DNA of 64,000 nt from a virus. The stretch is from the IMG/VR virus record IMGVR_UViG_3300044614_002617, positions 46,368-110,367 of that record. One strand, 5' to 3'. Positions 1 to 64,000 of this stretch are shown here, one piece after another; the stretch's first letter is position 1, and each line of letters starts with the position of its first letter. The notes beneath the pieces were generated by a model, which was given only the letters and a program-made list of their open reading frames with translations, searched no databases and was not told the DNA's origin. The position numbers and the translations under genes are program-made.

Positions 1-850
1 CTTCCATTTTTCTTGGGCAATTTGAAAAATCCCAAAAGTTTAAATTCCAATCTGATTCGCAAAAATTACAAATTATATTCGGAACAACCGGAATCGTTTG
101 GGCTATGCCTCTATACGGAATGCGCAATTCAGGCTTAATTGTAGTAAAACCGCATACCACTGGAGTTTGGGTTGTCCATGCAATGTGAATAGGGCCGCCA
201 TCCATACCAACAACGGCTCTAGACTTGCTCATAATAGCAGCAAGCTCTCTAAATGATGTTTTATCTCTTAAGTCTACTCCAAATCCCGGATACTCAAAGT
301 CGCTCATTGCCAAATTGTTTTTCCATATACTGATAGATCCTGTTTTTCCTACATAAACAGGAATCAGCCCTTTTGCATAAACGTATTCCGCTATTTTTTT
401 AATTTCGGTTGGCAGAATAGTTCTTTGCTTATCTCTGTATGTAGTTATGATTACAACCGCTTTACTGAAATCTACGCCGTACTTACTAACATCCACTGGC
501 TTTAGGGGCACATATTGCAATTCAGCGTCGCTGAGTATTTTTGCCATTAAGCCAATACAAGCGTAGTGAGTTAACTTAAGCCTCGAAGGAGTCAGCTTAC
601 ATAGATTGCCGCCCGGAGCAGGAATATTTAGATAGCGAACTGAATAATCTTTGTCGTAACTTCCGCTGATTTCTGTAAATTTTTCTTCTGGAACAAAAGG
701 AAACAAATCTTTAAAATCTGGATAGATTCCAACTTTATAGTCGGTTTGCTGATGATACGTTTCGATTGCATGCTTAAGAATAGGAGCAGCGGCAATCAAG
801 TCACCTACGGCGGCGCTATTAAGGCAATAAATTGTTTTATTCGCAAACAT
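1..850 (-). CDS. Glycosyltransferase family 9 (heptosyltransferase-like), 3' end outside window
   Basis: Not in ORF track; translated by hand from ATG at 850: MFANKTIYCLNSAAVGDLIAAAPILK...DLRDKTSFRELAAIMSKSRAVVGMDGGPIHIAW...CNFC. The N-terminal GD, DL..KTS..ELAA and DGGPxHIA motifs are typical of GT9. Confidence 0.85.
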   Translation of the reverse strand, partial: MFANKTIYCLNSAAVGDLIAAAPILKHAIETYHQQTDYKVGIYPDFKDLFPFVPEEKFTEISGSYDKDYSVRYLNIPAPGGNLCKLTPSRLKLTHYACIGLMAKILSDAELQYVPLKPVDVSKYGVDFSKAVVIITTYRDKQRTILPTEIKKIAEYVYAKGLIPVYVGKTGSISIWKNNLAMSDFEYPGFGVDLRDKTSFRELAAIMSKSRAVVGMDGGPIHIAWTTQTPVVCGFTTIKPELRIPYRGIAQTIPVVPNIICNFCESDWNLNFWDFSNCPRKME

Positions 851-852
851 AA

Positions 853-2304
853 TCAAACCTCTTTATAAACAATATCATCCGTTATTGTTTCATAAACGCC
901 ATATCTTGATTTAGCATACTGTTTAAAAATATCAAAGAACTTTTCGCTATCACTATTCCAAATTCCATAACCAGCAGTTGTAATATCAATAAAGATAAGT
1001 TTTTTTCCTTTCTTGTACCGTAACCCACGACCAATAACCTGTCGAGTCAGAGCCTCCGCCGAGTTTTGAACGCAAGAAATCATAAAGTCAACATCGGGCA
1101 AGTCGATGCCCTCTCCCAGTAGGCTGCTGTTGGAAACCAGCAAATTAGTCTTTCCGTCTTTGAATTTATAAAAAGGATTTCGATAGCCACTGTGGGCGGG
1201 CTCGCAGTTTACTCCCATCTCAGTTGCATATTCACAAAATTCTGCTGATGGCTCTACGGTTTTAAATAGTACCAAGACCTTAAGGCCTCTGTTTAGTCCA
1301 CTTTTTACTAAATTAAGCACCGTATGAAGTGCTTTTTCATGAGTCGAAAGCATCTTATAAGCTGTCTGCTGATGGGTCATCTCTCGAACGCGCCCCAGTC
1401 CAGTGACCGTAAGGCAAGTGATGGCTACGGGACAAAGGTACTCATTATCAATAGCCCACTTACTGTCTCTTTGAAAGACGATAGGCCCAACAATTCCATG
1501 AAAGCCCAACTCTAAATTATCCGCTCTAACTGGCGTTGCGGTAAACCCATAAATATATTTAGCTCGACTTCCAAAAATAGCCAGCTCTTTATACATATTA
1601 GAGGAGGAATGGTGAGCTTCGTCAATAATAATAGCATCGAAGATGTCTGAATAGTTACGGCCACTATTAACAGTAGCAATAGCAATATCAACACCCTCTT
1701 TAAATTTATGTTTTCCACCGATGCCGCAACTTTTAGGAGCAATCTGTTTGATATCTTTAAGCATCTGAGAGATAAGTTCGACAGTGGGAACAACGATGAG
1801 GACTCGGAGGCCGCGCTCGATGAGGGCGCGGCTTAGTAGACTGATACACATTGACTTGCCAGTTCCTGTAGGCAGGACAATACAACCTCTCTTGTACTGA
1901 AGGGCTGTTCTGACTGCTTCGGCTTGATAGTCTCTTGGAACTTTAGGTCCAACGGGAGATAGGTTAAGCTCTCTGTCTTTTTCTTTATGGCCTTCCATAT
2001 TGGGAACAAGCCACCAGAATCCGGGAGGTACGCTCAAAGTACCGTCTTCATTATCGCCATAAAACTCAACTTTGGTTTCTAACTCTAACTGTTTAATTTC
2101 ATTTTTAATTTTGATTGCGTGTTTGTCGTTGTAAGGTTTTTGGCGTTTGAGTTGTTTAATCTTTGAAATAACGCCCTTATTTTCAACCGTCAAGAGTTTC
2201 TTGACAGTTTCAAGTACGTCTGAAGAGCCAGACAGGGTAATTTCATTATTTTTATATTCACCTATAAGACCGTGTATGGGCTCAAAGGCATTATCTTTAG
2301 CCAT
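853..2304 (-). CDS. SF2 DEAD/DEAH-box helicase (UvsW-like)
   Basis: RDYQ, LPTGTGKS (Walker A), IIDEAHH, TATP, EGIDLP and QVIGRGLR motifs. Confidence 0.9.
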   Translation of the reverse strand: MAKDNAFEPIHGLIGEYKNNEITLSGSSDVLETVKKLLTVENKGVISKIKQLKRQKPYNDKHAIKIKNEIKQLELETKVEFYGDNEDGTLSVPPGFWWLVPNMEGHKEKDRELNLSPVGPKVPRDYQAEAVRTALQYKRGCIVLPTGTGKSMCISLLSRALIERGLRVLIVVPTVELISQMLKDIKQIAPKSCGIGGKHKFKEGVDIAIATVNSGRNYSDIFDAIIIDEAHHSSSNMYKELAIFGSRAKYIYGFTATPVRADNLELGFHGIVGPIVFQRDSKWAIDNEYLCPVAITCLTVTGLGRVREMTHQQTAYKMLSTHEKALHTVLNLVKSGLNRGLKVLVLFKTVEPSAEFCEYATEMGVNCEPAHSGYRNPFYKFKDGKTNLLVSNSSLLGEGIDLPDVDFMISCVQNSAEALTRQVIGRGLRYKKGKKLIFIDITTAGYGIWNSDSEKFFDIFKQYAKSRYGVYETITDDIVYKEV

Positions 2305-2322
2305 AAGTTCTCCGTTTTGTTT

Positions 2323-2351
2323 GTATTACCAAACACAAACATATGAGTCAA
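2323..2351 (-). promoter_or_regulatory. sigma70-type promoter for the helicase/GT9 operon
   Basis: Minus strand TTGACT-N17-TAATAC with TG extension. Confidence 0.55.
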
Positions 2352-2387
2352 TGATAAAATATAACAAGTATTTCATAGGGGTTTCAG

Positions 2388-3170
2388 ATGGGACTAAAAG
2401 TCTTTGGATTGGGTGCAGTACAATCAGTCGATAAACAAGGCGAACTGATTGAAATTGCTAATATTGATACATCCAATCTACGTATGATTACAGACGAGCA
2501 TAATTCTGACCAAAAGGGAGCTTGGTGTATTGTTGGCGGGATTACTGCCCACAAAAAGATTATGTCTGAAAAAGACTGCGAAACTCCCCGTCAAAAGAAG
2601 TGCTGGGACTTGGTAAAAGTTCCATATCTTTATGTTGAAGGAGAACTCGCCGATGGACACCCTAACGCTGACGCCGCTGCTGCTCTTATCCGGTACACTG
2701 CTGCTAATCCTGATATTCCCCTAAAGATCGGTATGTCAATTGAAGGGCTTATCTTGAAACGCGGTGGCCCAGAGGGCTCTGCCGAGCATAAAGTCATCAA
2801 GCAATCTTCTGCGGACGCTATCGCTATTACGGCCAAACCCTGTAATCCACAGGCCCAAATGTTTCCAATGAACGATCTTATGAAATCTTCGATTGAGCCT
2901 CCCCCTGCAGAATATCTACAGAAGTTCATGAAGTCCGAAGGGGCTACCGAGTCGTTTAAACACCGCCCAGAAATTCGTCTTCAGCAGAAGCTCCAAGAGT
3001 TGAAAAAATCTTTGGAAGATGTTTTAAAAGGTGGTACATGCTCTGTTAAGTGCTGGAACTGTGGTGACACTGAGCGCATGTTCAAAGCATCGAGAGAGTG
3101 GAGCAATCGTTGCAAAAAATGCGGAGATGCTCGTAGTATGAAAGACATCTGGAACGCTTTAAACCAATAA
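2388..3170 (+). CDS. HK97-family prohead (capsid maturation) protease with C-terminal Zn-ribbon extension
   Basis: VDKQGE, DEHN (His), LYVEGEL, GMSIEG (Ser) and AITAKPCNPQA motifs; C-terminal CWNC...CKKC. Confidence 0.8.
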   Translation: MGLKVFGLGAVQSVDKQGELIEIANIDTSNLRMITDEHNSDQKGAWCIVGGITAHKKIMSEKDCETPRQKKCWDLVKVPYLYVEGELADGHPNADAAAALIRYTAANPDIPLKIGMSIEGLILKRGGPEGSAEHKVIKQSSADAIAITAKPCNPQAQMFPMNDLMKSSIEPPPAEYLQKFMKSEGATESFKHRPEIRLQQKLQELKKSLEDVLKGGTCSVKCWNCGDTERMFKASREWSNRCKKCGDARSMKDIWNALNQ

Positions 3171-3179
3171 GAGGATGAT

Positions 3180-3557
3180 ATGCCAAACATTTTTTCTGAC
3201 AATGGTGTAGCTGGACTAAAGCTAGATTACGGCGAAGCAACAAAAGCCGCTTTGGCTGCAGCCACGGAGCTTGCCCCGGTAATGTTGATTACGTTGGCAG
3301 ATCAGTCTCATAAAATTATTTTCCATAATGATTCTGACCAAGAAGTGCAAGTTTTGATTGCAAACCCATCTAGCTTGGAAGGAGCTTGGCAAAAACTACT
3401 TTGTCTTGCTCCCGGGCAAAGTTTGCCAATTGAAAACTATGCTGGGCCTATGTGCCTATTTCCGCCTCGCACTAAATTTGCAGCATATTCTCTTGGATCG
3501 CATGTTGGAATCGCCGATCCGGAAGGCAAGTGCAGAGTTTACGCTTGGTTGGCGTAA
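3180..3557 (+). CDS. Hypothetical protein, probably virion-associated
   Basis: ORF with AGAGGA RBS directly after the protease; followed by a terminator. Confidence 0.6.
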   Translation: MPNIFSDNGVAGLKLDYGEATKAALAAATELAPVMLITLADQSHKIIFHNDSDQEVQVLIANPSSLEGAWQKLLCLAPGQSLPIENYAGPMCLFPPRTKFAAYSLGSHVGIADPEGKCRVYAWLA

Positions 3558-3563
3558 ATAATT

Positions 3564-3589
3564 AAGGGGAGCTATGCTCCCCTTTTTTT
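3564..3589. terminator. Intrinsic terminator between convergent genes
   Basis: AAGGGGAGC-tat-GCTCCCCTT followed by a T run. Confidence 0.8.
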
Positions 3590-4139
3590 ATTTCTTGCCC
3601 AGTCTTGCTACTTCTTGAACTATCACATCAAAGACAGAAGTGCTTCTCTCGTCAGCCATCTCAAGTAGTCGCTTCAGAAGAAGCTCAAGGGTTTTATTAG
3701 CTATTTGTTTATCGTAATCAGCCTGAGCAGCCCCATGAACAATAATGCGATAATCACCCGTCGTAGCAACATCCTGGGTTTTATCTTTTAGAACCTTTGA
3801 AAGAACTTCTGGCTTTTTTGACCTCGCTTTTGATGGGGTTTTCTTAGAAGAATTATTAAGAACAAACACATCTGGCTTGGGTGTAGGCTTAGCAACGGAT
3901 GCCTTCTTGGATTTATTTTTTGATTTCTTGGAGGCAAACTCAGCCCTTAGTGCACTCAAGATTGGCAGCTCTTCAGAGGCGTTTTCTTTGTTTTCTTCTT
4001 GGTTAAGTGCCTGCTTAGCCTCCTCAAGAGAGGAAAACCGTCCCAAGTAGATCCTCTTGGAGTCACGAACGACTCTGACAAGATATTTACGTTCAGTTGC
4101 GCTGTAAGAAATACCCTTAATTCCAATTTTCATAATCAT
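3588..4139 (-). CDS. AP2-domain DNA-binding protein
   Basis: N-terminal KGISY...KYLVRV..DSKRIYLGRFSSLEEAKQA matches the AP2 pattern; Lys-rich linker follows. Confidence 0.7.
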   Translation of the reverse strand: MIMKIGIKGISYSATERKYLVRVVRDSKRIYLGRFSSLEEAKQALNQEENKENASEELPILSALRAEFASKKSKNKSKKASVAKPTPKPDVFVLNNSSKKTPSKARSKKPEVLSKVLKDKTQDVATTGDYRIIVHGAAQADYDKQIANKTLELLLKRLLEMADERSTSVFDVIVQEVARLGKK

Positions 4140-4399
4140 TCTCCCTCTTTAACAAATCTTTTGGTTACTGCACACCACTCTCCAAACATTCCATCGCGAG
4201 CAAAACGCCTATTGTCTTCAGCGGGATCGCCCACATGAAGATGAGCAAGCCCTAGTTCATCCAATCTATGAACAGCCAAATTGAACATAGATGGCGCGTA
4301 GGTGCTACGCTCGTCGGCGTATCTTTGAGCCATCCACATGGTATCTTCAATAATCTGTTTTAGTTTTTCATTTTCTTCCTTTAATTTTTTCATCGTCAC
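4136..4399 (-). CDS. Hypothetical protein
   Basis: ORF with GGGAGG RBS, overlaps the next gene. Confidence 0.65.
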   Translation of the reverse strand: MTMKKLKEENEKLKQIIEDTMWMAQRYADERSTYAPSMFNLAVHRLDELGLAHLHVGDPAEDNRRFARDGMFGEWCAVTKRFVKEGE

Positions 4400-4487
4400 A
4401 GGACACCTCCCTTTCGCTGATAGTTAGCAGCAGCATCAAAGAAGATACCAAAACAGTCCCAAAAATTGCAAGAAGAATATTTTGCAT
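4368..4487 (-). CDS. Small membrane peptide (39 aa)
   Basis: Hand translation MQNILLAIFGTVLVSSLMLLLTISEREVSCDDEKIKGRK; G-rich RBS; first ORF after the sigma28-like promoter. Confidence 0.5.
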   Translation of the reverse strand: MQNILLAIFGTVLVSSLMLLLTISEREVSCDDEKIKGRK

Positions 4488-4508
4488 AACTTACCCCCCA
4501 TATCCTTC

Positions 4509-4535
4509 TATTCGGAAATTGCTTGAAAAACTTTA
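4509..4535 (-). promoter_or_regulatory. sigma28/FliA-type promoter
   Basis: Minus strand TAAAGTTT-N11-TCCGAATA; consensus is TAAAGTTT-N11-GCCGATAA. Confidence 0.7.
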
Positions 4536-4592
4536 GCCGTTATTGTAAAATAAGCCTATATTGTTGCACCCAAAATTCCCTAAGAGGGCAAA

Positions 4593-7500
4593 ATGTCTGA
4601 AATTTTACACAAAGACTTGATTGGCGAAGACATTCACGAGTTGCGTATTGCGATTGGATCGTCTGCCCCTTCTTCTATGCCTTTGTTTGTCGGGCAGGGA
4701 TATTACGATATTGTCAATAAAAAGTTTTATGTTTCGCAAGGAACGGCTACAATTTCTGATTGGGTTACCACGGAAATCCCTCCCTTTTTAGCATTTATGG
4801 ATACAAGGACTATTACTTGGACTTCTAATACAGCTGGAAATCAAATCACTTACAGCGCAAATGTTGAAGAGGCTGAGCTAATCCTTACATCTGAAAATGT
4901 TACTGATTTTTCAAATGCTGTTTTGACTATTCCTCAAATTGTTTCCTTGTTGGCGGATCAACACACTCGTTTGATTATGAGAACCGGCGGCGAACCTCAG
5001 CCAACTGTTTGGAATCCTGTTTATTTCAATGGTCTAGAGCTCGATAGCGATTCTCAAAAAATCAGATTGTCACAAGATTTGTCGGATATTGGTACTCCTA
5101 CTTTTAATGAAGTGACGCTTACTGTTAGAGCAAAAACCCCTATCCTAACTTTGACTCCGGATGGTGTGCCCGCTTCCGCATCGCTTTATCTTGATGCTGA
5201 TAAAGGCATGGTTGCAAGAGGATACGCTGGTTCAACGTCTAGCTTTACGCTTCAGAACGAGGCTGGCACGGACGTACTTAACAATCCGGTTGGTTCTAAT
5301 CAACTAATCGCCCCCTCGCTAGCGGCTGGAGCTGGAGCGTCGGGCGTGGTGCATTCCAACGCAAACGGTCTTTTAAGTGCATCTAAAATTGTCGATGCAG
5401 ACGTTGATGCTGCAGCGGCAATTCAGGGAACCAAAATCGTCCCTGATTTTGGAAGTCAAGATATTACGACAACTGGCAGTATTTTTGTTGATACAATTGA
5501 ATCGAATACTGATGATATTGGTATTTTGACAGGAAACGCAAACAAAAATATTTCGATTGGTACAGGCTCTGGATACAATACAATTACGCTTGGCGGCATA
5601 AACTCTACCGTTAATATCTCAGGAGCAACATACACCACTCCAATTGAGTATGTCTCTGAAGATAAAAACATTGTCGTAAACTTTAATGCATCTGGCCAGG
5701 ATTCGCAGGACTCAGGCGTTTATGTTCAAGAAGAATACGCCGGTGCTCATATTGATTTGTTGGATGTCACCTGGCAATCTGGAAATACAGTTAGATATGC
5801 AGTTGACGGAGCCGGAAGCGGAGTTGATGGGCTTACTGCCGGCGAATATATTCGTGTTACTGGTTTTGTAAACAGTCAAAATAATGGAACTTTTAAGGCA
5901 CTTACGGTAGATCCTGCATATATTGATGCCATTAACCCTAAAAGAACTGATGCCTCATTAGACGAAACCGGAGTTGCTGCTTCAAGCGCAGCTCGTTTGT
6001 TGCTAAACGGATATGTTCATGTGGGCTCTACTCGCATGAGCTGGGAAGTTCGAGCGCCTGCTCACTTGGGAATTATTGAACTAAAACCACAAGCAGTTGC
6101 AAAAACATTACTTTTAACTAGCGAATCCGCAGACAACGTAACCGTTAAATTTAATACAAATTTGACGATTGATCAAGATTTGCAAAAAACCTCGGCGGTT
6201 GAGTTTTCTGAACTAACGGTTTCTGATTTAACTACGGGCGTTCTGCATGCCGATGTGGACGGCAAGGTCTCTTCATCTTTGATTGTTAATGCCGATGTTG
6301 ACGGTGCGGCTGCAATTGCAGGAACTAAAATTGTTCCTGACTTTGGAAGCCAAGATATTACAACGACTGGGCACTCTTCTTCTGCAAGTGTAAAAATTAC
6401 CGGCACTGAACCAGTTGGAGGAGCTAATTTATTTTCTAGCCCCTCTAATGGATTAGTAGTTAGGGGAATTGCAGGAACAGGTTCTCAATTTAAATTTATA
6501 AGTGATTTGGGTGTAAATTTAGTAACAATTTCAGACACATCTGTTACTCTACATAACTTAACAAGTGGCCTAGTTAAATCATCCGCAGGTGTACTGTCGT
6601 CTTCCTTGCTTGTTGATGCCGATGTTGATGCAGCGGCTAATATTCAGGGCAGTAAGATTGAAGCGGCTAGTGCAACAAATGCGGGCGCCGTTACTACATC
6701 TTCGCAGTCATTTTCTGGAGATAAAACATTTACCGGAAGCTTAACTTTTTCTAGTTTTGCTACGGCGGGAGTCGTTCATAACGATGAATACGGTTTGTTG
6801 TCTACATCGTTAATAATGAACGCCGACGTTGATCCAATGGCAGCGATTTCTGCTTCTAAAATCGCCAATCAGCCAGCAGGAAACATTGCAGCCACGGACG
6901 TTCAAAGTGCGATCAATGAGATTGACACGGACAAAGTAGCAAAAGCCGGCGATAGTATGACCGGCAACCTATCCTTTTCCTCAAATTTTGGAATTGAGTC
7001 ATCAGCCGCCTTAAGCACTTTAAATGTTGGTACCGCTCCAAACACTTCTGTTCTTAATTTAGGAACAGGAAGCTCAACGAATGTGATTAATTTGGGAACG
7101 GGCTCTGGCGTAACCACAATTAATATTGGTGGCGCAGGCGATACAATTAATATTACGGGCACCCTAAACAGCGTTAATGTTACAGACATGGATGTAACTG
7201 ATAAAAATATTACGCTCAATAAACAAGGGGCACTAGCATCCGGAGACGGCGCCGGCCTTAATATTGAAGAAAATGCAGTTATTGCTGGATATGCTAAAGT
7301 TATAAACAGCCGAACAAGTTGGGGCTTTAAAGCGCCAGCAAATCAAGGAGAAGTTCAATTAACACCACCCGTTGGCTCATATATTGCAGAATTTAAGATC
7401 CCCGCATTAACAGCGTCGGCAGTTTATACGTTCCCCGCCGCAACCGACACCTTGGTTGGCCGAAATAGCACTGATAGTTTGTCTAACAAAACTCTTCTTG

Positions 7501-9500
7501 ATCCGATTATTGATCAGATTAGTCCGTACAACGTAGATAAAACACTAAAAATTAACAGTACGGCAGCATTAAAAATTCCTGCTGGAACCGACGCACAGCG
7601 AGCTGCGTTTACTGCAGAAGACGGAATGGTTAGGTACAATACAACAAGTAATTTTTTTGAAGGTCATTCAGGCGGCGGGTGGTCACCGCTAAGCGGAGGA
7701 AAGGTTGTTACCGTATCTTCTTTTACTACTTTATCTAATGAAATTAGATATTTAACAAACACATTTGCGGCACCGTTTGCGGTTACCTTGCCATTTGGCG
7801 TTTTAAATTCAAGAATTGAAATCAAAGATTCTACATATACATGGAAAAACAACAACCTAACTGTTATCCCTGCATCGGGGCAAAGGATCGATGGGTTTGC
7901 GATCGATGAGCATTTAGTTTGCGATGTTGACGGTGGATGGATTACCCTAGATTGGGATTCTGCTAACTCTCGATGGAATCTTTCAACCAACGCAATTGTT
8001 GACCTAAACGACACATACGCGACTGAGAGTTATGCCGGTATTGTTAGCACAGGGATTCAAACTTTTGCAGGCACAAAGACTTTTAACGATGGAATTGTGC
8101 TAAAAACAAATACAACTCCTGCGATTGCTCCCGCAGATGGGATTCAGGTTTACGCCAAAAATGATAACAAACTATACACGCTTAACTCTTTGGGTATTGA
8201 GCAGGCGGTTGGTTCCGGCGGATCTGTACTGTCTATTTCTCAAGCCGCACATGGTTTTACATTTAACGATATCGGTCGTCCCTTGTATCTTAACGGTTCA
8301 GTATATGCTTTTGCGCAAGCTGATACTGAAGCAAAAGCCGAAGTTGCTGCTCTGCTTAGTCGCGTTGTTGATGTTGATAATTTTGAAATTTGTCTTGGCG
8401 GGGAAGTGTCACCAGTTGGCGCAAACTTGATCGTCGGTGGCGGCGCTCTTACACCCGGAGAAGTGTATTTCCTCTCCGCATCCGAAGCTGGTAAGATTTC
8501 AACTACTCCACCTTCTGTTGTAGGTCAAATTTCCAAGCCCGTTGGTATTGCCCGAACTACGACTGAGCTTGATTTCTTCAATATGACCGGTTCTACAGTT
8601 GGCGGCACAAACGTATACACGCAGATTGGCCTTACTAATAACGCGGTTACAACCATTCAAAATGCTTCGGCTTATGACAGCGTTGAGCTTTCTGGTTGGG
8701 TTTATGTTAACGCAACTGTTAAATATCGTTTTGCTATCAAAGTTCAGGTAACTAAAAAGGGCGATAATACTAATTATTTGGTAAGCTTCCAACATTCCGG
8801 TGACACTCCACCGTCTGGATTTGACGTTGACGCTACGGCGGCTGGTCTTGTGCAAGTCACATTACCCTCAATTGCCGGATTCACGTCTGCAGTTATTCAG
8901 TTTAATCTAAATGGCCCTGCGGTTGGCGCTAGCTTGCCGTTGCAAATCGAATCAACTAATGTAAGTTTTAGTACGGTACAGGCTAAAGATAGTACCGGTA
9001 TTGCCTTTAAAAATTCATCCGGAACCACGGTCGCAACCTTAAATAATAGCGGCCATTTACTTTTGCCAAAAATTCCAGCGTTTTATGCATGGCGGCCTGG
9101 TGGCAATCAATCGACTTTAACGGGTGCGTTTGGAACGATTGCGCCCGTATTTAACACAACAAGAGTAAATGTTGATAACTGTTATAACACAACAAATGGT
9201 CGTTTTACCGCACCAGTTGCGGGTATTTATGAATTCCAGTTTGGCATTACCGCAAGATGGGTGTCTGCGGTAGGAAATCTAGAACCAACATTCTATGTAG
9301 ATGGTTCAAATGTTTCACCCAGAGGTTGTGGATATACAACATTAACTGCGGTTCAAGACCACGACTTTATGCATGTTTATGTAATGGTATCGCTCAATGC
9401 CGGACAATACGTTCAGTGCGGAATTCATGCTTGCTCCGCAGGTGTTGATTACTACTATGGTGAAAATTTAGCGTATTTTTCTGGTAAATTAATAGGTTAA
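4593..9500 (+). CDS. Large tail fibre / receptor-binding protein with C-terminal C1q-like head
   Basis: 1635 aa; internal SSLIVxADVDxxAAIxGTKI repeats, QxFxGxKTF motifs, TLP-containing gp9/gp10-like domain, C-terminal PAF...YNTTNGRFTAPVAGIYEF...FSGKLIG. Confidence 0.85.
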   Translation: MSEILHKDLIGEDIHELRIAIGSSAPSSMPLFVGQGYYDIVNKKFYVSQGTATISDWVTTEIPPFLAFMDTRTITWTSNTAGNQITYSANVEEAELILTSENVTDFSNAVLTIPQIVSLLADQHTRLIMRTGGEPQPTVWNPVYFNGLELDSDSQKIRLSQDLSDIGTPTFNEVTLTVRAKTPILTLTPDGVPASASLYLDADKGMVARGYAGSTSSFTLQNEAGTDVLNNPVGSNQLIAPSLAAGAGASGVVHSNANGLLSASKIVDADVDAAAAIQGTKIVPDFGSQDITTTGSIFVDTIESNTDDIGILTGNANKNISIGTGSGYNTITLGGINSTVNISGATYTTPIEYVSEDKNIVVNFNASGQDSQDSGVYVQEEYAGAHIDLLDVTWQSGNTVRYAVDGAGSGVDGLTAGEYIRVTGFVNSQNNGTFKALTVDPAYIDAINPKRTDASLDETGVAASSAARLLLNGYVHVGSTRMSWEVRAPAHLGIIELKPQAVAKTLLLTSESADNVTVKFNTNLTIDQDLQKTSAVEFSELTVSDLTTGVLHADVDGKVSSSLIVNADVDGAAAIAGTKIVPDFGSQDITTTGHSSSASVKITGTEPVGGANLFSSPSNGLVVRGIAGTGSQFKFISDLGVNLVTISDTSVTLHNLTSGLVKSSAGVLSSSLLVDADVDAAANIQGSKIEAASATNAGAVTTSSQSFSGDKTFTGSLTFSSFATAGVVHNDEYGLLSTSLIMNADVDPMAAISASKIANQPAGNIAATDVQSAINEIDTDKVAKAGDSMTGNLSFSSNFGIESSAALSTLNVGTAPNTSVLNLGTGSSTNVINLGTGSGVTTINIGGAGDTINITGTLNSVNVTDMDVTDKNITLNKQGALASGDGAGLNIEENAVIAGYAKVINSRTSWGFKAPANQGEVQLTPPVGSYIAEFKIPALTASAVYTFPAATDTLVGRNSTDSLSNKTLLDPIIDQISPYNVDKTLKINSTAALKIPAGTDAQRAAFTAEDGMVRYNTTSNFFEGHSGGGWSPLSGGKVVTVSSFTTLSNEIRYLTNTFAAPFAVTLPFGVLNSRIEIKDSTYTWKNNNLTVIPASGQRIDGFAIDEHLVCDVDGGWITLDWDSANSRWNLSTNAIVDLNDTYATESYAGIVSTGIQTFAGTKTFNDGIVLKTNTTPAIAPADGIQVYAKNDNKLYTLNSLGIEQAVGSGGSVLSISQAAHGFTFNDIGRPLYLNGSVYAFAQADTEAKAEVAALLSRVVDVDNFEICLGGEVSPVGANLIVGGGALTPGEVYFLSASEAGKISTTPPSVVGQISKPVGIARTTTELDFFNMTGSTVGGTNVYTQIGLTNNAVTTIQNASAYDSVELSGWVYVNATVKYRFAIKVQVTKKGDNTNYLVSFQHSGDTPPSGFDVDATAAGLVQVTLPSIAGFTSAVIQFNLNGPAVGASLPLQIESTNVSFSTVQAKDSTGIAFKNSSGTTVATLNNSGHLLLPKIPAFYAWRPGGNQSTLTGAFGTIAPVFNTTRVNVDNCYNTTNGRFTAPVAGIYEFQFGITARWVSAVGNLEPTFYVDGSNVSPRGCGYTTLTAVQDHDFMHVYVMVSLNAGQYVQCGIHACSAGVDYYYGENLAYFSGKLIG

Positions 9501-9511
9501 CGGAGTAAAAC

Positions 9512-9964
9512 ATGGCAAAAACTACATTAATAGAAAAAGGCCAAATACTCCAATGCGCATATTATGGGGAGTTTAACGGCAGCGGTTCTAACAACAACTG
9601 GTCTTTGGTTTTAGGAACTGCGGCATTCACTCCAAGAAAAGCAAATTCTCAAATCTTAATAATGTACAACGGTACTCTTTATAACAACTCAACGCCATCC
9701 TCCGCAGGTGGTGGAGCGCGATTAAAAAGAAATGGAGTTGTGATTCAGTCTGCTCAAAATGCGGATGGTGGAGGAACATCGCCATATGCAATGTATGCTT
9801 CTGGGTTGGGTAATATGGCTACGAGACTTCATTACCAATACTTAGATACACCAAATACAACATCATCAATTAATTATTCAATAGAAGTATGTTCATATAC
9901 TTCACCTGGTTCATCATTTACTGCGTTTGGTTGGTCAGTAGTGATAATGGAGATAGCGGGGTAA
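9512..9964 (+). CDS. Small fibre-tip-like beta-sandwich protein
   Basis: GQILQ...FTP..ANSQILI...DTPNTTSSINY...IMEIAG pattern seen at phage fibre C-termini. Confidence 0.65.
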   Translation: MAKTTLIEKGQILQCAYYGEFNGSGSNNNWSLVLGTAAFTPRKANSQILIMYNGTLYNNSTPSSAGGGARLKRNGVVIQSAQNADGGGTSPYAMYASGLGNMATRLHYQYLDTPNTTSSINYSIEVCSYTSPGSSFTAFGWSVVIMEIAG

Positions 9965-9966
9965 GT

Positions 9967-10431
9967 ATGGCAAAAGTACCATTAATACAAAGCAGTTATC
10001 CAGTTTTCCCTGAACGACCATCATTTTTTATAGGTTGGCCTGGGGCAATGTCCTTAACTGGAACCGCTGCTCTTCCTCCTACGGGAGGAACGGTAAAATT
10101 TAATAATGGCTCTCATTTTAATACGTCAACAATGCGATTTACTTGCCCTGTTGCTGGGCTGTATTTAATAGGTGCAAGCTATTTGCGACAAAATGCAAAC
10201 AATGTTGTAGTTCGCATGAATGCTTTTAAAAATGGAACTAATGAAAACCAACAATTGCGTTCTACTGAAGCATATACTGGTTTTAATTATACAGCTGGAC
10301 AATGGTGGTTATTAAGAGCAAACATCGGAGATATTTTAGATGTTAGGATTTCTGCAGATTCAGCAACAACTTTATATGCAGATGGTGGTAATGGTGAATA
10401 TAATTGGATTTGTGGATATTTAGTGGGGTAA
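9967..10431 (+). CDS. Stand-alone C1q-like domain protein
   Basis: Start corrected to ATG 9967 (MAKVPL); PSF...FNTSTMRFTCPVAGLY...CGYLVG. Confidence 0.75.
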   Translation: MAKVPLIQSSYPVFPERPSFFIGWPGAMSLTGTAALPPTGGTVKFNNGSHFNTSTMRFTCPVAGLYLIGASYLRQNANNVVVRMNAFKNGTNENQQLRSTEAYTGFNYTAGQWWLLRANIGDILDVRISADSATTLYADGGNGEYNWICGYLVG

Positions 10432-10434
10432 TAT

Positions 10435-11142
10435 ATGTCATCGTCAGTAATTAAACAACAATCTTCGGGTATTGCGACAGAAACGCAAAGTGGACTAGTT
10501 AGCACTGATACACAATCGTTCGGTGGCGACAAAACGTTTGCGGGCACTAAAGTAGTGGTAAATGGCAATGTTGGAGTGGGCACTGCAACGCCGGGCGCTA
10601 AAATGCAACTTTCCGCAGGAGATGCTTCGTATGCTTGGTACGGCCCAAATACAACATGGGGTGGATTTCTTATAGTTGGTGCATGTCCGAATCAAGTTAC
10701 TACACTTAAAGCACAAATCATTTCAACCGATGGCAATATGCATTTAGACTCAGCAACATCAAAAAGTGCTTATATAAATTATTACTCACAAGGCAATACA
10801 TATATTAATGGGCAAGCCGGAAATGTTGGAATAGGAACATTAACGCCTAGTTATAAGTTACATGTGAACGGTTCTGGATTTTTTAGTTCAAGCGTTTTTT
10901 GTAATAAAGGTGGATTTTCAAGCGGAGATGGAAACTATCTTAACGGATTAGACGGATTCTACGGTTCAAGTTACGATGGTTATTATCTTATGAATCGACC
11001 AGGATTTAGCAGTGCATTTTGGCAACATGACCATGGTGGTTCTACTGGAACTATTCAATGGGCAACTTCGTACGGTCAAGCTTTATATAGAAGAAATCGA
11101 ACTGATAATAATACTTGGACAGCATGGAGGCAGGTTGACTAA
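10435..11142 (+). CDS. Short tail fibre
   Basis: ATETQSGLVSTDTQSFGGDKTF anchor, GNVGIGT..P..KL repeats, C-terminal WTAWRQ fibre motif. Confidence 0.75.
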   Translation: MSSSVIKQQSSGIATETQSGLVSTDTQSFGGDKTFAGTKVVVNGNVGVGTATPGAKMQLSAGDASYAWYGPNTTWGGFLIVGACPNQVTTLKAQIISTDGNMHLDSATSKSAYINYYSQGNTYINGQAGNVGIGTLTPSYKLHVNGSGFFSSSVFCNKGGFSSGDGNYLNGLDGFYGSSYDGYYLMNRPGFSSAFWQHDHGGSTGTIQWATSYGQALYRRNRTDNNTWTAWRQVD

Positions 11143-11489
11143 TGATCTTATATTTAAACATTAAAGAAAACAGAATAGAAGCCATCTTAAAACGTCCAGA
11201 CCCTAACAACCCCTTTAAACCATATTGTAAGGAGTTAGAACTTCCTGATGATTTTAATATTCAAGTTGAATATTTAAATGCTGAGGGGGAATCTCGCCTT
11301 AGGGAAATGACGGTCGAAGAGTTAGAAACTGCGTTGAGCTACAGAGAACGAAGATATAATAATTATCCAAAACTTGCAGAACAGATGGATATGCTTTGGC
11401 ATGCTATGGACAAAGGGGAATTACCCAAGGTTGAATCTTTTTACAATGCTATTAAACAAGTTAAAGAACAATTTCCTAAAGATAACTAA
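11142..11489 (+). CDS. Putative tail fibre assembly chaperone
   Basis: C-terminal Y...R...YP...EQMDMLWH...IKQVKEQFPK pattern; translationally coupled to the fibre. Confidence 0.65.
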   Translation: MILYLNIKENRIEAILKRPDPNNPFKPYCKELELPDDFNIQVEYLNAEGESRLREMTVEELETALSYRERRYNNYPKLAEQMDMLWHAMDKGELPKVESFYNAIKQVKEQFPKDN

Positions 11490-11514
11490 TTTTGGACTAT
11501 TTGTGGAGTAAGAA

Positions 11515-12459
11515 ATGTCATCCTCGGTAATATCTCAACAATCCTTAGGGCTAGCGACCGAGACTCAGAGCGGATTGGTTGGTACTGGGACACAATCGTT
11601 CAGTGGGGATAAGACGTTTGCCGGCGCGTATACTGTTAGGGCAATTCAGCAGGTGGGCGTGCCAAATATAGGAACGCACGCAGGATATCTTATACTTGCA
11701 AAAGCGTATGTAAGCGGATTGCAAGAAGTTTCTGAAATTACAGGAACATTTTTGTTAAGCAGAGGTGGCACCGGAACCGGCAACAGAGGAGACACTTATA
11801 CAGTTGTATCAAGATCGGCATACAATGGAGAGGGCTTAACTGTTCAGGTTTCAGTTGCGGGTAATCGTTTTTTTGTGAGAACAGTCAAGGTTACTTACCA
11901 AGGAACGATATACCATGCAATAGAAACTACTGTAACTGGGGGCGAACCAAATAATGGCATTTCATTCCAAGGTGTTATCAAAAATGCAACCCCGATTTAT
12001 GTAGATGCTACATATGTTTCAAGTATTTCTGCCTTTGGAAACTTTACGATTTTAGAAAACGGAATACTTCAAAAACCTCAAACTCCGTCTTTTAGTGGTT
12101 CGTTTTCTACATATACATCGAATACGTCAAATTATAACCCCAACCTAGCGACTTCTTTTAATGTTGGATTTGCTGTAAATGCTGGGCAATCTAGGATTAC
12201 GGTTCCAGTTGCAGGAAAATATTTTGTTCAGGCTCAGCAGCTTGTAAATACCGTTGGAACAAGTGTTTATTTACATATAAGGAAAAATTCAAACACAGTA
12301 AGATATGCGTATAGCAATAATGACGATACATACGACATGAACGTGTCTGCTATGGTAGATTGTGCAGCAAACGATTATATTGATTTTTATTATTCTGGAA
12401 CGACAACATATTCGTGGGCAGACCCTCACTCCGGTGTTATTTGCTATTTAATAGGATAA
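11515..12459 (+). CDS. Short tail fibre with C1q-like head (N-terminus paralogous to 10435)
   Basis: First 37 aa nearly identical to 10435; C-terminal PSFSG...ITVPVAGKY...CYLIG. Confidence 0.75.
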   Translation: MSSSVISQQSLGLATETQSGLVGTGTQSFSGDKTFAGAYTVRAIQQVGVPNIGTHAGYLILAKAYVSGLQEVSEITGTFLLSRGGTGTGNRGDTYTVVSRSAYNGEGLTVQVSVAGNRFFVRTVKVTYQGTIYHAIETTVTGGEPNNGISFQGVIKNATPIYVDATYVSSISAFGNFTILENGILQKPQTPSFSGSFSTYTSNTSNYNPNLATSFNVGFAVNAGQSRITVPVAGKYFVQAQQLVNTVGTSVYLHIRKNSNTVRYAYSNNDDTYDMNVSAMVDCAANDYIDFYYSGTTTYSWADPHSGVICYLIG

Positions 12460-12472
12460 AAAGGAGAATAAT

Positions 12473-12727
12473 ATGCAGGACATAACAATAAGTCTCACGG
12501 AAACCGAGTTCAAAGCGTTGAATGTGGCAGCTCTTTCGCCTCAAGAGTGGGCTAAAAACGCCGTCAAGAGCCGTGCCCAAATCGCGATCGATGAAATTGT
12601 TCAATTGTGTGTCGCAAAAAGTCTTGAAGAACAGGTACAGATTCCTAGTTCCAAAGAAGAAATTGTAGACTTGGCAATCGCTAAGGGATGGGTTAAGATA
12701 GCTTCATCGGAGGTGTCAAATGGCTGA
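12473..12727 (+). CDS. Small fibre-associated protein
   Basis: AAGGAG RBS; follows the C1q-like fibre. Confidence 0.65.
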   Translation: MQDITISLTETEFKALNVAALSPQEWAKNAVKSRAQIAIDEIVQLCVAKSLEEQVQIPSSKEEIVDLAIAKGWVKIASSEVSNG

Positions 12728-13115
12728 TTTAAGTACAATTGCTACGGCTGGTAGAGATTTTCAAGATGGTGGATTTAAAATCAATTATGGCGTATATAGC
12801 CCTACCGTAACTACCGTTTCTGGAATTGCAAACGCAAATTTTGGCAACTCCTTTAGAGATATGAGAACTGGGAACAGAACCATTAATGTTCATAATCTCA
12901 AAGATGGACAATCTTTAACAATTTTGGTTCAGGGCGCACTGAACAATGTTATTACAATAGCTGTGTTTAGCGATGCGGGAGTCACTTCCGTTCCCGTAAA
13001 ATACGGAGCAGGACAAAGCGGCACCATGGCATCCGCCTACTCGCTTTTTACCGTTTATCGTGTTGGGGGGGATTTAAATTTTGCAGTGATTGGGCCAATT
13101 CACGGGATATCGTAA
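12720..13115 (+). CDS. Putative adhesin adaptor (paralog of 24345 and of the 18277 C-terminus)
   Basis: GNRTINVHNLKDGQSLTILVQGA...SLFTVYR...IHGIS shared with those proteins. Confidence 0.7.
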   Translation: MADLSTIATAGRDFQDGGFKINYGVYSPTVTTVSGIANANFGNSFRDMRTGNRTINVHNLKDGQSLTILVQGALNNVITIAVFSDAGVTSVPVKYGAGQSGTMASAYSLFTVYRVGGDLNFAVIGPIHGIS

Positions 13116-13116
13116 T

Positions 13117-14511
13117 ATGTTTTTTAATAATGCCGTTGGTGTGCTAGCAACACAAAAAGCAACTGAAACAGAAGAAAAAATTACATCTTCTATAACAAAA
13201 ACAATGACATCCGCATACGTACCTCAAAGTATTAAAGTTTGGGGCACTGGCGGGGGAGCCGGTGGAGCCAATGGAGCAAATGGGGCAAATGGTAATACCG
13301 GCGGCTCAGGAGTAAACGGAGGTACCGGTATAGCTGGATCCGGAGACAGCGGAGGTCGTGGCTGGTCGAGCGGCGGATACGGTTACGGTGGAGCCGGCGG
13401 AGCTGGCGGAGCCGCTGGCAACGGAGGAGCAGGCGGAGCCGGTGGAGCAGGCGGAGCAGGCGGTGGAAAAGGATCCGGAAATTTAAATAATTACATTTCT
13501 GAAAATTACAATACATATGATTTTTTTTCTGATTTTATTGGCGGGGTTGATATCGCAATTGTTGTTGGAAACGGAGGGAACGCTCAAACAAACGGAAGTT
13601 CATCTGGCCTAAGTGTTAATGGGGTTCAAAAAATTATGTATTCAGGTGGGCTCATAAACCAATCACCTGGAACGCCGGGAGCAAACGGAACAAACGGTAC
13701 GGCTGGCAGCGGCGGAGCCGGTGGAGCCGGGGGTGCGCTCGTCGGAGGATCTGGAGTAAATGGCGGAGGCGCAGGAGGAGGAAGTGGCGGAGCTGGTGGC
13801 AGCGGACGAGGAGCCGGTGGAACCGGGGGCGCCGGTGGGATTGGTGGAAGCAAGAACATTGGTTTCGTCTTAAATGGTATAGAATACGGAACCGGGGGCG
13901 CCGGTGGTAACGGGGGCGCCGGTGGTAACGGTGGAATTGGTGGACTTGGTGGAAATGGCGGAAATGGCGGAAATGGTTATGGAGGGGGAGGCGGAGGACA
14001 GTCTGTTTATCAAACAGACTTTTGGTACTCTTACGCTGGAAACTCCGGAGGTTGGGGCTGGGGCGGCGGCGGCGGTAGCGGGGCGGCTGATATCTTCGCA
14101 GCTTTACCTGGAGGAAACGGAGGCTCTTCGGTAAATGGATACAGTGGAGGAGCCGGAGGTGTGCTTCCGCCTAGTAGTTATGGAGGGGGAAGCGGAGGCG
14201 GCGGCGGTGCCGGCTCCGGCGGAAATGGCGGTGGCGGTGGCGTTGGGTATTATTCAGGAGATGTGTACTATCCGGGCGGCGGAGGCGGCGGTGGCTGGGG
14301 CGGCGGAGGAAATGGCGGACGAGGGCAAGGATATTTGGGGCCATACTCCGGGGGCTCAGAAAGCGGCTATGGCGGAAGCGGTGGAGGATACGGAGGAGCA
14401 GGCGGAGCCGGGGGTGCTTCTGGTGGGGCAGGAACATCCGGAACTGCCGGTCAAGCTGGACAAGCTGGCAAAAATGGCATAATAATTATTAGATATAAAG
14501 TGTTTGAGTAG
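13117..14511 (+). CDS. Glycine-rich adhesin-like protein 1
   Basis: Start corrected to ATG 13117 (MFFNN); GGxGGx runs with aromatic-rich inserts; ends GKNGIIIIRY. Confidence 0.75.
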   Translation: MFFNNAVGVLATQKATETEEKITSSITKTMTSAYVPQSIKVWGTGGGAGGANGANGANGNTGGSGVNGGTGIAGSGDSGGRGWSSGGYGYGGAGGAGGAAGNGGAGGAGGAGGAGGGKGSGNLNNYISENYNTYDFFSDFIGGVDIAIVVGNGGNAQTNGSSSGLSVNGVQKIMYSGGLINQSPGTPGANGTNGTAGSGGAGGAGGALVGGSGVNGGGAGGGSGGAGGSGRGAGGTGGAGGIGGSKNIGFVLNGIEYGTGGAGGNGGAGGNGGIGGLGGNGGNGGNGYGGGGGGQSVYQTDFWYSYAGNSGGWGWGGGGGSGAADIFAALPGGNGGSSVNGYSGGAGGVLPPSSYGGGSGGGGGAGSGGNGGGGGVGYYSGDVYYPGGGGGGGWGGGGNGGRGQGYLGPYSGGSESGYGGSGGGYGGAGGAGGASGGAGTSGTAGQAGQAGKNGIIIIRYKVFE

Positions 14512-14529
14512 AAACTAGAATACAAAAAT

Positions 14530-14558
14530 TTGACTTTAAAAAAACTGTTTTGTAAAAT
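14530..14558 (+). promoter_or_regulatory. sigma70-type promoter
   Basis: TTGACT-N17-TAAAAT upstream of a GGAGG RBS. Confidence 0.6.
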
Positions 14559-14576
14559 TTTTTTGGAGGTTCTTAT

Positions 14577-15311
14577 ATGTCAGATATTATTGTAAGAAAT
14601 GCTGGCACAGCCGTTTCTACTATTCTAGAAACAATTAAGCCAATGTCGGTCATCAAAAAAGAAGATCAGCAGTTTCTTGTTGAGCATAAAGAGCATTTTG
14701 CTCAGGTATTTGAAAAAACGCACATCTGGAGAACAGACACACAAAAGCTTTCAATTGTTTCGGATAGCTATCACCCAACTCTACACTCTAAGTTTCATCA
14801 AGCAATTCTAGAACAAAAAGTTCAATTAGACCAGACTTTCTATTTGGCAAAAGATTTTGAAATGAAAAAAATTGAAATTGAAGAACTAATGCTAGATCTA
14901 GAGGATCTGGGCGATACCGCTAGGGACGAACTTAAAAGACGTAAATTTGAAATTGAACTTCAGTTTAAAAAGTATGAACTAGATCAAATGGTTATTTCCA
15001 TGAATTATAGAATGGCGGAAGTAAAAGGTTGGCAAAAAATTCAAGAAGATCTTTTAATTAAACTGCGAGAATCGGGAATGGACGAGGAAACAATTTGGAG
15101 CAAAGACGCTGGAGAGGTGGAGTCAATGTTCTTTGGTACACTTACTCGCTTGCAGGGTCTGGCCAAAACAACGGACGGTGCCGAAGCAAATAACCTAATA
15201 GCTTTGGCTCAGTTTTACGTACAAAAAGTTCAAGAAAGTGGAAGACTTCCGGAATTAAAAAAGAAATGCAATAAGGCTCAACTGGACTCTCTTAAATTTT
15301 TAGGATATTAA
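14577..15311 (+). CDS. Coiled-coil protein following adhesin (distant paralog of 21405)
   Basis: EIEEL...RRKFEIE pattern aligns by eye with ELEEL...RRKLAIE of 21405. Confidence 0.65.
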   Translation: MSDIIVRNAGTAVSTILETIKPMSVIKKEDQQFLVEHKEHFAQVFEKTHIWRTDTQKLSIVSDSYHPTLHSKFHQAILEQKVQLDQTFYLAKDFEMKKIEIEELMLDLEDLGDTARDELKRRKFEIELQFKKYELDQMVISMNYRMAEVKGWQKIQEDLLIKLRESGMDEETIWSKDAGEVESMFFGTLTRLQGLAKTTDGAEANNLIALAQFYVQKVQESGRLPELKKKCNKAQLDSLKFLGY

Positions 15312-15314
15312 TAT

Positions 15315-15341
15315 TAAAGTTCTTGCAACAAAAGACGATAA
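15315..15341 (+). promoter_or_regulatory. sigma28/FliA-type promoter
   Basis: TAAAGTTC-N11-GACGATAA at the head of a small-gene operon. Confidence 0.7.
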
Positions 15342-15368
15342 GATTTATGGTAAGCATGGGAGGTTCTC

Positions 15369-15437
15369 ATGCTTATTAGCTTTTTTTTAATTATTTTGAT
15401 GGCTTACGTATTCGCCAGAACAGGGAGAACTTTATGA
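15369..15437 (+). CDS. 22-aa hydrophobic leader peptide
   Basis: MLISFFLIILMAYVFARTGRTL; GGGAGG RBS; ATGA overlap with 15434. Confidence 0.45.
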   Translation: MLISFFLIILMAYVFARTGRTL

Positions 15438-15622
15438 AAATGATTTATACACTAATGGATTACGAAAACGGTAAACTAAACGCAGAAGAAACAATTAAAT
15501 TGTTTCAGAATTTGATTGACAGTGGGCTTATTTTTGGTCTGCAGGGTCATTATTTGGAAGTAGCTAGAGATTTGGTAGAAGCTGGCTTGGTTAATCTCAC
15601 AACTGCTGACATTGAGGAGTGA
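15434..15622 (+). CDS. Small phage protein
   Basis: YE.G.L...I..FQ.LID.G....LQG.Y pattern that I recall from phage early genes; RBS present. Confidence 0.7.
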   Translation: MKMIYTLMDYENGKLNAEETIKLFQNLIDSGLIFGLQGHYLEVARDLVEAGLVNLTTADIEE

Positions 15623-15624
15623 TT

Positions 15625-15777
15625 ATGGTAATGGAAATGTTTGTTAATAGAATTTTAAATATCTTGCTAAATAAAAATACACTTATTCATACAACAAAAG
15701 AAATAGCAGAAGCTCAAAACATGGCTCGCCGAGCAATTGCTACCTATGAGGCGGTTGTTACAGGGAATATCTTATGA
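15625..15777 (+). CDS. Hypothetical protein (50 aa)
   Basis: Hand translation MVMEMFVNRIL...VTGNIL; GAGGAG RBS. Confidence 0.55.
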   Translation: MVMEMFVNRILNILLNKNTLIHTTKEIAEAQNMARRAIATYEAVVTGNIL

Positions 15778-15938
15778 CCAATAAGCATGATGACGAAGAG
15801 GGTCGTCCACCAGAAACATTAAATGAAGCTCTGATGTTTCTGGCCTACCACACAGGAATGTTTGCTTTAAAAGTGGCAGCTATTATTGCTGTCTGGGTTA
15901 TGTTAGTAGACCTTTTAAGAAGCCTTATGATGCCCTAG
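15774..15938 (+). CDS. Small membrane protein (54 aa)
   Basis: Hand translation MTNKHDDEEGRPP...ALKVAAIIAVWVMLVDLLRSLMMP; ATGA overlap with the previous ORF. Confidence 0.55.
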   Translation: MTNKHDDEEGRPPETLNEALMFLAYHTGMFALKVAAIIAVWVMLVDLLRSLMMP

Positions 15939-15947
15939 GGAGTTTTT

Positions 15948-16286
15948 ATGCTTAACATTATTATTATAGCTGGTATTGTTTTAGGTGGCATGTCTCTTTC
16001 CGCTGCAAAAAGAAAGCCATTGCCTGTAGGCAGCTGCATTGCCGATAAGTTACTCTGTAATGCAAACGACCCTAATCTTGATCCATGGCAAGTCGAGTGT
16101 TACAACGGCGCATTGCTGAGAATCGAGGCGGTCGGAAAGCATTCTTACAAAACGGGTTGCGTTGAAGAAACTTTTCATTGTAAAGGATTTGTTTCTTTTA
16201 GAGACGCAAGAGATTTTTTCTTTCCGATTGAATGTCCACCCAAGGTGATGCGTCTTCGTAATTCCGTTCCGCTTCCAAAGGAGTAA
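15948..16286 (+). CDS. Membrane-anchored Cys-rich hypothetical protein
   Basis: N-terminal hydrophobic segment, six Cys, GGGAG RBS. Confidence 0.65.
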   Translation: MLNIIIIAGIVLGGMSLSAAKRKPLPVGSCIADKLLCNANDPNLDPWQVECYNGALLRIEAVGKHSYKTGCVEETFHCKGFVSFRDARDFFFPIECPPKVMRLRNSVPLPKE

Positions 16287-16289
16287 GCA

Positions 16290-16475
16290 ATGCCACAAAC
16301 ACTGATCTTGCTGACTTGTGTAATGGTGTTACTAGCTTGTTTACTTTATGTTGCCGACATGGCAAATAATTTTGTTGACACAGCGACTCAAATTTATTGC
16401 GAGCAACGAGCTGATTTTAGTAAATGCTCTCAAGAATTTAAAGAAAAAATGTCAACTCTGATGAAAAGGCACTAA
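16290..16475 (+). CDS. Small membrane protein
   Basis: N-terminal TM segment; AAGGAG RBS. Confidence 0.6.
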   Translation: MPQTLILLTCVMVLLACLLYVADMANNFVDTATQIYCEQRADFSKCSQEFKEKMSTLMKRH

Positions 16476-16489
16476 TTCTACGGTTTTTT

Positions 16490-16669
16490 ATGTCTCTAAA
16501 TATTAAAAAGCTCAGAGAGCAAATAATTCTAACAAAAGAAGGCGATGACTATGTCGCCACTCACCCTTCTCATCCTACACTTTCTGTTTGTGCACCGACA
16601 ATTTTTGAAGCAGAGCAAGAAATCTTACAATATGTTATGTATATGATTTTACTAGAAAATATAAAATAA
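16490..16669 (+). CDS. HicB-like small protein (59 aa)
   Basis: Hand translation MSLNIKKLREQIILTKEGDDYVATHPSHPTLSVCAPTIFEAEQEILQYVMYMILLENIK; weak RBS. Confidence 0.5.
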   Translation: MSLNIKKLREQIILTKEGDDYVATHPSHPTLSVCAPTIFEAEQEILQYVMYMILLENIK

Positions 16670-16671
16670 AA

Positions 16672-16728
16672 GTTTATATTTTCTGCTTTTGATTACATTC
16701 TGTGTAATCGTTAACAGAAAATACAAAC
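16672..16728. terminator. Long imperfect hairpin between convergent operons
   Basis: GTTTATATTTTCTG...GATTACA-ttctg-TGTAATC...CAGAAAATACAAAC nested stems. Confidence 0.55.
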
Positions 16729-16737
16729 CCAAGAAGT

Positions 16738-17190
16738 TCAAATCGGATTTGACATTTTTTGAATCAGACTAAGCGTTGTTTTAGCTCTGTAAATTTCGTA
16801 TTTTTTACCCTCGATTGAGCATCTTTTCTCATCCTTGTGCATTGCAGCCTTAACTTGTTTTACCTCTTCTTCAATCTCAGGAGAATAGTTTTTGCCGTCC
16901 TCTAGCAGCACTTTTACGTAAACAGTAACCATATCGTTACTTAAAGCGGCCACTGTTAGATAAGGTGCCCCAAGGGTTACGTTTGTTTTACTAGTAACCG
17001 CTGAACCAAGAGCATTTGCCATTTCGCTGGGAGAAAGCAATACAACTCCTAATGCGTCGGACGCTTTGGTTAGCTCAGCCACTTCATCAACGCAAGACGT
17101 TGTTGGCTCTTCAAGAATTTTATTAATAGCCAAACCACTTAATGTTATTACCGCCGCTGCTGCCAAACCAAACTTTGTTACTCTTTTCAT
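16738..17190 (-). CDS. Membrane-anchored or exported hypothetical protein
   Basis: Signal/TM N-terminus; AGGAGG RBS. Confidence 0.7.
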   Translation of the reverse strand: MKRVTKFGLAAAAVITLSGLAINKILEEPTTSCVDEVAELTKASDALGVVLLSPSEMANALGSAVTSKTNVTLGAPYLTVAALSNDMVTVYVKVLLEDGKNYSPEIEEEVKQVKAAMHKDEKRCSIEGKKYEIYRAKTTLSLIQKMSNPI

Positions 17191-17480
17191 TACTCACCTC
17201 CTGTTTCATTATCGTATTTTTTATTAGAAACTTTAATATTTTCTTTATCGTCGCCATTCCACTCTTTTTTTACATGCTCATCTAATTTAGGCTTGTGTTT
17301 CAGCGGATAGTAATGATTTGTAATTACGTTCAGCACCATGGCTACATGCTGAGCTTTAAAACCTTCAGGCAATTTACTTGCCAGCTCTTCAGTTAAGTGA
17401 TCAAAACATAATTTTTTTGAAAACATTGGAGTAACCATCGCGTCGCATTTTTTGCATTTTTGCCACCGCTCATTTTCCAT
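17190..17480 (-). CDS. Hypothetical protein with Zn-finger-like motif
   Basis: CKKC...CFDH. Confidence 0.65.
   Translation of the reverse strand: MENERWQKCKKCDAMVTPMFSKKLCFDHLTEELASKLPEGFKAQHVAMVLNVITNHYYPLKHKPKLDEHVKKEWNGDDKENIKVSNKKYDNETGGE
17209..17235 (-). promoter_or_regulatory. sigma28/FliA-type promoter, internal to the upstream CDS
   Basis: Minus strand TAAAGTTT-N11-TACGATAA just upstream of the RBS of 16738..17190. Confidence 0.6.
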
Positions 17481-17491
17481 AAGTCTCCTAA

Positions 17492-18031
17492 TTAAAAAAA
17501 GATTTCTTCAAACTCTTCATAATCTTTTTCAAAAATTCGCATAGTCTTATCTTTGTCAGAAATAGCTTTTAAGATGGGGGTTTTGCCCACATTATCTATT
17601 TCCGTAAAAATCCACTTAGTTCTGGTGGACTTATGAAACAAAACAGAGCCGACAGAAAACGGAAGTTTTTTTGATTTTTCGGTCTTTTTTTCTTCGGAAG
17701 TATTAGTGCGCGAATCATCCACCCACCCCCAATTTTGTTGTGATGAGGGAGGATATGTAGTGGTGTTTGTTTGAGTCTTGGTTGACAGGTCTATTTTAAC
17801 TAAGCTCAAAGACACGGGGTCTTGATACTCAACAGTCGTTATCCATGCGTCATAAGTGCATGGAATCAATCTTTTAATCATACTGTCGTGCACACTATAC
17901 TGACTGTATGTTGGGTACAACATTGTAAAATTATGACAATCTTTACTGTCTACCGTTCCATCCGCCTGCAGAACAAACGAAGAGATTTGGTCAAAATACA
18001 TATCGCCTTGGTCTAGTGGTTTTGCAGCCAT
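17492..18031 (-). CDS. Hypothetical protein
   Basis: 179-aa ORF with GGAG RBS. Confidence 0.65.
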   Translation of the reverse strand: MAAKPLDQGDMYFDQISSFVLQADGTVDSKDCHNFTMLYPTYSQYSVHDSMIKRLIPCTYDAWITTVEYQDPVSLSLVKIDLSTKTQTNTTTYPPSSQQNWGWVDDSRTNTSEEKKTEKSKKLPFSVGSVLFHKSTRTKWIFTEIDNVGKTPILKAISDKDKTMRIFEKDYEEFEEIFF

Positions 18032-18045
18032 ACCAACTCCAACTG

Positions 18046-18126
18046 TTATTTTGAATAAAAATCAATTAAAAATCTTAACAAAGCCGGCAATATTAAAATT
18101 AATATAATAATAACAATGTCTTGCAT
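18046..18126 (-). CDS. 26-aa membrane peptide
   Basis: MQDIVIIILILILPALLRFLIDFYSK; AGGAG RBS. Confidence 0.5.
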   Translation of the reverse strand: MQDIVIIILILILPALLRFLIDFYSK

Positions 18127-18150
18127 TTTTACTCCTATATTTTTTTTAAC

Positions 18151-18189
18151 TTGCAACCACATACTAAACCTGATATAAATGTCTTGCAA
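18151..18189. promoter_or_regulatory. Overlapping divergent sigma70-type promoters
   Basis: Plus strand TTGCAA-N17-TATAAA (18151-18179); minus strand TTGCAA-N17-TAGTAT (18189-18161). Confidence 0.5.
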
Positions 18190-18276
18190 GCTCTTTTTGG
18201 TTTTTTAAAATTGTTTGTAAAAATCATAGACTTAAATATTAAAATAGGTATGCGTTTTTAGTACAAAGGAGAAAAC

Positions 18277-20508
18277 GTGAGCTATGTAGGCAAAAAACCT
18301 AGCTTTAAGCAGGTTCGCACAAATGAAATCGTTGTCCCAAAGGGCACCGACATTACTACAGCTGGAGTGATTACTGCTCTAGACGTTAGTAACATCAGTT
18401 TTGTGAAGCTTACGGCTGCTACTGAGTTGCAAGGCATCGTAGCGCCTGAGTCTCCGGCAATTGATGGTAAGTTGGTAACTATCGTAAACGCTTCTTCATC
18501 GGATTTGGTTATTTCTGATCAATCCGGCGGAGCGTCTGTAAATAATCGCATAGTTACCGGCACAAGTCGAAATATGCGAATTACCGCCGGCGCTTCTTTT
18601 ACGGTCGCATATGATGTTGATTCGTCTCGATGGCGAGTTACCGCTACATCGGCAGATGTTAATATTGGTCGATTGGACGTTGGAACTGGCGCACTTGCTC
18701 TAAACTCAGAAGACGTCTCCCTTACTCCGGAAAATATCAATTCATCTTTGATTGAGGTTACGGCGGGAACCGCCGCTAAAATTCGTTCCGTTGACACACA
18801 GAATGTCGGAAATCTTATTGTTTTTACCAACAAAACTGGTCAAATTTTTCAAATTAAAAATGAAGATACTGACGTACTCGTTGCGGAAAAGCGTATTCGC
18901 ACTGGTACAGGCGGCCCAATCCTAATTCAAAATAACGCCTCTGTGATGTTGGGCTACTTGGCCGATAGATGGCACGTAGTTGGTGGTACCGGATCGGGTG
19001 GTGGCGCCACGGAACAGGTTACACAAACTGGAATTGGAAACTTGCTTACATATCCCGTTGGTACTCCACTTTATGTTGACACAACAACGGGTCTGTGGAC
19101 AAAAGCAAGTGCCGTTTCGGCAGACGCTGCAGAAGTTGCAGGCCTTCTTGGTCGTAGCCTAAACACTAATTTTGCTGAAGTTGCTTTGGCGGGAGAAGTA
19201 AGCGAAGTAACCGCAGATGCCTTTGCGGAGGCCGTATTGCCACCCAAGGGCTCCGCTGTGTTTTTGTCTACCACAGCGGGAAAACTTACAGTTTCCGATG
19301 TGACTACAGTTGGGTGTATTAGTAAACCAGTCGGCATTGTCCATAATGTAACAGGAACATCTTCGGTTGATATTATATTTTACAATCAACGAGGGGTTGT
19401 TGTTGGCGGCGTAAACGCAAGAACACAAATTCTTCTTGGTGGCTCCCCAAGTGCGCCGGTTGTTACGCCAATTCAAAATGTTTCACAATACGAAGCGGGT
19501 GAGATTGCCGGTTGGATTACAATTAATGCGAGCACTGATTATCAGTTTTATTTTCAAGCTCAGTTTACAAAAATTCCTAACACATCGAATTACAGTATTG
19601 CCGTTCCTCAAACAGTTGGGTCGACTCCTCCAGCGGGTTTTTCGATGGACGTTGTGTCAGGAGTCGTGCAAGTAACTTTGCCCGCGTTGGCTGGTTTTGT
19701 TACTGCATACGTCAATTTTGCTCTAAATGCACCGGCAGTTGGCGCAACACTGCCTTTAAGTATTAATTCAACGAGTGTGTATACAACATACAAAATGGTG
19801 TCTGGCGCATACAGTATTGGGAGCACGGACAGCTTAATTGCCGCAACCGGCGCAAGCACTTATGCTATTACCCTACCGACGGCTGTCGGTGCCTTGGGCG
19901 TTGCCTATACGATTAAGTCCGAAATGAACGCGGGAGTTGCGCTAACGGTTAACACAACAAGCGGACAGCTTATAGACACGGTTTCATCTAAAACACTAGC
20001 AACTGGCGAAGTTCTTAAGGTTGTAAGTGACGGAAATAAATGGATAGCTATTATTTCTCAACAAGACGTAACCGCAGCATTAACCGCATCTAGGGCGGTT
20101 CAAACGGATGTGGATAAAAAATTAGTCAGCGCTGGCTTTAGCTTGCCTGCTGTTGCCGGCTCTAATTTGCAATTTTTATCGTCCAATGGAGATGGAACTT
20201 CGTCTTGGAGAGACGTTATAAAGCTAACCGCAACCACAAGCGGAGCCGTTGATGCAAGCCTAAGCGATTCTTTTATTCACAACGGGAGCGGCTCTAGAAC
20301 AATTTCTGTCAGTAATTTAACGGATGGCCAGACAATTAACATAAACGTGCAGGGCGCAAATGGAAATGTTATTAGTTGGACTACTACAGGCTTAACGCAA
20401 AAAACAGGAATAACTTATAGTAATACGATGATCAGCGTGAATAGCATTTTCACACTGTCTCGCTTTGGGTCAAATGTTTTTATTAGCTCTTTGCATGGAT
20501 TTGGGTGA
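18277..20508 (+). CDS. Tail fibre / branching protein with C-terminal adaptor domain
   Basis: MSYVGKKP start; about 260-aa block paralogous to 4593; TLP...SDGNKW domain; C-terminus homologous to 12720 and 24345. Confidence 0.8.
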   Translation: MSYVGKKPSFKQVRTNEIVVPKGTDITTAGVITALDVSNISFVKLTAATELQGIVAPESPAIDGKLVTIVNASSSDLVISDQSGGASVNNRIVTGTSRNMRITAGASFTVAYDVDSSRWRVTATSADVNIGRLDVGTGALALNSEDVSLTPENINSSLIEVTAGTAAKIRSVDTQNVGNLIVFTNKTGQIFQIKNEDTDVLVAEKRIRTGTGGPILIQNNASVMLGYLADRWHVVGGTGSGGGATEQVTQTGIGNLLTYPVGTPLYVDTTTGLWTKASAVSADAAEVAGLLGRSLNTNFAEVALAGEVSEVTADAFAEAVLPPKGSAVFLSTTAGKLTVSDVTTVGCISKPVGIVHNVTGTSSVDIIFYNQRGVVVGGVNARTQILLGGSPSAPVVTPIQNVSQYEAGEIAGWITINASTDYQFYFQAQFTKIPNTSNYSIAVPQTVGSTPPAGFSMDVVSGVVQVTLPALAGFVTAYVNFALNAPAVGATLPLSINSTSVYTTYKMVSGAYSIGSTDSLIAATGASTYAITLPTAVGALGVAYTIKSEMNAGVALTVNTTSGQLIDTVSSKTLATGEVLKVVSDGNKWIAIISQQDVTAALTASRAVQTDVDKKLVSAGFSLPAVAGSNLQFLSSNGDGTSSWRDVIKLTATTSGAVDASLSDSFIHNGSGSRTISVSNLTDGQTININVQGANGNVISWTTTGLTQKTGITYSNTMISVNSIFTLSRFGSNVFISSLHGFG

Positions 20509-20511
20509 TAT

Positions 20512-21408
20512 ATGGCTTTTCCAATTGCTCATTTTCAAAATTTTATCGGTAGGGGTTATTTCGGTGGAGGTTTTTCCGGTAGTTTTTTAAACGAAATAGA
20601 TGGTATACAATTTAATACTGAAGCTGCCATCAACCCATCTGCAACTCTAGCGGTAGTTAGAATTAATTTGGCGGGCGTCAATTCAGCATCCAGGGGTTAT
20701 TTCGGTGGAGGTTTTTCTGGCGGCGCCACATATTCAAATGAAATAGATGGTATACAATTTAATACTGAAGCTGCCATCAACCCATCTGCAACTTTGGCGG
20801 TAGCTAGAACTTCATTGGCGGGCGTCAATTCAGCATCCAGGGGTTATTTCGGTGGAGGTTTTGATGTCAGTTCGGTAAACGAAATAGATGGAATAGATTT
20901 TAATACTGAAGCTGCCATCAACCCATCTGCAACTTTGGCGGCAGCTAGAGATGGTTTGGTAGGCGTCAATTCGGCATCTAGAGGTTATTTTGGTGGAGGT
21001 GCATATACAAACGAAATAGATGGCATACAATTTAATACTGAAGCTGCCATCAACCCATCTGCAACTCTAGCGGTAGCTAGATTTGGAATGGCAGGCGTCA
21101 ATTCGGCATCCAGGGGTTATTTCGGTGGAGGTTTTGATACTAACGGTCTGGTAAACGAAATAGATGGAATAGATTTTAATACTGAAGCTGCCATCAACCC
21201 ATCTGCAACTCTAGTAGAATCCAGAGGCGGCTCAGCGGGTGTTAATTCGATGTCTAGGGGTTATTTTGGTGGAGGGTATTCTGGTAACCCTACATATTCA
21301 AATGAAATAGACGGAATACAGTTTAGCACTGAAGTCGTCACAAATCCATCTGCAACTTTGGCAGTAGCTAGAAATAATCTAGCAGGCGTTCAGTGGGGTG
21401 CATTATGA
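20512..21408 (+). CDS. Six-repeat Kelch-like beta-propeller, putative adhesin
   Basis: Six copies of RGYFGGG-(variable)-NEIDGIxFxTE...NPSATL...R-xxx-xGV. Confidence 0.75.
   Translation: MAFPIAHFQNFIGRGYFGGGFSGSFLNEIDGIQFNTEAAINPSATLAVVRINLAGVNSASRGYFGGGFSGGATYSNEIDGIQFNTEAAINPSATLAVARTSLAGVNSASRGYFGGGFDVSSVNEIDGIDFNTEAAINPSATLAAARDGLVGVNSASRGYFGGGAYTNEIDGIQFNTEAAINPSATLAVARFGMAGVNSASRGYFGGGFDTNGLVNEIDGIDFNTEAAINPSATLVESRGGSAGVNSMSRGYFGGGYSGNPTYSNEIDGIQFSTEVVTNPSATLAVARNNLAGVQWGAL
20550..21390 (+). repeat. Intragenic tandem repeat, six units of about 130-150 bp
   Basis: TTTAATACTGAAGCTGCCATCAACCCATCTGCAACT occurs five times exactly, plus one diverged copy. Confidence 0.9.
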
Positions 21409-22028
21409 AATACTCTGAATTGGTAGAAAAAGAGCTTTTGGATAAATGCGAAGATATTCCGTTTGGCAATTCGCTATATCAGGACGAAAGTTTTGTCCTT
21501 AACACTTCTTATACGGATGCTCGAGCGGTTCGCAATATAGGCCTTGCATTATCTGCACGGGTTAGAGCGCTAAAAGAGTTGGAATACGGGCTAGAAACAC
21601 TTCAAGTAGAACTGGAAGAGTTGGATTATAAAATTGAAAATAGTCCAGATTCTTTTGAGCGTCGAAAGTTGGCTATAGAAAAAAGAAAAAAACAAGACGG
21701 CACTGCGTATACATTAAAGCTGCTAAAAGATACGCTATATGAAATTGAATATTTTCGTAAAATATTAGAAAAATTACCAAAATTATCAAGAGCAGAGTTT
21801 GAAGAGCAAGAAAAACAATATTTTATGGAATCTTTAACTAGACAAGCAGTTGGGTTGAGCGAACCTGACAAAAACCTCGCAGCTATGGGGCTGAAAGAAC
21901 GTCCAAAGGTAGACTTTATTTCTGCCACTTTATCTGAAAAATTAAATATATCAGTATCCGCCGTTTTAGGCGGCATAGTCTTGCCATCCCACGAAAATAT
22001 TCTTAAGCTAAGCGGAGGAGATGAATAA
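21405..22028 (+). CDS. Coiled-coil protein following adhesin
   Basis: Start corrected to ATG 21405 (ATGA overlap); resembles 14577. Confidence 0.7.
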   Translation: MKYSELVEKELLDKCEDIPFGNSLYQDESFVLNTSYTDARAVRNIGLALSARVRALKELEYGLETLQVELEELDYKIENSPDSFERRKLAIEKRKKQDGTAYTLKLLKDTLYEIEYFRKILEKLPKLSRAEFEEQEKQYFMESLTRQAVGLSEPDKNLAAMGLKERPKVDFISATLSEKLNISVSAVLGGIVLPSHENILKLSGGDE

Positions 22029-22687
22029 TGCCTATAGTTTCAATGTTAGTAAGCGTTAATGGGCCTGGAACTATCCCTCTTGGTGCTGTTATTTCGATTG
22101 GCAATCCTGGGGCATGGGCTTTGCCCGCTGCGGGAGAAATCAAAGATGGATATGCTCTGTGTAACGGTCAAGCCTTTCCTGCCGGCAGTAGCCCGTTATT
22201 TTCTGGAACAATGCCAAACCTTTCAGACAGTAGATTTTTGCAAGGTTCTAGTTCTGTGGGCGGAACAGGCGGTGCCAATAGCAAAACACTAGCGACCGCT
22301 GAGTTACCTGCACATACTCATACAATGGCACACACTCACGGTATAGATCATGACCACCCCAACGCTTCAACAGGCTCTAGCGGTGACCATGACCATAGAA
22401 TTTTGTCTCCATTTGGAGGTGCCGGGAATGAATACTTAAGTTGGAATACTGGACCCGATAACAACTACGCGGGACCTGAATTAAATGCAACTAATTCGCC
22501 TCCAGACAACTTTTCTTTAGTTAGAACGGAGTATTTAGGTAGTCATACACACAGTTTGGATTTACCAAATTTTACTGGAACATCTGGAGCCGCTTCTAAT
22601 TCAACGACGAGCCCCGTTGGCTCTGGAACTTCTTTTGATATTCGTCCACAATACTTTAATGTTGTTTATTTGATGAGGGTAATTTAA
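22028..22687 (+). CDS. Tail collar domain protein
   Basis: GYALCNGQ, MPNL..RF..G, ELPAHTH, HxH repeats, DIRPQYFNVVYLMRV. Confidence 0.85.
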   Translation: MPIVSMLVSVNGPGTIPLGAVISIGNPGAWALPAAGEIKDGYALCNGQAFPAGSSPLFSGTMPNLSDSRFLQGSSSVGGTGGANSKTLATAELPAHTHTMAHTHGIDHDHPNASTGSSGDHDHRILSPFGGAGNEYLSWNTGPDNNYAGPELNATNSPPDNFSLVRTEYLGSHTHSLDLPNFTGTSGAASNSTTSPVGSGTSFDIRPQYFNVVYLMRVI

Positions 22688-22688
22688 T

Positions 22689-22925
22689 ATGGAATATGTA
22701 ATTGTTTATAAATACAAGGCATCTTGGTTTTGGAAAAAACAAAAAGTAACCGGTCACTCCTATAATAAAGAAGTGGACAAGCTAGTTCTCTTTAAAAAAG
22801 ACGGTTCACTTGAAGAGGTTGCGGAGTGGTCTAAGCATCACGTTAAGTTGGGTGTGGACTTTGTTGCTGCGCAAAAAAAGCAAATGGAAAAAGAAACAGG
22901 AACAGATATAAAGTTAAATGTATAA
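22689..22925 (+). CDS. Hypothetical protein
   Basis: 78-aa ORF within the operon. Confidence 0.6.
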   Translation: MEYVIVYKYKASWFWKKQKVTGHSYNKEVDKLVLFKKDGSLEEVAEWSKHHVKLGVDFVAAQKKQMEKETGTDIKLNV

Positions 22926-22934
22926 GGATTTATT

Positions 22935-24320
22935 ATGGCTTTAAAAACAATATATCAAGGCCCAAATGGCGCCGTTGCTATAGATGAACAGCAGAATACG
23001 ACTGTATCTGCTGATTATAATGCTGTTTTTTCTGATTATATTATCACTGCCACAGGAGCAGGAAACTTTACGATTACCCTACCTCCAGCAAATCCGTCCA
23101 ACGGTAAAAATGTAGTCGTTAAGTGCTTGACTACAAACCCAATCACAGTGAGCGCTCAAAGCGGAGAGTTTATTGACACTGTACCCTCCAAGGCTCTTTT
23201 AAACGGCGAAGTTCTTGAGGTGCTAAGTGACGGTACCAAATGGATTAATACCGCAGGCGATGCAATCTCTGGTTCAAAAATTATTAACGGAACTGTTACC
23301 GGAGATAAATTAGCTGCCAACAGTGTTACTGCTGACAAATTAGCTACTAACAGTGTTACTGCGGATAAAATCGCTAACAATACAATAACAGGAGCAAAAT
23401 TAGCCGCAGACAGCGTTACGGCCGACAAAATTGCCACTGGAGCCGTTGGAACAACTGAAATTAGTACAAGTGCTGAGCCAACTGTTAGTACGATATATTC
23501 TAATAGTTGGTTTAGAAGCAATGGAAATTCTGGCTGGTACAATCAAACGTATGGCGGCGGAATTTTTATGGAATCTTCGGATGTTATAAAAACCTATGGA
23601 GGTAAAAATTTTTACTGTAGCGGACAAATTTCTGCAGGAAGCTTTTGGGGATCTTATTACGGAACAATGTACCCATCAACCATTAGGTTTTACCCAGACA
23701 ATCCGGGATCTGGAACAGGAGATACCGCAATTATGTCTTGGGGTCAAAAATCAAGTTTTACGGAAAATTGCAGACTAACCATTGAGGTTCAAAACGACCC
23801 AACCGATGATGTTTTAATTACAACAAATCAGGGATATATACAAGTCGGCGGAACAGATTACGACGCCGGAATAAATATAAAAGCATCGAGTCAGATAATT
23901 TTATGGTATCCCAATAGACGTTTTGTATTACAATCCGATGGAAATGCGGTAATATACAATCAATTTGGTACGGCAGTGTGGGCATCGGGAACAGCCGGTT
24001 CGGATCTTAAATTAAAAGAAAATATAAAAACATATACAGAGCTCAGTGTAGAAAAAATTAAAAAATTAAGAGTAATAGAGTTTAATTATATAGAAAATTA
24101 CGATAATTCTATGGAAACAAAAGTAGGTTTTATTGCTCAAGATGTAGAAAAAATTATACCTCAAGCGGTAAAAAGCATTGGTCAAAATCAAGAAAAAACT
24201 CTTTTGCTTCATAAAGAAGAAATAGTTCCGTATCTTGTAAAAGCCGTTCAGGAGCAGCAAACACAAATAGAAGCTTTGGAAGAACGAATTAAAAAATTAG
24301 AAGAATTGATAAAATATTAA
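22935..24320 (+). CDS. Tail fibre with C-terminal S74 intramolecular chaperone
   Basis: SVTADKLA repeats; WFRSNGNSGWYNQTYGGG (PilV-like); QSDGNAVIY; SDLKLKENI...GFIAQDV and a terminal coiled coil. Confidence 0.85.
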   Translation: MALKTIYQGPNGAVAIDEQQNTTVSADYNAVFSDYIITATGAGNFTITLPPANPSNGKNVVVKCLTTNPITVSAQSGEFIDTVPSKALLNGEVLEVLSDGTKWINTAGDAISGSKIINGTVTGDKLAANSVTADKLATNSVTADKIANNTITGAKLAADSVTADKIATGAVGTTEISTSAEPTVSTIYSNSWFRSNGNSGWYNQTYGGGIFMESSDVIKTYGGKNFYCSGQISAGSFWGSYYGTMYPSTIRFYPDNPGSGTGDTAIMSWGQKSSFTENCRLTIEVQNDPTDDVLITTNQGYIQVGGTDYDAGINIKASSQIILWYPNRRFVLQSDGNAVIYNQFGTAVWASGTAGSDLKLKENIKTYTELSVEKIKKLRVIEFNYIENYDNSMETKVGFIAQDVEKIIPQAVKSIGQNQEKTLLLHKEEIVPYLVKAVQEQQTQIEALEERIKKLEELIKY

Positions 24321-24344
24321 TTTTATTAAAAAAAGGAAGTAATC

Positions 24345-24764
24345 ATGGCAAATTCAGCAATTGCAACAGCTACCCTAACAGACCTAAGAACTCGCTATCA
24401 AGACGGGAGTTTGAAAATTGATTATGGTGTTTTTAGTCCAACTGTTGATGTAAGTAGTAATACTGTTGATGCTTCTTTGGGCGCGAACTTTAAAGCCTTG
24501 GGTTCGGGCAACAGAACCTTGTCTGTTCATAATATGAAAGATGGCCAATCTGTAACGATTTTAGTTCAAGGCGCAGTAAACGATGCTATTACGTTAAATG
24601 CGTACTCCGACGGAGGAGTAACAGCATTATCGGTAAAATTTGCTGCAGGTCAAAACGGAATTATGGCTTCTGCATGGTCGTTGTTTACTGTTATGAGAAT
24701 CGGTGGGACAAGCGGCGCAGGCGCTAATTTTGCCGTTGTTGGTGTAATGCACGGAATTTCATAA
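24345..24764 (+). CDS. Putative adhesin adaptor (paralog of 12720)
   Basis: Aligns along most of its length with 12720; ends MHGIS. Confidence 0.7.
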   Translation: MANSAIATATLTDLRTRYQDGSLKIDYGVFSPTVDVSSNTVDASLGANFKALGSGNRTLSVHNMKDGQSVTILVQGAVNDAITLNAYSDGGVTALSVKFAAGQNGIMASAWSLFTVMRIGGTSGAGANFAVVGVMHGIS

Positions 24765-24775
24765 GAGAGATAAAA

Positions 24776-26149
24776 ATGATATTCAATGCTCCAATTAAAG
24801 TAACCCCTCAAAGAACCGAAGAAGTTGAAGAAAAAATTACATCTTCTACAACAAAAACAATGACATCTGCATATGTACCTCAAAGCATTAAGGTTTGGGG
24901 TATTGGCGGAGGCGCAGGAGGAGGAGGAGGCGGGAGCGGAAGCAACGGTAGCTCCGGTGGGGCGGGATGGACAGGCGAAACCGGTGGAGGCGGTAGCGGG
25001 AGTGCTGGGTCAAATGCTCCCGATCAGTATTCCAATCCCGGAAATTCAGGAACCGGGGGTACAGCTTATGGAGGTTACGGTGGAGCTGGTGGAGCGGGTG
25101 GAAGCGGAGGCTCGGGCGGAAATGGTGGAGCGGGCGGAAACGGGGGCGGCCGAGGAGCTGGAAACTTAAATGGTTACCTTGCCGGAAACTCTTTTGACAG
25201 CTTAGCCGATTACATTGGAAATTTGACTTTGAGTATTACTATCGGTAGCGGGGGATCTGCCAATTCAAGTGGCGGCACTACTGTTGTTGCAATTAACGCT
25301 GTGCCTAAAATTACCTATTCCGGTGGCCTGCTGTCTGCAGGAAATGCTGGAAACGGAGGGGGTTTTGGCAGTGGAGGAGGTAGTGGCAGTGGAGGAGGAT
25401 CCAGAGGCTCTGGCCAGGTTTTGGGACCAAACGGTAAGGATGCTAGGGGGGCGCCGGGCGGCGGTCGCGGTGGCGGAGGTTCTGGAGGTGGCGGAGGTTC
25501 TGGAGGTGGCGGAGGTTCTGGCGGAGCAGGCCAATCTGGAATAATTATTTCAGGAATCGAATATGGCGGAGGGGGCTCTGGTGGGGCCGGAGGTTCCGGC
25601 GGAGCTGGCGGAGCCGGAGGTAACGGCGGAGCGGGCGGAAACGGTGGCATGGGATATGGAGGCGGCGGAGGAGGAAGCTTTGAGTCTGCCTTTAGAAACG
25701 GTGGCTCCGGAGGAGCTGGGTGGGCAGGCGGAGGAGGCGGATCTACTGGGGCGCCATCATCATTTTCAGGAAGCGGAGGTATATCCATTTATAGCGGAAG
25801 ATCCGGCGGTTCTGGGGGGCAAGGTGCATTAAGAACCACGGTAGGATATGTTTATTTTTATGGCGGTGGCGGCGGCGGAGGAGGAACGTGGCAAAACGGA
25901 GGAAGAGGTACAAATGCATCGGCAATAAGCCAAACGCATGGAACAGCCGGAGCCGGCGGCGCTGATGGCGGCGGAGGCGGTGGGCGGTTTGGATCCGGTG
26001 GTGGTCGCGGTGGCGCTGGGGGCGGAGTTGGTGGAGCTGGAGGAGACGGCGGAGCATCTGGCGCTGGGGGCGGAAGCGGACAAACCGGACAAGCTGGACA
26101 AGCTGGCAAAAATGGCATAATAATATTAAGATATAAAATATTCAAATAA
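24776..26149 (+). CDS. Glycine-rich adhesin-like protein 2
   Basis: Same termini as 13117 (EEKITSSxTKTMTSAYVPQSIKVWG; GQAGQAGKNGIII.RY). Confidence 0.75.
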   Translation: MIFNAPIKVTPQRTEEVEEKITSSTTKTMTSAYVPQSIKVWGIGGGAGGGGGGSGSNGSSGGAGWTGETGGGGSGSAGSNAPDQYSNPGNSGTGGTAYGGYGGAGGAGGSGGSGGNGGAGGNGGGRGAGNLNGYLAGNSFDSLADYIGNLTLSITIGSGGSANSSGGTTVVAINAVPKITYSGGLLSAGNAGNGGGFGSGGGSGSGGGSRGSGQVLGPNGKDARGAPGGGRGGGGSGGGGGSGGGGGSGGAGQSGIIISGIEYGGGGSGGAGGSGGAGGAGGNGGAGGNGGMGYGGGGGGSFESAFRNGGSGGAGWAGGGGGSTGAPSSFSGSGGISIYSGRSGGSGGQGALRTTVGYVYFYGGGGGGGGTWQNGGRGTNASAISQTHGTAGAGGADGGGGGGRFGSGGGRGGAGGGVGGAGGDGGASGAGGGSGQTGQAGQAGKNGIIILRYKIFK

Positions 26150-26162
26150 GGAGGCAACTATC

Positions 26163-26711
26163 ATGGCACTAAGAGATTATCTTTCTGCAAAGACCTATAC
26201 TGCAATTTCAAATTTAATCTACGAAAAAAACCTCAAACGCTGCACAGCGATGCTTGAGATCTGGACAGATGATTCAAAAACGCTTCTTCTCGCAAACAAA
26301 GGCGTAACAATTGACGGAACAATTAAAATTCCTCCTGTCGCAAGTCTAGAGATTCTAGCTCAATCTGAGCCAGAAGACAAAAACCCTGACATGTACTATA
26401 TTATTGCTCAAGACGCAAAAGGCTCATTTGCTGGTTATGAAGGACAGCTAACGCGGTTCAACCCACATACAAATAATTGGGATAAGTGGGTTTTGTGGGA
26501 AGGTCTTATGGTTTTTGTTGAAGATGAAAGTAAGTATTATCAAAGAGTCGACGGAAACTGGAAAGAAAATCTAGATTGCTCTTCCGATGCTCGCATTTGG
26601 GACAAATGGATGGCTCCCGAAATTGCTATGGCAAAGGGAACCAATCCTATGCAACAAATGTATAAATTTATGAAAACATTGCCACAATTTAAAAACTGCA
26701 AAGACGCTTAA
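26163..26711 (+). CDS. Fibre-associated protein with DUF2793-like segment
   Basis: YIIAQDAKGSFAGYEGQL...W....EGLMVFVEDE......GNW. Confidence 0.6.
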   Translation: MALRDYLSAKTYTAISNLIYEKNLKRCTAMLEIWTDDSKTLLLANKGVTIDGTIKIPPVASLEILAQSEPEDKNPDMYYIIAQDAKGSFAGYEGQLTRFNPHTNNWDKWVLWEGLMVFVEDESKYYQRVDGNWKENLDCSSDARIWDKWMAPEIAMAKGTNPMQQMYKFMKTLPQFKNCKDA

Positions 26712-26727
26712 AAATAATTATAGACAC

Positions 26728-26766
26728 AATCTCCATCATCTGATATATGGATGATGGAGATTTTTT
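26728..26766 (+). terminator. 13-bp hairpin: terminator that also covers the next RBS
   Basis: AATCTCCATCATC-N9-GATGATGGAGATT followed by TTTT. Confidence 0.75.
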
Positions 26767-27288
26767 ATGAATCAGTTTTACGTGAGAAAAAAATTTATGG
26801 TTTTTGTGGCTTATCTTTTAATGGGTACATTATTAACTGCCTATGGGGTTGACCGCTATAGGTTCAAAGGCCCTAAATACCAAGCTCCAGAAACCATCGA
26901 AGCCGTCGATTACTTTAAAGCAAAATGTATAGAATATAAAGTTCAAGATTATTGCGCGTATGGATTTCGCAATCTTGTAAGAATTGATGTAGTAAATGAA
27001 ATTTGGTTTCAATCTCACAATAAAGATATTGTTCATATCGGTTTGGCCGAATATTCTGTCTTTTCTCCCTTAACAAAAATTTCAATTGACAAAAGGCTAC
27101 TAGCCGATAAAGTAATTTTTGACACAACTGTTATTCATGAGTTGGGGCATGCTGTGTTAAATCTTGACCACAACGACGAAAAGCCGGCAATCATGAACTC
27201 TTCGGTTGGAGACAGTTATTTTTTACAGGCAAATTATGAAATATTAATAAATGAAATGTTTAAAGATTTTAGCGATTCAGTGAAATAA
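26767..27288 (+). CDS. Membrane-anchored zinc metallopeptidase (matrixin-like)
   Basis: N-terminal TM; HELGHAVLNLDH and AIM Met-turn. Confidence 0.75.
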   Translation: MNQFYVRKKFMVFVAYLLMGTLLTAYGVDRYRFKGPKYQAPETIEAVDYFKAKCIEYKVQDYCAYGFRNLVRIDVVNEIWFQSHNKDIVHIGLAEYSVFSPLTKISIDKRLLADKVIFDTTVIHELGHAVLNLDHNDEKPAIMNSSVGDSYFLQANYEILINEMFKDFSDSVK

Positions 27289-27311
27289 TTATTTGGTATG
27301 GGGGATTAAGA

Positions 27312-28190
27312 ATGGCTAACAATGACTTTGTAACCGAAGAAAGTGTTAGGCAGCTGATTAATGAACTAATAGCCATTGAGTCTGCAGCCAGAGAAGCCCA
27401 AATTAATCAAGAAGCCGTTACGAGAGAGATAAACGACGACGCTCTTGACCAACGGATTACTCAAGAAGTTGCAGAAAGACAGGAGCAGCTAAGATCGCTG
27501 CAAAACTCTGTAAACCAATCAATTACAAGGATTGATGGAAACGTCGCTCAGCTACAGGCACTGTTTAATCAAAGATATGACAAAACGACTCAACTTATCT
27601 CTAACCTTAACGCTTCTTTTGAGACAAAAATAGCTCTTCTAGACGGATTAATTGAAACAGTTAATTCCAATAAAGCAAAGCTAGATATTATCCTAGGAAA
27701 CGAAACGGTTGCGGGCTCTATCGCGAAGACACTGTTTGATGCCAAAGCGTATACAGACAGCAAGGTTCAAGAGGTACTGGGGGGCGCGCCAGAGCTTTTA
27801 GATACTCTTAAAGAGCTAGCAGATTCGTTGGGAAACGATTCAAACTTTATTACGACTGTAAATAACTCAATACAGGAACTCAGGAACACATCTGCGTCTA
27901 ACAAACAAGATATTTTAAATCTACTGTCTCAAGACCTTATTAAGAAAAAAGTAATACCTATCACTCAAGCGCATATTCAGCAAGGATATGTGGAACTAGA
28001 CGATATTGAAATTGTTCCCGATTCGATCGTTGCTTTTATTAATCGTCTTGGTTTGTTTGAAGGCGAGGACTTCTCTGTATCAGAAGTCGGAAGCAAAACA
28101 AGATTTATCTTTCAAAACAACTTACTGCAAAACGCTTATGAAGAGTTAGAGGCAGGCGATGTTTTGAGGGTAAAATATTGGACTTTGTAA
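27312..28190 (+). CDS. Coiled-coil fibre protein 1
   Basis: E...R repeats, APELLDTLKELAD motif, C-terminal domain shared with the next two genes. Confidence 0.75.
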   Translation: MANNDFVTEESVRQLINELIAIESAAREAQINQEAVTREINDDALDQRITQEVAERQEQLRSLQNSVNQSITRIDGNVAQLQALFNQRYDKTTQLISNLNASFETKIALLDGLIETVNSNKAKLDIILGNETVAGSIAKTLFDAKAYTDSKVQEVLGGAPELLDTLKELADSLGNDSNFITTVNNSIQELRNTSASNKQDILNLLSQDLIKKKVIPITQAHIQQGYVELDDIEIVPDSIVAFINRLGLFEGEDFSVSEVGSKTRFIFQNNLLQNAYEELEAGDVLRVKYWTL

Positions 28191-28241
28191 TTTTTCTTTG
28201 TTAAATAAGGACTATACCGTTTAAACAAAGGAGAAGAGTAG

Positions 28242-31200
28242 ATGACGGTCAACTTAAGAATTAAGAAAAAGAACATTGACGATAATGCGATTGACGGTAC
28301 AAAAATTCAACTTCTTCAAAATGAATCGGTAAAAGCCGTTGACTCTTCTGGACAAGTCGTTGACCTTGTTAAGTTAGATGCAAACGGAAATGTTTTAGGT
28401 AACGGCCACGAATTGGCTAAAAAAGCAGATCTTATTCAAGAAGCTTCTAGTCGGGTTGCAGGCGACAACTCCTTGGATGCTCGTCTAGATATTCTTGAAG
28501 GCGACGCACAGACAGTCGGTTCCGTTCAAAAAGCTCTTAAAGACGGAAAAGACTATACAGACGAGCAGCTACTAAACGAAAAAACCGCTCGCATTAATGC
28601 TGATAACGTATTGCAACAAAACATTGATACGGAAACTTTGGCCAGAATCGACGCAGACCGAGAAGAGCAGTCTGCTCGTATTGCTGCAGATAATCTAGAA
28701 AAGTCTCAAAGAGAAGCTGCAGATGTGGAGCTTCGAGGGCTGATTGATGATGAAGTTGCTGCAAGAATTTCGGGAGACTCTTCCTTAACCCAAAGACTAA
28801 ACTCTTTGGAAGCCGATGAAAACACAGACGGATCTCTCTTAAAAATTTTTAAAGATGCCAAAACATATACAGACACAAAAGTAAACATTGAAATCACCTC
28901 CAGAAGGGCTGCCGACAACTCTCTCGATGCTCGTCTAGATGTTGTTCAGGGAGATAGTGGCACTCCGGGCTCTATTGCTAAGGCGCAGTGGGATGCCGAA
29001 AGATACGCTGACAGCGAAGTTGCTGCCGAAAGGGCACTTCGTGAAGACGGAGACTCCGACCTATACTCTAAAATTGAACTCGAAGTGACAAGCTTGTATG
29101 CAGCCATAAATTCAGCGCAGCACAGTTTGGGCACACGAATCACAGATGAGACAAATCAAAGAGTCAACGGAGACAACTCCCTTGATGCCCGCCTAGACGT
29201 AGTCCAAGGCGATGAAAATACTGCGGGTTCTATCTCTAAGGCTTTAAAAGATGCTAAGGCTTACACAGACCAAAAGGCTCTTGATGCCGACGCTAATCTA
29301 ATTAACGCAATTAACACCGAAACAACGCTGCGTATTGCTTCAGATAATTCTCTCGATGCTCGTCTAGACGTAGTTCAAGGCAATGAGAATACTGCGGGCT
29401 CTGTTCTTAAATCGCTTAAAGACGCTAAGGAATATACAGACGGTCAGGTTGCTGTTGAAAAAACAAGAGCAATGACCGCAGAAGCCAGCCTAAATACCAA
29501 GATTGAGTTCTTTAAAGACAACGCAGATCCGGCGGCAATCGACTCCCTTAAGGAAATTGTAACTGCATTCCAAGCTGCGGACAATAACCTTAATAATGCT
29601 ATTAGTAATATCTCTGTAAACGTAACTGCTGAACTTAATGCAGAAATTACTTCTAGAAGGGCTGCCGACACCAGTCTGGACTCTAAGATTACGGCCACCG
29701 TTTCTGTAGAAGCTTCAATTAGAGCTTTGTCTGATACTAATTTAGGCTCTCGAATCGACACCGAAATAACTAATCGCACAAATGGCGACAATAGTTTGGG
29801 CACACGAATTACGGACGAAACAAACCAAAGAGTCGCTGGAGATAATTCCCTAACTACACGTCTAAATGTAGTTCAAGGCGATGAAAATACTGCGGGTTCT
29901 ATCTCTAAGGCTTTAAAAGACGCTAAAGCATACACAGACCAAAAGGCTCTCGACGCTGATGCCAACCTGCTTAATGCGATTAATGCAGAGGTTACCTCTA
30001 GGCAGGCTGCCGTTAGTTCGGAGGCTACATCTAGAGCCAACGGAGACAACTCTCTTGATGCGCGTCTAGATGTAGTTCAGGGAGATGGTACCCCGGGATC
30101 CATCTCTAAAGCTCAGTATGATGCTGAAAGGTACGCTGATCACGTTGTTGCTATCGAAAAAACAAGAGCTATTACTGCAGAAAATAGCCTCCACTATCGT
30201 TTAAATTTCTTTGAAGAAAACACAGATAGCGCTAAACTTGATTCTCTAAAAGAAATTGTAGACGCTTTCCAGTCTGCAGACGGTAACCTTAATAATGCCA
30301 TTAGCAATATTTCCGTAAACGTAACTGCTGAACTTAATGCAGAAATCACCTCCAGAAGGGCTGCCGAGTCATCCCTCGACGAAAGATTGGACATTGTTCA
30401 AGGAGATAGTGGCACTCCGGGCTCTATTGCTAAGGCGCAGTGGGATGCCGAAAGATACGCTGACAGCGAAGTTGCCCATGAGCGCATCAGGGCAGAAACC
30501 GCCGAGGCGTCACTAAGAAATGCGGTCAATGACGAAGCCAGCGCTAGGCTATCGGGAGACGCGGATTTAAGTTCTAGAATCAGCGTACTTGAAGGCGATT
30601 ATCTAACTACCGGCTCTATTGCCAATATGTTGGCTCAAGCAAAAGAGTATACAGATCAAGAGATTGACAAAGAAGAGTCGGCTCGAATCGCTGATGTTAA
30701 TGCGGAAGAGTCTGCACGTATTCAAGCAATTAATACAGAAGCGACTGCCCGAGCGGACGGCGATGATCAGTTGGCTAGTCTTATTCAGGCTGAAACGAAT
30801 AACCGTGTGTCAGCTATTAATACTGAAAGAAATTCAAGAACTTCTGCCGTCAACCAACTTAATAGTAAAATTGACACAGAGACAAACAGTCGTCAAACAG
30901 CTGTAATTAGTCTTGAAAATGCTTTGGAAGACGAAACGACTTATCGCATTGAAAGCGATTCTGAGTTGCAAAGTCAAATAGACGATCTTTTAACCCGAGT
31001 AGGGGCGGTCGAAATTACGGCTGCTGAGGGTGGCTCTACTTTTGATTTGCAAGAAAAAACAGAAAGAATTGCGGCTGACTCTTCGTTAGAGGCGGCGATT
31101 TCTGCCGAAGTTACCTCAAGGCAACAGGCAATCGCTGATTTGGTTGGCGCGGCGCCGGCTCTTTTAGACACCCTAAAAGAATTGTCCGATGCTTTGGGTC

Positions 31201-31598
31201 AAGACGCTAACTTTGCAACAACTATTACAAATAGATTTAACGCAATTGAATCTAGCTTAACTATCGCCACTCAGGATGGAGTAATATATACAAATCAAAA
31301 ACATGAAGAAATACTAAGTCTTATTTCTAACACGTTGTTAAAGCAAGAATCTTTTGTTCTTGATGAAGAAGATGTTGCAAACGGGTATGTAGAGTGGCCA
31401 GAAACTGGAATTATCTTAAGATCCATTAATGCGTTTGCCGACCGTTTGTGTATTTTTGAAGGAACTGACTATTCCCTAACTGTAACGAATGGCATAGCTC
31501 GGCTTACATTCTTAAATAGTCTTACTGGCAACGGAGCAGAAGCGGTAGAGGAGGGTGATTCAATCAGGATCACTTATTGGAAAACTCCAACTACTTAA
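28242..31598 (+). CDS. Coiled-coil fibre protein 2 (1118 aa, repetitive)
   Basis: E..R..GDNSLDARLDVVQGD repeats; APALLDTLKELSD; shared C-terminal domain. Confidence 0.8.
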   Translation: MTVNLRIKKKNIDDNAIDGTKIQLLQNESVKAVDSSGQVVDLVKLDANGNVLGNGHELAKKADLIQEASSRVAGDNSLDARLDILEGDAQTVGSVQKALKDGKDYTDEQLLNEKTARINADNVLQQNIDTETLARIDADREEQSARIAADNLEKSQREAADVELRGLIDDEVAARISGDSSLTQRLNSLEADENTDGSLLKIFKDAKTYTDTKVNIEITSRRAADNSLDARLDVVQGDSGTPGSIAKAQWDAERYADSEVAAERALREDGDSDLYSKIELEVTSLYAAINSAQHSLGTRITDETNQRVNGDNSLDARLDVVQGDENTAGSISKALKDAKAYTDQKALDADANLINAINTETTLRIASDNSLDARLDVVQGNENTAGSVLKSLKDAKEYTDGQVAVEKTRAMTAEASLNTKIEFFKDNADPAAIDSLKEIVTAFQAADNNLNNAISNISVNVTAELNAEITSRRAADTSLDSKITATVSVEASIRALSDTNLGSRIDTEITNRTNGDNSLGTRITDETNQRVAGDNSLTTRLNVVQGDENTAGSISKALKDAKAYTDQKALDADANLLNAINAEVTSRQAAVSSEATSRANGDNSLDARLDVVQGDGTPGSISKAQYDAERYADHVVAIEKTRAITAENSLHYRLNFFEENTDSAKLDSLKEIVDAFQSADGNLNNAISNISVNVTAELNAEITSRRAAESSLDERLDIVQGDSGTPGSIAKAQWDAERYADSEVAHERIRAETAEASLRNAVNDEASARLSGDADLSSRISVLEGDYLTTGSIANMLAQAKEYTDQEIDKEESARIADVNAEESARIQAINTEATARADGDDQLASLIQAETNNRVSAINTERNSRTSAVNQLNSKIDTETNSRQTAVISLENALEDETTYRIESDSELQSQIDDLLTRVGAVEITAAEGGSTFDLQEKTERIAADSSLEAAISAEVTSRQQAIADLVGAAPALLDTLKELSDALGQDANFATTITNRFNAIESSLTIATQDGVIYTNQKHEEILSLISNTLLKQESFVLDEEDVANGYVEWPETGIILRSINAFADRLCIFEGTDYSLTVTNGIARLTFLNSLTGNGAEAVEEGDSIRITYWKTPTT

Positions 31599-31627
31599 GT
31601 TTATTATATAAATTCCATACCCCCATG

Positions 31628-31660
31628 GAGTCAGCCTGCTATAGGCTGACTCTTTTTTTT
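31628..31660 (+). terminator. Intrinsic terminator
   Basis: GAGTCAGCCT-gctat-AGGCTGACTC followed by T8. Confidence 0.9.
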
Positions 31661-31782
31661 AATATATTGTTATTGTTAGTTTTTTTAAAAAAGATATTAA
31701 AAAATAAGAAAAAAAACAAAATTGATATTTTCTGATAAAATTATATTGCATTTTATTAACAGCCAAAAAGGAGAGGCAAGGA

Positions 31783-33741
31783 ATGAGTAACTTACGTATT
31801 AAAAAGAAACACATTGACGCTAAGGCAATTGACGGCTCAAAAATTGAACTATTAGCCGACGAGGCCCTTAAAGCGATTTCCAACGGTGTTGCCGTTGATC
31901 TTATTAAAATTGACAGCGCTGGTATTGTTTCGGCAAAAGGGCTACCAATTGCCTACTCTTCAGAAGTTTCTTCTGAAGCTTCCGTTCGTCTTGCTAAAGA
32001 CGAAAGCCTTGAAACACGTATTTCTGGCGAAGCTTCTACTCGAGTTGCCAAGGTAGATAGTCTAGATTCACGTGTATCTTCAGAGTCTTCTACTCGTCTT
32101 GCTAAAGACAACAGCCTAGAAACTCGTATTTCTTCAGAAGAATCAGTTCGTCTTGCTAAAGATGGCAGCCTAGATTCACGTGTATCTGCCGAAGAGTCTG
32201 CCCGAGCTGCTGCTGATACAAGCCTAACTACTCGTATTTCTTCAGAAGAGTCTGTTCGTCTTGCTAAAGACAATAGCCTAGAGTCACGTCTTTCTTCGGA
32301 AGAAGCCGCTCGTCTTGCAGCAGACAATAGCTTAGTAAACCGCTTGTCGATGGAAACAGTTGAAGGTGTTTCGACTGAAGCTTCTATTCGTCTTATTAAA
32401 GACACTAGTCTTGAAACACGTCTTTCTACTGAAGAAGCTGCTCGTACATCTGCAGATTCTATTCTTGCCACAGCAATGCAGTCAGTAGTAGAAGCGGAAG
32501 CTTCTGTTCGTCTTGCTAAAGATGGCAGCCTTGAAGCTAAACTTTCTGGAGATATGTCTACAGAAGTTTCTTCAAGAGTTTCTGGCGACGTAAGTGTCCT
32601 TGCTGCTGCAAAAGCATACGTTGACGATGTTGTTGGTGTCGATTCAGCTTCTGTAGCTAACTTCCTCAATCTAGCTGCCGCAATGGAAGATAATGATCCT
32701 GCAACTGGAATTGTCAACTCTTTGGCCGCAGAGGCTTCTGCCCGCGCTGCCGCAGACACAAGCCTAGCTACTCGTATTTCTTCAGAAGAATCTGTTCGTC
32801 TTGCTAAAGATGGCAGCCTTGAAGCTAAACTTTCTGGAGATATGTCTACAGAAGTTTCCATCCGTGCTGCTGCTGATACAAGTCTAGAATCACGCATCTC
32901 TTCAGAAGAATCTGTTCGTCTTGCTAAAGATGGCAGCCTTGAAGCTAAACTTTCTGGAGATATGTCTACAGAAGTTTCCATCCGTGCTGCTGCTGACACA
33001 AGCCTAGAATCACGAGTATCTAACGAAGAATCAGCCCGCGCTTCTGCGGTTAGCTCAGAGGCTTCTGTTCGTGCTGCTGCCGATTCAAGCTTGGCAAGCC
33101 GTCTTGATAACATTGAGACAGCCGGCACAACCAACGCTTCGTCACTCGGTGGAGGTATTTCAACAGAAGCATCCATTCGTGCCGCCGCTGATACAAGCCT
33201 TGAAACACGCATCTCTTCGGAAGCGTCCGCTCGCGCTGCTGCAGTTAGCTCAGAAGTTTCTTCTAGAGTTTCTGGCGACGCAAGTGTCCTTGCTGCCGCA
33301 AAGGCATATGTTGATGATGTTGTTGGCGTTGACTCAGCTTCTGTAGCTAACTTTCTCAGTTTAGCTGCCGCAATGGAAGATAATGATCCTGCAACTGGAA
33401 TCATTGACTCCTTGGCTGCTGAGGCTTCTTCTCGCGTTGCTGCTGATTCAAGCCTAGCAACAAGCATTTCCGACCTTGCTGCAAAACACCACAAAGAGAG
33501 CAAAGCTCTTGCTGCCGGTGATATCTCAAACGGCTATATTGACTTTGCTTTTGAAGCGAAGGCTGGATCGGTCGTTGCAGCTGTGGGTCGTCTCATGATT
33601 CACGAAGGTGAAGATTATGATCTCAGCGTAGTTGCTGGTAAAACCCGCCTTACATTTAAGGCCGGTGGACCTTTGGCTTCTAACGGAGCTGAAGCCGTTA
33701 TTGCGGGAGATGTTATTTACGTTAAGTATATGAAGGCTTAA
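31783..33741 (+). CDS. Coiled-coil fibre protein 3
   Basis: SSEESVRLAKDxSLExR repeats; N-terminus LRIKKK.ID..AIDG.KI shared with 28242. Confidence 0.8.
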   Translation: MSNLRIKKKHIDAKAIDGSKIELLADEALKAISNGVAVDLIKIDSAGIVSAKGLPIAYSSEVSSEASVRLAKDESLETRISGEASTRVAKVDSLDSRVSSESSTRLAKDNSLETRISSEESVRLAKDGSLDSRVSAEESARAAADTSLTTRISSEESVRLAKDNSLESRLSSEEAARLAADNSLVNRLSMETVEGVSTEASIRLIKDTSLETRLSTEEAARTSADSILATAMQSVVEAEASVRLAKDGSLEAKLSGDMSTEVSSRVSGDVSVLAAAKAYVDDVVGVDSASVANFLNLAAAMEDNDPATGIVNSLAAEASARAAADTSLATRISSEESVRLAKDGSLEAKLSGDMSTEVSIRAAADTSLESRISSEESVRLAKDGSLEAKLSGDMSTEVSIRAAADTSLESRVSNEESARASAVSSEASVRAAADSSLASRLDNIETAGTTNASSLGGGISTEASIRAAADTSLETRISSEASARAAAVSSEVSSRVSGDASVLAAAKAYVDDVVGVDSASVANFLSLAAAMEDNDPATGIIDSLAAEASSRVAADSSLATSISDLAAKHHKESKALAAGDISNGYIDFAFEAKAGSVVAAVGRLMIHEGEDYDLSVVAGKTRLTFKAGGPLASNGAEAVIAGDVIYVKYMKA

Positions 33742-33753
33742 TAAGATAAGCTA

Positions 33754-33779
33754 AGAAGAGGGGGATAACCCCCTCTTCT
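33754..33779 (+). terminator. Hairpin / probable terminator
   Basis: AGAAGAGGGGG-ataa-CCCCCTCTTCT; no clear T tail. Confidence 0.6.
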
Positions 33780-33817
33780 CTAAATAAACATATATATAAA
33801 AAAAGGAAAAAATAAGT

Positions 33818-35569
33818 ATGCCAACATTACAGTTATCAAATCCAAATGGCGGTACGTGGACGGCCGGCCCTAATGCCAGTACTAGCAGAAGTATACCTTC
33901 AGCGTGCGGAACCGCAAGTGCGGCTTTAGTTTTTGGAGGCGTTTCCAATCAACAAGCGCAAATATTTAATGGATCTGCATGGTCTACGGACTCAGGATTA
34001 GCAAGCTATGGTACAGGAGCAATGTACGCCGGTGCAGGTTCCCTTAACGCCGCCCTATTTTGGGGTCAAAATGATACCGGCAATCAGGCTTCATCTTTTC
34101 AAAACATCAAACGCACGGGATCGACTTGGAGCGTTTCTACTTCTGGAACATTGAGCTATAAGGGGATGGCGGGATGCGGTTTGCAAAATGCTGCACTTTC
34201 AGTCGGCGGAACCACAGCTAGCTGGAACATAAGTAACAACACCTCAACTTTTAATGGTAGTACTTGGAGCACTCTTGGTGGGGTTAGCTTTTTTTCGCCC
34301 GCTAATAATAACAGAGGCTCAGGTTTCGGAAACACGGCGGTTACCGGAGCTACCAATGCTGCTTTGTTGTGCGGCGGAGATAGACAAAATACCACTCCTA
34401 CCAATGTTTGTGAAAAATTTAATGGCAGCACCTGGAGCACCACTGGATCGCTCAATACTGCTCGAAGTCAAGTTGCATCCAGAGGAACCGAAAGTTCCGC
34501 TATGGTTTTTGGTGGGGCGGGAAGCTCTTCTGCACTTAGCTCTTCTGAAGTTTTCAACGGCTCTACATGGGCTGTGGGACAGTCAATGACTAAAGCTAGA
34601 GCCTCGCATACTTCCGCCGGAAGCTCCTCCTCTTCAGCTGCCGCAATAGGGGAAGGCTATACGAACAACACCATAAGCATAGAAACATATGTGGGAGCGG
34701 GCGGAAATAATGCCGTTTCTCTTTCTGTGGCTGAAGGCGCTCTTGCTAATAGTACTATTGCTACCCTTTCTGCTTCAGAAGCAGGAATGGCGTTTACCAA
34801 GGTAGCGGGAGCTGGCGATACAGATAACGCTTCATTTAACATCTCAGGCAGCGATCTTATTACACTTGCAAATTTCGATTATGAAACAAAAGCTTCATAC
34901 TCTGTACGTGTTCGGGCATCTAACGGCTCAACAACGTATGAAAATGTTGTAACAATTGATGTTTCAAACGTAAACGAAGCTCCATCTAACATTACGCTTT
35001 CTGTGGCTTCTATTCAAGAGGGCAATGCTGTTAATGCTGTAATTGGTCAGCTTTCTGCAATTGACCCAGACACTGGAGACACCTCATTTACATTTAGCAT
35101 TTCTGGCGGAGCCGATGCGGCTAAGTTTAACATTAGCGGCAACGACCTTCGTGCTTCGCAAGCTTTTGATTACGAAGCTCCTGCCGACGCAAATGCCGAC
35201 AATGTGTATGTTATTCAAATTACTGCACAAGACGCCGGTGGTTTAACTTATGCCAAATCATTCAATATTAGCGTATCAAACAATGCGGCAGATGATTCTG
35301 TTGCAGTGTCCTCTTCGCAAGTTGTTAGCGGTACGGGCGGCAAGGTGGCGGCTAGTTCGGCTAATAACCCAACAACGATTCCTTTCTTGCTCAACGGCGC
35401 AGCTCTTCCAGTTGGTTCAGTTGTTCGTTGGACTGCCGGAAGTAATCAAAAGTTCTTAAAAATTGATGGCGGTGCCACTGCCTTTAAAGCGCTTCCGGTT
35501 TCGGCACCCGCCTCATGGGGCTGGAGCGAAGCAGGCGAAGCTGCTTGGGCTACATTGCAAAGCTTTTAA
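33818..35569 (+). CDS. Kelch-like propeller plus two cadherin-like domains
   Basis: GG...FNGSTWS repeats; FDYETK, NVNEAP, AIDPDTGD, FDYEAP.D...DNVY, AQDAGG. Confidence 0.8.
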   Translation: MPTLQLSNPNGGTWTAGPNASTSRSIPSACGTASAALVFGGVSNQQAQIFNGSAWSTDSGLASYGTGAMYAGAGSLNAALFWGQNDTGNQASSFQNIKRTGSTWSVSTSGTLSYKGMAGCGLQNAALSVGGTTASWNISNNTSTFNGSTWSTLGGVSFFSPANNNRGSGFGNTAVTGATNAALLCGGDRQNTTPTNVCEKFNGSTWSTTGSLNTARSQVASRGTESSAMVFGGAGSSSALSSSEVFNGSTWAVGQSMTKARASHTSAGSSSSSAAAIGEGYTNNTISIETYVGAGGNNAVSLSVAEGALANSTIATLSASEAGMAFTKVAGAGDTDNASFNISGSDLITLANFDYETKASYSVRVRASNGSTTYENVVTIDVSNVNEAPSNITLSVASIQEGNAVNAVIGQLSAIDPDTGDTSFTFSISGGADAAKFNISGNDLRASQAFDYEAPADANADNVYVIQITAQDAGGLTYAKSFNISVSNNAADDSVAVSSSQVVSGTGGKVAASSANNPTTIPFLLNGAALPVGSVVRWTAGSNQKFLKIDGGATAFKALPVSAPASWGWSEAGEAAWATLQSF

Positions 35570-35596
35570 TATTATCGAATAATTAATTAAACAATG

Positions 35597-35620
35597 CCCA
35601 CCCCAAAAGGGTGGGTTTTG
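35597..35620 (+). terminator. Intrinsic terminator
   Basis: CCCACCC-caaaa-GGGTGGG followed by TTTTG and a T run. Confidence 0.75.
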
Positions 35621-35669
35621 TTTTTTAATAGTAAAATGTTGCTGTAAGTCAACATAAAGAGAGAAATTC

Positions 35670-37901
35670 ATGAGCGGAAATACAACCACACCAATAGCAA
35701 TGTCTGGCTATATTACCCCTGCCTATACCTTTACTCCCGGTGTAGCCGGTGTGGGTACTATCAATCTCTCAGGGATTAATGGGTTTGACATCAAACGCCT
35801 CGTTGCAATTATCAATCAAACAGCCGGCGTGGTTATCTATTCATCCGCAAACTCTTCGTATAATTACACAAATGTAGTTGGAACTACAATAACACTCAAA
35901 GCCGACACAAGTGATCAAAATTCTACAGATATTTTGCAAGTTGTATACGACACAGGATATGTCGTTTTAGATCCAACCTTCCCAATCAATATTGACAGTG
36001 TTTATGTTTCTAATGAGGTCGAAGTTAAAAATGATGCAGGCAACCCTATTCCTGTTACAGGTGCTCTTACAGATGCCCAGCTTCGTGCAACCCCTGTTCC
36101 AGTATCTATTTCGTCTTCAATCGAACTAGAAGTTAAAAACGATTCTGGAAATCCTTTGCCCATCTCAGGTGCAGTTAGCGCAACACAATCAGGTACTTGG
36201 AACATCAATGACGTTTCAGGAACAATTAGCCTGCCCACCGGAGCAGCAACTGCCGCTAAGCAAGACAGTCAATCAACGCAACTAACAGCCATCAAAGCTG
36301 CAATTGATGCCTTGTCGATTAATGCTTCAGCTCCTCAAGATATCTTGGGAGTTGGCGTTATGGGGTCGAGAAACAATCAGGTTGAAATTAATTTTGAGAC
36401 AGCCCCCGGAAATACATTAATTACCGAAACTTTCACAGGCGGCGGTCTTGTAACAATTACGAATGGTCATTCTATTTATGCAACGGGAGCGGCGGCTACT
36501 GCCTCCGCAAAAGTAGTCACTGTTCAAAATGTTGTTTATCGCCCTGCGCATGAAATTTACAGCTATTTTACGGCTGCGTTCACTACGGGTGTTGCAAATA
36601 CTTTTCAGCGAATTGGTATTTTTAATGACACAAATGGTTTTTATATTGGATATGAAAATAATTTATTTGGAATTACTAAAAGAACTTCTGGGGCTAATAC
36701 ATTTGTTGCAAGAAGTTCGTGGAATGGTGACCCGCTGGATGGCAGCGGCACTTCTAGATTTACTCGCGGAGGCATTCCAGAGGCAATTAATCTAAACTAC
36801 AGCAATCTTTTTAGAATTAGATTCGCTTGGCTAGGGTCTGGTCCCGTTGTATTTGAAGTGTTTAGTCCAGATGGTTTTTGGGTTGCTTTTCATACATTTA
36901 GGATACCAAATAGCTCATATGACCCATCAATCGCAAATCCAGATTTACCACTGAGCTTGCATATTTCTAAAAATGCGGCAAACGGTACAAATATTGCTGT
37001 TGCCACAGCTTGTTGGGCAGGCGGAACGACATCGGACTACGTTAAGATTAGCGATACCTTAACAACCAATACATTGGCATCTTTGACTCGCTCTGTTATT
37101 ACAGGACAGACAACCGCAGGAGGCGGTGGGTTTGTTAATGTTAAAGTAAACCCATCGGGAGCACTAAACGTAGCGGCCACTCAAGACAGTGCGTGGAATA
37201 TTACTAATATTACAGGCACAGTCAGCCTACCTACAGGTGCAGCTACCTTAGCTGCACAAAATACCGGCAACGCAAGTCTAAGCAGTATTGACGGCAAAAC
37301 CCCTGTGTTGGGGCAAGCAGCAATGGCCGGTTCTACTCCGGTCGTTATTGCCTCCAATCAATCGAACGTGCCCGTTGCGGTTCAAGACACATGGAAGGCA
37401 ACTTATACAGCAGGTGCTACAAATTACACACCTTACGCAAATGCAACGGATATTTTGACAATTAGCGGCAGTGCAAATAAAGTCATCAGAATCTATAAAA
37501 TTCATATTTCTGCAATAGCAACAGGAAATAATACACATTATGATTTATTTTTAATTAAACGCTCTACAGCAAATACGGGCGGAACGCCAACAGCCATAAC
37601 GCCCGTTGCCCACGACTCTTTAAATCCAACACCTACAGCGGTTGTAACTCGATACGCAAGCTTGCCGACATTGGGCACAACGGTTGGAACAATTAATCAA
37701 AGTGATTTGTTTGCGAGCACAAACAGCAAAGGTGCCGACAACCCCGTACAGCCCGGAAATGTTTTGCAAATTAATTTTGGTACACACCACAATCTTCAGC
37801 CCCTTACATTAAGGGGTGCGAATGAAGTATTGGCTATTAATTTGGGCGGCATTACTGTTGCGGCTAACTTAGAAATCGATATTGAGTGGACGGAAGAATA
37901 A
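35670..37901 (+). CDS. Virion structural protein (fibre/spike-like) with central lectin-like beta-sandwich
   Basis: EVKND.GNP.P and GTxSLPTGAAT repeats; YRP...FQRIG.F...NGF...F.WLG.G domain; Thr/Ala-rich. Confidence 0.65.
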   Translation: MSGNTTTPIAMSGYITPAYTFTPGVAGVGTINLSGINGFDIKRLVAIINQTAGVVIYSSANSSYNYTNVVGTTITLKADTSDQNSTDILQVVYDTGYVVLDPTFPINIDSVYVSNEVEVKNDAGNPIPVTGALTDAQLRATPVPVSISSSIELEVKNDSGNPLPISGAVSATQSGTWNINDVSGTISLPTGAATAAKQDSQSTQLTAIKAAIDALSINASAPQDILGVGVMGSRNNQVEINFETAPGNTLITETFTGGGLVTITNGHSIYATGAAATASAKVVTVQNVVYRPAHEIYSYFTAAFTTGVANTFQRIGIFNDTNGFYIGYENNLFGITKRTSGANTFVARSSWNGDPLDGSGTSRFTRGGIPEAINLNYSNLFRIRFAWLGSGPVVFEVFSPDGFWVAFHTFRIPNSSYDPSIANPDLPLSLHISKNAANGTNIAVATACWAGGTTSDYVKISDTLTTNTLASLTRSVITGQTTAGGGGFVNVKVNPSGALNVAATQDSAWNITNITGTVSLPTGAATLAAQNTGNASLSSIDGKTPVLGQAAMAGSTPVVIASNQSNVPVAVQDTWKATYTAGATNYTPYANATDILTISGSANKVIRIYKIHISAIATGNNTHYDLFLIKRSTANTGGTPTAITPVAHDSLNPTPTAVVTRYASLPTLGTTVGTINQSDLFASTNSKGADNPVQPGNVLQINFGTHHNLQPLTLRGANEVLAINLGGITVAANLEIDIEWTEE

Positions 37902-37909
37902 CCTCTTAA

Positions 37910-37952
37910 TTGCCAAACATCCCAAAACGCGGTAAAATGCTAGATGTTTGGC
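37910..37952 (+). promoter_or_regulatory. sigma70-like promoter bracketed by a 10-bp inverted repeat
   Basis: TTGCCA-N17-TAAAAT; GCCAAACATC (37912) / GATGTTTGGC (37943). Confidence 0.55.
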
Positions 37953-37969
37953 GTCTTTAGGGAGTTATC

Positions 37970-38680
37970 ATGCAAAGTCTTAAGTCTTTACAAAAACAGC
38001 TTGAAAAGTTGCAGAAAGCAGAAAAATGCAGTAAAGACAATAATTTAAATAAAAAAGCTCTTTTAAAAAAATCTCTTAAGTCTTTGTTAGCTGAATACGA
38101 AAAGCTCAAAAAAGCTGAATATCTTAATAATACATATTATCCAGATCATGTTGACGCTGCTCGTAAAAAAGAACATCCTACTAAAAAACACCTAATTGGC
38201 CATTATGCTAAAAATGGCGAACCTACTTGGACTTATAACAAACATCTTGCATACGAGCAGGATGAAGGTCTTAAAAAGCTTATTGATGGTAAGCAAATAT
38301 CTAAAGATGGTAAGCTTTTACCAAACAAATTAAATTCCCTGTCTCAAGAAAATATTCAACTGCTAAGAGAGCATACACTGAGCACTCTATTAAAAGATCC
38401 CGATAGGCATGTTATGGCCGCAAACACAGACCCCTCAAAACCCAAAGACCATGCAGAAGTCAGAGTTAGACACCTTATTAATGCCTTGACAGGCTCTGAT
38501 GGGTATGAGTTAAAAGATAGTCCTATGGGTGGCTTTGAAATTTATGCTCCGAGACATTCTGGCTCTGATAAGGCACAAGACATTGCAACTCGTTGGACTT
38601 TTCACCCTAATAAAAAAAGATTTAGGTCTGAAAGAATCTATCCGATAAGTGTGAGCGGAGGGGATGGCGATGGAAAATAA
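37970..38680 (+). CDS. Hypothetical protein with LxK[SA]-rich leader (putative internal head protein)
   Basis: N-terminal LQKAE, LKKSL and LKKAE precede a globular region. Confidence 0.6.
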   Translation: MQSLKSLQKQLEKLQKAEKCSKDNNLNKKALLKKSLKSLLAEYEKLKKAEYLNNTYYPDHVDAARKKEHPTKKHLIGHYAKNGEPTWTYNKHLAYEQDEGLKKLIDGKQISKDGKLLPNKLNSLSQENIQLLREHTLSTLLKDPDRHVMAANTDPSKPKDHAEVRVRHLINALTGSDGYELKDSPMGGFEIYAPRHSGSDKAQDIATRWTFHPNKKRFRSERIYPISVSGGDGDGK

Positions 38681-38852
38681 ACAAATAAGTCATGAAGAGC
38701 TGATTGCTCGCGGCTTAGATCCAGACCTTGGCAGACTTATTGAAGAAGCTGAGCCAATGAGAATAGACAGAATTGGTTGGCTTGAGAGTAAGATAATTAG
38801 TATGTCTCTTTTTGTAAAGATATGGGCAGTAAAGATTCGGAGATTTTTTTAA
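38670..38852 (+). CDS. Small hypothetical protein
   Basis: Overlaps both neighbours; start at 38664 or 38670. Confidence 0.5.
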   Translation: MENKQISHEELIARGLDPDLGRLIEEAEPMRIDRIGWLESKIISMSLFVKIWAVKIRRFF

Positions 38853-39613
38853 TGTCAAATGATAAAAAAGAGCATCAAAACAAAAAATCTTTCAAAGCAA
38901 CGCCCGCTGTACTGCAGGCATTACGGGCCATAAAGACAGCTATTTTAGAAAAAAGACCCGTTGTCCTCAACAAAACAAGAGGCACACTCAAATTTCCTAA
39001 AATCCTCCCCAAAGACACACGCCCAGAAGAAAACGTCAAGCAAATTCCTAAAAACGAGCCTCATCAAGAAATGAAACCCCATGGTCTATGGGACGTACAA
39101 CCTGCTAAACAACAATTCATTCAAGCAGCACTGACCGGAGTCCCTCCTGAACAAAGATACAGAGGCGCTCAGCAAATTCAAGAAGCAATTCAAGGTGGTA
39201 TGCTCGGAGCCTACACTCACAAAACCAAACAAGCTTTTGCTCTTGAGCCTGACTTTGCCGTCAAAGGACACGAAGCCATTCATGCCATGGTAGACAAGGC
39301 GGCTACTCATTTTGGGGTAGATGAAAAACAAGTCTACGAGCATCTTAATAGCTTAATCCATCCAGAAGACAAAGAAATCTTGGCCCATACCCTTAAGACT
39401 ACCGGCTATCCCTCTCACGTTCACTATTCTGAAATGGTGCCTTGGATTCATACCATCTTGCACAACAAGCCAGCTAGAGAATATTTCTTTAATTCTTTAA
39501 AGTTTTATAAGAATAACGTCGATGAGACAAAACAGAGGCAGGCGGTTCAGCGTCTTGGTAGGACATGGAACGCTATTGTAAAAATGGGTAAAGAGCTAGA
39601 CAAGTTACCATGA
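38852..39613 (+). CDS. HExxH zincin-like metallopeptidase domain protein
   Basis: GAY...HEAIH...E pattern; start at TAATG overlap (38852) preferred. Confidence 0.6.
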   Translation: MSNDKKEHQNKKSFKATPAVLQALRAIKTAILEKRPVVLNKTRGTLKFPKILPKDTRPEENVKQIPKNEPHQEMKPHGLWDVQPAKQQFIQAALTGVPPEQRYRGAQQIQEAIQGGMLGAYTHKTKQAFALEPDFAVKGHEAIHAMVDKAATHFGVDEKQVYEHLNSLIHPEDKEILAHTLKTTGYPSHVHYSEMVPWIHTILHNKPAREYFFNSLKFYKNNVDETKQRQAVQRLGRTWNAIVKMGKELDKLP

Positions 39614-39620
39614 GGAAGTT

Positions 39621-40022
39621 ATGAGTACATTAAAGCGCGGCTATTTGAACTGCGCAACATATAAAAATAATTACACTTTTTATATTGGAGAAGGGTTCTT
39701 ACAAGATTCTTTTTTACATCTTGCTGTAAACCCAAATCCTAGCCTATTGTTTGCTGAGATGTTGACTGAATGCAAATGGACTCCTTACAAGTCTTATGTT
39801 GAGATGTTGGTAACAATTAAAGAATTGCCGTCAAATAAAAATATTCTTAATGATTTCAACAAAATGACTACTGATTGTTATTTGAGGCACACGGTTGGTG
39901 ACCAAGAATCTGTCTATCTACTCAAAAACAATGAGCTATTTTGTACAGAAGACTTACAAAAGCCAATCAAGTTAAATGAATTGATGTTTTTAGACGGCAA
40001 GTGGACAATTGTAAAATCATGA
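39621..40022 (+). CDS. Hypothetical protein
   Basis: GAGGA RBS; follows the HExxH gene. Confidence 0.65.
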   Translation: MSTLKRGYLNCATYKNNYTFYIGEGFLQDSFLHLAVNPNPSLLFAEMLTECKWTPYKSYVEMLVTIKELPSNKNILNDFNKMTTDCYLRHTVGDQESVYLLKNNELFCTEDLQKPIKLNELMFLDGKWTIVKS

Positions 40023-40044
40023 TATTTGACTGAAAGGCGTCGTT

Positions 40045-42705
40045 GTGAAAACACTCAAAGACCTAACAGATAGAATTGCTGCAGAACACGGCTTGGAGTG
40101 GTACCAACCCCTTAATAAAGCTGAAGATTCTGCTGGCATGACAGCTATTCACTTGGGTAACGGTTATTCACTGCACCATGAGCATTCTGAAAACGGCCAT
40201 GACATTTGGGCTGTTGGGTTTAATGGCGAGCGTGCTGGCACCTTCATGTTAAGAACAGAAGACACTCGCAGAGGCAAGCCAATGGTGGCTTGGGCTGGCT
40301 TAGAGAAGCCACATAGAGGTAAAGGAATTGGAACTCTTGCCTATAAAGCGTTAGCTGTTCATTACGGGGGGCTAGACTCAGATAAAGCATCGTCATCCGA
40401 TGAAGCTGTTAAGGCTTGGATAAGGGCTGGCGGGCGTCAAATGAAGATAAAAAGTCAATTTGGCAAGCCTCGATATACTTTGGATGGGGATAAAAAGAAT
40501 CTACCTATTAAATGGAATGAAGATTTGATTAAGGGCTTTAAAAGCCAGTGGGGTGGCACTCTTCCCGACACAGACAATTCGCACGTCGAAAGAAATGAAT
40601 GGTGGCACGGAACTCCATCGGGAAGATTTCCTCTTAATAATATTCACGTGGGCAGCAAGAAAGCCGCTCATGAAGCCTTAACCGCAACAATAGGGCATCC
40701 TGTTGAGGGCGAGTGGGATGGTACTAGAGAATACGGAAAGACCTTACTGGCTGGCAAAAAAACCTTGGAAGCTAGAGGGATTTCTATTACCGGCTATTCA
40801 GCAGACGCTCCGCTTGAAGACCACTATCCCACGGGTAAAGCCAAGTATTCCGACGGAACACAAGTTTCTTCGTCGGAAAAACCTAATATGCTAAGATTCA
40901 AGATAAAAGGCAAAATGACCAGCCATCCGCATACGCCGAGAACAGATATGGCCGCAAATGCAATAATGAAAAGAAAAGGTATAAAACAAGGAATTTATTA
41001 TGTAAACGAGGGGGAAGACCCTGGCTCAATTAGCGCCGTTGTTCCTTCGGTAGAGCATTTAGAACAAATTAATAATTCTATTAAAAAATCCTCTGACCTT
41101 AACTCTCTCATCCAACAAGCCAAAACCCGTTTAGAAGGCGTCAAAAAGGTTGGCTCTCAAGAGTCACGCCCTATGATATTTGCCAACAAAGACGAAACAA
41201 AACATGGGTTTGTAACTGTAGACCCTTCTAAAAAAGGCCAATGGCGCGTCACTCATTTCGTCAAAGGCAAGCCCGCAGGTCATTCAGAAGCACCTACATT
41301 TAGCGATGCCATCAAAGTAGCTCATGAGTCAGGCTATAACGTCTTTAAAGAAATTCCTGAAGAGCAACTCTTTAAAGCAGAGTCTCTTGTTAAGGCTGCT
41401 CATCCGTCGGACCTTAAAAAGATGGTTAACAAAACAAACCACGATGCTAAAGAAATTGTAGACGCCGCTCCTCATGCTGTTCACGCACCTGACCAAGAAT
41501 ATGTTAATTTTTTAAATGACCCAAAAGTTCAAAAAGGACTAGGAAGTAAAGACGTTGGTGGAATTTCAGCCAAGATGGTGCATAAAGTAGGCGATGAAAC
41601 TTACATGGCTAAGCCTTACTATAAAAAAGTTGAGTCAGCTGCACGAGCAATAAATCCGCATCCGATTTCTGGTTGGGCTTCTATAGCTACTAAAAATCTT
41701 TATAATGCTGCAAATATTGGGCATTTATGTGAAGATGTATCTTTTCACGAGCATAACGGTATTCCCATGACTGTTCATAAGTTTGCCAAAAATGCTCATG
41801 AAGTTGGTGATCCTGGTTATGAGTATACCTTTCAAAACAGAATTAAAAATCCTAACATTGAAGCTCAAGGTAAAAAAATAGCAATTATGGATTTTTTAAC
41901 AAATAATTTAGACCGCCATACCTCAAATATTATGTTTCATCCAAATGAAAAAAAAACCGACCATAATCTTCTTGCTATTGACCACGAAAGAAGCTTTCAG
42001 TATAATAAAGGATGGGGCATCTTAGAGCCCCGTTATGCCGTTAACGAAAGACCTCGATCTTATTTCAATCATTCACTAGGGCTTAAGCCTTTTTCAATAA
42101 GTGACGAAACCGACTTACCTGAGCATCAAACAACAAAGGCGTGGTGGCGAGCAAATAAAGATAATATATCAAATTCTTTTAATAAAGATATAGAAAGCAT
42201 TAAAGACCCTTATCTTAAAAATCACATTAAAACTAACTTTACAAAAAGATGGGAATGGCTTAATGAGCATTCTAATCCAGACCATTTTGATTTTTTTGAT
42301 GCTGCCAATATCCCTGTTGAAATGACTAAGGAACGTCTTCCAAAAACCGATTATCAAGCAATTATAAAAAACTTGCCTGATAATCCTTATAAGGCACTCG
42401 GCGTTATTGATGGTCTTTTTGCCAAAAAGCTATCTTTTGCCACAAAAGAAACTTTGGTAGATCTTTGGGACCAACAAGTTGATAAGATGTCTGGAGAAGA
42501 AGTTGGTAACTATCTTAAGGATATTGAAAAAACAAAAAATCATCCTCACCCCAAAGGCGCTTACGGGTCCTTAATGAACAGATTGGTTCAGGAAAATCAT
42601 CAACAGGGAATACAGCATTTAGTACAAAATAACATAATAGATTCGCCATATTGGAAAGAAAAGTTTAAAGCAGTACTAAGATTAGGGGCACCAAAAAAAC
42701 CATGA
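40045..42705 (+). CDS. Polyvalent protein: GNAT + ART-like + unknown domain + HipA/PI3-4K-like kinase
   Basis: HRGKGIG..AY (acetyl-CoA loop); WWHGT...HVGS...Y.NEGED.GS.S; MAKP...DFLTNNLDRHTSN...LLAIDHERSF. Confidence 0.75.
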   Translation: MKTLKDLTDRIAAEHGLEWYQPLNKAEDSAGMTAIHLGNGYSLHHEHSENGHDIWAVGFNGERAGTFMLRTEDTRRGKPMVAWAGLEKPHRGKGIGTLAYKALAVHYGGLDSDKASSSDEAVKAWIRAGGRQMKIKSQFGKPRYTLDGDKKNLPIKWNEDLIKGFKSQWGGTLPDTDNSHVERNEWWHGTPSGRFPLNNIHVGSKKAAHEALTATIGHPVEGEWDGTREYGKTLLAGKKTLEARGISITGYSADAPLEDHYPTGKAKYSDGTQVSSSEKPNMLRFKIKGKMTSHPHTPRTDMAANAIMKRKGIKQGIYYVNEGEDPGSISAVVPSVEHLEQINNSIKKSSDLNSLIQQAKTRLEGVKKVGSQESRPMIFANKDETKHGFVTVDPSKKGQWRVTHFVKGKPAGHSEAPTFSDAIKVAHESGYNVFKEIPEEQLFKAESLVKAAHPSDLKKMVNKTNHDAKEIVDAAPHAVHAPDQEYVNFLNDPKVQKGLGSKDVGGISAKMVHKVGDETYMAKPYYKKVESAARAINPHPISGWASIATKNLYNAANIGHLCEDVSFHEHNGIPMTVHKFAKNAHEVGDPGYEYTFQNRIKNPNIEAQGKKIAIMDFLTNNLDRHTSNIMFHPNEKKTDHNLLAIDHERSFQYNKGWGILEPRYAVNERPRSYFNHSLGLKPFSISDETDLPEHQTTKAWWRANKDNISNSFNKDIESIKDPYLKNHIKTNFTKRWEWLNEHSNPDHFDFFDAANIPVEMTKERLPKTDYQAIIKNLPDNPYKALGVIDGLFAKKLSFATKETLVDLWDQQVDKMSGEEVGNYLKDIEKTKNHPHPKGAYGSLMNRLVQENHQQGIQHLVQNNIIDSPYWKEKFKAVLRLGAPKKP

Positions 42706-43367
42706 TTCTTCACATTAAGAGCCACGTGACTAGCTTTGAGTACTCAATTCCTGCAACTTATGAAGGAATTAAAAGCCTTTTTGATATGTTTCCTTTTGTA
42801 GAACAAATAGTTGCACACCATCATAATTTAAATCAGGCTCTCGAAGAGATTGTCGAGTATCTTAGCTCTCACCATATGGATGCTTGGTTGTCAGCAGAAG
42901 CACCTCTTAAAAAATCAGAAGACAAAACCCGCGTAGCCTCTATTGTTGTCTGCAGTGGCGACAGGATGTTGATGCTTCAACGTAGAGATAACGACAAGTG
43001 GACATTCCCCGGTGGCCATTTGAACAACGGCGAGTCGTTTATTGACGGTGCTGTAAGAGAGTTGTTTGAAGAGGCAGGCATCAGAGCAAACCCAGATGAA
43101 CTTATTCTTATGGGCGACAAACAGACTTTCCAAGGCAAGACTATCCATGTCTACCTATATAAAGTCAATAGCGAAATAGCAACTACAGCATCGAACGATC
43201 CAGACAAAGAAGCCAAACAATTCAAGTGGTTGCCACATATTTTACCAGAAGAAATTAAAGAAAACCTCTACATTCCTGTAGGAGACAACGCTTCTTTGAG
43301 TATGTTTATGAAGTATCTCTTAAGTCAGAAGATTCAGGAGCTTAAAAGCAAAATAAATAAAGATTAA
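42702..43367 (+). CDS. Nudix hydrolase with N-terminal extension
   Basis: WTFPGGHLNNGESFIDGAVRELFEEAGI Nudix box. Confidence 0.9.
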   Translation: MILHIKSHVTSFEYSIPATYEGIKSLFDMFPFVEQIVAHHHNLNQALEEIVEYLSSHHMDAWLSAEAPLKKSEDKTRVASIVVCSGDRMLMLQRRDNDKWTFPGGHLNNGESFIDGAVRELFEEAGIRANPDELILMGDKQTFQGKTIHVYLYKVNSEIATTASNDPDKEAKQFKWLPHILPEEIKENLYIPVGDNASLSMFMKYLLSQKIQELKSKINKD

Positions 43368-43573
43368 TTTACATTTTCTTTATTATTGGGTTTGTTCTCA
43401 ATGGCGCGAATTAATCTTGCCGCATAATGTCTGTGAAAGTCTTGATTTGTTTTGTTGGAAGGATTTTTTTCTAATTCATCTAAATAAGCCATCAAGATTA
43501 ATTTAGCTACTCTATTATCTTCGCTAATTCTTCTTATAAGATTTTCGTCGATTTTATATTCTGTTTGGTTCAT
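43364..43573 (-). CDS. Hypothetical protein
   Basis: ORF overlapping both neighbours. Confidence 0.55.
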   Translation of the reverse strand: MNQTEYKIDENLIRRISEDNRVAKLILMAYLDELEKNPSNKTNQDFHRHYAARLIRAIENKPNNKENVN

Positions 43574-44202
43574 CTTATTGATTTCTTTATATTTTCGTAT
43601 TCTTCATCTTTGACGTGATAGTCCCCAGCGTTTGCCGACTTAATTTGCCTTGCTCCGTTAATATACCATTCTCCGCCATCGTCGGCAATTTTCTTAATTA
43701 GCTCTTCATATGTCATATACATTCTGGCTGCGCACCTATTTAACAAACCATACTCTTGAGCATAACTTTTAATTCCTTGAATAAGCACCTCGGGGACTGT
43801 AGCCGTGGTTTTACTTCCAAAAACCAAATAATGATGATGCACCATTAAAAGAGTATTGTCTCTAAAAACCCTAATAGTGCAGTGTTGATAAATCTCAAAA
43901 GCTGCACTGGCAGCAAAATCAGCAACGCAAATGGTTCTATAGCGAGACATCCTAGTAATAATGGCTTCGGCGGCATCAACATCTCCGCCATTGCTTGAAA
44001 TATACATTAAAACTGTGTCGCCCGGCTTGGCATCCTGAATGTGCTTATCAAACTGACTTACAGCCAGCCAATCAACATCAAAACTAAAATTAAATACTTT
44101 ACTAGAACTTACTTGCATTTCTGCCAGCACTTCCGCTGGAATACTTGGAATGGGCTTTGTGCAAGCCATCAGAAGTATTAGTAAAAGTAAAAAATATTTC
44201 AT
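43570..44202 (-). CDS. ClpP-like peptidase, predicted lipoprotein
   Basis: MKYFLLLLILLMAC lipobox; YISSNGGDV, AASAA, LMVHH. Confidence 0.75.
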   Translation of the reverse strand: MKYFLLLLILLMACTKPIPSIPAEVLAEMQVSSSKVFNFSFDVDWLAVSQFDKHIQDAKPGDTVLMYISSNGGDVDAAEAIITRMSRYRTICVADFAASAAFEIYQHCTIRVFRDNTLLMVHHHYLVFGSKTTATVPEVLIQGIKSYAQEYGLLNRCAARMYMTYEELIKKIADDGGEWYINGARQIKSANAGDYHVKDEEYENIKKSIR

Positions 44203-44762
44203 TTTATTATCCTTTTAGCAGGATAAAAAACAGAATGAACAAGGCGCACACACTGTTCTTTGGTAATAACATTTTTTTCCATCAACGTAAACAAGGCGTT
44301 TCTTGCTGCTATAGAAGGACTATATGATAGGCACATGTGCAATACATTTAAAAAAACTTTTTCATCCTCATTTAAATCCGCGCGATACGTATTTATATGC
44401 TCTTCTAAATCCGCTCTAACAGCAGAAATACGCTCGTCAAGCTCTCGACGCTCTTTAACATTTTGCTGCAAGGTTTTTTCGATTTTTTTGGCAATTAATA
44501 GGTTGACGCCTAAACGATTTGACACTTTACTCAAACAAAACAACAAGATGCGCCTTGCTGCAAAATCATCTAAAAAGTTACCTGACAGGACAATATCAAT
44601 TTTGTCTAAAGAATCTATGTGATTTAATCTAACAAAGTCAACGATTGTACCTTGCCAATTAGGATCTAGTGTCTTCCAGATACGTGGGCCAGCCTCTGAT
44701 ATGTAATACACATCAAATCTGTTAATTTTTCTAGATGTATCAAGAAGTTTGCTTTCTTTCAT
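44199..44762 (-). CDS. Hypothetical protein
   Basis: 187-aa ORF in operon. Confidence 0.6.
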   Translation of the reverse strand: MKESKLLDTSRKINRFDVYYISEAGPRIWKTLDPNWQGTIVDFVRLNHIDSLDKIDIVLSGNFLDDFAARRILLFCLSKVSNRLGVNLLIAKKIEKTLQQNVKERRELDERISAVRADLEEHINTYRADLNEDEKVFLNVLHMCLSYSPSIAARNALFTLMEKNVITKEQCVRLVHSVFYPAKRIIK

Positions 44763-44767
44763 AGACT

Positions 44768-44989
44768 TTATTTCTTTAAGCCTTTCTTAGGTTTTACATT
44801 TATTAGGAGCTTGGTGGCCTTGCCTTCGAGAATAGAAATAGCCATAGAGGCTGGCATAGATAACCAAGTCATTCCGCCGTCTTCTGTATAAATAGAGCAA
44901 TGTTCTTTGCGGGTCAAAACACGGCAGACTTTGTCTGGATTAATCCAAACTTCATTTCCATCACTGTCTACAAAGCTAATAAGTTTCAT
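44768..44989 (-). CDS. Small protein, FlbD/SwrD-like fold suspected
   Basis: MKLISF.D.DG.EVWINPDKV..V......IY.EDG. Confidence 0.45.
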   Translation of the reverse strand: MKLISFVDSDGNEVWINPDKVCRVLTRKEHCSIYTEDGGMTWLSMPASMAISILEGKATKLLINVKPKKGLKK

Positions 44990-45336
44990 TTTTTCTTCCT
45001 TTTTTTAGTATAAACTTCCTCTTCTTCTTCGTCATACTCCGCATACTTATCATACGCATCTTCGGCTTCGTCTTCATAATCATTCCGAGGATACCCCGGA
45101 GACTTATAGTTTTTCAACTTATCGTCTTTTTTTGGGGGTTCTTTAGGTTCTACTTTTTTAGTAATCACCACTTCAGCGCCGCCCGGTACCAACCTAATCT
45201 CTTGAGTAGGAAACCTAAACTGGACGTAAGTCAAGAACTCGTCTATTGTTTCTTTCTCTCTCTCCCATTTGAAATCAAAAATCTCGGTTACGGTTCTGCC
45301 GGTCACACATTCATACTTACGACTAGATACCTTCAA
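44986..45336 (-). CDS. Hypothetical protein with acidic C-terminal region
   Basis: TTG start after AGGAG RBS. Confidence 0.6.
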   Translation of the reverse strand: MKVSSRKYECVTGRTVTEIFDFKWEREKETIDEFLTYVQFRFPTQEIRLVPGGAEVVITKKVEPKEPPKKDDKLKNYKSPGYPRNDYEDEAEDAYDKYAEYDEEEEEVYTKKRKKK

Positions 45337-45373
45337 CTTTTTCTCCTAAATAGAAGGTTAATCTTCTTCTATT

Positions 45374-45679
45374 TTAGTCGGGAAAATGACGTTTTAGTGC
45401 AAATTCAATAATTTTAGACACTTCTTCTTTGGCCATACCGCCATTTTTCATGCTTTCTACGGTATAGAGTAAAATACATGCCATTGCTTCATTTCTGTGA
45501 TTTTGGTTCTTAATAGCGTTGAGCCTGTTGGCAAAGTCATGCGATAATAGGCTGACCAAAATTGAAATTTGATCTATTTTTTTATTCTTTTTTTCTTTTT
45601 TTTCATTAATATCAATAACTTTCAAGAGAATCCTTTCTGTATCTAAATAGTGTTGATTTTGTTGAATTTTATCAACCAA
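45374..45679 (-). CDS. Hypothetical protein
   Basis: 101-aa ORF; start uncertain. Confidence 0.5.
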   Translation of the reverse strand: MVDKIQQNQHYLDTERILLKVIDINEKKEKKNKKIDQISILVSLLSHDFANRLNAIKNQNHRNEAMACILLYTVESMKNGGMAKEEVSKIIEFALKRHFPD

Positions 45680-45736
45680 CCATTAAGATATAAAATGATG
45701 GTAGCCTAATTTGGCCAACGAGACAATGGAGAACTT

Positions 45737-46324
45737 ATGGAAAAAAAAATTTTAGACTCAGCGCTTCCTCTGATCAAAGCCTATGAGGGTTGTCATCTTA
45801 AAGCATACAAATGTCCAGCGGGTGTTTGGACTATTGGCTGGGGGCAAACTGGCAAAGATATTAAGGAAGGTGTTGTTTGGACTCAAGAACAGGCCGATGC
45901 TGCTTTGGAAAAAAGCGTTGCTGAGCTCACCAAGGGGGCTCTTGAGTTAATTAAAGTTCGCTTACGTCCAGAGCAGATTGGAGCCTTGGTGTCATTTGCC
46001 TATAACGTAGGACTTGGTGACCTTGCTAAGAGTACTTTACTCAGACTTGTTAACGCTAAGGCCGATACAGAAGACATTGTTAAGCAGTTTCTTGTGTGGA
46101 ACAAGGCAGGTGGCAAGCCACTTATGGGTTTACTCTATAGGCGAGCTTCTGAAGCTCTTATGTTTAAGTCAGAAACCTTTAAAAGATTCAACTCTCTGGA
46201 GGAGATGGAACCTTACTTTGAAATTGAGCATGAACTGTTGCCACCTAAACCGGTTACCCCAACCAAACCCAAGGCGGCCGCTACTCCAAAAACCAAATCA
46301 TCAGCGCCCAAAAAGAAAGTTTAA
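45737..46324 (+). CDS. Endolysin (GH24 phage lysozyme) with basic Pro/Lys tail
   Basis: YEGCHLKAYKCPAGVWTIGWG, SFAYNVG, GL..RR.SE. Confidence 0.92.
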   Translation: MEKKILDSALPLIKAYEGCHLKAYKCPAGVWTIGWGQTGKDIKEGVVWTQEQADAALEKSVAELTKGALELIKVRLRPEQIGALVSFAYNVGLGDLAKSTLLRLVNAKADTEDIVKQFLVWNKAGGKPLMGLLYRRASEALMFKSETFKRFNSLEEMEPYFEIEHELLPPKPVTPTKPKAAATPKTKSSAPKKKV

Positions 46325-46327
46325 TTT

Positions 46328-46888
46328 ATGCTATTAGAATTATACAAAAAAATTCCTAATTGGGGCAAGATCGGAGTCGTCTGTATCGCAGTAGGTTACT
46401 TTATTGGACGTAACTCTGTTCCTGTCCACACAGAAACTACTACCGATAAGGTAGTGGTTGTTGAAAAAGAAAAGAACGAAGAAGAAACCAAGTCAACCGA
46501 AGAGTCTACTACAAAAAAGACTGGTCCTGTAATTATTGTAAGAGAGGAGACAAGGCCAGACGGTACCAAAATTGTAGAAAGAACAAAACAAGGTGGAACT
46601 AAAGAAGAGACTAAAAGGAAAGAAGACAATTCTAAAAAAGTAGAAGAAAAGACAAAAGTAGTTGAAGTTATTAAAGAAGTTAAAGTTACAGAACCGTTTC
46701 CAAGCTATTCTATCGGTGCTCACATCAAGGCACCTGTAGATGAAATTACTTCAAATCATTTAAAGAAAGAATTGGACGTAACCGCTGGATACAGAGTCTA
46801 CAAGAAATTATGGCTAGAGGGGGTTGTTTCCTCCCCCCTTGATTTCAAAAAGCCAGCACTTGGTGTTGGATTTCGGGTCGAGTTTTAA
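46328..46888 (+). CDS. Spanin-like lysis protein (N-terminal TM, C-terminal beta-strands ending in Phe)
   Basis: Directly follows the lysozyme; TM at about aa 12-27; ends ALGVGFRVEF. Confidence 0.55.
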   Translation: MLLELYKKIPNWGKIGVVCIAVGYFIGRNSVPVHTETTTDKVVVVEKEKNEEETKSTEESTTKKTGPVIIVREETRPDGTKIVERTKQGGTKEETKRKEDNSKKVEEKTKVVEVIKEVKVTEPFPSYSIGAHIKAPVDEITSNHLKKELDVTAGYRVYKKLWLEGVVSSPLDFKKPALGVGFRVEF

Positions 46889-47266
46889 TTATTCGGCGGA
46901 TTTTTGTTTTTCAGACAACACAAAAGCAGCCATTTGAATAGTAGCCTTATAGGGGGCGATAGCTTCTTTAAGGCCGCTTTCTAACAGCTTTTTAGCTTCC
47001 ACGGCTCTTTGATACTCTTCATGAGCTTCTAGCTCTTCTTCGCCTCGCTGAACCTGAACCGCAGAGTTAGCAATGAGCTCTTCTAGCTCCTGCTGAGACA
47101 TCTTAAGAACTTCTTGAATACGGTCAAAAGACATAAACTTAGCGACTTTGCTATGAAGTTTTTTTGGCACTCCATACTCTTCGAGCATTCCCTTCTTTTC
47201 TTTAGAAGAGACATCATCGGTAACTGATTCATTTGAATGAATTTTTTTAAGTCTAGCCATAATCAA
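46889..47266 (-). CDS. Hypothetical protein
   Basis: Helical charged ORF; AGGAG RBS. Confidence 0.65.
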   Translation of the reverse strand: MIMARLKKIHSNESVTDDVSSKEKKGMLEEYGVPKKLHSKVAKFMSFDRIQEVLKMSQQELEELIANSAVQVQRGEEELEAHEEYQRAVEAKKLLESGLKEAIAPYKATIQMAAFVLSEKQKSAE

Positions 47267-47274
47267 AACTCCTA

Positions 47275-47790
47275 TTAATAAAGTAGTGCGTCGTCTTCGG
47301 AATCGGGCAAATCAATTTCTTCGTACACTGGTTGTTTCCTAACAGCCCTAACAACTTGTTGAGGTTGAGGTGCCACCTTTCTTGGCTGCTGCTGAGGCTG
47401 TTGAGGCTGCTGCGCTCTCTGTTGCTGCGAAGGCTGGCCAACAACGCTCCGCACTGATTGTACCAAAGCTTGTTGAAGCTTAACACAAGAATTTACAATA
47501 TCTTCGACCTTTTGTTGCGCCAAAGACAAATCTTCCTCAACTGCCTCATTTCCCATTAAAGACTCTACGTGCTTTTCAGCTGCCTCAACAAAAATCTTAT
47601 GAATAGCGTCCCCTTGTGACATACTCAAAAACGCATCGCGAATTGCTTTAGACTCTACGGCTTCAATAATCTGATTAGCCAGCTTAACTTTCTGCAGAGT
47701 AGAAAGTTTCTTGGGAGTTGGCTGCTCAGTGTATTCTACTGGTTCTGCGCTCATTGGTTCTCCTTCAGTCAGCGACTTCTTCTTGCGCAT
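47275..47790 (-). CDS. Hypothetical protein with Gln/Pro-rich linker
   Basis: QQPQQPQQQP tract and acidic end. Confidence 0.65.
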   Translation of the reverse strand: MRKKKSLTEGEPMSAEPVEYTEQPTPKKLSTLQKVKLANQIIEAVESKAIRDAFLSMSQGDAIHKIFVEAAEKHVESLMGNEAVEEDLSLAQQKVEDIVNSCVKLQQALVQSVRSVVGQPSQQQRAQQPQQPQQQPRKVAPQPQQVVRAVRKQPVYEEIDLPDSEDDALLY

Positions 47791-48103
47791 TTTCTGCTCC
47801 CCAAGTTACTGTGAGTTCTCGTATTTCCTTAAGGAGCAAAACACTAAACTCCTTCGATGTTGTATTCTCAATCAGAATACTCTTAATTTTTGAAAAAAAC
47901 AAGGAGTGTATACGTTTTTTGGGTATTCTTCCAACAACATGGCCATACACATCGATATCTTCCTTAAAGCCAAGATCGTCCAAAGTCTGCGACGCAGCAA
48001 CCTCAACTTGTTCGCGTGGGAACCTACCCTTACGGAAGGGAGTTGAGGCAATATCCGCTGCCACAGTCAAGCAATCTATAGCTGCCGACTTATCTCCCCT
48101 CAT
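47765..48103 (-). CDS. Hypothetical protein
   Basis: GAGGA RBS; in operon after the recombinase. Confidence 0.6.
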   Translation of the reverse strand: MRGDKSAAIDCLTVAADIASTPFRKGRFPREQVEVAASQTLDDLGFKEDIDVYGHVVGRIPKKRIHSLFFSKIKSILIENTTSKEFSVLLLKEIRELTVTWGAENAQEEVAD

Positions 48104-48105
48104 GT

Positions 48106-49251
48106 TTAGTCCTCAAGATCTACATTAACTGTTTCGTTTTCTGACAATTTCATGGAAGCCGTCATACACTGACGCTCAACCGCTGAATAAGATGGAGTTC
48201 CCGGCACTAACGAGTCTTCTGTCTTCTCTTGACCGTGGAACTTGTGCTCCATGCCCTTGTCATCCTTATATGCCCACCAATGAAGACTGGGTTTGCCAGA
48301 GTCTCCCGTTGGGTGATAAACGACTCCTAGCTTCTTGGCCAAATTAAAGAGCGACCTGTTCTTATTAACAATTTGACAAGTTTCCATGTTTACCTGAAAC
48401 TCAACAACACGCCCTTCGACAGTATTGCGACTCTTAAGAACACGAGCGCGGATTGTCTTACCAACCTTAACGGCATCCTTATCGCTGTTCTCAATAGTAT
48501 TATTGTCGGCAGTCAGGCCGGCATCTTTACGCTCTACAGACTCCATGAGGAGCATAAGGTCAGCTTGGTGCTTGAGCTTTTGTCCACCGGTCACAATCCA
48601 CTTTTTAGGGCCGCTTGGGTCTGCTGCCATGTCTTGAATAGCGTGCTGAATCAAAAAGCAAGCAACCTTGTTTTCAGCAGAGATACGAGTCATAGCTTTA
48701 ACGAGCGGACCCATAACCTTAGCCATACCGCCAAACTTGTTGCCCGCTTGCTCAATCTCACCCTCTTTGATCTTCTTTTCGTCGTATGCAGCGGTAGCGC
48801 CGCCCAATGAGTCTACACCAATTGCAACAAGGCTTCCGGGAGCTTCTTTAACACCCTCTTCAAGCATAGATAGTTTGGCAAACACTTTATCTGGCTCGTT
48901 AGAGCTAATAATCAATAGGCGGTCAAGGTCAATTCCAAATTGAGCAAGACGGCGTACACGATCAGGTTTATTGTGCAAATAGTATTCAATATCAAAGATT
49001 ACAGCGCCTGCTTCTGGATTGGCCTTCATGAGCTGACCGATCCAGTAGTACATTAGGAATGACTTACAAGCTCCGGGAACACCGGCAAGAATAGTAATCC
49101 GATCTGTGGGGATTTTGCCTGTTCCCCAGTTGAGTGCGGGATCTCCTGCGTCAAAGTTGGTTTTATCCTCCTGAGACGCAAGGTTAGCCGCCATCACTGC
49201 ATAATCAAGGTCGCGGGTCAATTTAGAGAAATAACTTGGAAGCTTAGCCAT
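48106..49251 (-). CDS. RecA/UvsX-like recombinase
   Basis: GVPGACKS Walker A, IFDIE, GVDSL, TGGQKLKH, KSR. Confidence 0.85.
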   Translation of the reverse strand: MAKLPSYFSKLTRDLDYAVMAANLASQEDKTNFDAGDPALNWGTGKIPTDRITILAGVPGACKSFLMYYWIGQLMKANPEAGAVIFDIEYYLHNKPDRVRRLAQFGIDLDRLLIISSNEPDKVFAKLSMLEEGVKEAPGSLVAIGVDSLGGATAAYDEKKIKEGEIEQAGNKFGGMAKVMGPLVKAMTRISAENKVACFLIQHAIQDMAADPSGPKKWIVTGGQKLKHQADLMLLMESVERKDAGLTADNNTIENSDKDAVKVGKTIRARVLKSRNTVEGRVVEFQVNMETCQIVNKNRSLFNLAKKLGVVYHPTGDSGKPSLHWWAYKDDKGMEHKFHGQEKTEDSLVPGTPSYSAVERQCMTASMKLSENETVNVDLED

Positions 49252-49293
49252 AAAGTCCCCCTAACAATAAACAAAAATAAAACAAGACCCTGA

Positions 49294-50211
49294 TTAATCA
49301 AGGTCTTTTTTAACGCCCAAAGCTTCGTTAATAACTCGGCGAGCGTCTGCTTTGTAGTCTACAATACGGTTGATTTCGCGTGCAAGCTTTTTTTCTTGTT
49401 CGTCTGTAAGAGAGATTACTCTTTCAAGTGTGACTGACTTTGGCTCATAAACCAATGGACAGCCTGACCAAACGACATTGATCTTTACAAATCCACCAAA
49501 CAAAGAAATATTTTCTTTTTCTTCTTTATTAACAAGTTCCTTTGAACAGACGGCCTGCGCAACGCGGTCGGCCGCCTTGGCTTTGACAGCCTCTCTTCCA
49601 AACAGCCAGTAGTCATCACGAATTAGCTGACGAAAACGCTCTAGGGGTAGCTCCATGCGTTTAGCCTGTGCTGCATCCATTGTTGTTGTAATTTGTTTCA
49701 AAAACTCAACAAACGCAATTGCATTTGGCTGAGGCTGATGGCGCAAACCAAAAGAAGCAACATGTTGCATCAAGATTGATGACTCTAGAACAACTCTTTC
49801 GTCGCATGCTTGCAAAATCACAAAAGACATCGAAGCTGAGAAATCCGTAATACAAACGACCTTCTTGTTAACAGAACGAATAGCCTGAACAAGTTGCGCG
49901 CCGTCAATAACCGAACCACCAGGAGAACTAAGAAACAAGTTTACGGTTGAACCTTGATGAGTCATCAAAGCTGCAATAACTTTTGAGACAGACGCACCGC
50001 TCACTTCACCACGAAGTACAATTAGATTTTCTGTCAATGTAATGCTGCTTTTTGAATCAGACAGTCTCTGTTGACATTCAAGACCCTGACACGTTACATC
50101 GCCGCCTGTCTGCGTTAGTACGGTCTTCTTGCTATTGTTAGAAAATTCCGATGCCATTGCCGATGGAGCAAGAGCAAGCAAAATAGATGGCACAAGGGAT
50201 TTAAAAAACAC
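49294..50211 (-). CDS. ClpP-like peptidase with Sec signal peptide
   Basis: Start reassigned to GTG 50211 after GGAGG (MFFKSLVPSILLALAPSAMA-SE); LFLSSPGGSV, SASMS, LMQH, RDDYWL...EA. Confidence 0.8.
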   Translation of the reverse strand: MFFKSLVPSILLALAPSAMASEFSNNSKKTVLTQTGGDVTCQGLECQQRLSDSKSSITLTENLIVLRGEVSGASVSKVIAALMTHQGSTVNLFLSSPGGSVIDGAQLVQAIRSVNKKVVCITDFSASMSFVILQACDERVVLESSILMQHVASFGLRHQPQPNAIAFVEFLKQITTTMDAAQAKRMELPLERFRQLIRDDYWLFGREAVKAKAADRVAQAVCSKELVNKEEKENISLFGGFVKINVVWSGCPLVYEPKSVTLERVISLTDEQEKKLAREINRIVDYKADARRVINEALGVKKDLD

Positions 50212-50266
50212 AAAACCTCCAGTCATTGCAACAACATAAGAAAACACCATGTCTCTTACATTTTAA

Positions 50267-50746
50267 TTAAACCATACTTCCTGACATTTGTCTAGTCTCA
50301 CTGAAGCCATATCTTGAAGCTTTTATACTGGATTGGGCCATAATCAGATTCATCTTAATCAAATTAAGCTGTTCCAGCATAGCTTCGTACATTGCTTCGC
50401 GCTGCTGAGCTGTTTGTACATCTACATCGAGATTGACAAAATGCTCTCTAAGATCAGCAGTGGGCTTAGCAATATTCATTGCTTGGCAGTATTCCGGAAA
50501 GCGTTCTAGGGCAGCAAGCGCTTTAGAGCGTTTAACCTCGGAACGTGCCATATTAAAACTATAAGTTACAGATCCTAAGTAGCCGCTTAAAAGACTCATA
50601 CCTTCAGATAGAGCAGAAATGGCTCTATTTGCGTCGTAGTCCGTCTTGAGCTCATGGATATTTGAAGCAATCACAAGATAGTTTTTAAGAGTGTCGATAT
50701 ACTCAGGAATTACATCTTGAGAGTCCACTCGTTTAACTTCTTTCAT
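50267..50746 (-). CDS. UvsY-like recombination mediator
   Basis: Helical 159 aa with KPTADLREHFVNLD.DV; sits between SSB and recombinase. Confidence 0.55.
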   Translation of the reverse strand: MKEVKRVDSQDVIPEYIDTLKNYLVIASNIHELKTDYDANRAISALSEGMSLLSGYLGSVTYSFNMARSEVKRSKALAALERFPEYCQAMNIAKPTADLREHFVNLDVDVQTAQQREAMYEAMLEQLNLIKMNLIMAQSSIKASRYGFSETRQMSGSMV

Positions 50747-50775
50747 ACACCCCCCTACTCTTTTGTGGTTAAGAG

Positions 50776-50798
50776 TGTTCCGGAATTACCGGAACACT
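50776..50798 (-). terminator. Hairpin at SSB stop codon
   Basis: GTGTTCCGG-N5-CCGGAACAC. Confidence 0.5.
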
Positions 50799-51748
50799 GC
50801 ATCAAGAGCATCATCAATTGACGATTGGGCTGCTGCCTTTGGAGCTGCTGGTTTGGCCTGTGGAGCAGGAGTAGGGGCAGACATCATAGCGGGAACATCA
50901 ACCTCTTCGCTAACACTCACTGCGGGCGTATTACTGCGGCGCTCTGGAGTTTTGCCGGTAGAAAGATACTCCTGAACCTCTCCCACAGTCCACATGTAGT
51001 TAGAGGCAATCTCAATAACGTCTGGCAGGTCGGACTCTTTGAGACTCTTAAGGGCTTGCGAAGGCTCTGCCTTAAAAACAGCCAAAACAGGATCATCAAG
51101 ACCCTCCACTTTTTGTTCTGTTCTATAAAGATCTACAGAATACTCGGTGTTCAGTCCTGAACCGGTGCGAGAAATGCGCAACCACCCTGTAGGAGCCATA
51201 GTATTAAACAAATTGGTGCCCTTACGGCGCAAAGTCTGATACAAGCCCTCTTGAGCCGGTTTGTCACCGTAGGCCTCTGTGCCAAACAAAATCTTAATAA
51301 CAGTCTCTGGGACTTCAAGCGGCTCAACCTTATCTGAACCTAAGACATTTACAAGAAGAACGCCTCTGCGCGTTGGTCTATGGATTCTTGCTTGGGCATC
51401 GAGCTCTTTATACTCGGCGCTTTCTTTGTTTTTAATTTCTTTTTGTTTTTTCTTTAATTCCATAAACAGTTCAAACTGCGGATCTTTTTGACCTTGAACC
51501 TGAAGGCTTGGACGTGTCCAATTAGCCATAGTGCCGTCTGGCATCTTTTTCTTATAGGTAAACTTGTTAAAGCCATAGTAGAAAGCAGGATTACCTCCTC
51601 CGTCTTTCATGTAAACAATAGGGATGATTTTGCAGATAAGTGGCTTTCCTTCTGGCACAGTAAGCGCCTTGGGACGGCCTCCGGCAGCGGAACCAGACTT
51701 TGCGGTTTCAGGAAGAGCATCGGGATTAAAGTTATCAAGAAATGACAT
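50786..51748 (-). CDS. ssDNA-binding protein (gp32-like)
   Basis: RISRTGSGLNTEYSV motif, flexible linker, acidic/aromatic tail IDDALDAVFR. Confidence 0.75.
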   Translation of the reverse strand: MSFLDNFNPDALPETAKSGSAAGGRPKALTVPEGKPLICKIIPIVYMKDGGGNPAFYYGFNKFTYKKKMPDGTMANWTRPSLQVQGQKDPQFELFMELKKKQKEIKNKESAEYKELDAQARIHRPTRRGVLLVNVLGSDKVEPLEVPETVIKILFGTEAYGDKPAQEGLYQTLRRKGTNLFNTMAPTGWLRISRTGSGLNTEYSVDLYRTEQKVEGLDDPVLAVFKAEPSQALKSLKESDLPDVIEIASNYMWTVGEVQEYLSTGKTPERRSNTPAVSVSEEVDVPAMMSAPTPAPQAKPAAPKAAAQSSIDDALDAVFR

Positions 51749-51762
51749 AGTAGTGCCTCCAA

Positions 51763-52413
51763 TTAAACATGCTTAGCGATAAATTCAAAAGAAGTGTCAG
51801 CGCTCTCGGCTGTCACAATAAGAGTATCGTCAAAATTGAGGTTATCTTTAGGTGAATCGGATATAAGTAGTAATTTTGAAGACATAGTTTTTAATGTAGA
51901 GTAATAGTCTTCGGAAATATCATGAACCACTGTAAAGTATACCTTTGTGTCTGTACGTTGAGTGTCAAACATACAGCTCAAAGTTGTTCCGTCTTGGCAG
52001 CTAACCAAATAGTCTAAAATGCGCGCATAGTCATAAGGCTCCTTTACTACTAAATCAGTTCCGTTATAAGACTTAACAGGATCATCCGATACCCTGCAAA
52101 CCTCGTTAAAATGAATCATAATTTCCTGCAACAAGAGAAGAGACACGGATTCAGATAATTCCATAATATCGCCCGTAGCGGGCAATCTGTGGGAGTAGCC
52201 ATCTTCTCTTAGATAATTGACAGCATCCATTACAAACAAACCATGCCATGGCATATACTTGGCCTGAGCTTCTAAGAGCTGCTGAACAAGACCTCTAAAA
52301 ATACCGTTGTCTTTTGACTTTAGAACAACCCATACGGGCACTGAAGTATGTTTACTGTAGATAGTAGACTGCTTGTCTCTAAATGCCCACCGGCTTTTTT
52401 CAAGTCTTTGCAT
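51763..52413 (-). CDS. Hypothetical protein
   Basis: 216-aa ORF in replication operon. Confidence 0.6.
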   Translation of the reverse strand: MQRLEKSRWAFRDKQSTIYSKHTSVPVWVVLKSKDNGIFRGLVQQLLEAQAKYMPWHGLFVMDAVNYLREDGYSHRLPATGDIMELSESVSLLLLQEIMIHFNEVCRVSDDPVKSYNGTDLVVKEPYDYARILDYLVSCQDGTTLSCMFDTQRTDTKVYFTVVHDISEDYYSTLKTMSSKLLLISDSPKDNLNFDDTLIVTAESADTSFEFIAKHV

Positions 52414-52978
52414 TTATTTTGCCTTTCTTTTTAGGGGTCTGTTTCTTCTTTTTGCTTTGCTTTTTAGGCTTTGGTTCTTTTTCTACAATGAATTGCCCGT
52501 ACTGGTTGTACCAATAGCCAATCAATAGGGCATCAATGATGCCTTCGTGTGGCTTGCTGCTTCTTTCTGTAGCAAGAAAATCCTCTAAAGGGAAGAGTTT
52601 TTTTGCAACCTCTAAGCTTCTTGCCTTGGGGTCTTCGACGGATGACTCCGGATCGTGAAGTTTTGTTGCCCAAGTACGTGGAGCAACCAACGCCACATTC
52701 TCTATAACGACAGTAGCCATCGCAAACAATAGTCCAAAGTTATAGCCAGAAGTCCAAGCTGAACTGACCCCCTCCCCCGGCCTTGGCGCCTGTCGCTCTA
52801 AAACAACGACATCCGGCTTATGATCAGTCATAAGACGGTTAACTTCTATTAAATTAATTGTTGACTTTTTATTCTTAAGATTCTTGTCAATTGGCATCCT
52901 GCCGCGAACAACAATTACAGGACCGTCTAAGATTGCATATCCGCCCGAAATACCGGGGTCAAAAGCCAAAATTTTCAT
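52400..52978 (-). CDS. RuvC-like Holliday junction resolvase
   Basis: ILAFDPGISGG, VVLE, G.SSAW..G, V.P..W, DALLI. Confidence 0.85.
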   Translation of the reverse strand: MKILAFDPGISGGYAILDGPVIVVRGRMPIDKNLKNKKSTINLIEVNRLMTDHKPDVVVLERQAPRPGEGVSSAWTSGYNFGLLFAMATVVIENVALVAPRTWATKLHDPESSVEDPKARSLEVAKKLFPLEDFLATERSSKPHEGIIDALLIGYWYNQYGQFIVEKEPKPKKQSKKKKQTPKKKGKINAKT

Positions 52979-53976
52979 AAATTATTCCAATCAATAAGAT
53001 TATCCGTCTTATTGATACTAAATTCTTGTTTTTTTGTCAATGCTCCAGCTTCTTGCATTAGTTTTTCTATAGTGGGCAAGACTCGATCGTTGTGCATCTC
53101 TGGGTCTTTAAAGCAATGGAAGATGGCCTCCGATCCTGTAACATGTAAGTTGTCGCCATGATTATCGCTGCCCTCTTCTCTACAGCAAGGGCACGCTACT
53201 TGCAATCTTCCGCCAATTTCTGTCGATAATCCAAGATATGTGCTTACATACCAATTTAATTTTTTAATGATATCTTTTCTGTCGTGAGACGCAGGCGCTG
53301 CTTGAGCGTCTTTTTGAAAGATTTGGTACCATTTCGTTTGCTTGTATTTCTCTTCGAACTCAGAAGAATAAATAATGCTAAACAATTCTGAATTGTCAAT
53401 TCTGTCAGATATTTCGATAATCTGCTGTACTGCGCCATTACGCCTAGCGTTCGGAAAGCGAGTGAAGCGAGCGGGATCGCTACATGCACGGTCATTTTTC
53501 TCTTCGCATAGATAATGAATCCTGTAAAAGATGTCTTTGTATTGTAATAAGCCATTGCTCTTAAGCTCTCCTACGTGATGATACAGGGGTTCTTTTAAAG
53601 AAATAATAAAATGGTATGATTTGCCGCCTGAGTAAATGCAAGCCGAGTAGGGCAATCCCAATTTCTTCATAAATGGAATTTGCTCTTCGAGTGGTAATTT
53701 ATCAAACTCAATAAGAAAATTTCTAAGAACAAATACATTCTCTGAAGTTTTGTTGATATTAAGTTGCTTAGCTGCGTTTATGGCAATGTACGCGCCCTTT
53801 TCAAAGTCTCTGTCGATAAAATTAACAATTGCCTGCTCTTTAGATATGGAAAAATGCTTTTGAAGTAAAAAGTCCGTTGCCCAGACGTACTGTTCCTCGC
53901 CATATAGTAAAGTCATATACTTAATAACAGGCATCAATGCGTCCTTATTGATACCATCTCTTGGGGTTTTTCGCAT
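52975..53976 (-). CDS. AEP/RepB-like primase with C-terminal Zn finger
   Basis: FLIEFD, YSGGKSYH, DPARFTRFP, CPCC...FHCF. Confidence 0.75.
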   Translation of the reverse strand: MRKTPRDGINKDALMPVIKYMTLLYGEEQYVWATDFLLQKHFSISKEQAIVNFIDRDFEKGAYIAINAAKQLNINKTSENVFVLRNFLIEFDKLPLEEQIPFMKKLGLPYSACIYSGGKSYHFIISLKEPLYHHVGELKSNGLLQYKDIFYRIHYLCEEKNDRACSDPARFTRFPNARRNGAVQQIIEISDRIDNSELFSIIYSSEFEEKYKQTKWYQIFQKDAQAAPASHDRKDIIKKLNWYVSTYLGLSTEIGGRLQVACPCCREEGSDNHGDNLHVTGSEAIFHCFKDPEMHNDRVLPTIEKLMQEAGALTKKQEFSINKTDNLIDWNNL

Positions 53977-53989
53977 AAATATCCTTTAA

Positions 53990-54985
53990 TCAGTAATCTT
54001 CGTCGCCAAAACCCATTGAACGCTGTTCTTTTTTTAGACCGCCTGACTCAGCCTTCTTACGTTGTAGTAGCACCTCAGCAACTGCATCTGCAAGAGAAAT
54101 ATCGTAAAGCTCATGACGCAATACCGCTTCCTTGCTATACGCAGGAGTCATCTTAGTGCCAGCAAACAACTGCTTCTCATCGGCAGTTAGCTTCCTGTCC
54201 ATAAACTTTTCTACAAGAAAAATAATTTCTTCGTCTTTTGGTGGTTCTACCTCACGGACAATATCAAACCGCCCTGGTCTACTGGTCAAAGTTTTGTTCA
54301 ATACGTCTAGGTAGTTGGTTGTTGCTACAACTAGAGTAGGGATTTTAAATACATCTGCGTTGCCGTCCAAGAAGTTAAGCATCTCGGAGTCAACACGGCC
54401 TGCTCTTTCTTCAAGGCCAGACCCGCCAATATCTTCAATTACCAAAAGAATCAGGCTGGCAGCCGACTCTTGAGCATTAGAGAACATATCAATCAAAGTC
54501 TCAAAGCTGACTTGCTGAGAATCTACCCTCAAAATACAAGCTTTGGGCATCTTGATGATTTGGCGGCAAAAGTAGTTAATGAGGCTAGATTTGCCAATCC
54601 CCGGTTCACTGCCGAACAGGAATCCCCTTTTAGGGGCAATCTTTCTTTTCTTGTAGATGTCTAACTTTGACATAAACGCATTGAAGTGTTTCATAAGTTC
54701 TCTGGAGGTGTCTGTCTCGTAATACTGAACTTCGGTCAGCTCCATGGGCTGAAGACCGTCTTCAGGAGTGATACGCCATGCCCCTTCGGTAATCTTATAC
54801 GTTTCTTTTGTTTTTGGTGTTTGAATATCCATATCCAGTAGGTGGGGCTCAGACACCTTAACGACGTTTCCTGACTCGTCCACCGACTCAATAGTCTTAT
54901 TAACAACTAGCTGATAGTTGCCTAACTCAACCTGTAGACCGGGATGAAGTTTGGTGATGCTACGAACTTTGGCTATCTTAGACAT
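53990..54985 (-). CDS. AAA+ ATPase
   Basis: GSEPGIGKS, LVIEDI, LNFLDG, ATTN, RPGRFD. Confidence 0.9.
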   Translation of the reverse strand: MSKIAKVRSITKLHPGLQVELGNYQLVVNKTIESVDESGNVVKVSEPHLLDMDIQTPKTKETYKITEGAWRITPEDGLQPMELTEVQYYETDTSRELMKHFNAFMSKLDIYKKRKIAPKRGFLFGSEPGIGKSSLINYFCRQIIKMPKACILRVDSQQVSFETLIDMFSNAQESAASLILLVIEDIGGSGLEERAGRVDSEMLNFLDGNADVFKIPTLVVATTNYLDVLNKTLTSRPGRFDIVREVEPPKDEEIIFLVEKFMDRKLTADEKQLFAGTKMTPAYSKEAVLRHELYDISLADAVAEVLLQRKKAESGGLKKEQRSMGFGDEDY

Positions 54986-54995
54986 AAAGACTCCA

Positions 54996-55271
54996 TTAAA
55001 AGCTAAAAATCAAATCATCCATCGTTACATAAGATGTGTCCGTTGTTTTTGAGCGCATTTGCGGATCTATAACATCGCTATGCCAAACCGAGTTATCGGA
55101 AGACTTGGTAACCGCTGATACTAAAACAAATAACTCTTCGTTATAAAGCGAATGAGTAGAAATACTTAAAATTAGTCTAGGGGCATCATCATCAACATAA
55201 TTGGCGTTTTGCGACGTTTGATCTAATCCACCATTCATGTATCTATTTGGCCTCATTGTCTGCCTCTTCAA
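54996..55271 (-). CDS. Hypothetical protein (paralog of 55243)
   Basis: QTSQNANYVDDDAPRLI versus QTNQDAQYIDEAPVRI. Confidence 0.6.
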   Translation of the reverse strand: MKRQTMRPNRYMNGGLDQTSQNANYVDDDAPRLILSISTHSLYNEELFVLVSAVTKSSDNSVWHSDVIDPQMRSKTTDTSYVTMDDLIFSF

Positions 55272-55509
55272 TTAACTTGCAAATCCATTTTTCTTGTTGT
55301 CTGACTTTAAAGGCGGGATCATAAGCATCAAAGCATCTGAGTCGTTTGGTCGCATCGCTAAAACCCAAGGCGTAAATATCTACATACTGTCTATCGTTTT
55401 CCAATACATATATCAAAATGCTTTGGATTCTAACAGGCGCCTCATCGATATATTGAGCATCTTGATTGGTTTGTTCGGGACTACTGAGATTTACATAATT
55501 AGCTCTCAT
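55243..55509 (-). CDS. Hypothetical protein (paralog of 54996)
   Basis: GGAGG RBS; shared motif as above. Confidence 0.6.
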   Translation of the reverse strand: MRANYVNLSSPEQTNQDAQYIDEAPVRIQSILIYVLENDRQYVDIYALGFSDATKRLRCFDAYDPAFKVRQQEKWICKLIEEADNEAK

Positions 55510-56525
55510 TCCTCCTCCACATCTTCTGCCGGAATTAAAACAAAGTTGTCATTCATCTGCCAAGTCGTAATATCTTTGCCGTACTTGTAAGGATAACGGA
55601 CTTTTTGAATCTTAAGCCAAGTACGTACTTCATTATTTGCATTAACTTTTTTAACAAGCATAAGGCCATGGGTTGCGTGGGTCAATGACTCTTTTGATTT
55701 TCTCAAACAACTAAACATATCCCACTGAAACGCCGACCGTCCTGCCGGCGGATACATTTGCTGAAAGCAAATTACAGGAGCATACTTGGGAGACTTGCGG
55801 CTATTAATTCTAAGACCAAACTGTTGACTCATGGTTTCAATTTTCTTAAAATCCTCAACCTTACCTTTGCCCGTATAGCCAATATCAGCCATAGCGTTAG
55901 ATAACTGGTCAACAAAAATCAAATCTGGATTAAACTCTTGAGCACATCTGAACGTATAAGTACATAAAGTCAACCAACCCAAAGACAACCCTTGAGAAGA
56001 TTCAGCGTCCTCAATGCGAGAATACTGATAAACGCGCTTAAATGCTTTTTCGTAAGATAAACCTAACATTGCGGCTAATTTTCTGCTGATTTCGTTTCTG
56101 TATGCTTCGATCGGCAACTCGTTAGAAATAATTAAAATTCTACGCCTATTGGCAATTGCATGAGCGGCGGATTGCATACAAAAAGTTGACTTACCGTTGC
56201 CCGTAGGAGCACCCACAACTACCAAGGCTTTTTTGTGTAAAGTAAGCTGAAACTCATCTGAAAAAAATGGAATACGGTCTTCGACCATATCCTGAAAGTC
56301 TTTGGCCTCTGAGAGTGCCTGCTCAACAAGGCGCTCTTTAAAGTCGTCTTCCGCTTCTTTTTGTTGACGTTCAGACTCAGCCAATAGTTCTTTGACCTGA
56401 GCGGGATTAACGAGAATATCTTTTTGAGTGTCTCCGGTCTTAACAGAGACGCTCCACGGAGTATCGGCTCCGATATCCCCAAACTGTGGGCTAGACCAAT
56501 TTTCATCTTCGTCGTGAATAGCCAC
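55506..56525 (-). CDS. DnaB/SF4-like helicase
   Basis: GAPTGNGKST, ISNE, IFVDQL, FQQ, IQKVR. Confidence 0.75.
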   Translation of the reverse strand: MAIHDEDENWSSPQFGDIGADTPWSVSVKTGDTQKDILVNPAQVKELLAESERQQKEAEDDFKERLVEQALSEAKDFQDMVEDRIPFFSDEFQLTLHKKALVVVGAPTGNGKSTFCMQSAAHAIANRRRILIISNELPIEAYRNEISRKLAAMLGLSYEKAFKRVYQYSRIEDAESSQGLSLGWLTLCTYTFRCAQEFNPDLIFVDQLSNAMADIGYTGKGKVEDFKKIETMSQQFGLRINSRKSPKYAPVICFQQMYPPAGRSAFQWDMFSCLRKSKESLTHATHGLMLVKKVNANNEVRTWLKIQKVRYPYKYGKDITTWQMNDNFVLIPAEDVEEE

Positions 56526-56551
56526 AATAACCTCGGCTTAAAGTTGCCATC

Positions 56552-56578
56552 TTATCGGCGTCATAAATCATAACTTTA
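56552..56578 (-). promoter_or_regulatory. sigma28/FliA-type promoter
   Basis: Minus strand TAAAGTTA-N11-GCCGATAA; 15 of 16 positions match the consensus. Confidence 0.8.
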
Positions 56579-59500
56579 GTTCCATCAACGGAACAATTCT
56601 CTTTACGTCTGGAAAATATTTTCCATTCCATAACTTAGGCGTCAACAGAACCATAACAATCTTCTTTGTTTTAAGGTGCTCTTCATATTTGGCTACTGAA
56701 GAGCCAAATACGTTAATTCCCTCTATCTTATCTGTGCCAGTATCTAAAGTAAAACTCAAGTAATTATTTCCCGCTTTTGATAACTTGGTTTCTACTTTTG
56801 TGATGATTCCGACAACTCCTGCAAGGATTCTGGGTTCTTGTGTATAAGAAATGTATCTTCTGGCATTGTCGGAAGACTCAATTACTTTTGACCACGATTC
56901 AATAATGTCCATGCGAGGCGCCCTTATCCCGCCTTCCGTATTCTTGGCGTCCGTTGGTTTAAATTCAATTGGACGAGTAAATAAAATATTATCATCAACG
57001 TCTCCTTCTTGAAATCCAAACTTTTCAACAATTGTTTTGCTAATGTCTTTTAGTAACGCAACGCTATAAGTGTAAATAGGATTATTTTCAGAGCGCCACA
57101 AAGACAAGGTAAACTCATCCTCAATCATAGAAAGCGTAACTGTTTGAGTTCTTTTGAGCTTTCCGCCAGTTGACTTAGACTGCATGGCATCGCGTAATTG
57201 GGAAGCGTGAATGATTATATTTTTAGTATCATCTGTCTGTAGGGGTAAGATCTCTTTAAAAGCTCCCGCATAAAGAAGATTAACCACGGCCGCTGCCGTA
57301 AAGTGAGTTCTTTGTTTGGCTTTTTTTGAGTCGGCCAACGCCAATAGGAGACTGCCCCATTGATGGTCGGGATTAGACATGTCTACATGTTCACGAACAA
57401 ACTCGCCAACTGCCTTGGCGGCCTCAACGCCAACGCCTTTAATCATAGCTAACGGAGCGCGAATCTTGTCGCCCTCTACAATCCATTCGTGAGAGTGGGA
57501 GTGTAGAACAGAAGGCTGAAGAACATACTCGCGGCATTCAGACAAGAAAGCCAGAATTTTTTCTTCTTTTCCACGATTTACCGTGAGCTTGCCGAGCCAG
57601 TAATAGGCAGGATAGTAGCACTTAATCACCGCCTCGATATAAGCAATGACGCCGTAACTTGCGCTATGGCTTTTGTTAAAGCTATATCGTGCGCTTGCAA
57701 CCACAGTATCAACCAATCGCTGAGCCTGCTCTTCAGTCCAGCCCCTACGAATAGCTGCTTGTTTAAGATCGTCGCACAGCGAATCCATTAATTTTTTATC
57801 TTTTTTGCCAGTAGCTCGTCGCCAATCATCGGCTTGCTGATCGTTTAGTCCAAGAATCAATTTGGCAATTGCCATGAGTTGCTCTTGATAAACAAGCACT
57901 CCATACGTTTCGGATAGGATTGGTTCTAACTCAGGATGGACGTAATAAGCAGATTTACGATTATTAGAACATTCAACATAATAATCAGCGGCAGTAAGAA
58001 TACTCCCGTCAGGAGCAGGAGCGTCAAGAGCGCCCGGACGACACAAAGCAATAAGGGCAGCCAAGTCCTTAATATTTTTTGGCGGAGCTTTTTTAATAAA
58101 GGGAGCAACGGCTCCACCACTAATCTGAAAAATACCGGAAATTTTGTTCTGATGAATGACATCTGCAAAAACCTTGTCATCATGCTCTGGCTGCTTCCAG
58201 TCAAATACGACGCCCAGATTTTCTTGTACCGCCTTAAAGCTATGCGACAAGCTTTCAAGAGTTTTAACACCGAGAAAATCGAATTTAACGCCGCCAACAT
58301 ATTCTACCCATTTCATTGTATAGGCTGTCGCCAACTGGTCATTGACTTTTGTTAGAGGGATGACGCTTTGAATTGGCACTGGAGTAATTACAACTCCGCC
58401 TGCATGGACACCACGAGCTTTGGGGATACCTGAGCAAGCCAAGACAACTTCCCAAATTTCTTTTTCTTCTTCAATGTATTTTTTAAATTTTTCAGCAGCT
58501 TGCGTGCCATTTTCTAAAAAGCCTTGCACGTGTTCGCCCGTAGACTCATCCTCGTATCCAAACAAGAAGTGCATATCGGACACACCCTGCGGTACGAAAG
58601 GCATATCGTCTAGCACGTCTTCTGTAGATGATCGTACCTTACCAAAAATCCACCTTTCGACTTCGCGGATAGTCAGCTTGAGGCGCATAGCCACGTCTGT
58701 CGAAATCAAAGCCATATTGTCTTTATACTTAGCCTTTAAGTAATCAAGACACACTTCACGAATAGAGATATCAAGGTCAATATCAGGAAATGATCCGCCT
58801 TTAACGCGACCTTCATTTAAGAAACGTGAAAATGGCAGCTTCCACTCAATGGGGTCAATAATAGAAATGCCAATCAAATAGAGCACTAAGGAGCTGCAAC
58901 CAGAACCACGGGGGTTGGCCAAGTAACCACGCTCACGCATAGCTATACAAACATCATGTACCGTAAACACATATGGTAGAAAATCGTAACCCAACTGAGT
59001 GAGAACACGAATCTCTTCTTTAAGGCGTTCTGAATAAATAGCGATTTTTTCTGGATCTTTAGGAAACCGTCCCGTTTGGACAATTAATTTTTTAAGATGC
59101 TGAACAGATGAGGTATCCGAAGAGACGTTATAGACGGATTCCATCGTAGGAAGTAAATGTCTGTTTTTACTTGTAAAAAACTTATAATCCTTAAATTGTT
59201 CAAAAATTTTATATGAGTTGTCTACCCATTCTTCGATATCTCTTGTTGTAATGTCGGGCATTTGCTTCATGAGTGAATCTGCCCAAACCTCTGTTGGTTC
59301 TAATGAGTATGAGCAACTAAAACGCCAGTTATCGCCAAGACGAACATCTTGAACGACTTTATGTTCTTTGACGGCAATATGAGCATCTTCTGAGATAACA
59401 ACAGGATCTTTATACTTACGCGCCATCTGAACCATAAACTGATTACTGGCTTTTTGAAGATCAATAGGCAGGCCACATTCATCTAAATCATTTGGAACAA

Positions 59501-60158
59501 ACATACCCGACTTGATAATTTCTTTTGAAACTTTGTCGTACTCTGGCCTAATCCACTTTTGGTCTAGAATATGAGGCATAACTTCTACAAAGAATGACTC
59601 CGGATCTACGATAGAACGAATTTGCTGATAAATTTGTTCTGCGAGTTCAGGATTACCAGACTTAAGTGCTTTGGAAACAGCCGACCCGTAGCAGCCGCTA
59701 CCCAAAACAATCTCACTTCCAATCTCTTGCAGCTCTTCCCAAGTTAACAATGGCTTCATGTCGCCATACTTAATCAAAGCGCGTTCGTGGGCAATAGGGG
59801 TGAGCGAAGAAAAATATTCGTATGCTTTTTGTGTCTTAAACAAAACAGTCATATGACAAGTAGCTGGCTCTTCTTTGCCGTTTTTATAAATCTTTGGTGG
59901 TTCCCAAGGAGACATAAGATAAATTTCGATGCCGTGGATGGGCGTTAAGCCGGCCTTCATTGATTCTTCGTACAATTCAGCTAAACCGCCCATTTGTCCA
60001 TGGTCTGTCAACGTGGCAGACTTACGCCCAAGTTCTTTCGACCGCTTGACAAGAGCCTTGACTGAAGACCCCCCATCAAGAGATGCTTGGGCGCTGTGGC
60101 AGTGAAAACACATGCACAGCGAACGGTATTTGGGCTTATTGGGCACCAAGATGTCCAT
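56568..60158 (-). CDS. dnaE: DNA polymerase III alpha subunit
   Basis: PHP domain (HCHS, TDHG, GIE), RGSG, FPDIDLD, HAGGVVI, KFDFLG, VYQEQ, YSFNKSHS. Confidence 0.95.
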   Translation of the reverse strand: MDILVPNKPKYRSLCMCFHCHSAQASLDGGSSVKALVKRSKELGRKSATLTDHGQMGGLAELYEESMKAGLTPIHGIEIYLMSPWEPPKIYKNGKEEPATCHMTVLFKTQKAYEYFSSLTPIAHERALIKYGDMKPLLTWEELQEIGSEIVLGSGCYGSAVSKALKSGNPELAEQIYQQIRSIVDPESFFVEVMPHILDQKWIRPEYDKVSKEIIKSGMFVPNDLDECGLPIDLQKASNQFMVQMARKYKDPVVISEDAHIAVKEHKVVQDVRLGDNWRFSCSYSLEPTEVWADSLMKQMPDITTRDIEEWVDNSYKIFEQFKDYKFFTSKNRHLLPTMESVYNVSSDTSSVQHLKKLIVQTGRFPKDPEKIAIYSERLKEEIRVLTQLGYDFLPYVFTVHDVCIAMRERGYLANPRGSGCSSLVLYLIGISIIDPIEWKLPFSRFLNEGRVKGGSFPDIDLDISIREVCLDYLKAKYKDNMALISTDVAMRLKLTIREVERWIFGKVRSSTEDVLDDMPFVPQGVSDMHFLFGYEDESTGEHVQGFLENGTQAAEKFKKYIEEEKEIWEVVLACSGIPKARGVHAGGVVITPVPIQSVIPLTKVNDQLATAYTMKWVEYVGGVKFDFLGVKTLESLSHSFKAVQENLGVVFDWKQPEHDDKVFADVIHQNKISGIFQISGGAVAPFIKKAPPKNIKDLAALIALCRPGALDAPAPDGSILTAADYYVECSNNRKSAYYVHPELEPILSETYGVLVYQEQLMAIAKLILGLNDQQADDWRRATGKKDKKLMDSLCDDLKQAAIRRGWTEEQAQRLVDTVVASARYSFNKSHSASYGVIAYIEAVIKCYYPAYYWLGKLTVNRGKEEKILAFLSECREYVLQPSVLHSHSHEWIVEGDKIRAPLAMIKGVGVEAAKAVGEFVREHVDMSNPDHQWGSLLLALADSKKAKQRTHFTAAAVVNLLYAGAFKEILPLQTDDTKNIIIHASQLRDAMQSKSTGGKLKRTQTVTLSMIEDEFTLSLWRSENNPIYTYSVALLKDISKTIVEKFGFQEGDVDDNILFTRPIEFKPTDAKNTEGGIRAPRMDIIESWSKVIESSDNARRYISYTQEPRILAGVVGIITKVETKLSKAGNNYLSFTLDTGTDKIEGINVFGSSVAKYEEHLKTKKIVMVLLTPKLWNGKYFPDVKRIVPLMELKL

Positions 60159-60163
60159 GCTTA

Positions 60164-60496
60164 TTACTCTTTGTGACTGAGTTTTTTATTGATTCTGCTG
60201 AGTGCATCTTCTGCCACTTCTTCTGAAACATCATTCAAGAAGCTGACTACACGCTCCATATCATGAGCATGATAAGACATCAAGTGCATTGCAAGATTTT
60301 TTACTGCGTCGGAACAACTTAAAACCATGGCTACGTTACTCAAATCTTCCGCAGTAACCGAAAAGGTTGTCTTTAGTCCTGCCTTTTCGGAAACAAGCCA
60401 GCCTGCGCCCTCATCATCCATTTGAACGGACAACGGTGAATCAGCCGTAGGGCGTACAACATCAAAATGTGGCATTTTGTGCAAAGTGGTCTTCAT
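60164..60496 (-). CDS. Hypothetical protein
   Basis: GGAGGA RBS. Confidence 0.65.
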   Translation of the reverse strand: MKTTLHKMPHFDVVRPTADSPLSVQMDDEGAGWLVSEKAGLKTTFSVTAEDLSNVAMVLSCSDAVKNLAMHLMSYHAHDMERVVSFLNDVSEEVAEDALSRINKKLSHKE

Positions 60497-60507
60497 AAAA
60501 TCCTCCG

Positions 60508-62679
60508 TTAAATGTAAATAACTTCATCAAACAAACCGTCATCCAGTCCATGCTCAACAATAATTACAAGCTTCCTGCCCGATACACTACGCAAACTCTC
60601 AATGCAATCGTTCTTCAGCTCAGTATGCGCTCCAGCAAAGGCTTCGTCAAGCAAAAGTATGGGACTGTTAAACAAGTCCGATAAAGCCAACTGGAACGCC
60701 AACATCGCACGGTTCTGCTCTCCTCCTGAAAGCTGGTCAAGACTATCATACTCCATCCCTTTATGGAATACTGATACGCTCATCTTTGCACGTACACTGT
60801 CGTCTTTGTTGAGACGAACATTGTTGAGTGTAATTACTGTACCCTGATTCGGAAACAGCAATTCAGTGTACACTTTGGCGTGCTGGTTGATAGCATTCAA
60901 AATATCTGCTATCGACTGAGTTGCCGCAGTATCACTCAACTCTTTTAGTTTCAGGACATTCTTGAGTTTAAACTCGTTCGATGTTTGCTGCTGGAGCATA
61001 TCATCGTATTTGTCCTGCGCCTCCTTAGCCTTCTTACTATACCTTTCGACATCTTGTTCGGATTGCTTTAGATGTATTTCGTAAATATCATCCATCTCAG
61101 CACTTTTTATAGATTCTGCCATCTCTCCGAGGTCTGCGTCGAGCCTCTGACCAAGAAACAATAGTTTTGCAACTTTATGAGCGAGAGTTTCTATTAATGT
61201 TTTAGTTTCTTCTTTCTTTTGTTTTTTGGTAGCCAAGTCTTTTTCTAAATTAACAATTTTTTCTGTAGACTCTTTAATTCTATCTTGAATAATAGGCAGT
61301 TTGATATTATATGCAGTTACTAAACTGTTAATATTTTTAATCTTTTCTTCAAACTGCCTAAGTTGTTCATGGGTTTGAGCTGCGGGCAGTGGCGTTTCGC
61401 CTAACTCAGATGTTTGTTCCATTAAGCTTTTTAGTTCTTTTTGCAAATGCAATAGGGAGATGTGTTCATCATCTAGTTTGTCGCGTAATTTTTTAGCCAC
61501 TTCGCGTTCTTTATTGAGTTCAGAAGGAGAATGACCATTATAATCGTTTGATTTTATTAAATAATTACCAGATATAGAAACAAGTTCACTACAATGAGGA
61601 CACGGCATCCCTTCAGCGCTCAATTCCGCTTGATATATCTGATGATTGAGTGATTCAATTTTTCTTTTTTGTTCAAAAATTTTTGTTGATAAATCATCAA
61701 TAGTTTTTTGAATAGTCTCAATATCGCCATGTTTGGTAACAATCTCTTGTATTTTTTGCAACTTTTTAACAGACTCTTCTGACCTTGTAAGCCAGATAGT
61801 CTGGGCACGAATCAGCTCGTCGGCTGCTTTAATCTTTTCTGGAGTGTATTTTGAGTCAGGAACCACCAAAGATTCTAAATCTTTATTATTTGATTCTAAG
61901 TTCTTCCGCTCTTCTTTTAGCTCAGCGGTTATGGATTCAATTGACTCTTTTAGCTGGTCAAGCAAGTTATCAGCTTTACCTAACTCATTTTGCTTGTTTT
62001 GGTAAGCATGGTTTGTGTTCTTGTATTCTGTTGTCAGCTCTTTTGCTTTTTTTAGGATAACCGCTCTTTCGTCGGAAGTGTAACGAGGGCGCGGAGCCTC
62101 ATTCATGCGCTGCTTGGCTTGCTCTAGGTCGTTTTGTGCCGACTTGACCATTTCAGCCAATAGAGATACTTGGCCTGCATTAACTTCAATCTTGTTTTCT
62201 GTCTCTTTAATCAAAGCAGCAATCTTTAGCTTATGTGCTTCTGGGTCTTCGTTACCGAAAGCAATTTTCTGAACAAACCGCAATTGGTCTGCTGCTGTAT
62301 ACGACAACAGCGACCCTTTAAGTTTTTGCTTAATGTATGAACATGATTGGAATATCTCAGCGTTCATGTTCAGTATACTGTCAATAAAAGCCTGTGCAGC
62401 TTCGTTTTCGTACCCATTAGATTCAACTAACAGCCGGTTGGGTGAATTCTGGCGAGTAATGACCTGACCGTTTGATTCAATAGTCACTATTGGCTTCTTG
62501 GAGCCAGTCAAAGGCTTGATACCCTTGACGAGGGCATCTCCGTATAGTCCCCATACCAAAGACTCAATGACGGTACTCTTACCAGTACCCGAATCTCCGG
62601 CAATACGGACAAGGCCCGTTTCAGGCAATTCAATGTCTTTCTCGTCTATTGACCTGAAATTCTTTATTTTAAGTTTCAT
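60508..62679 (-). CDS. SbcC/Rad50 (gp46-like) ATPase
   Basis: GDSGTGKS, coiled coil with CPHC zinc hook, LSGGE, LLLDE, EH. Confidence 0.92.
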   Translation of the reverse strand: MKLKIKNFRSIDEKDIELPETGLVRIAGDSGTGKSTVIESLVWGLYGDALVKGIKPLTGSKKPIVTIESNGQVITRQNSPNRLLVESNGYENEAAQAFIDSILNMNAEIFQSCSYIKQKLKGSLLSYTAADQLRFVQKIAFGNEDPEAHKLKIAALIKETENKIEVNAGQVSLLAEMVKSAQNDLEQAKQRMNEAPRPRYTSDERAVILKKAKELTTEYKNTNHAYQNKQNELGKADNLLDQLKESIESITAELKEERKNLESNNKDLESLVVPDSKYTPEKIKAADELIRAQTIWLTRSEESVKKLQKIQEIVTKHGDIETIQKTIDDLSTKIFEQKRKIESLNHQIYQAELSAEGMPCPHCSELVSISGNYLIKSNDYNGHSPSELNKEREVAKKLRDKLDDEHISLLHLQKELKSLMEQTSELGETPLPAAQTHEQLRQFEEKIKNINSLVTAYNIKLPIIQDRIKESTEKIVNLEKDLATKKQKKEETKTLIETLAHKVAKLLFLGQRLDADLGEMAESIKSAEMDDIYEIHLKQSEQDVERYSKKAKEAQDKYDDMLQQQTSNEFKLKNVLKLKELSDTAATQSIADILNAINQHAKVYTELLFPNQGTVITLNNVRLNKDDSVRAKMSVSVFHKGMEYDSLDQLSGGEQNRAMLAFQLALSDLFNSPILLLDEAFAGAHTELKNDCIESLRSVSGRKLVIIVEHGLDDGLFDEVIYI

Positions 62680-62708
62680 AATATTCCTAAAATAACAAAA
62701 AATATGTT

Positions 62709-63674
62709 TTAAGATAAAACTTGATTAAACACCTTCATCAGCTCTTCGTCAGTTCCTACCATTTCCTTTAGCAATTCCAAATAAGTCTTTTTGTTTACTT
62801 GGAGCTGTTCTTTCTGCTTGTTGGTTGGTGATAGTATCATTTTAATGTTATTTGCTACAAGTTTTAAATATGCTTGGGTTTTTCTAAACGCAGTCAAATC
62901 TGCAGACTCACCTTCGACTATCAACCTAACATGAGTGTTGGCTGGTGGTTTATATCCTTTAACATCTTCTACGCTCAAAGTTAATGTTAGCTTTTTGGGC
63001 ATTTCAGTATCTATCCGCGTATGACATACTGTGTCGCCAAACTCAAATAGACTGATGGCTTTTTCGTCTGTTTCTGCAAACGTAGTCATATAAGGAGTGC
63101 CAACATAACAGATATTCTTCTGTAACCACTGGTGCTCGTGAATGTGGCCACTAATGACTAGGGGGAAGTCTTCAGGCCATTTATCGCCATGCTCCATCTT
63201 GATACCGTTTAGCTCTACTCCGTAGAAGTCTTGGTGGCACAAAATCGCCTTAGCGCTCTTCCAGCCTTCATGAGTATCAAGAGCCTCTACAAACCTCCCC
63301 GGAGGTACGTAAGGCATCATGACTAGCCCATACTGCTCAACTACCCTATCAACCACCATAACGCGCTCTAGACCGTTAAATGCCTTTAAGAAATGGTTGT
63401 CTGATAGAAACTGAGAATTGTTGACGTAGTCGTGGTTACCAACAAGAACATAGACTGGACAGATTGAGCCTATTTCTTTTAGCAACTTAAGCACTTGATT
63501 GAATGGCTGAACATATGTTGTTCCATGGTTGTGAAGCAAATCACCCATAAAAACGACAATATTGGGAGCTGTGTCCCAAACTTTTTTCTTTAGTTTTTCA
63601 ATCAGTAGGTCGTTTTCAGCAATAGATGCGTGCCTAAAGTGAATATCTCCAACGCATAAAACTTTTAAAATCAT
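62709..63674 (-). CDS. SbcD/Mre11 (gp47-like) nuclease
   Basis: GDIH, GD, GNHD, HQ, SGHIH. Confidence 0.92.
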   Translation of the reverse strand: MILKVLCVGDIHFRHASIAENDLLIEKLKKKVWDTAPNIVVFMGDLLHNHGTTYVQPFNQVLKLLKEIGSICPVYVLVGNHDYVNNSQFLSDNHFLKAFNGLERVMVVDRVVEQYGLVMMPYVPPGRFVEALDTHEGWKSAKAILCHQDFYGVELNGIKMEHGDKWPEDFPLVISGHIHEHQWLQKNICYVGTPYMTTFAETDEKAISLFEFGDTVCHTRIDTEMPKKLTLTLSVEDVKGYKPPANTHVRLIVEGESADLTAFRKTQAYLKLVANNIKMILSPTNKQKEQLQVNKKTYLELLKEMVGTDEELMKVFNQVLS

Positions 63675-64000
63675 TTTGATTTACCTGCCCATGTTTTAAA
63701 TCTTTTAATTGTTTCAGCTTTGGTAATAGGCTTTTTACAGCTGCTCATTAGTGGGCAAGTTTCATCATGCTCAATTCCAAAAGCCGTATGAAGCACCTCA
63801 TGTGCGACTATAGCAAAAAGCGCTTCGTGTGAATGATTCATAATAGCGCCCTCGGTGATCCAAATTGCTTTGATTTCCATATGAGCTACGCCAAGGCACC
63901 GTCCATTTACATCGTCTTCCGTTACGCGAACATAGATGCGCGGAAATCGTTTTATTTTTTTTTAATTCGTAAATACACTCCATAACCTTGTAACGTAATC
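63671..64000 (-). CDS. Zinc metallopeptidase-like protein, apparently frameshifted at an A9 run; 5' end possibly outside window
   Basis: HEVLHTAFGIEH...LM; this frame opens just after the A9 run (63955-63963) while the neighbouring frame is open from the window edge. Confidence 0.55.

Follow-up and report, generated by a model that had tools for sequence, protein, structure and literature searches.

Among the closest described counterparts of the locus reported here are the anchor/branching systems, which comprise those of the Klebsiella phages KP32, K11, and KP34, the gp37 adaptor of K1-5/SP6, gp66-gp63.1 of G7C, and TSP4/TSP2 of CBA120. In KP32, K11, and KP34, the binding of a conserved N-terminal docking peptide to a branching domain has been validated experimentally (PMC13352976), and for K1-5, SP6, and G7C, such binding has been modelled (PMC6872550). 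The peptide is hydrophobic and 7-11 aa long, for example MALxxLV (PMC6872550). Another domain, XD1, is described as a spacer rather than a docking site and is reported to be similar to CpaA and StcE (PMC8825819). A different kind of tip is found in S16, where three short helices fix gp38 on a hydrophobic platform (PMC9608196).

The locus lies in a 64,000-nucleotide stretch of virus DNA (the window), which is part of the IMG/VR record IMGVR_UViG_3300044614_002617. It carries copies of a small domain, here called the socket, each with the gene of a candidate adhesin behind it. The preferred reading, to which a probability of roughly 0.6 is given, is a two-part fibre tip in which the socket holds the downstream adhesin, docked via its N-terminal peptide, and in which the adhesin bodies are exchangeable. 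The genes on which this reading is built are the following.

12720..13115, + strand: socket protein 1, free-standing, 131 aa; homologues are free or sit on fibre C-termini
13117..14511, + strand: Gly-rich adhesin 1, 464 aa, starting MFFNN; predicted TNF-like sandwich with polyglycine-II loops
18277..20508, + strand: tail fibre, 743 aa; residues 1-590 common to sibling phages, C-terminal ~105 aa socket
20512..21408, + strand: six-repeat protein, 298 aa, starting MAFPIAHF; proposed adhesin on the fibre socket
24345..24764, + strand: socket protein 2, free-standing, 139 aa; 57% identity to socket protein 1
24776..26149, + strand: Gly-rich adhesin 2, 457 aa, starting MIFNA; ends and strand framework as in adhesin 1

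The sequence-only reading of this DNA had proposed that one domain occurs three times, in two free genes and at the C-terminus of a fibre, and this is borne out. The domain is ~105 aa long; the two free genes align with an E value of 1e-50, residues 653-741 of the 743-residue fibre match at 41% identity (E 3e-14), and a search of the full 110-kb virus record finds exactly three copies. Free and fused sockets belong to one family, since the fibres P0024 (367 aa) and P0025 (370 aa) end in a socket with 75-76% identity to the free socket protein. Orthologues of socket protein 2 are present in five related loci (L009, L010, L022, L023, and L024). Among 1.84 billion representatives there are 126 hits, nearly all with the socket domain at the extreme C-terminus, and the family is without a Pfam or functional PHROG annotation.

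The AF2 model of socket protein 1 (mean pLDDT 82.5) has a disordered stretch at residues 1-24, followed by a beta-sandwich at about 28-131. Its fold matches are the C-terminus of the Pa223 capsid spike (Z 9.3) and residues 75-182 of CBA120 TSP4 (Z 7.6), which are XD1, although Z-scores of 7-9 are close to the background stated for the tool. Further matches are the metalloproteases CpaA (Z 5.7) and StcE (Z 4.7), and the Foldseek hits to T4 gp9 and gp10 are weak. Tested against gp10 XD2/XD3 homology, the socket domain gave no sequence-family hit.

Each socket copy is directly followed by a gene with an M-x-F start, as had been claimed: 13117 (MFF) after a 1-nt gap, 20512 (MAF) after 3 nt and in the same frame, and 24776 (MIF) after 11 nt. 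The gene-neighbourhood survey that the same reading had proposed as a check gave a uniform answer among close relatives, in which a Gly-rich gene comes next after the free socket gene in 23 of 23 loci. These genes start with MFF, MIF, MFV, MFS, or MPVPF, the gaps are 1-12 nt where the start was worked out, and one locus (L024) has two socket/Gly-rich pairs in tandem. A further socket family, homologous by hhalign (probability 97.1%, E 6e-11), counts more than 415 relatives in IMG/VR; 80 loci were kept, 76 of them with complete reading frames. In all 76, the domain match ends 0-42 residues from the stop, in proteins of 117-1256 aa, and in 71 the chosen downstream start lies between 11 nt before and 18 nt after the socket stop. 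Adjacency is invariant in about 70 distant loci besides the close ones, though many surveyed loci share one large downstream family and the counts are not independent. Cultured phages that carry the socket family are known for Arthrobacter (Molivia, gp22/gp23), for Roseobacter-clade bacteria (CRP-603, gp53/gp52), and for Microcystis, and a Halorubrum virus has it as well; because of the cultured members, the socket/peptide pair can be tested at the bench.

The downstream bodies fall into 29 unrelated clusters, including DUF7483, SPRY + DUF7483, laminin-G/ConA-like, and Gly_rich_2 (E 1.3e-8) proteins, as well as one related to the six-repeat protein of the window. What follows the socket bears on a second explanation, in which the socket itself is the receptor-binding (glycan-binding) tip and the downstream protein serves in assembly or, bound to the tip, acts as a chaperone. 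Tfa proteins are chaperones for the fibres of Mu and lambda, as gp25 is for Pam3 gp24, and chaperone genes of tail fibres likewise stand directly 3' of fibre genes. The occurrence of the socket fold in CpaA, in StcE, and in the distal domain of a capsid spike fits such a role as well. However, the downstream proteins are hypervariable and of large size, up to 1142 aa, they carry lectin-like binding folds (laminin-G, SPRY, Gly_rich_2, and CBM), and searches of Pfam, PHROG, and NCBIfam gave no Tfa/chaperone family hit. In addition, the Gly-rich fold matches the fibre gp24 rather than the chaperone gp25, and this explanation is considered quite unlikely.

Further evidence for the two-part tip comes from the start of the downstream proteins. 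Phe occurs at positions 2-4 in 39 of 69 downstream genes compared to 27 of 270 control ORFs (odds ratio 11.7, p 2e-15) and, by a hand count from the N-termini, is seen in roughly 16 of 29 body clusters; it is missing in about 45% of the downstream genes, so the motif is not universal. In 65 pairs of loci whose bodies show no similarity but whose socket tails are at least 70% identical, identity is 56% at residues 1-12, compared to 9% at residues 41-52. In a Mantel-type test, the observed correlation was reached in 0 of 999 permutations. As judged from these comparisons, the 12-residue start goes with the socket subtype whatever the adhesin body.

Linked genes are inherited together, and recombination alone could keep a conserved gene junction, which counts against docking. 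The socket protein and the downstream protein could attach to the virion independently, as separate fibres or tail proteins, with the junction (the 3' end of the socket and the ~12 codons that open the next gene) being a recombination linker for shuffling; such adjacency without contact is considered rather unlikely. Breakpoints directly past the N-terminal peptide are what a linker would leave, and tail-fibre loci are classic mosaics. But a DNA linker alone would need no protein-level conservation, and the Phe enrichment is common to families differing in DNA sequence and G+C content. The free sockets of 131-139 aa, which have no shaft and no evident function alone, and the extreme C-terminal position of the domain in every complete frame of the distant survey also argue against it.

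The candidate adhesins of the window are of two kinds. A MAFFT alignment shows the two Gly-rich adhesins to be homologous in the strand framework and at either end, while BLASTP with composition adjustment finds nothing between them. The model of adhesin 1, with a pLDDT of only 65.9, matches the Pam3 fibre (7ypx_A, Z 12.1, 160 residues aligned at 27% identity), the Bxb1 tail tip (9d93_Pa, Z 10.1), and the ALK GRD (Z 6.5-7.3), the next unrelated chains being at Z 4.2 or lower. Its polyglycine-II-type matches include the antifreeze proteins of springtails and snow fleas, and PF21722 clusters are found in its Atlas feature hits (score 0.93). The window's Gly-rich proteins do not hit the Pfam Gly_rich_2 (PF21722) model itself even at E up to 10; the Gly-rich partner in one surveyed locus (L092) does, with 35.6 bits against a cutoff of 24.3.

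The protein encoded at 20512 is made of six repeats of ~48 aa, with NEIDGI at residues 27, 76, 123, 167, 215, and 264. It matches phrog_19111 (6.5e-52) and, marginally, Kelch_3 (22.7 bits against a cutoff of 22), and the repeat pattern suggests that it is probably a propeller. The order of tips given in the sequence-only reading (Gly-rich, six-bladed propeller, Gly-rich) stands as far as the homologous Gly-rich pair and the six repeats go, with the propeller judged from the repeats. Directly 3' of a socket-ending fibre in an unrelated contig (L075), there is a homologue (27% identity, E 1.6e-11).

A comparison with sibling phages shows what the fibre socket and the six-repeat gene have replaced. 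The features involved are these.

19978..22114, + strand: phage-specific segment of ~2.1 kb, with the fibre end and its socket, the six-repeat gene, 21405, and the 5' end of 22028
21405..22028, + strand: 207 aa; 4-nt overlap with the stop of the six-repeat gene, inside the inserted segment
22028..22687, + strand: free-standing tail-collar tip protein, 219 aa; counterpart of the fused collar tip of sibling fibres

The window's fibre is 85% identical to the 805-aa fibre of L010, over residues 1-590 only. By blastn, window positions 18106-19977 align to L010 positions 1737-3606 and 22115-23630 to 3754-5266; where the window has the segment, the siblings L010 and L024 have 148 bp, with the shaft joined to a fused collar tip. 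The position of that collar tip is taken in the window by the socket, the six-repeat protein, and 21405. The 22028 protein is 70% identical to residues 598-805 of the L010 fibre and 58% identical to a free 201-aa collar protein of L009, and it has weak Collar/Gp10_C Pfam hits and hits to tail-fibre PHROGs.

A third gene follows each adhesin gene in the window, and besides 21405 these are as follows.

14577..15311, + strand: 244 aa; optional gene outside the conserved unit, with no Pfam or PHROG hit
26163..26711, + strand: DUF2793 protein, 182 aa; Pfam DUF2793 at 3e-6, 27.5 bits against a cutoff of 27

The earlier claim of a partner after each adhesin holds only loosely, and the three-gene cassette built on it is not a conserved unit, because 14577 is an indel and the three partners are mutually unrelated. 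The indel is clean, with window position 14505 aligning to L008 position 7786 and 15315 to 7809; the gene is also missing in L005, L014-L016, and L021 and present in L019/L020, while L017 and L018 end earlier. Close relatives without 14577 retain the socket/adhesin pair. That 14577 and 21405 are related coiled coils could not be upheld, as BLASTP finds nothing between them and hhalign gives a probability of 1.6%. The 21405 protein matches phrog_1409, a group without a functional annotation (1.1e-13), and has no match to phage records. By sequence, none of the three partners matches a chaperone family (Tfa, T4 gp38, or Pam3 gp25). Only the DUF2793 gene recurs, in 1-3 copies after type-2 socket/adhesin pairs: homologues come after the Gly-rich gene in L022, L025, and L027, in the second pair of L024, and, as three copies, in L009. 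This recurrence, and the fact that 21405 travels within the inserted segment, would suit a reversed polarity or a three-part complex, in which the Gly-rich or six-repeat protein is virion-proximal, the socket caps or decorates it, and the third gene is needed as a bridge. Such an arrangement is very unlikely, since 14577 is dispensable, type-1 pairs have no conserved third gene, and the fused socket is C-terminal, that is, distal, on long fibres with typical tail-attachment N-termini.

In the two-part tip, the socket, a beta-sandwich of ~105 aa, would either end a fibre at its distal C-terminus or form a minimal protein of 131-139 aa together with a short N-terminal tether. The true receptor-binding adhesin would be the product of the gene immediately 3' of the socket and would dock on it by its first ~12 residues, usually with Phe at 2-4. 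In the window, the adhesins would be the two Gly-rich TNF-like/polyglycine-II proteins and the six-repeat protein, probably a propeller. Unrelated adhesin bodies would be exchangeable because only the peptide has to fit the socket, and recombination just past the peptide would swap them. The entire socket and adhesin unit could take the place of a conventional fused tip, and third genes would not be required. The repeated domain, the adjacency, the assigned folds, the covariation of peptide and socket, and the replaced tip are results of the analysis; the physical docking of the peptide on the socket, its stoichiometry, and the attachment partners of the free sockets are inferred. The plug-and-socket idea of the sequence-only reading has gained comparative support from the adjacency, the Phe enrichment, the tracking of socket by 12-mer, and the tip replacement in siblings.

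More tentatively, the socket and its Phe peptide may be an undescribed standard in-line connector for interchangeable lectin-like adhesins across tailed viruses. The hosts of these viruses would then possibly range over Proteobacteria, Cyanobacteria, Actinobacteria, and haloarchaea, and the mounted adhesins might include Gly-rich, propeller-like, laminin-G, SPRY, and DUF7483 proteins. The free socket could conceivably be a minimal adaptor that converts other attachment sites to the standard. If socket and peptide do bind, host-range modules could be recognised in the sequences of many uncultured phages, with the gene after a socket being the adhesin and its first ~12 residues identifying the matching socket. 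Such binding would also account for the movement of unrelated binding folds from fibre to fibre, and a second standard of connector, placed in-line at the fibre tip, would join the gp10-like branching domains now used in phage engineering.

Like the anchor/branching systems, the locus has a second RBP encoded alongside, a short N-terminal peptide, a small beta-domain, and exchangeable bodies, with docking here proposed. In those systems, however, the docking domains are T4 gp10 XD2/XD3-like, lie near the N-terminus of the anchor, and give side branches, whereas the socket is of another sequence family with a gp9/XD1-like fold, is always C-terminal, and would make an in-line distal connection. 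It can also be a free 131-aa protein, its peptide has a Phe signature, and its partners are lectin-like adhesins rather than depolymerase spikes. The XD1 that its fold resembles is not known to serve for docking in either T4 gp10 or CBA120 TSP4.

As in gp37-gp38 of T2/S16, a separate Gly-rich gene directly follows the distal fibre gene, the adhesin is proposed to cap the tip, and, as in gp38, a conserved Gly-rich framework carries variable loops. The window's Gly-rich proteins have no sequence similarity to gp38 in Pfam, PHROG, or NCBIfam, a PDB sequence search with profile A1 found no phage protein, and gp38 does not appear in the list of fold hits for the adhesin 1 model at its low pLDDT. 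Unlike S16 gp38, the model is without an N-terminal helical attachment domain: no helix precedes residue 123, the pLDDT of residues 1-9 is below 50, and the first element is a strand at 15-22. The gp38 parallel of the sequence-only reading survives in the separate downstream gene and fails in the sequence and in the attachment domain; the fold matches are of the Pam3 gp24/ALK-GRD type. Like Pam3 gp24 (TNF-like plus Gly-rich domain; PF21722; ALK/LTK GRD), these proteins have a strand framework with GGxGG loops. Pam3 gp24 uses a long N-terminal helical bundle of its own to dock to the baseplate, and gp25 is its Tfa-like chaperone; the Gly-rich proteins of the window, in contrast, have only the ~12-residue N-terminal peptide, are about twice the size, and follow a socket domain. 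The principle of the swappable tip is known from Klebsiella phages, but the socket connector family looks to be an undescribed and very widespread one.

The virus record (IMG/VR) spans 110 kb at an estimated completeness of 67%, and the window covers its bases 46368-110367 and has a G+C content of about 42%. A dense array of plus-strand genes, many of them with tail-fibre matches, occupies 4.6-31.6 kb; beyond it come a UvsX-like recombinase and a large DNA polymerase. A megablast search of window 12000-27000 against 50,697 phage records returned no close cultured phage at the DNA level. Within this array, a domain of about 105 residues, termed here the socket, is found in the following setting:

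12720-13115 (+), free socket gene, 131 aa
13117-14511 (+), Gly-rich adhesin, start MFF
14577-15311 (+), third gene
18277-20508 (+), tail fibre of 743 aa with the socket at its C-terminus
20512-21408 (+), proposed adhesin of six repeats of about 48 aa, start MAF
21405-22028 (+), third gene
24345-24764 (+), free socket gene, 139 aa
24776-26149 (+), Gly-rich adhesin, start MIF
26163-26711 (+), third gene, DUF2793

The sequence-only reading had described a domain occurring three times, as two free genes and one fibre C-terminus, each copy followed directly by a gene with an M-x-F start, and both statements are borne out. The two free sockets share 57% identity (E 1e-50), each aligns with residues ~653-741 of the fibre at 40-41% identity (E 3e-14 and 7e-12), and the whole 110-kb record holds exactly three copies; the MFF, MAF and MIF starts come immediately after them. 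A tblastn search with the socket found no match in the 50,697 phage records. The confident model of the socket (mean pLDDT 82.5) is a beta-sandwich over residues ~28-131, with the N-terminal ~24 residues disordered. Its best structural neighbours are phage proteins, led by the C-terminal domain of the capsid spike of Pseudomonas phage Pa223 (Z 9.3), a baseplate protein of Klebsiella phage KP1 (Z 7.8) and residues 75-182 of CBA120 TSP4 (Z 7.6); modules of CpaA (Z 5.7) and StcE (Z 4.7) score lower, and T4 gp9 and gp10 are weak Foldseek matches. The TSP4 residues form the XD1 domain, which has been likened to the middle domain of gp9 and to the CpaA and StcE modules, and whose role is given as that of a spacer, not of a docking site (PMC8825819). 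Since Z-scores of this size lie close to the background stated for the tool, a gp9/XD1-like fold is assigned tentatively. The same fold is predicted in 143 viral proteins in BFVD (E <=1e-3), many of which bear the name tail fibre.

Scanning IMG/VR and the JGI metagenomes yielded 23 loci of the close family. Wherever a free socket gene occurs among them, it is followed by a Gly-rich gene of 30-43% Gly, the sole exception being a 121-aa truncated copy (29%) in contig L024. The gap is 1-12 nt in the loci whose start was worked out, the proteins begin MFF, MIF, MFV, MFS or MPVPF, and they end in GKNGIIIxRYKIFK-like strands. That socket and adhesin are a single gene split by an error or frameshift is ruled out, as the split is kept in 23 loci and the offsets of the downstream start differ. 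L024 carries two socket/Gly-rich pairs in tandem. Its truncated adhesin (4379-4744) retains only the conserved N- and C-terminal ends, which looks like an internal deletion between Gly-rich repeats, and a complete second pair comes after it. In a different 155-kb phage (L025 1-6396, from Ga0194115_10000066, and L026), a socket with another N-terminal extension, starting MPIIKKLSS, is accompanied by a 501-aa Gly-rich protein and a DUF2793-like gene. This set lies directly 3' of 505-aa and 562-aa genes that, from their position, may be terminase-like and portal-like; if so, the set might belong to an appendage of the head or neck instead of a tail fibre.

Fused forms also exist, such as two fibres of 367 and 370 aa (P0024 and P0025) that share 75-76% identity with the free socket over their last ~105 residues. 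Searching 1.84 billion representatives with a profile gave 126 socket proteins of up to 3247 aa, and in nearly all of them the domain is the extreme C-terminus. Among these is a large subfamily with a "...W.PGY" motif (P0056-P0150), with the socket at the C-terminus of proteins of up to 3247 aa. Neither this subfamily (alignment A6) nor the fibre-type sockets (alignment A7) had relatives in IMG/VR; because of this, the "...W.PGY" subfamily may be of cellular origin or stem from unclassified elements.

The fibres at two further loci, L011 and L012, have at their end a related domain marked by a QD(A/G)TG(S/G)R motif and are followed by Gly-rich genes of ~170 aa. This distant family is homologous to the close one (hhalign probability 97.1%, E 6e-11), and a single IMG/VR scan returned more than 415 relatives, a lower bound, from which 80 loci were kept. 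The 76 complete reading frames among them encode proteins of 117-1256 aa whose N-termini are typical of fibres. In all 76 the match ends 0-42 residues from the stop, and in 71 the chosen downstream start lies between 11 nt before and 18 nt after the stop. The downstream proteins, compared from residue 41 onward, fall into 29 BLAST clusters. Their Pfam matches include DUF7483, SPRY plus DUF7483, a triple laminin-G/ConA-like arrangement, CBM_4_9, Gly_rich_2 (35.6 bits) and weak WD40-type propellers, and in L075 the downstream protein is related to the six-repeat protein (27% identity, E 1.6e-11). The domain is present in cultured viruses too, among them Arthrobacter phages Molivia and Mimi, Roseobacter phages CRP-9 and CRP-603, Microcystis phage Mel-JY34 and Halorubrum tailed viruses. 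In the four inspected (Molivia, Mel-JY34, CRP-603 and one Halorubrum virus), a gene boundary marks the end of the match. In the archaeal Halorubrum tailed virus DL1 (L110, ORF25/ORF26), the socket ends a 516-aa protein and a 201-aa gene begins 26 nt 3' of it.

Phe is found at positions 2-4 in 39 of 69 downstream genes, compared to 27 of 270 control ORFs that were taken from these loci and are no shorter than 150 aa (odds ratio 11.7, p 2e-15), and in 32 of 58 after dereplication; about 45% of the downstream genes have no Phe at the motif position. By a hand count of the listed N-termini, the Phe peptide occurs in ~16 of the 29 clusters. Recurrent forms are MFSSNTS, MFAASKT and MS(I/L/V)(F/L)NN, and the window's MFFNN and MIFNA conform to the last. 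In 65 locus pairs with socket tails at least 70% identical and bodies (the adhesin beyond the peptide) of no detectable similarity, residues 1-12 are 56% identical and residues 41-52 only 9%; where socket identity is below 40%, the values are 17% and 11%. The observed correlation was reached in 0 of 999 permutations of a Mantel-type test, to be read knowing that a single large downstream family accounts for many of the loci and that linked genes are co-inherited. By these comparisons, the peptide tracks the socket rather than the adhesin body. As an example, MFSSNTS-type peptides stand on a DUF7483 protein (L077), a Gly_rich_2 protein (L092) and one with weak propeller-type matches (L073), all after near-identical socket tails.

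Fibre 18277 and the 805-aa fibre of L010 are 85% identical over residues 1-590 only; residues 598-805 of the latter are a collar tip that shares 70% identity with ORF 22028, a separate gene in the window. In terms of DNA, a 2.1-kb segment (window 19978-22114), containing the socket-bearing fibre end, the six-repeat gene, 21405 and the 5' end of 22028, stands in place of 148 bp of L010 and L024. This replacement of the fused-tip junction indicates that the socket-plus-adhesin unit sits where a conventional fused receptor-binding tip would be. The free collar-tip protein (window 22028-22687; 2685-3290 of L009, a 162.7-kb relative) starts MPIVSML or MAIVSMM, and its gene adjoins fibres already ending in a collar tip (L009) or a socket (window). 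The window gene is a mosaic, with a 5' end like L009's free gene and a 3' end like L010's fused tip.

The two Gly-rich proteins of the window are conserved over their first ~45 residues and have a strand framework and a last, C-terminal strand in common; the Gly-rich loops between these parts differ in length. The model (pLDDT 65.9) matches the cyanophage Pam3 fibre (Z 12.1, 160 residues aligned, 27% identity), the Bxb1 tail tip (Z 10.1), ALK glycine-rich domains (Z 6.5-7.3) and polyglycine-II antifreeze proteins (Z 5-6), compared to Z <=4.2 for unrelated chains; a profile search of PDB sequences gave spurious linker matches only. Atlas features point to PF21722 Gly_rich_2 clusters, and together with the Pam3 match they mark the proteins, as modelled, as TNF-like/glycine-rich fibre proteins of the Pam3 gp24 type (PMC9608196). 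They lack the helical docking domain of Pam3 gp24 and the helical attachment domain of S16 gp38. The Gly-rich genes also contain long alternative-frame and antisense ORFs with much Pro, Glu or Ala, e.g., 14135-14482 (+) and 25315-25788 (-); most likely these are not genes but a consequence of GGN-rich coding sequence. The six-repeat family has 16 matching places in Synechococcus phage S-SKS1 (NC_020851.1, L013; 208 kb), the best at 42% identity over 91% of the query; inspection found no socket context at them.

The layer of partner genes does not stand as it had been described. Genes 14577 and 21405, earlier taken for related coiled coils, show no similarity (nothing by BLASTP, hhalign probability 1.6%), and a relationship between them is rejected; the third is an unrelated DUF2793 protein, and 14577-15311 is a clean indel. 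In contig L008, 22 bp connect the counterparts of window 14505 and 15315. The gene is thus absent there, as it is in L005, L014-L016 and L021; L019 and L020 have it, and L017 and L018 end earlier. A tblastn search with 21405 found no match in the 50,697 phage records. The DUF2793 gene recurs after pairs of the 24345/24776 type, and its protein had no PDB sequence relative and no usable Atlas match. L009 carries three diverged tandem copies (7662-9694), 44-65% identical to the window copy.

The simplest reading of the comparisons is that a distal socket docks the downstream adhesin by a peptide. The socket would grip the adhesin's N-terminal peptide, and adhesin bodies would be exchanged by recombination just past it. 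The plug-and-socket arrangement proposed from the sequence alone has gained support from adjacency, Phe enrichment and the tracking of peptide with socket; physical docking is the part that we infer. There is precedent in K1-5/SP6, G7C and Klebsiella phages, where a second receptor-binding protein (RBP) docks on a branching domain through a short conserved peptide at its N-terminus (PMC6872550), and in KP32, K11 and KP34 the incorporation of RBP2 is abolished when either the peptide or the branching domain is lost (PMC13352976). Here, too, a conserved peptide goes with a domain, known in this case from comparative genomics, and there is a parallel to gp37-gp38. Unlike in the docking-peptide systems, the socket belongs to a distinct unannotated domain family with modest matches to a gp9/XD1-like fold, its position is strictly C-terminal and in line, free sockets of 131-139 aa exist, the peptide bears Phe, and the partners are lectin-like rather than depolymerase spikes. 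Comparative genomics supports a proposed case of an established docking principle, with elements of its own: the domain family, its position, the free sockets, the Phe peptide and the lectin-like partners.
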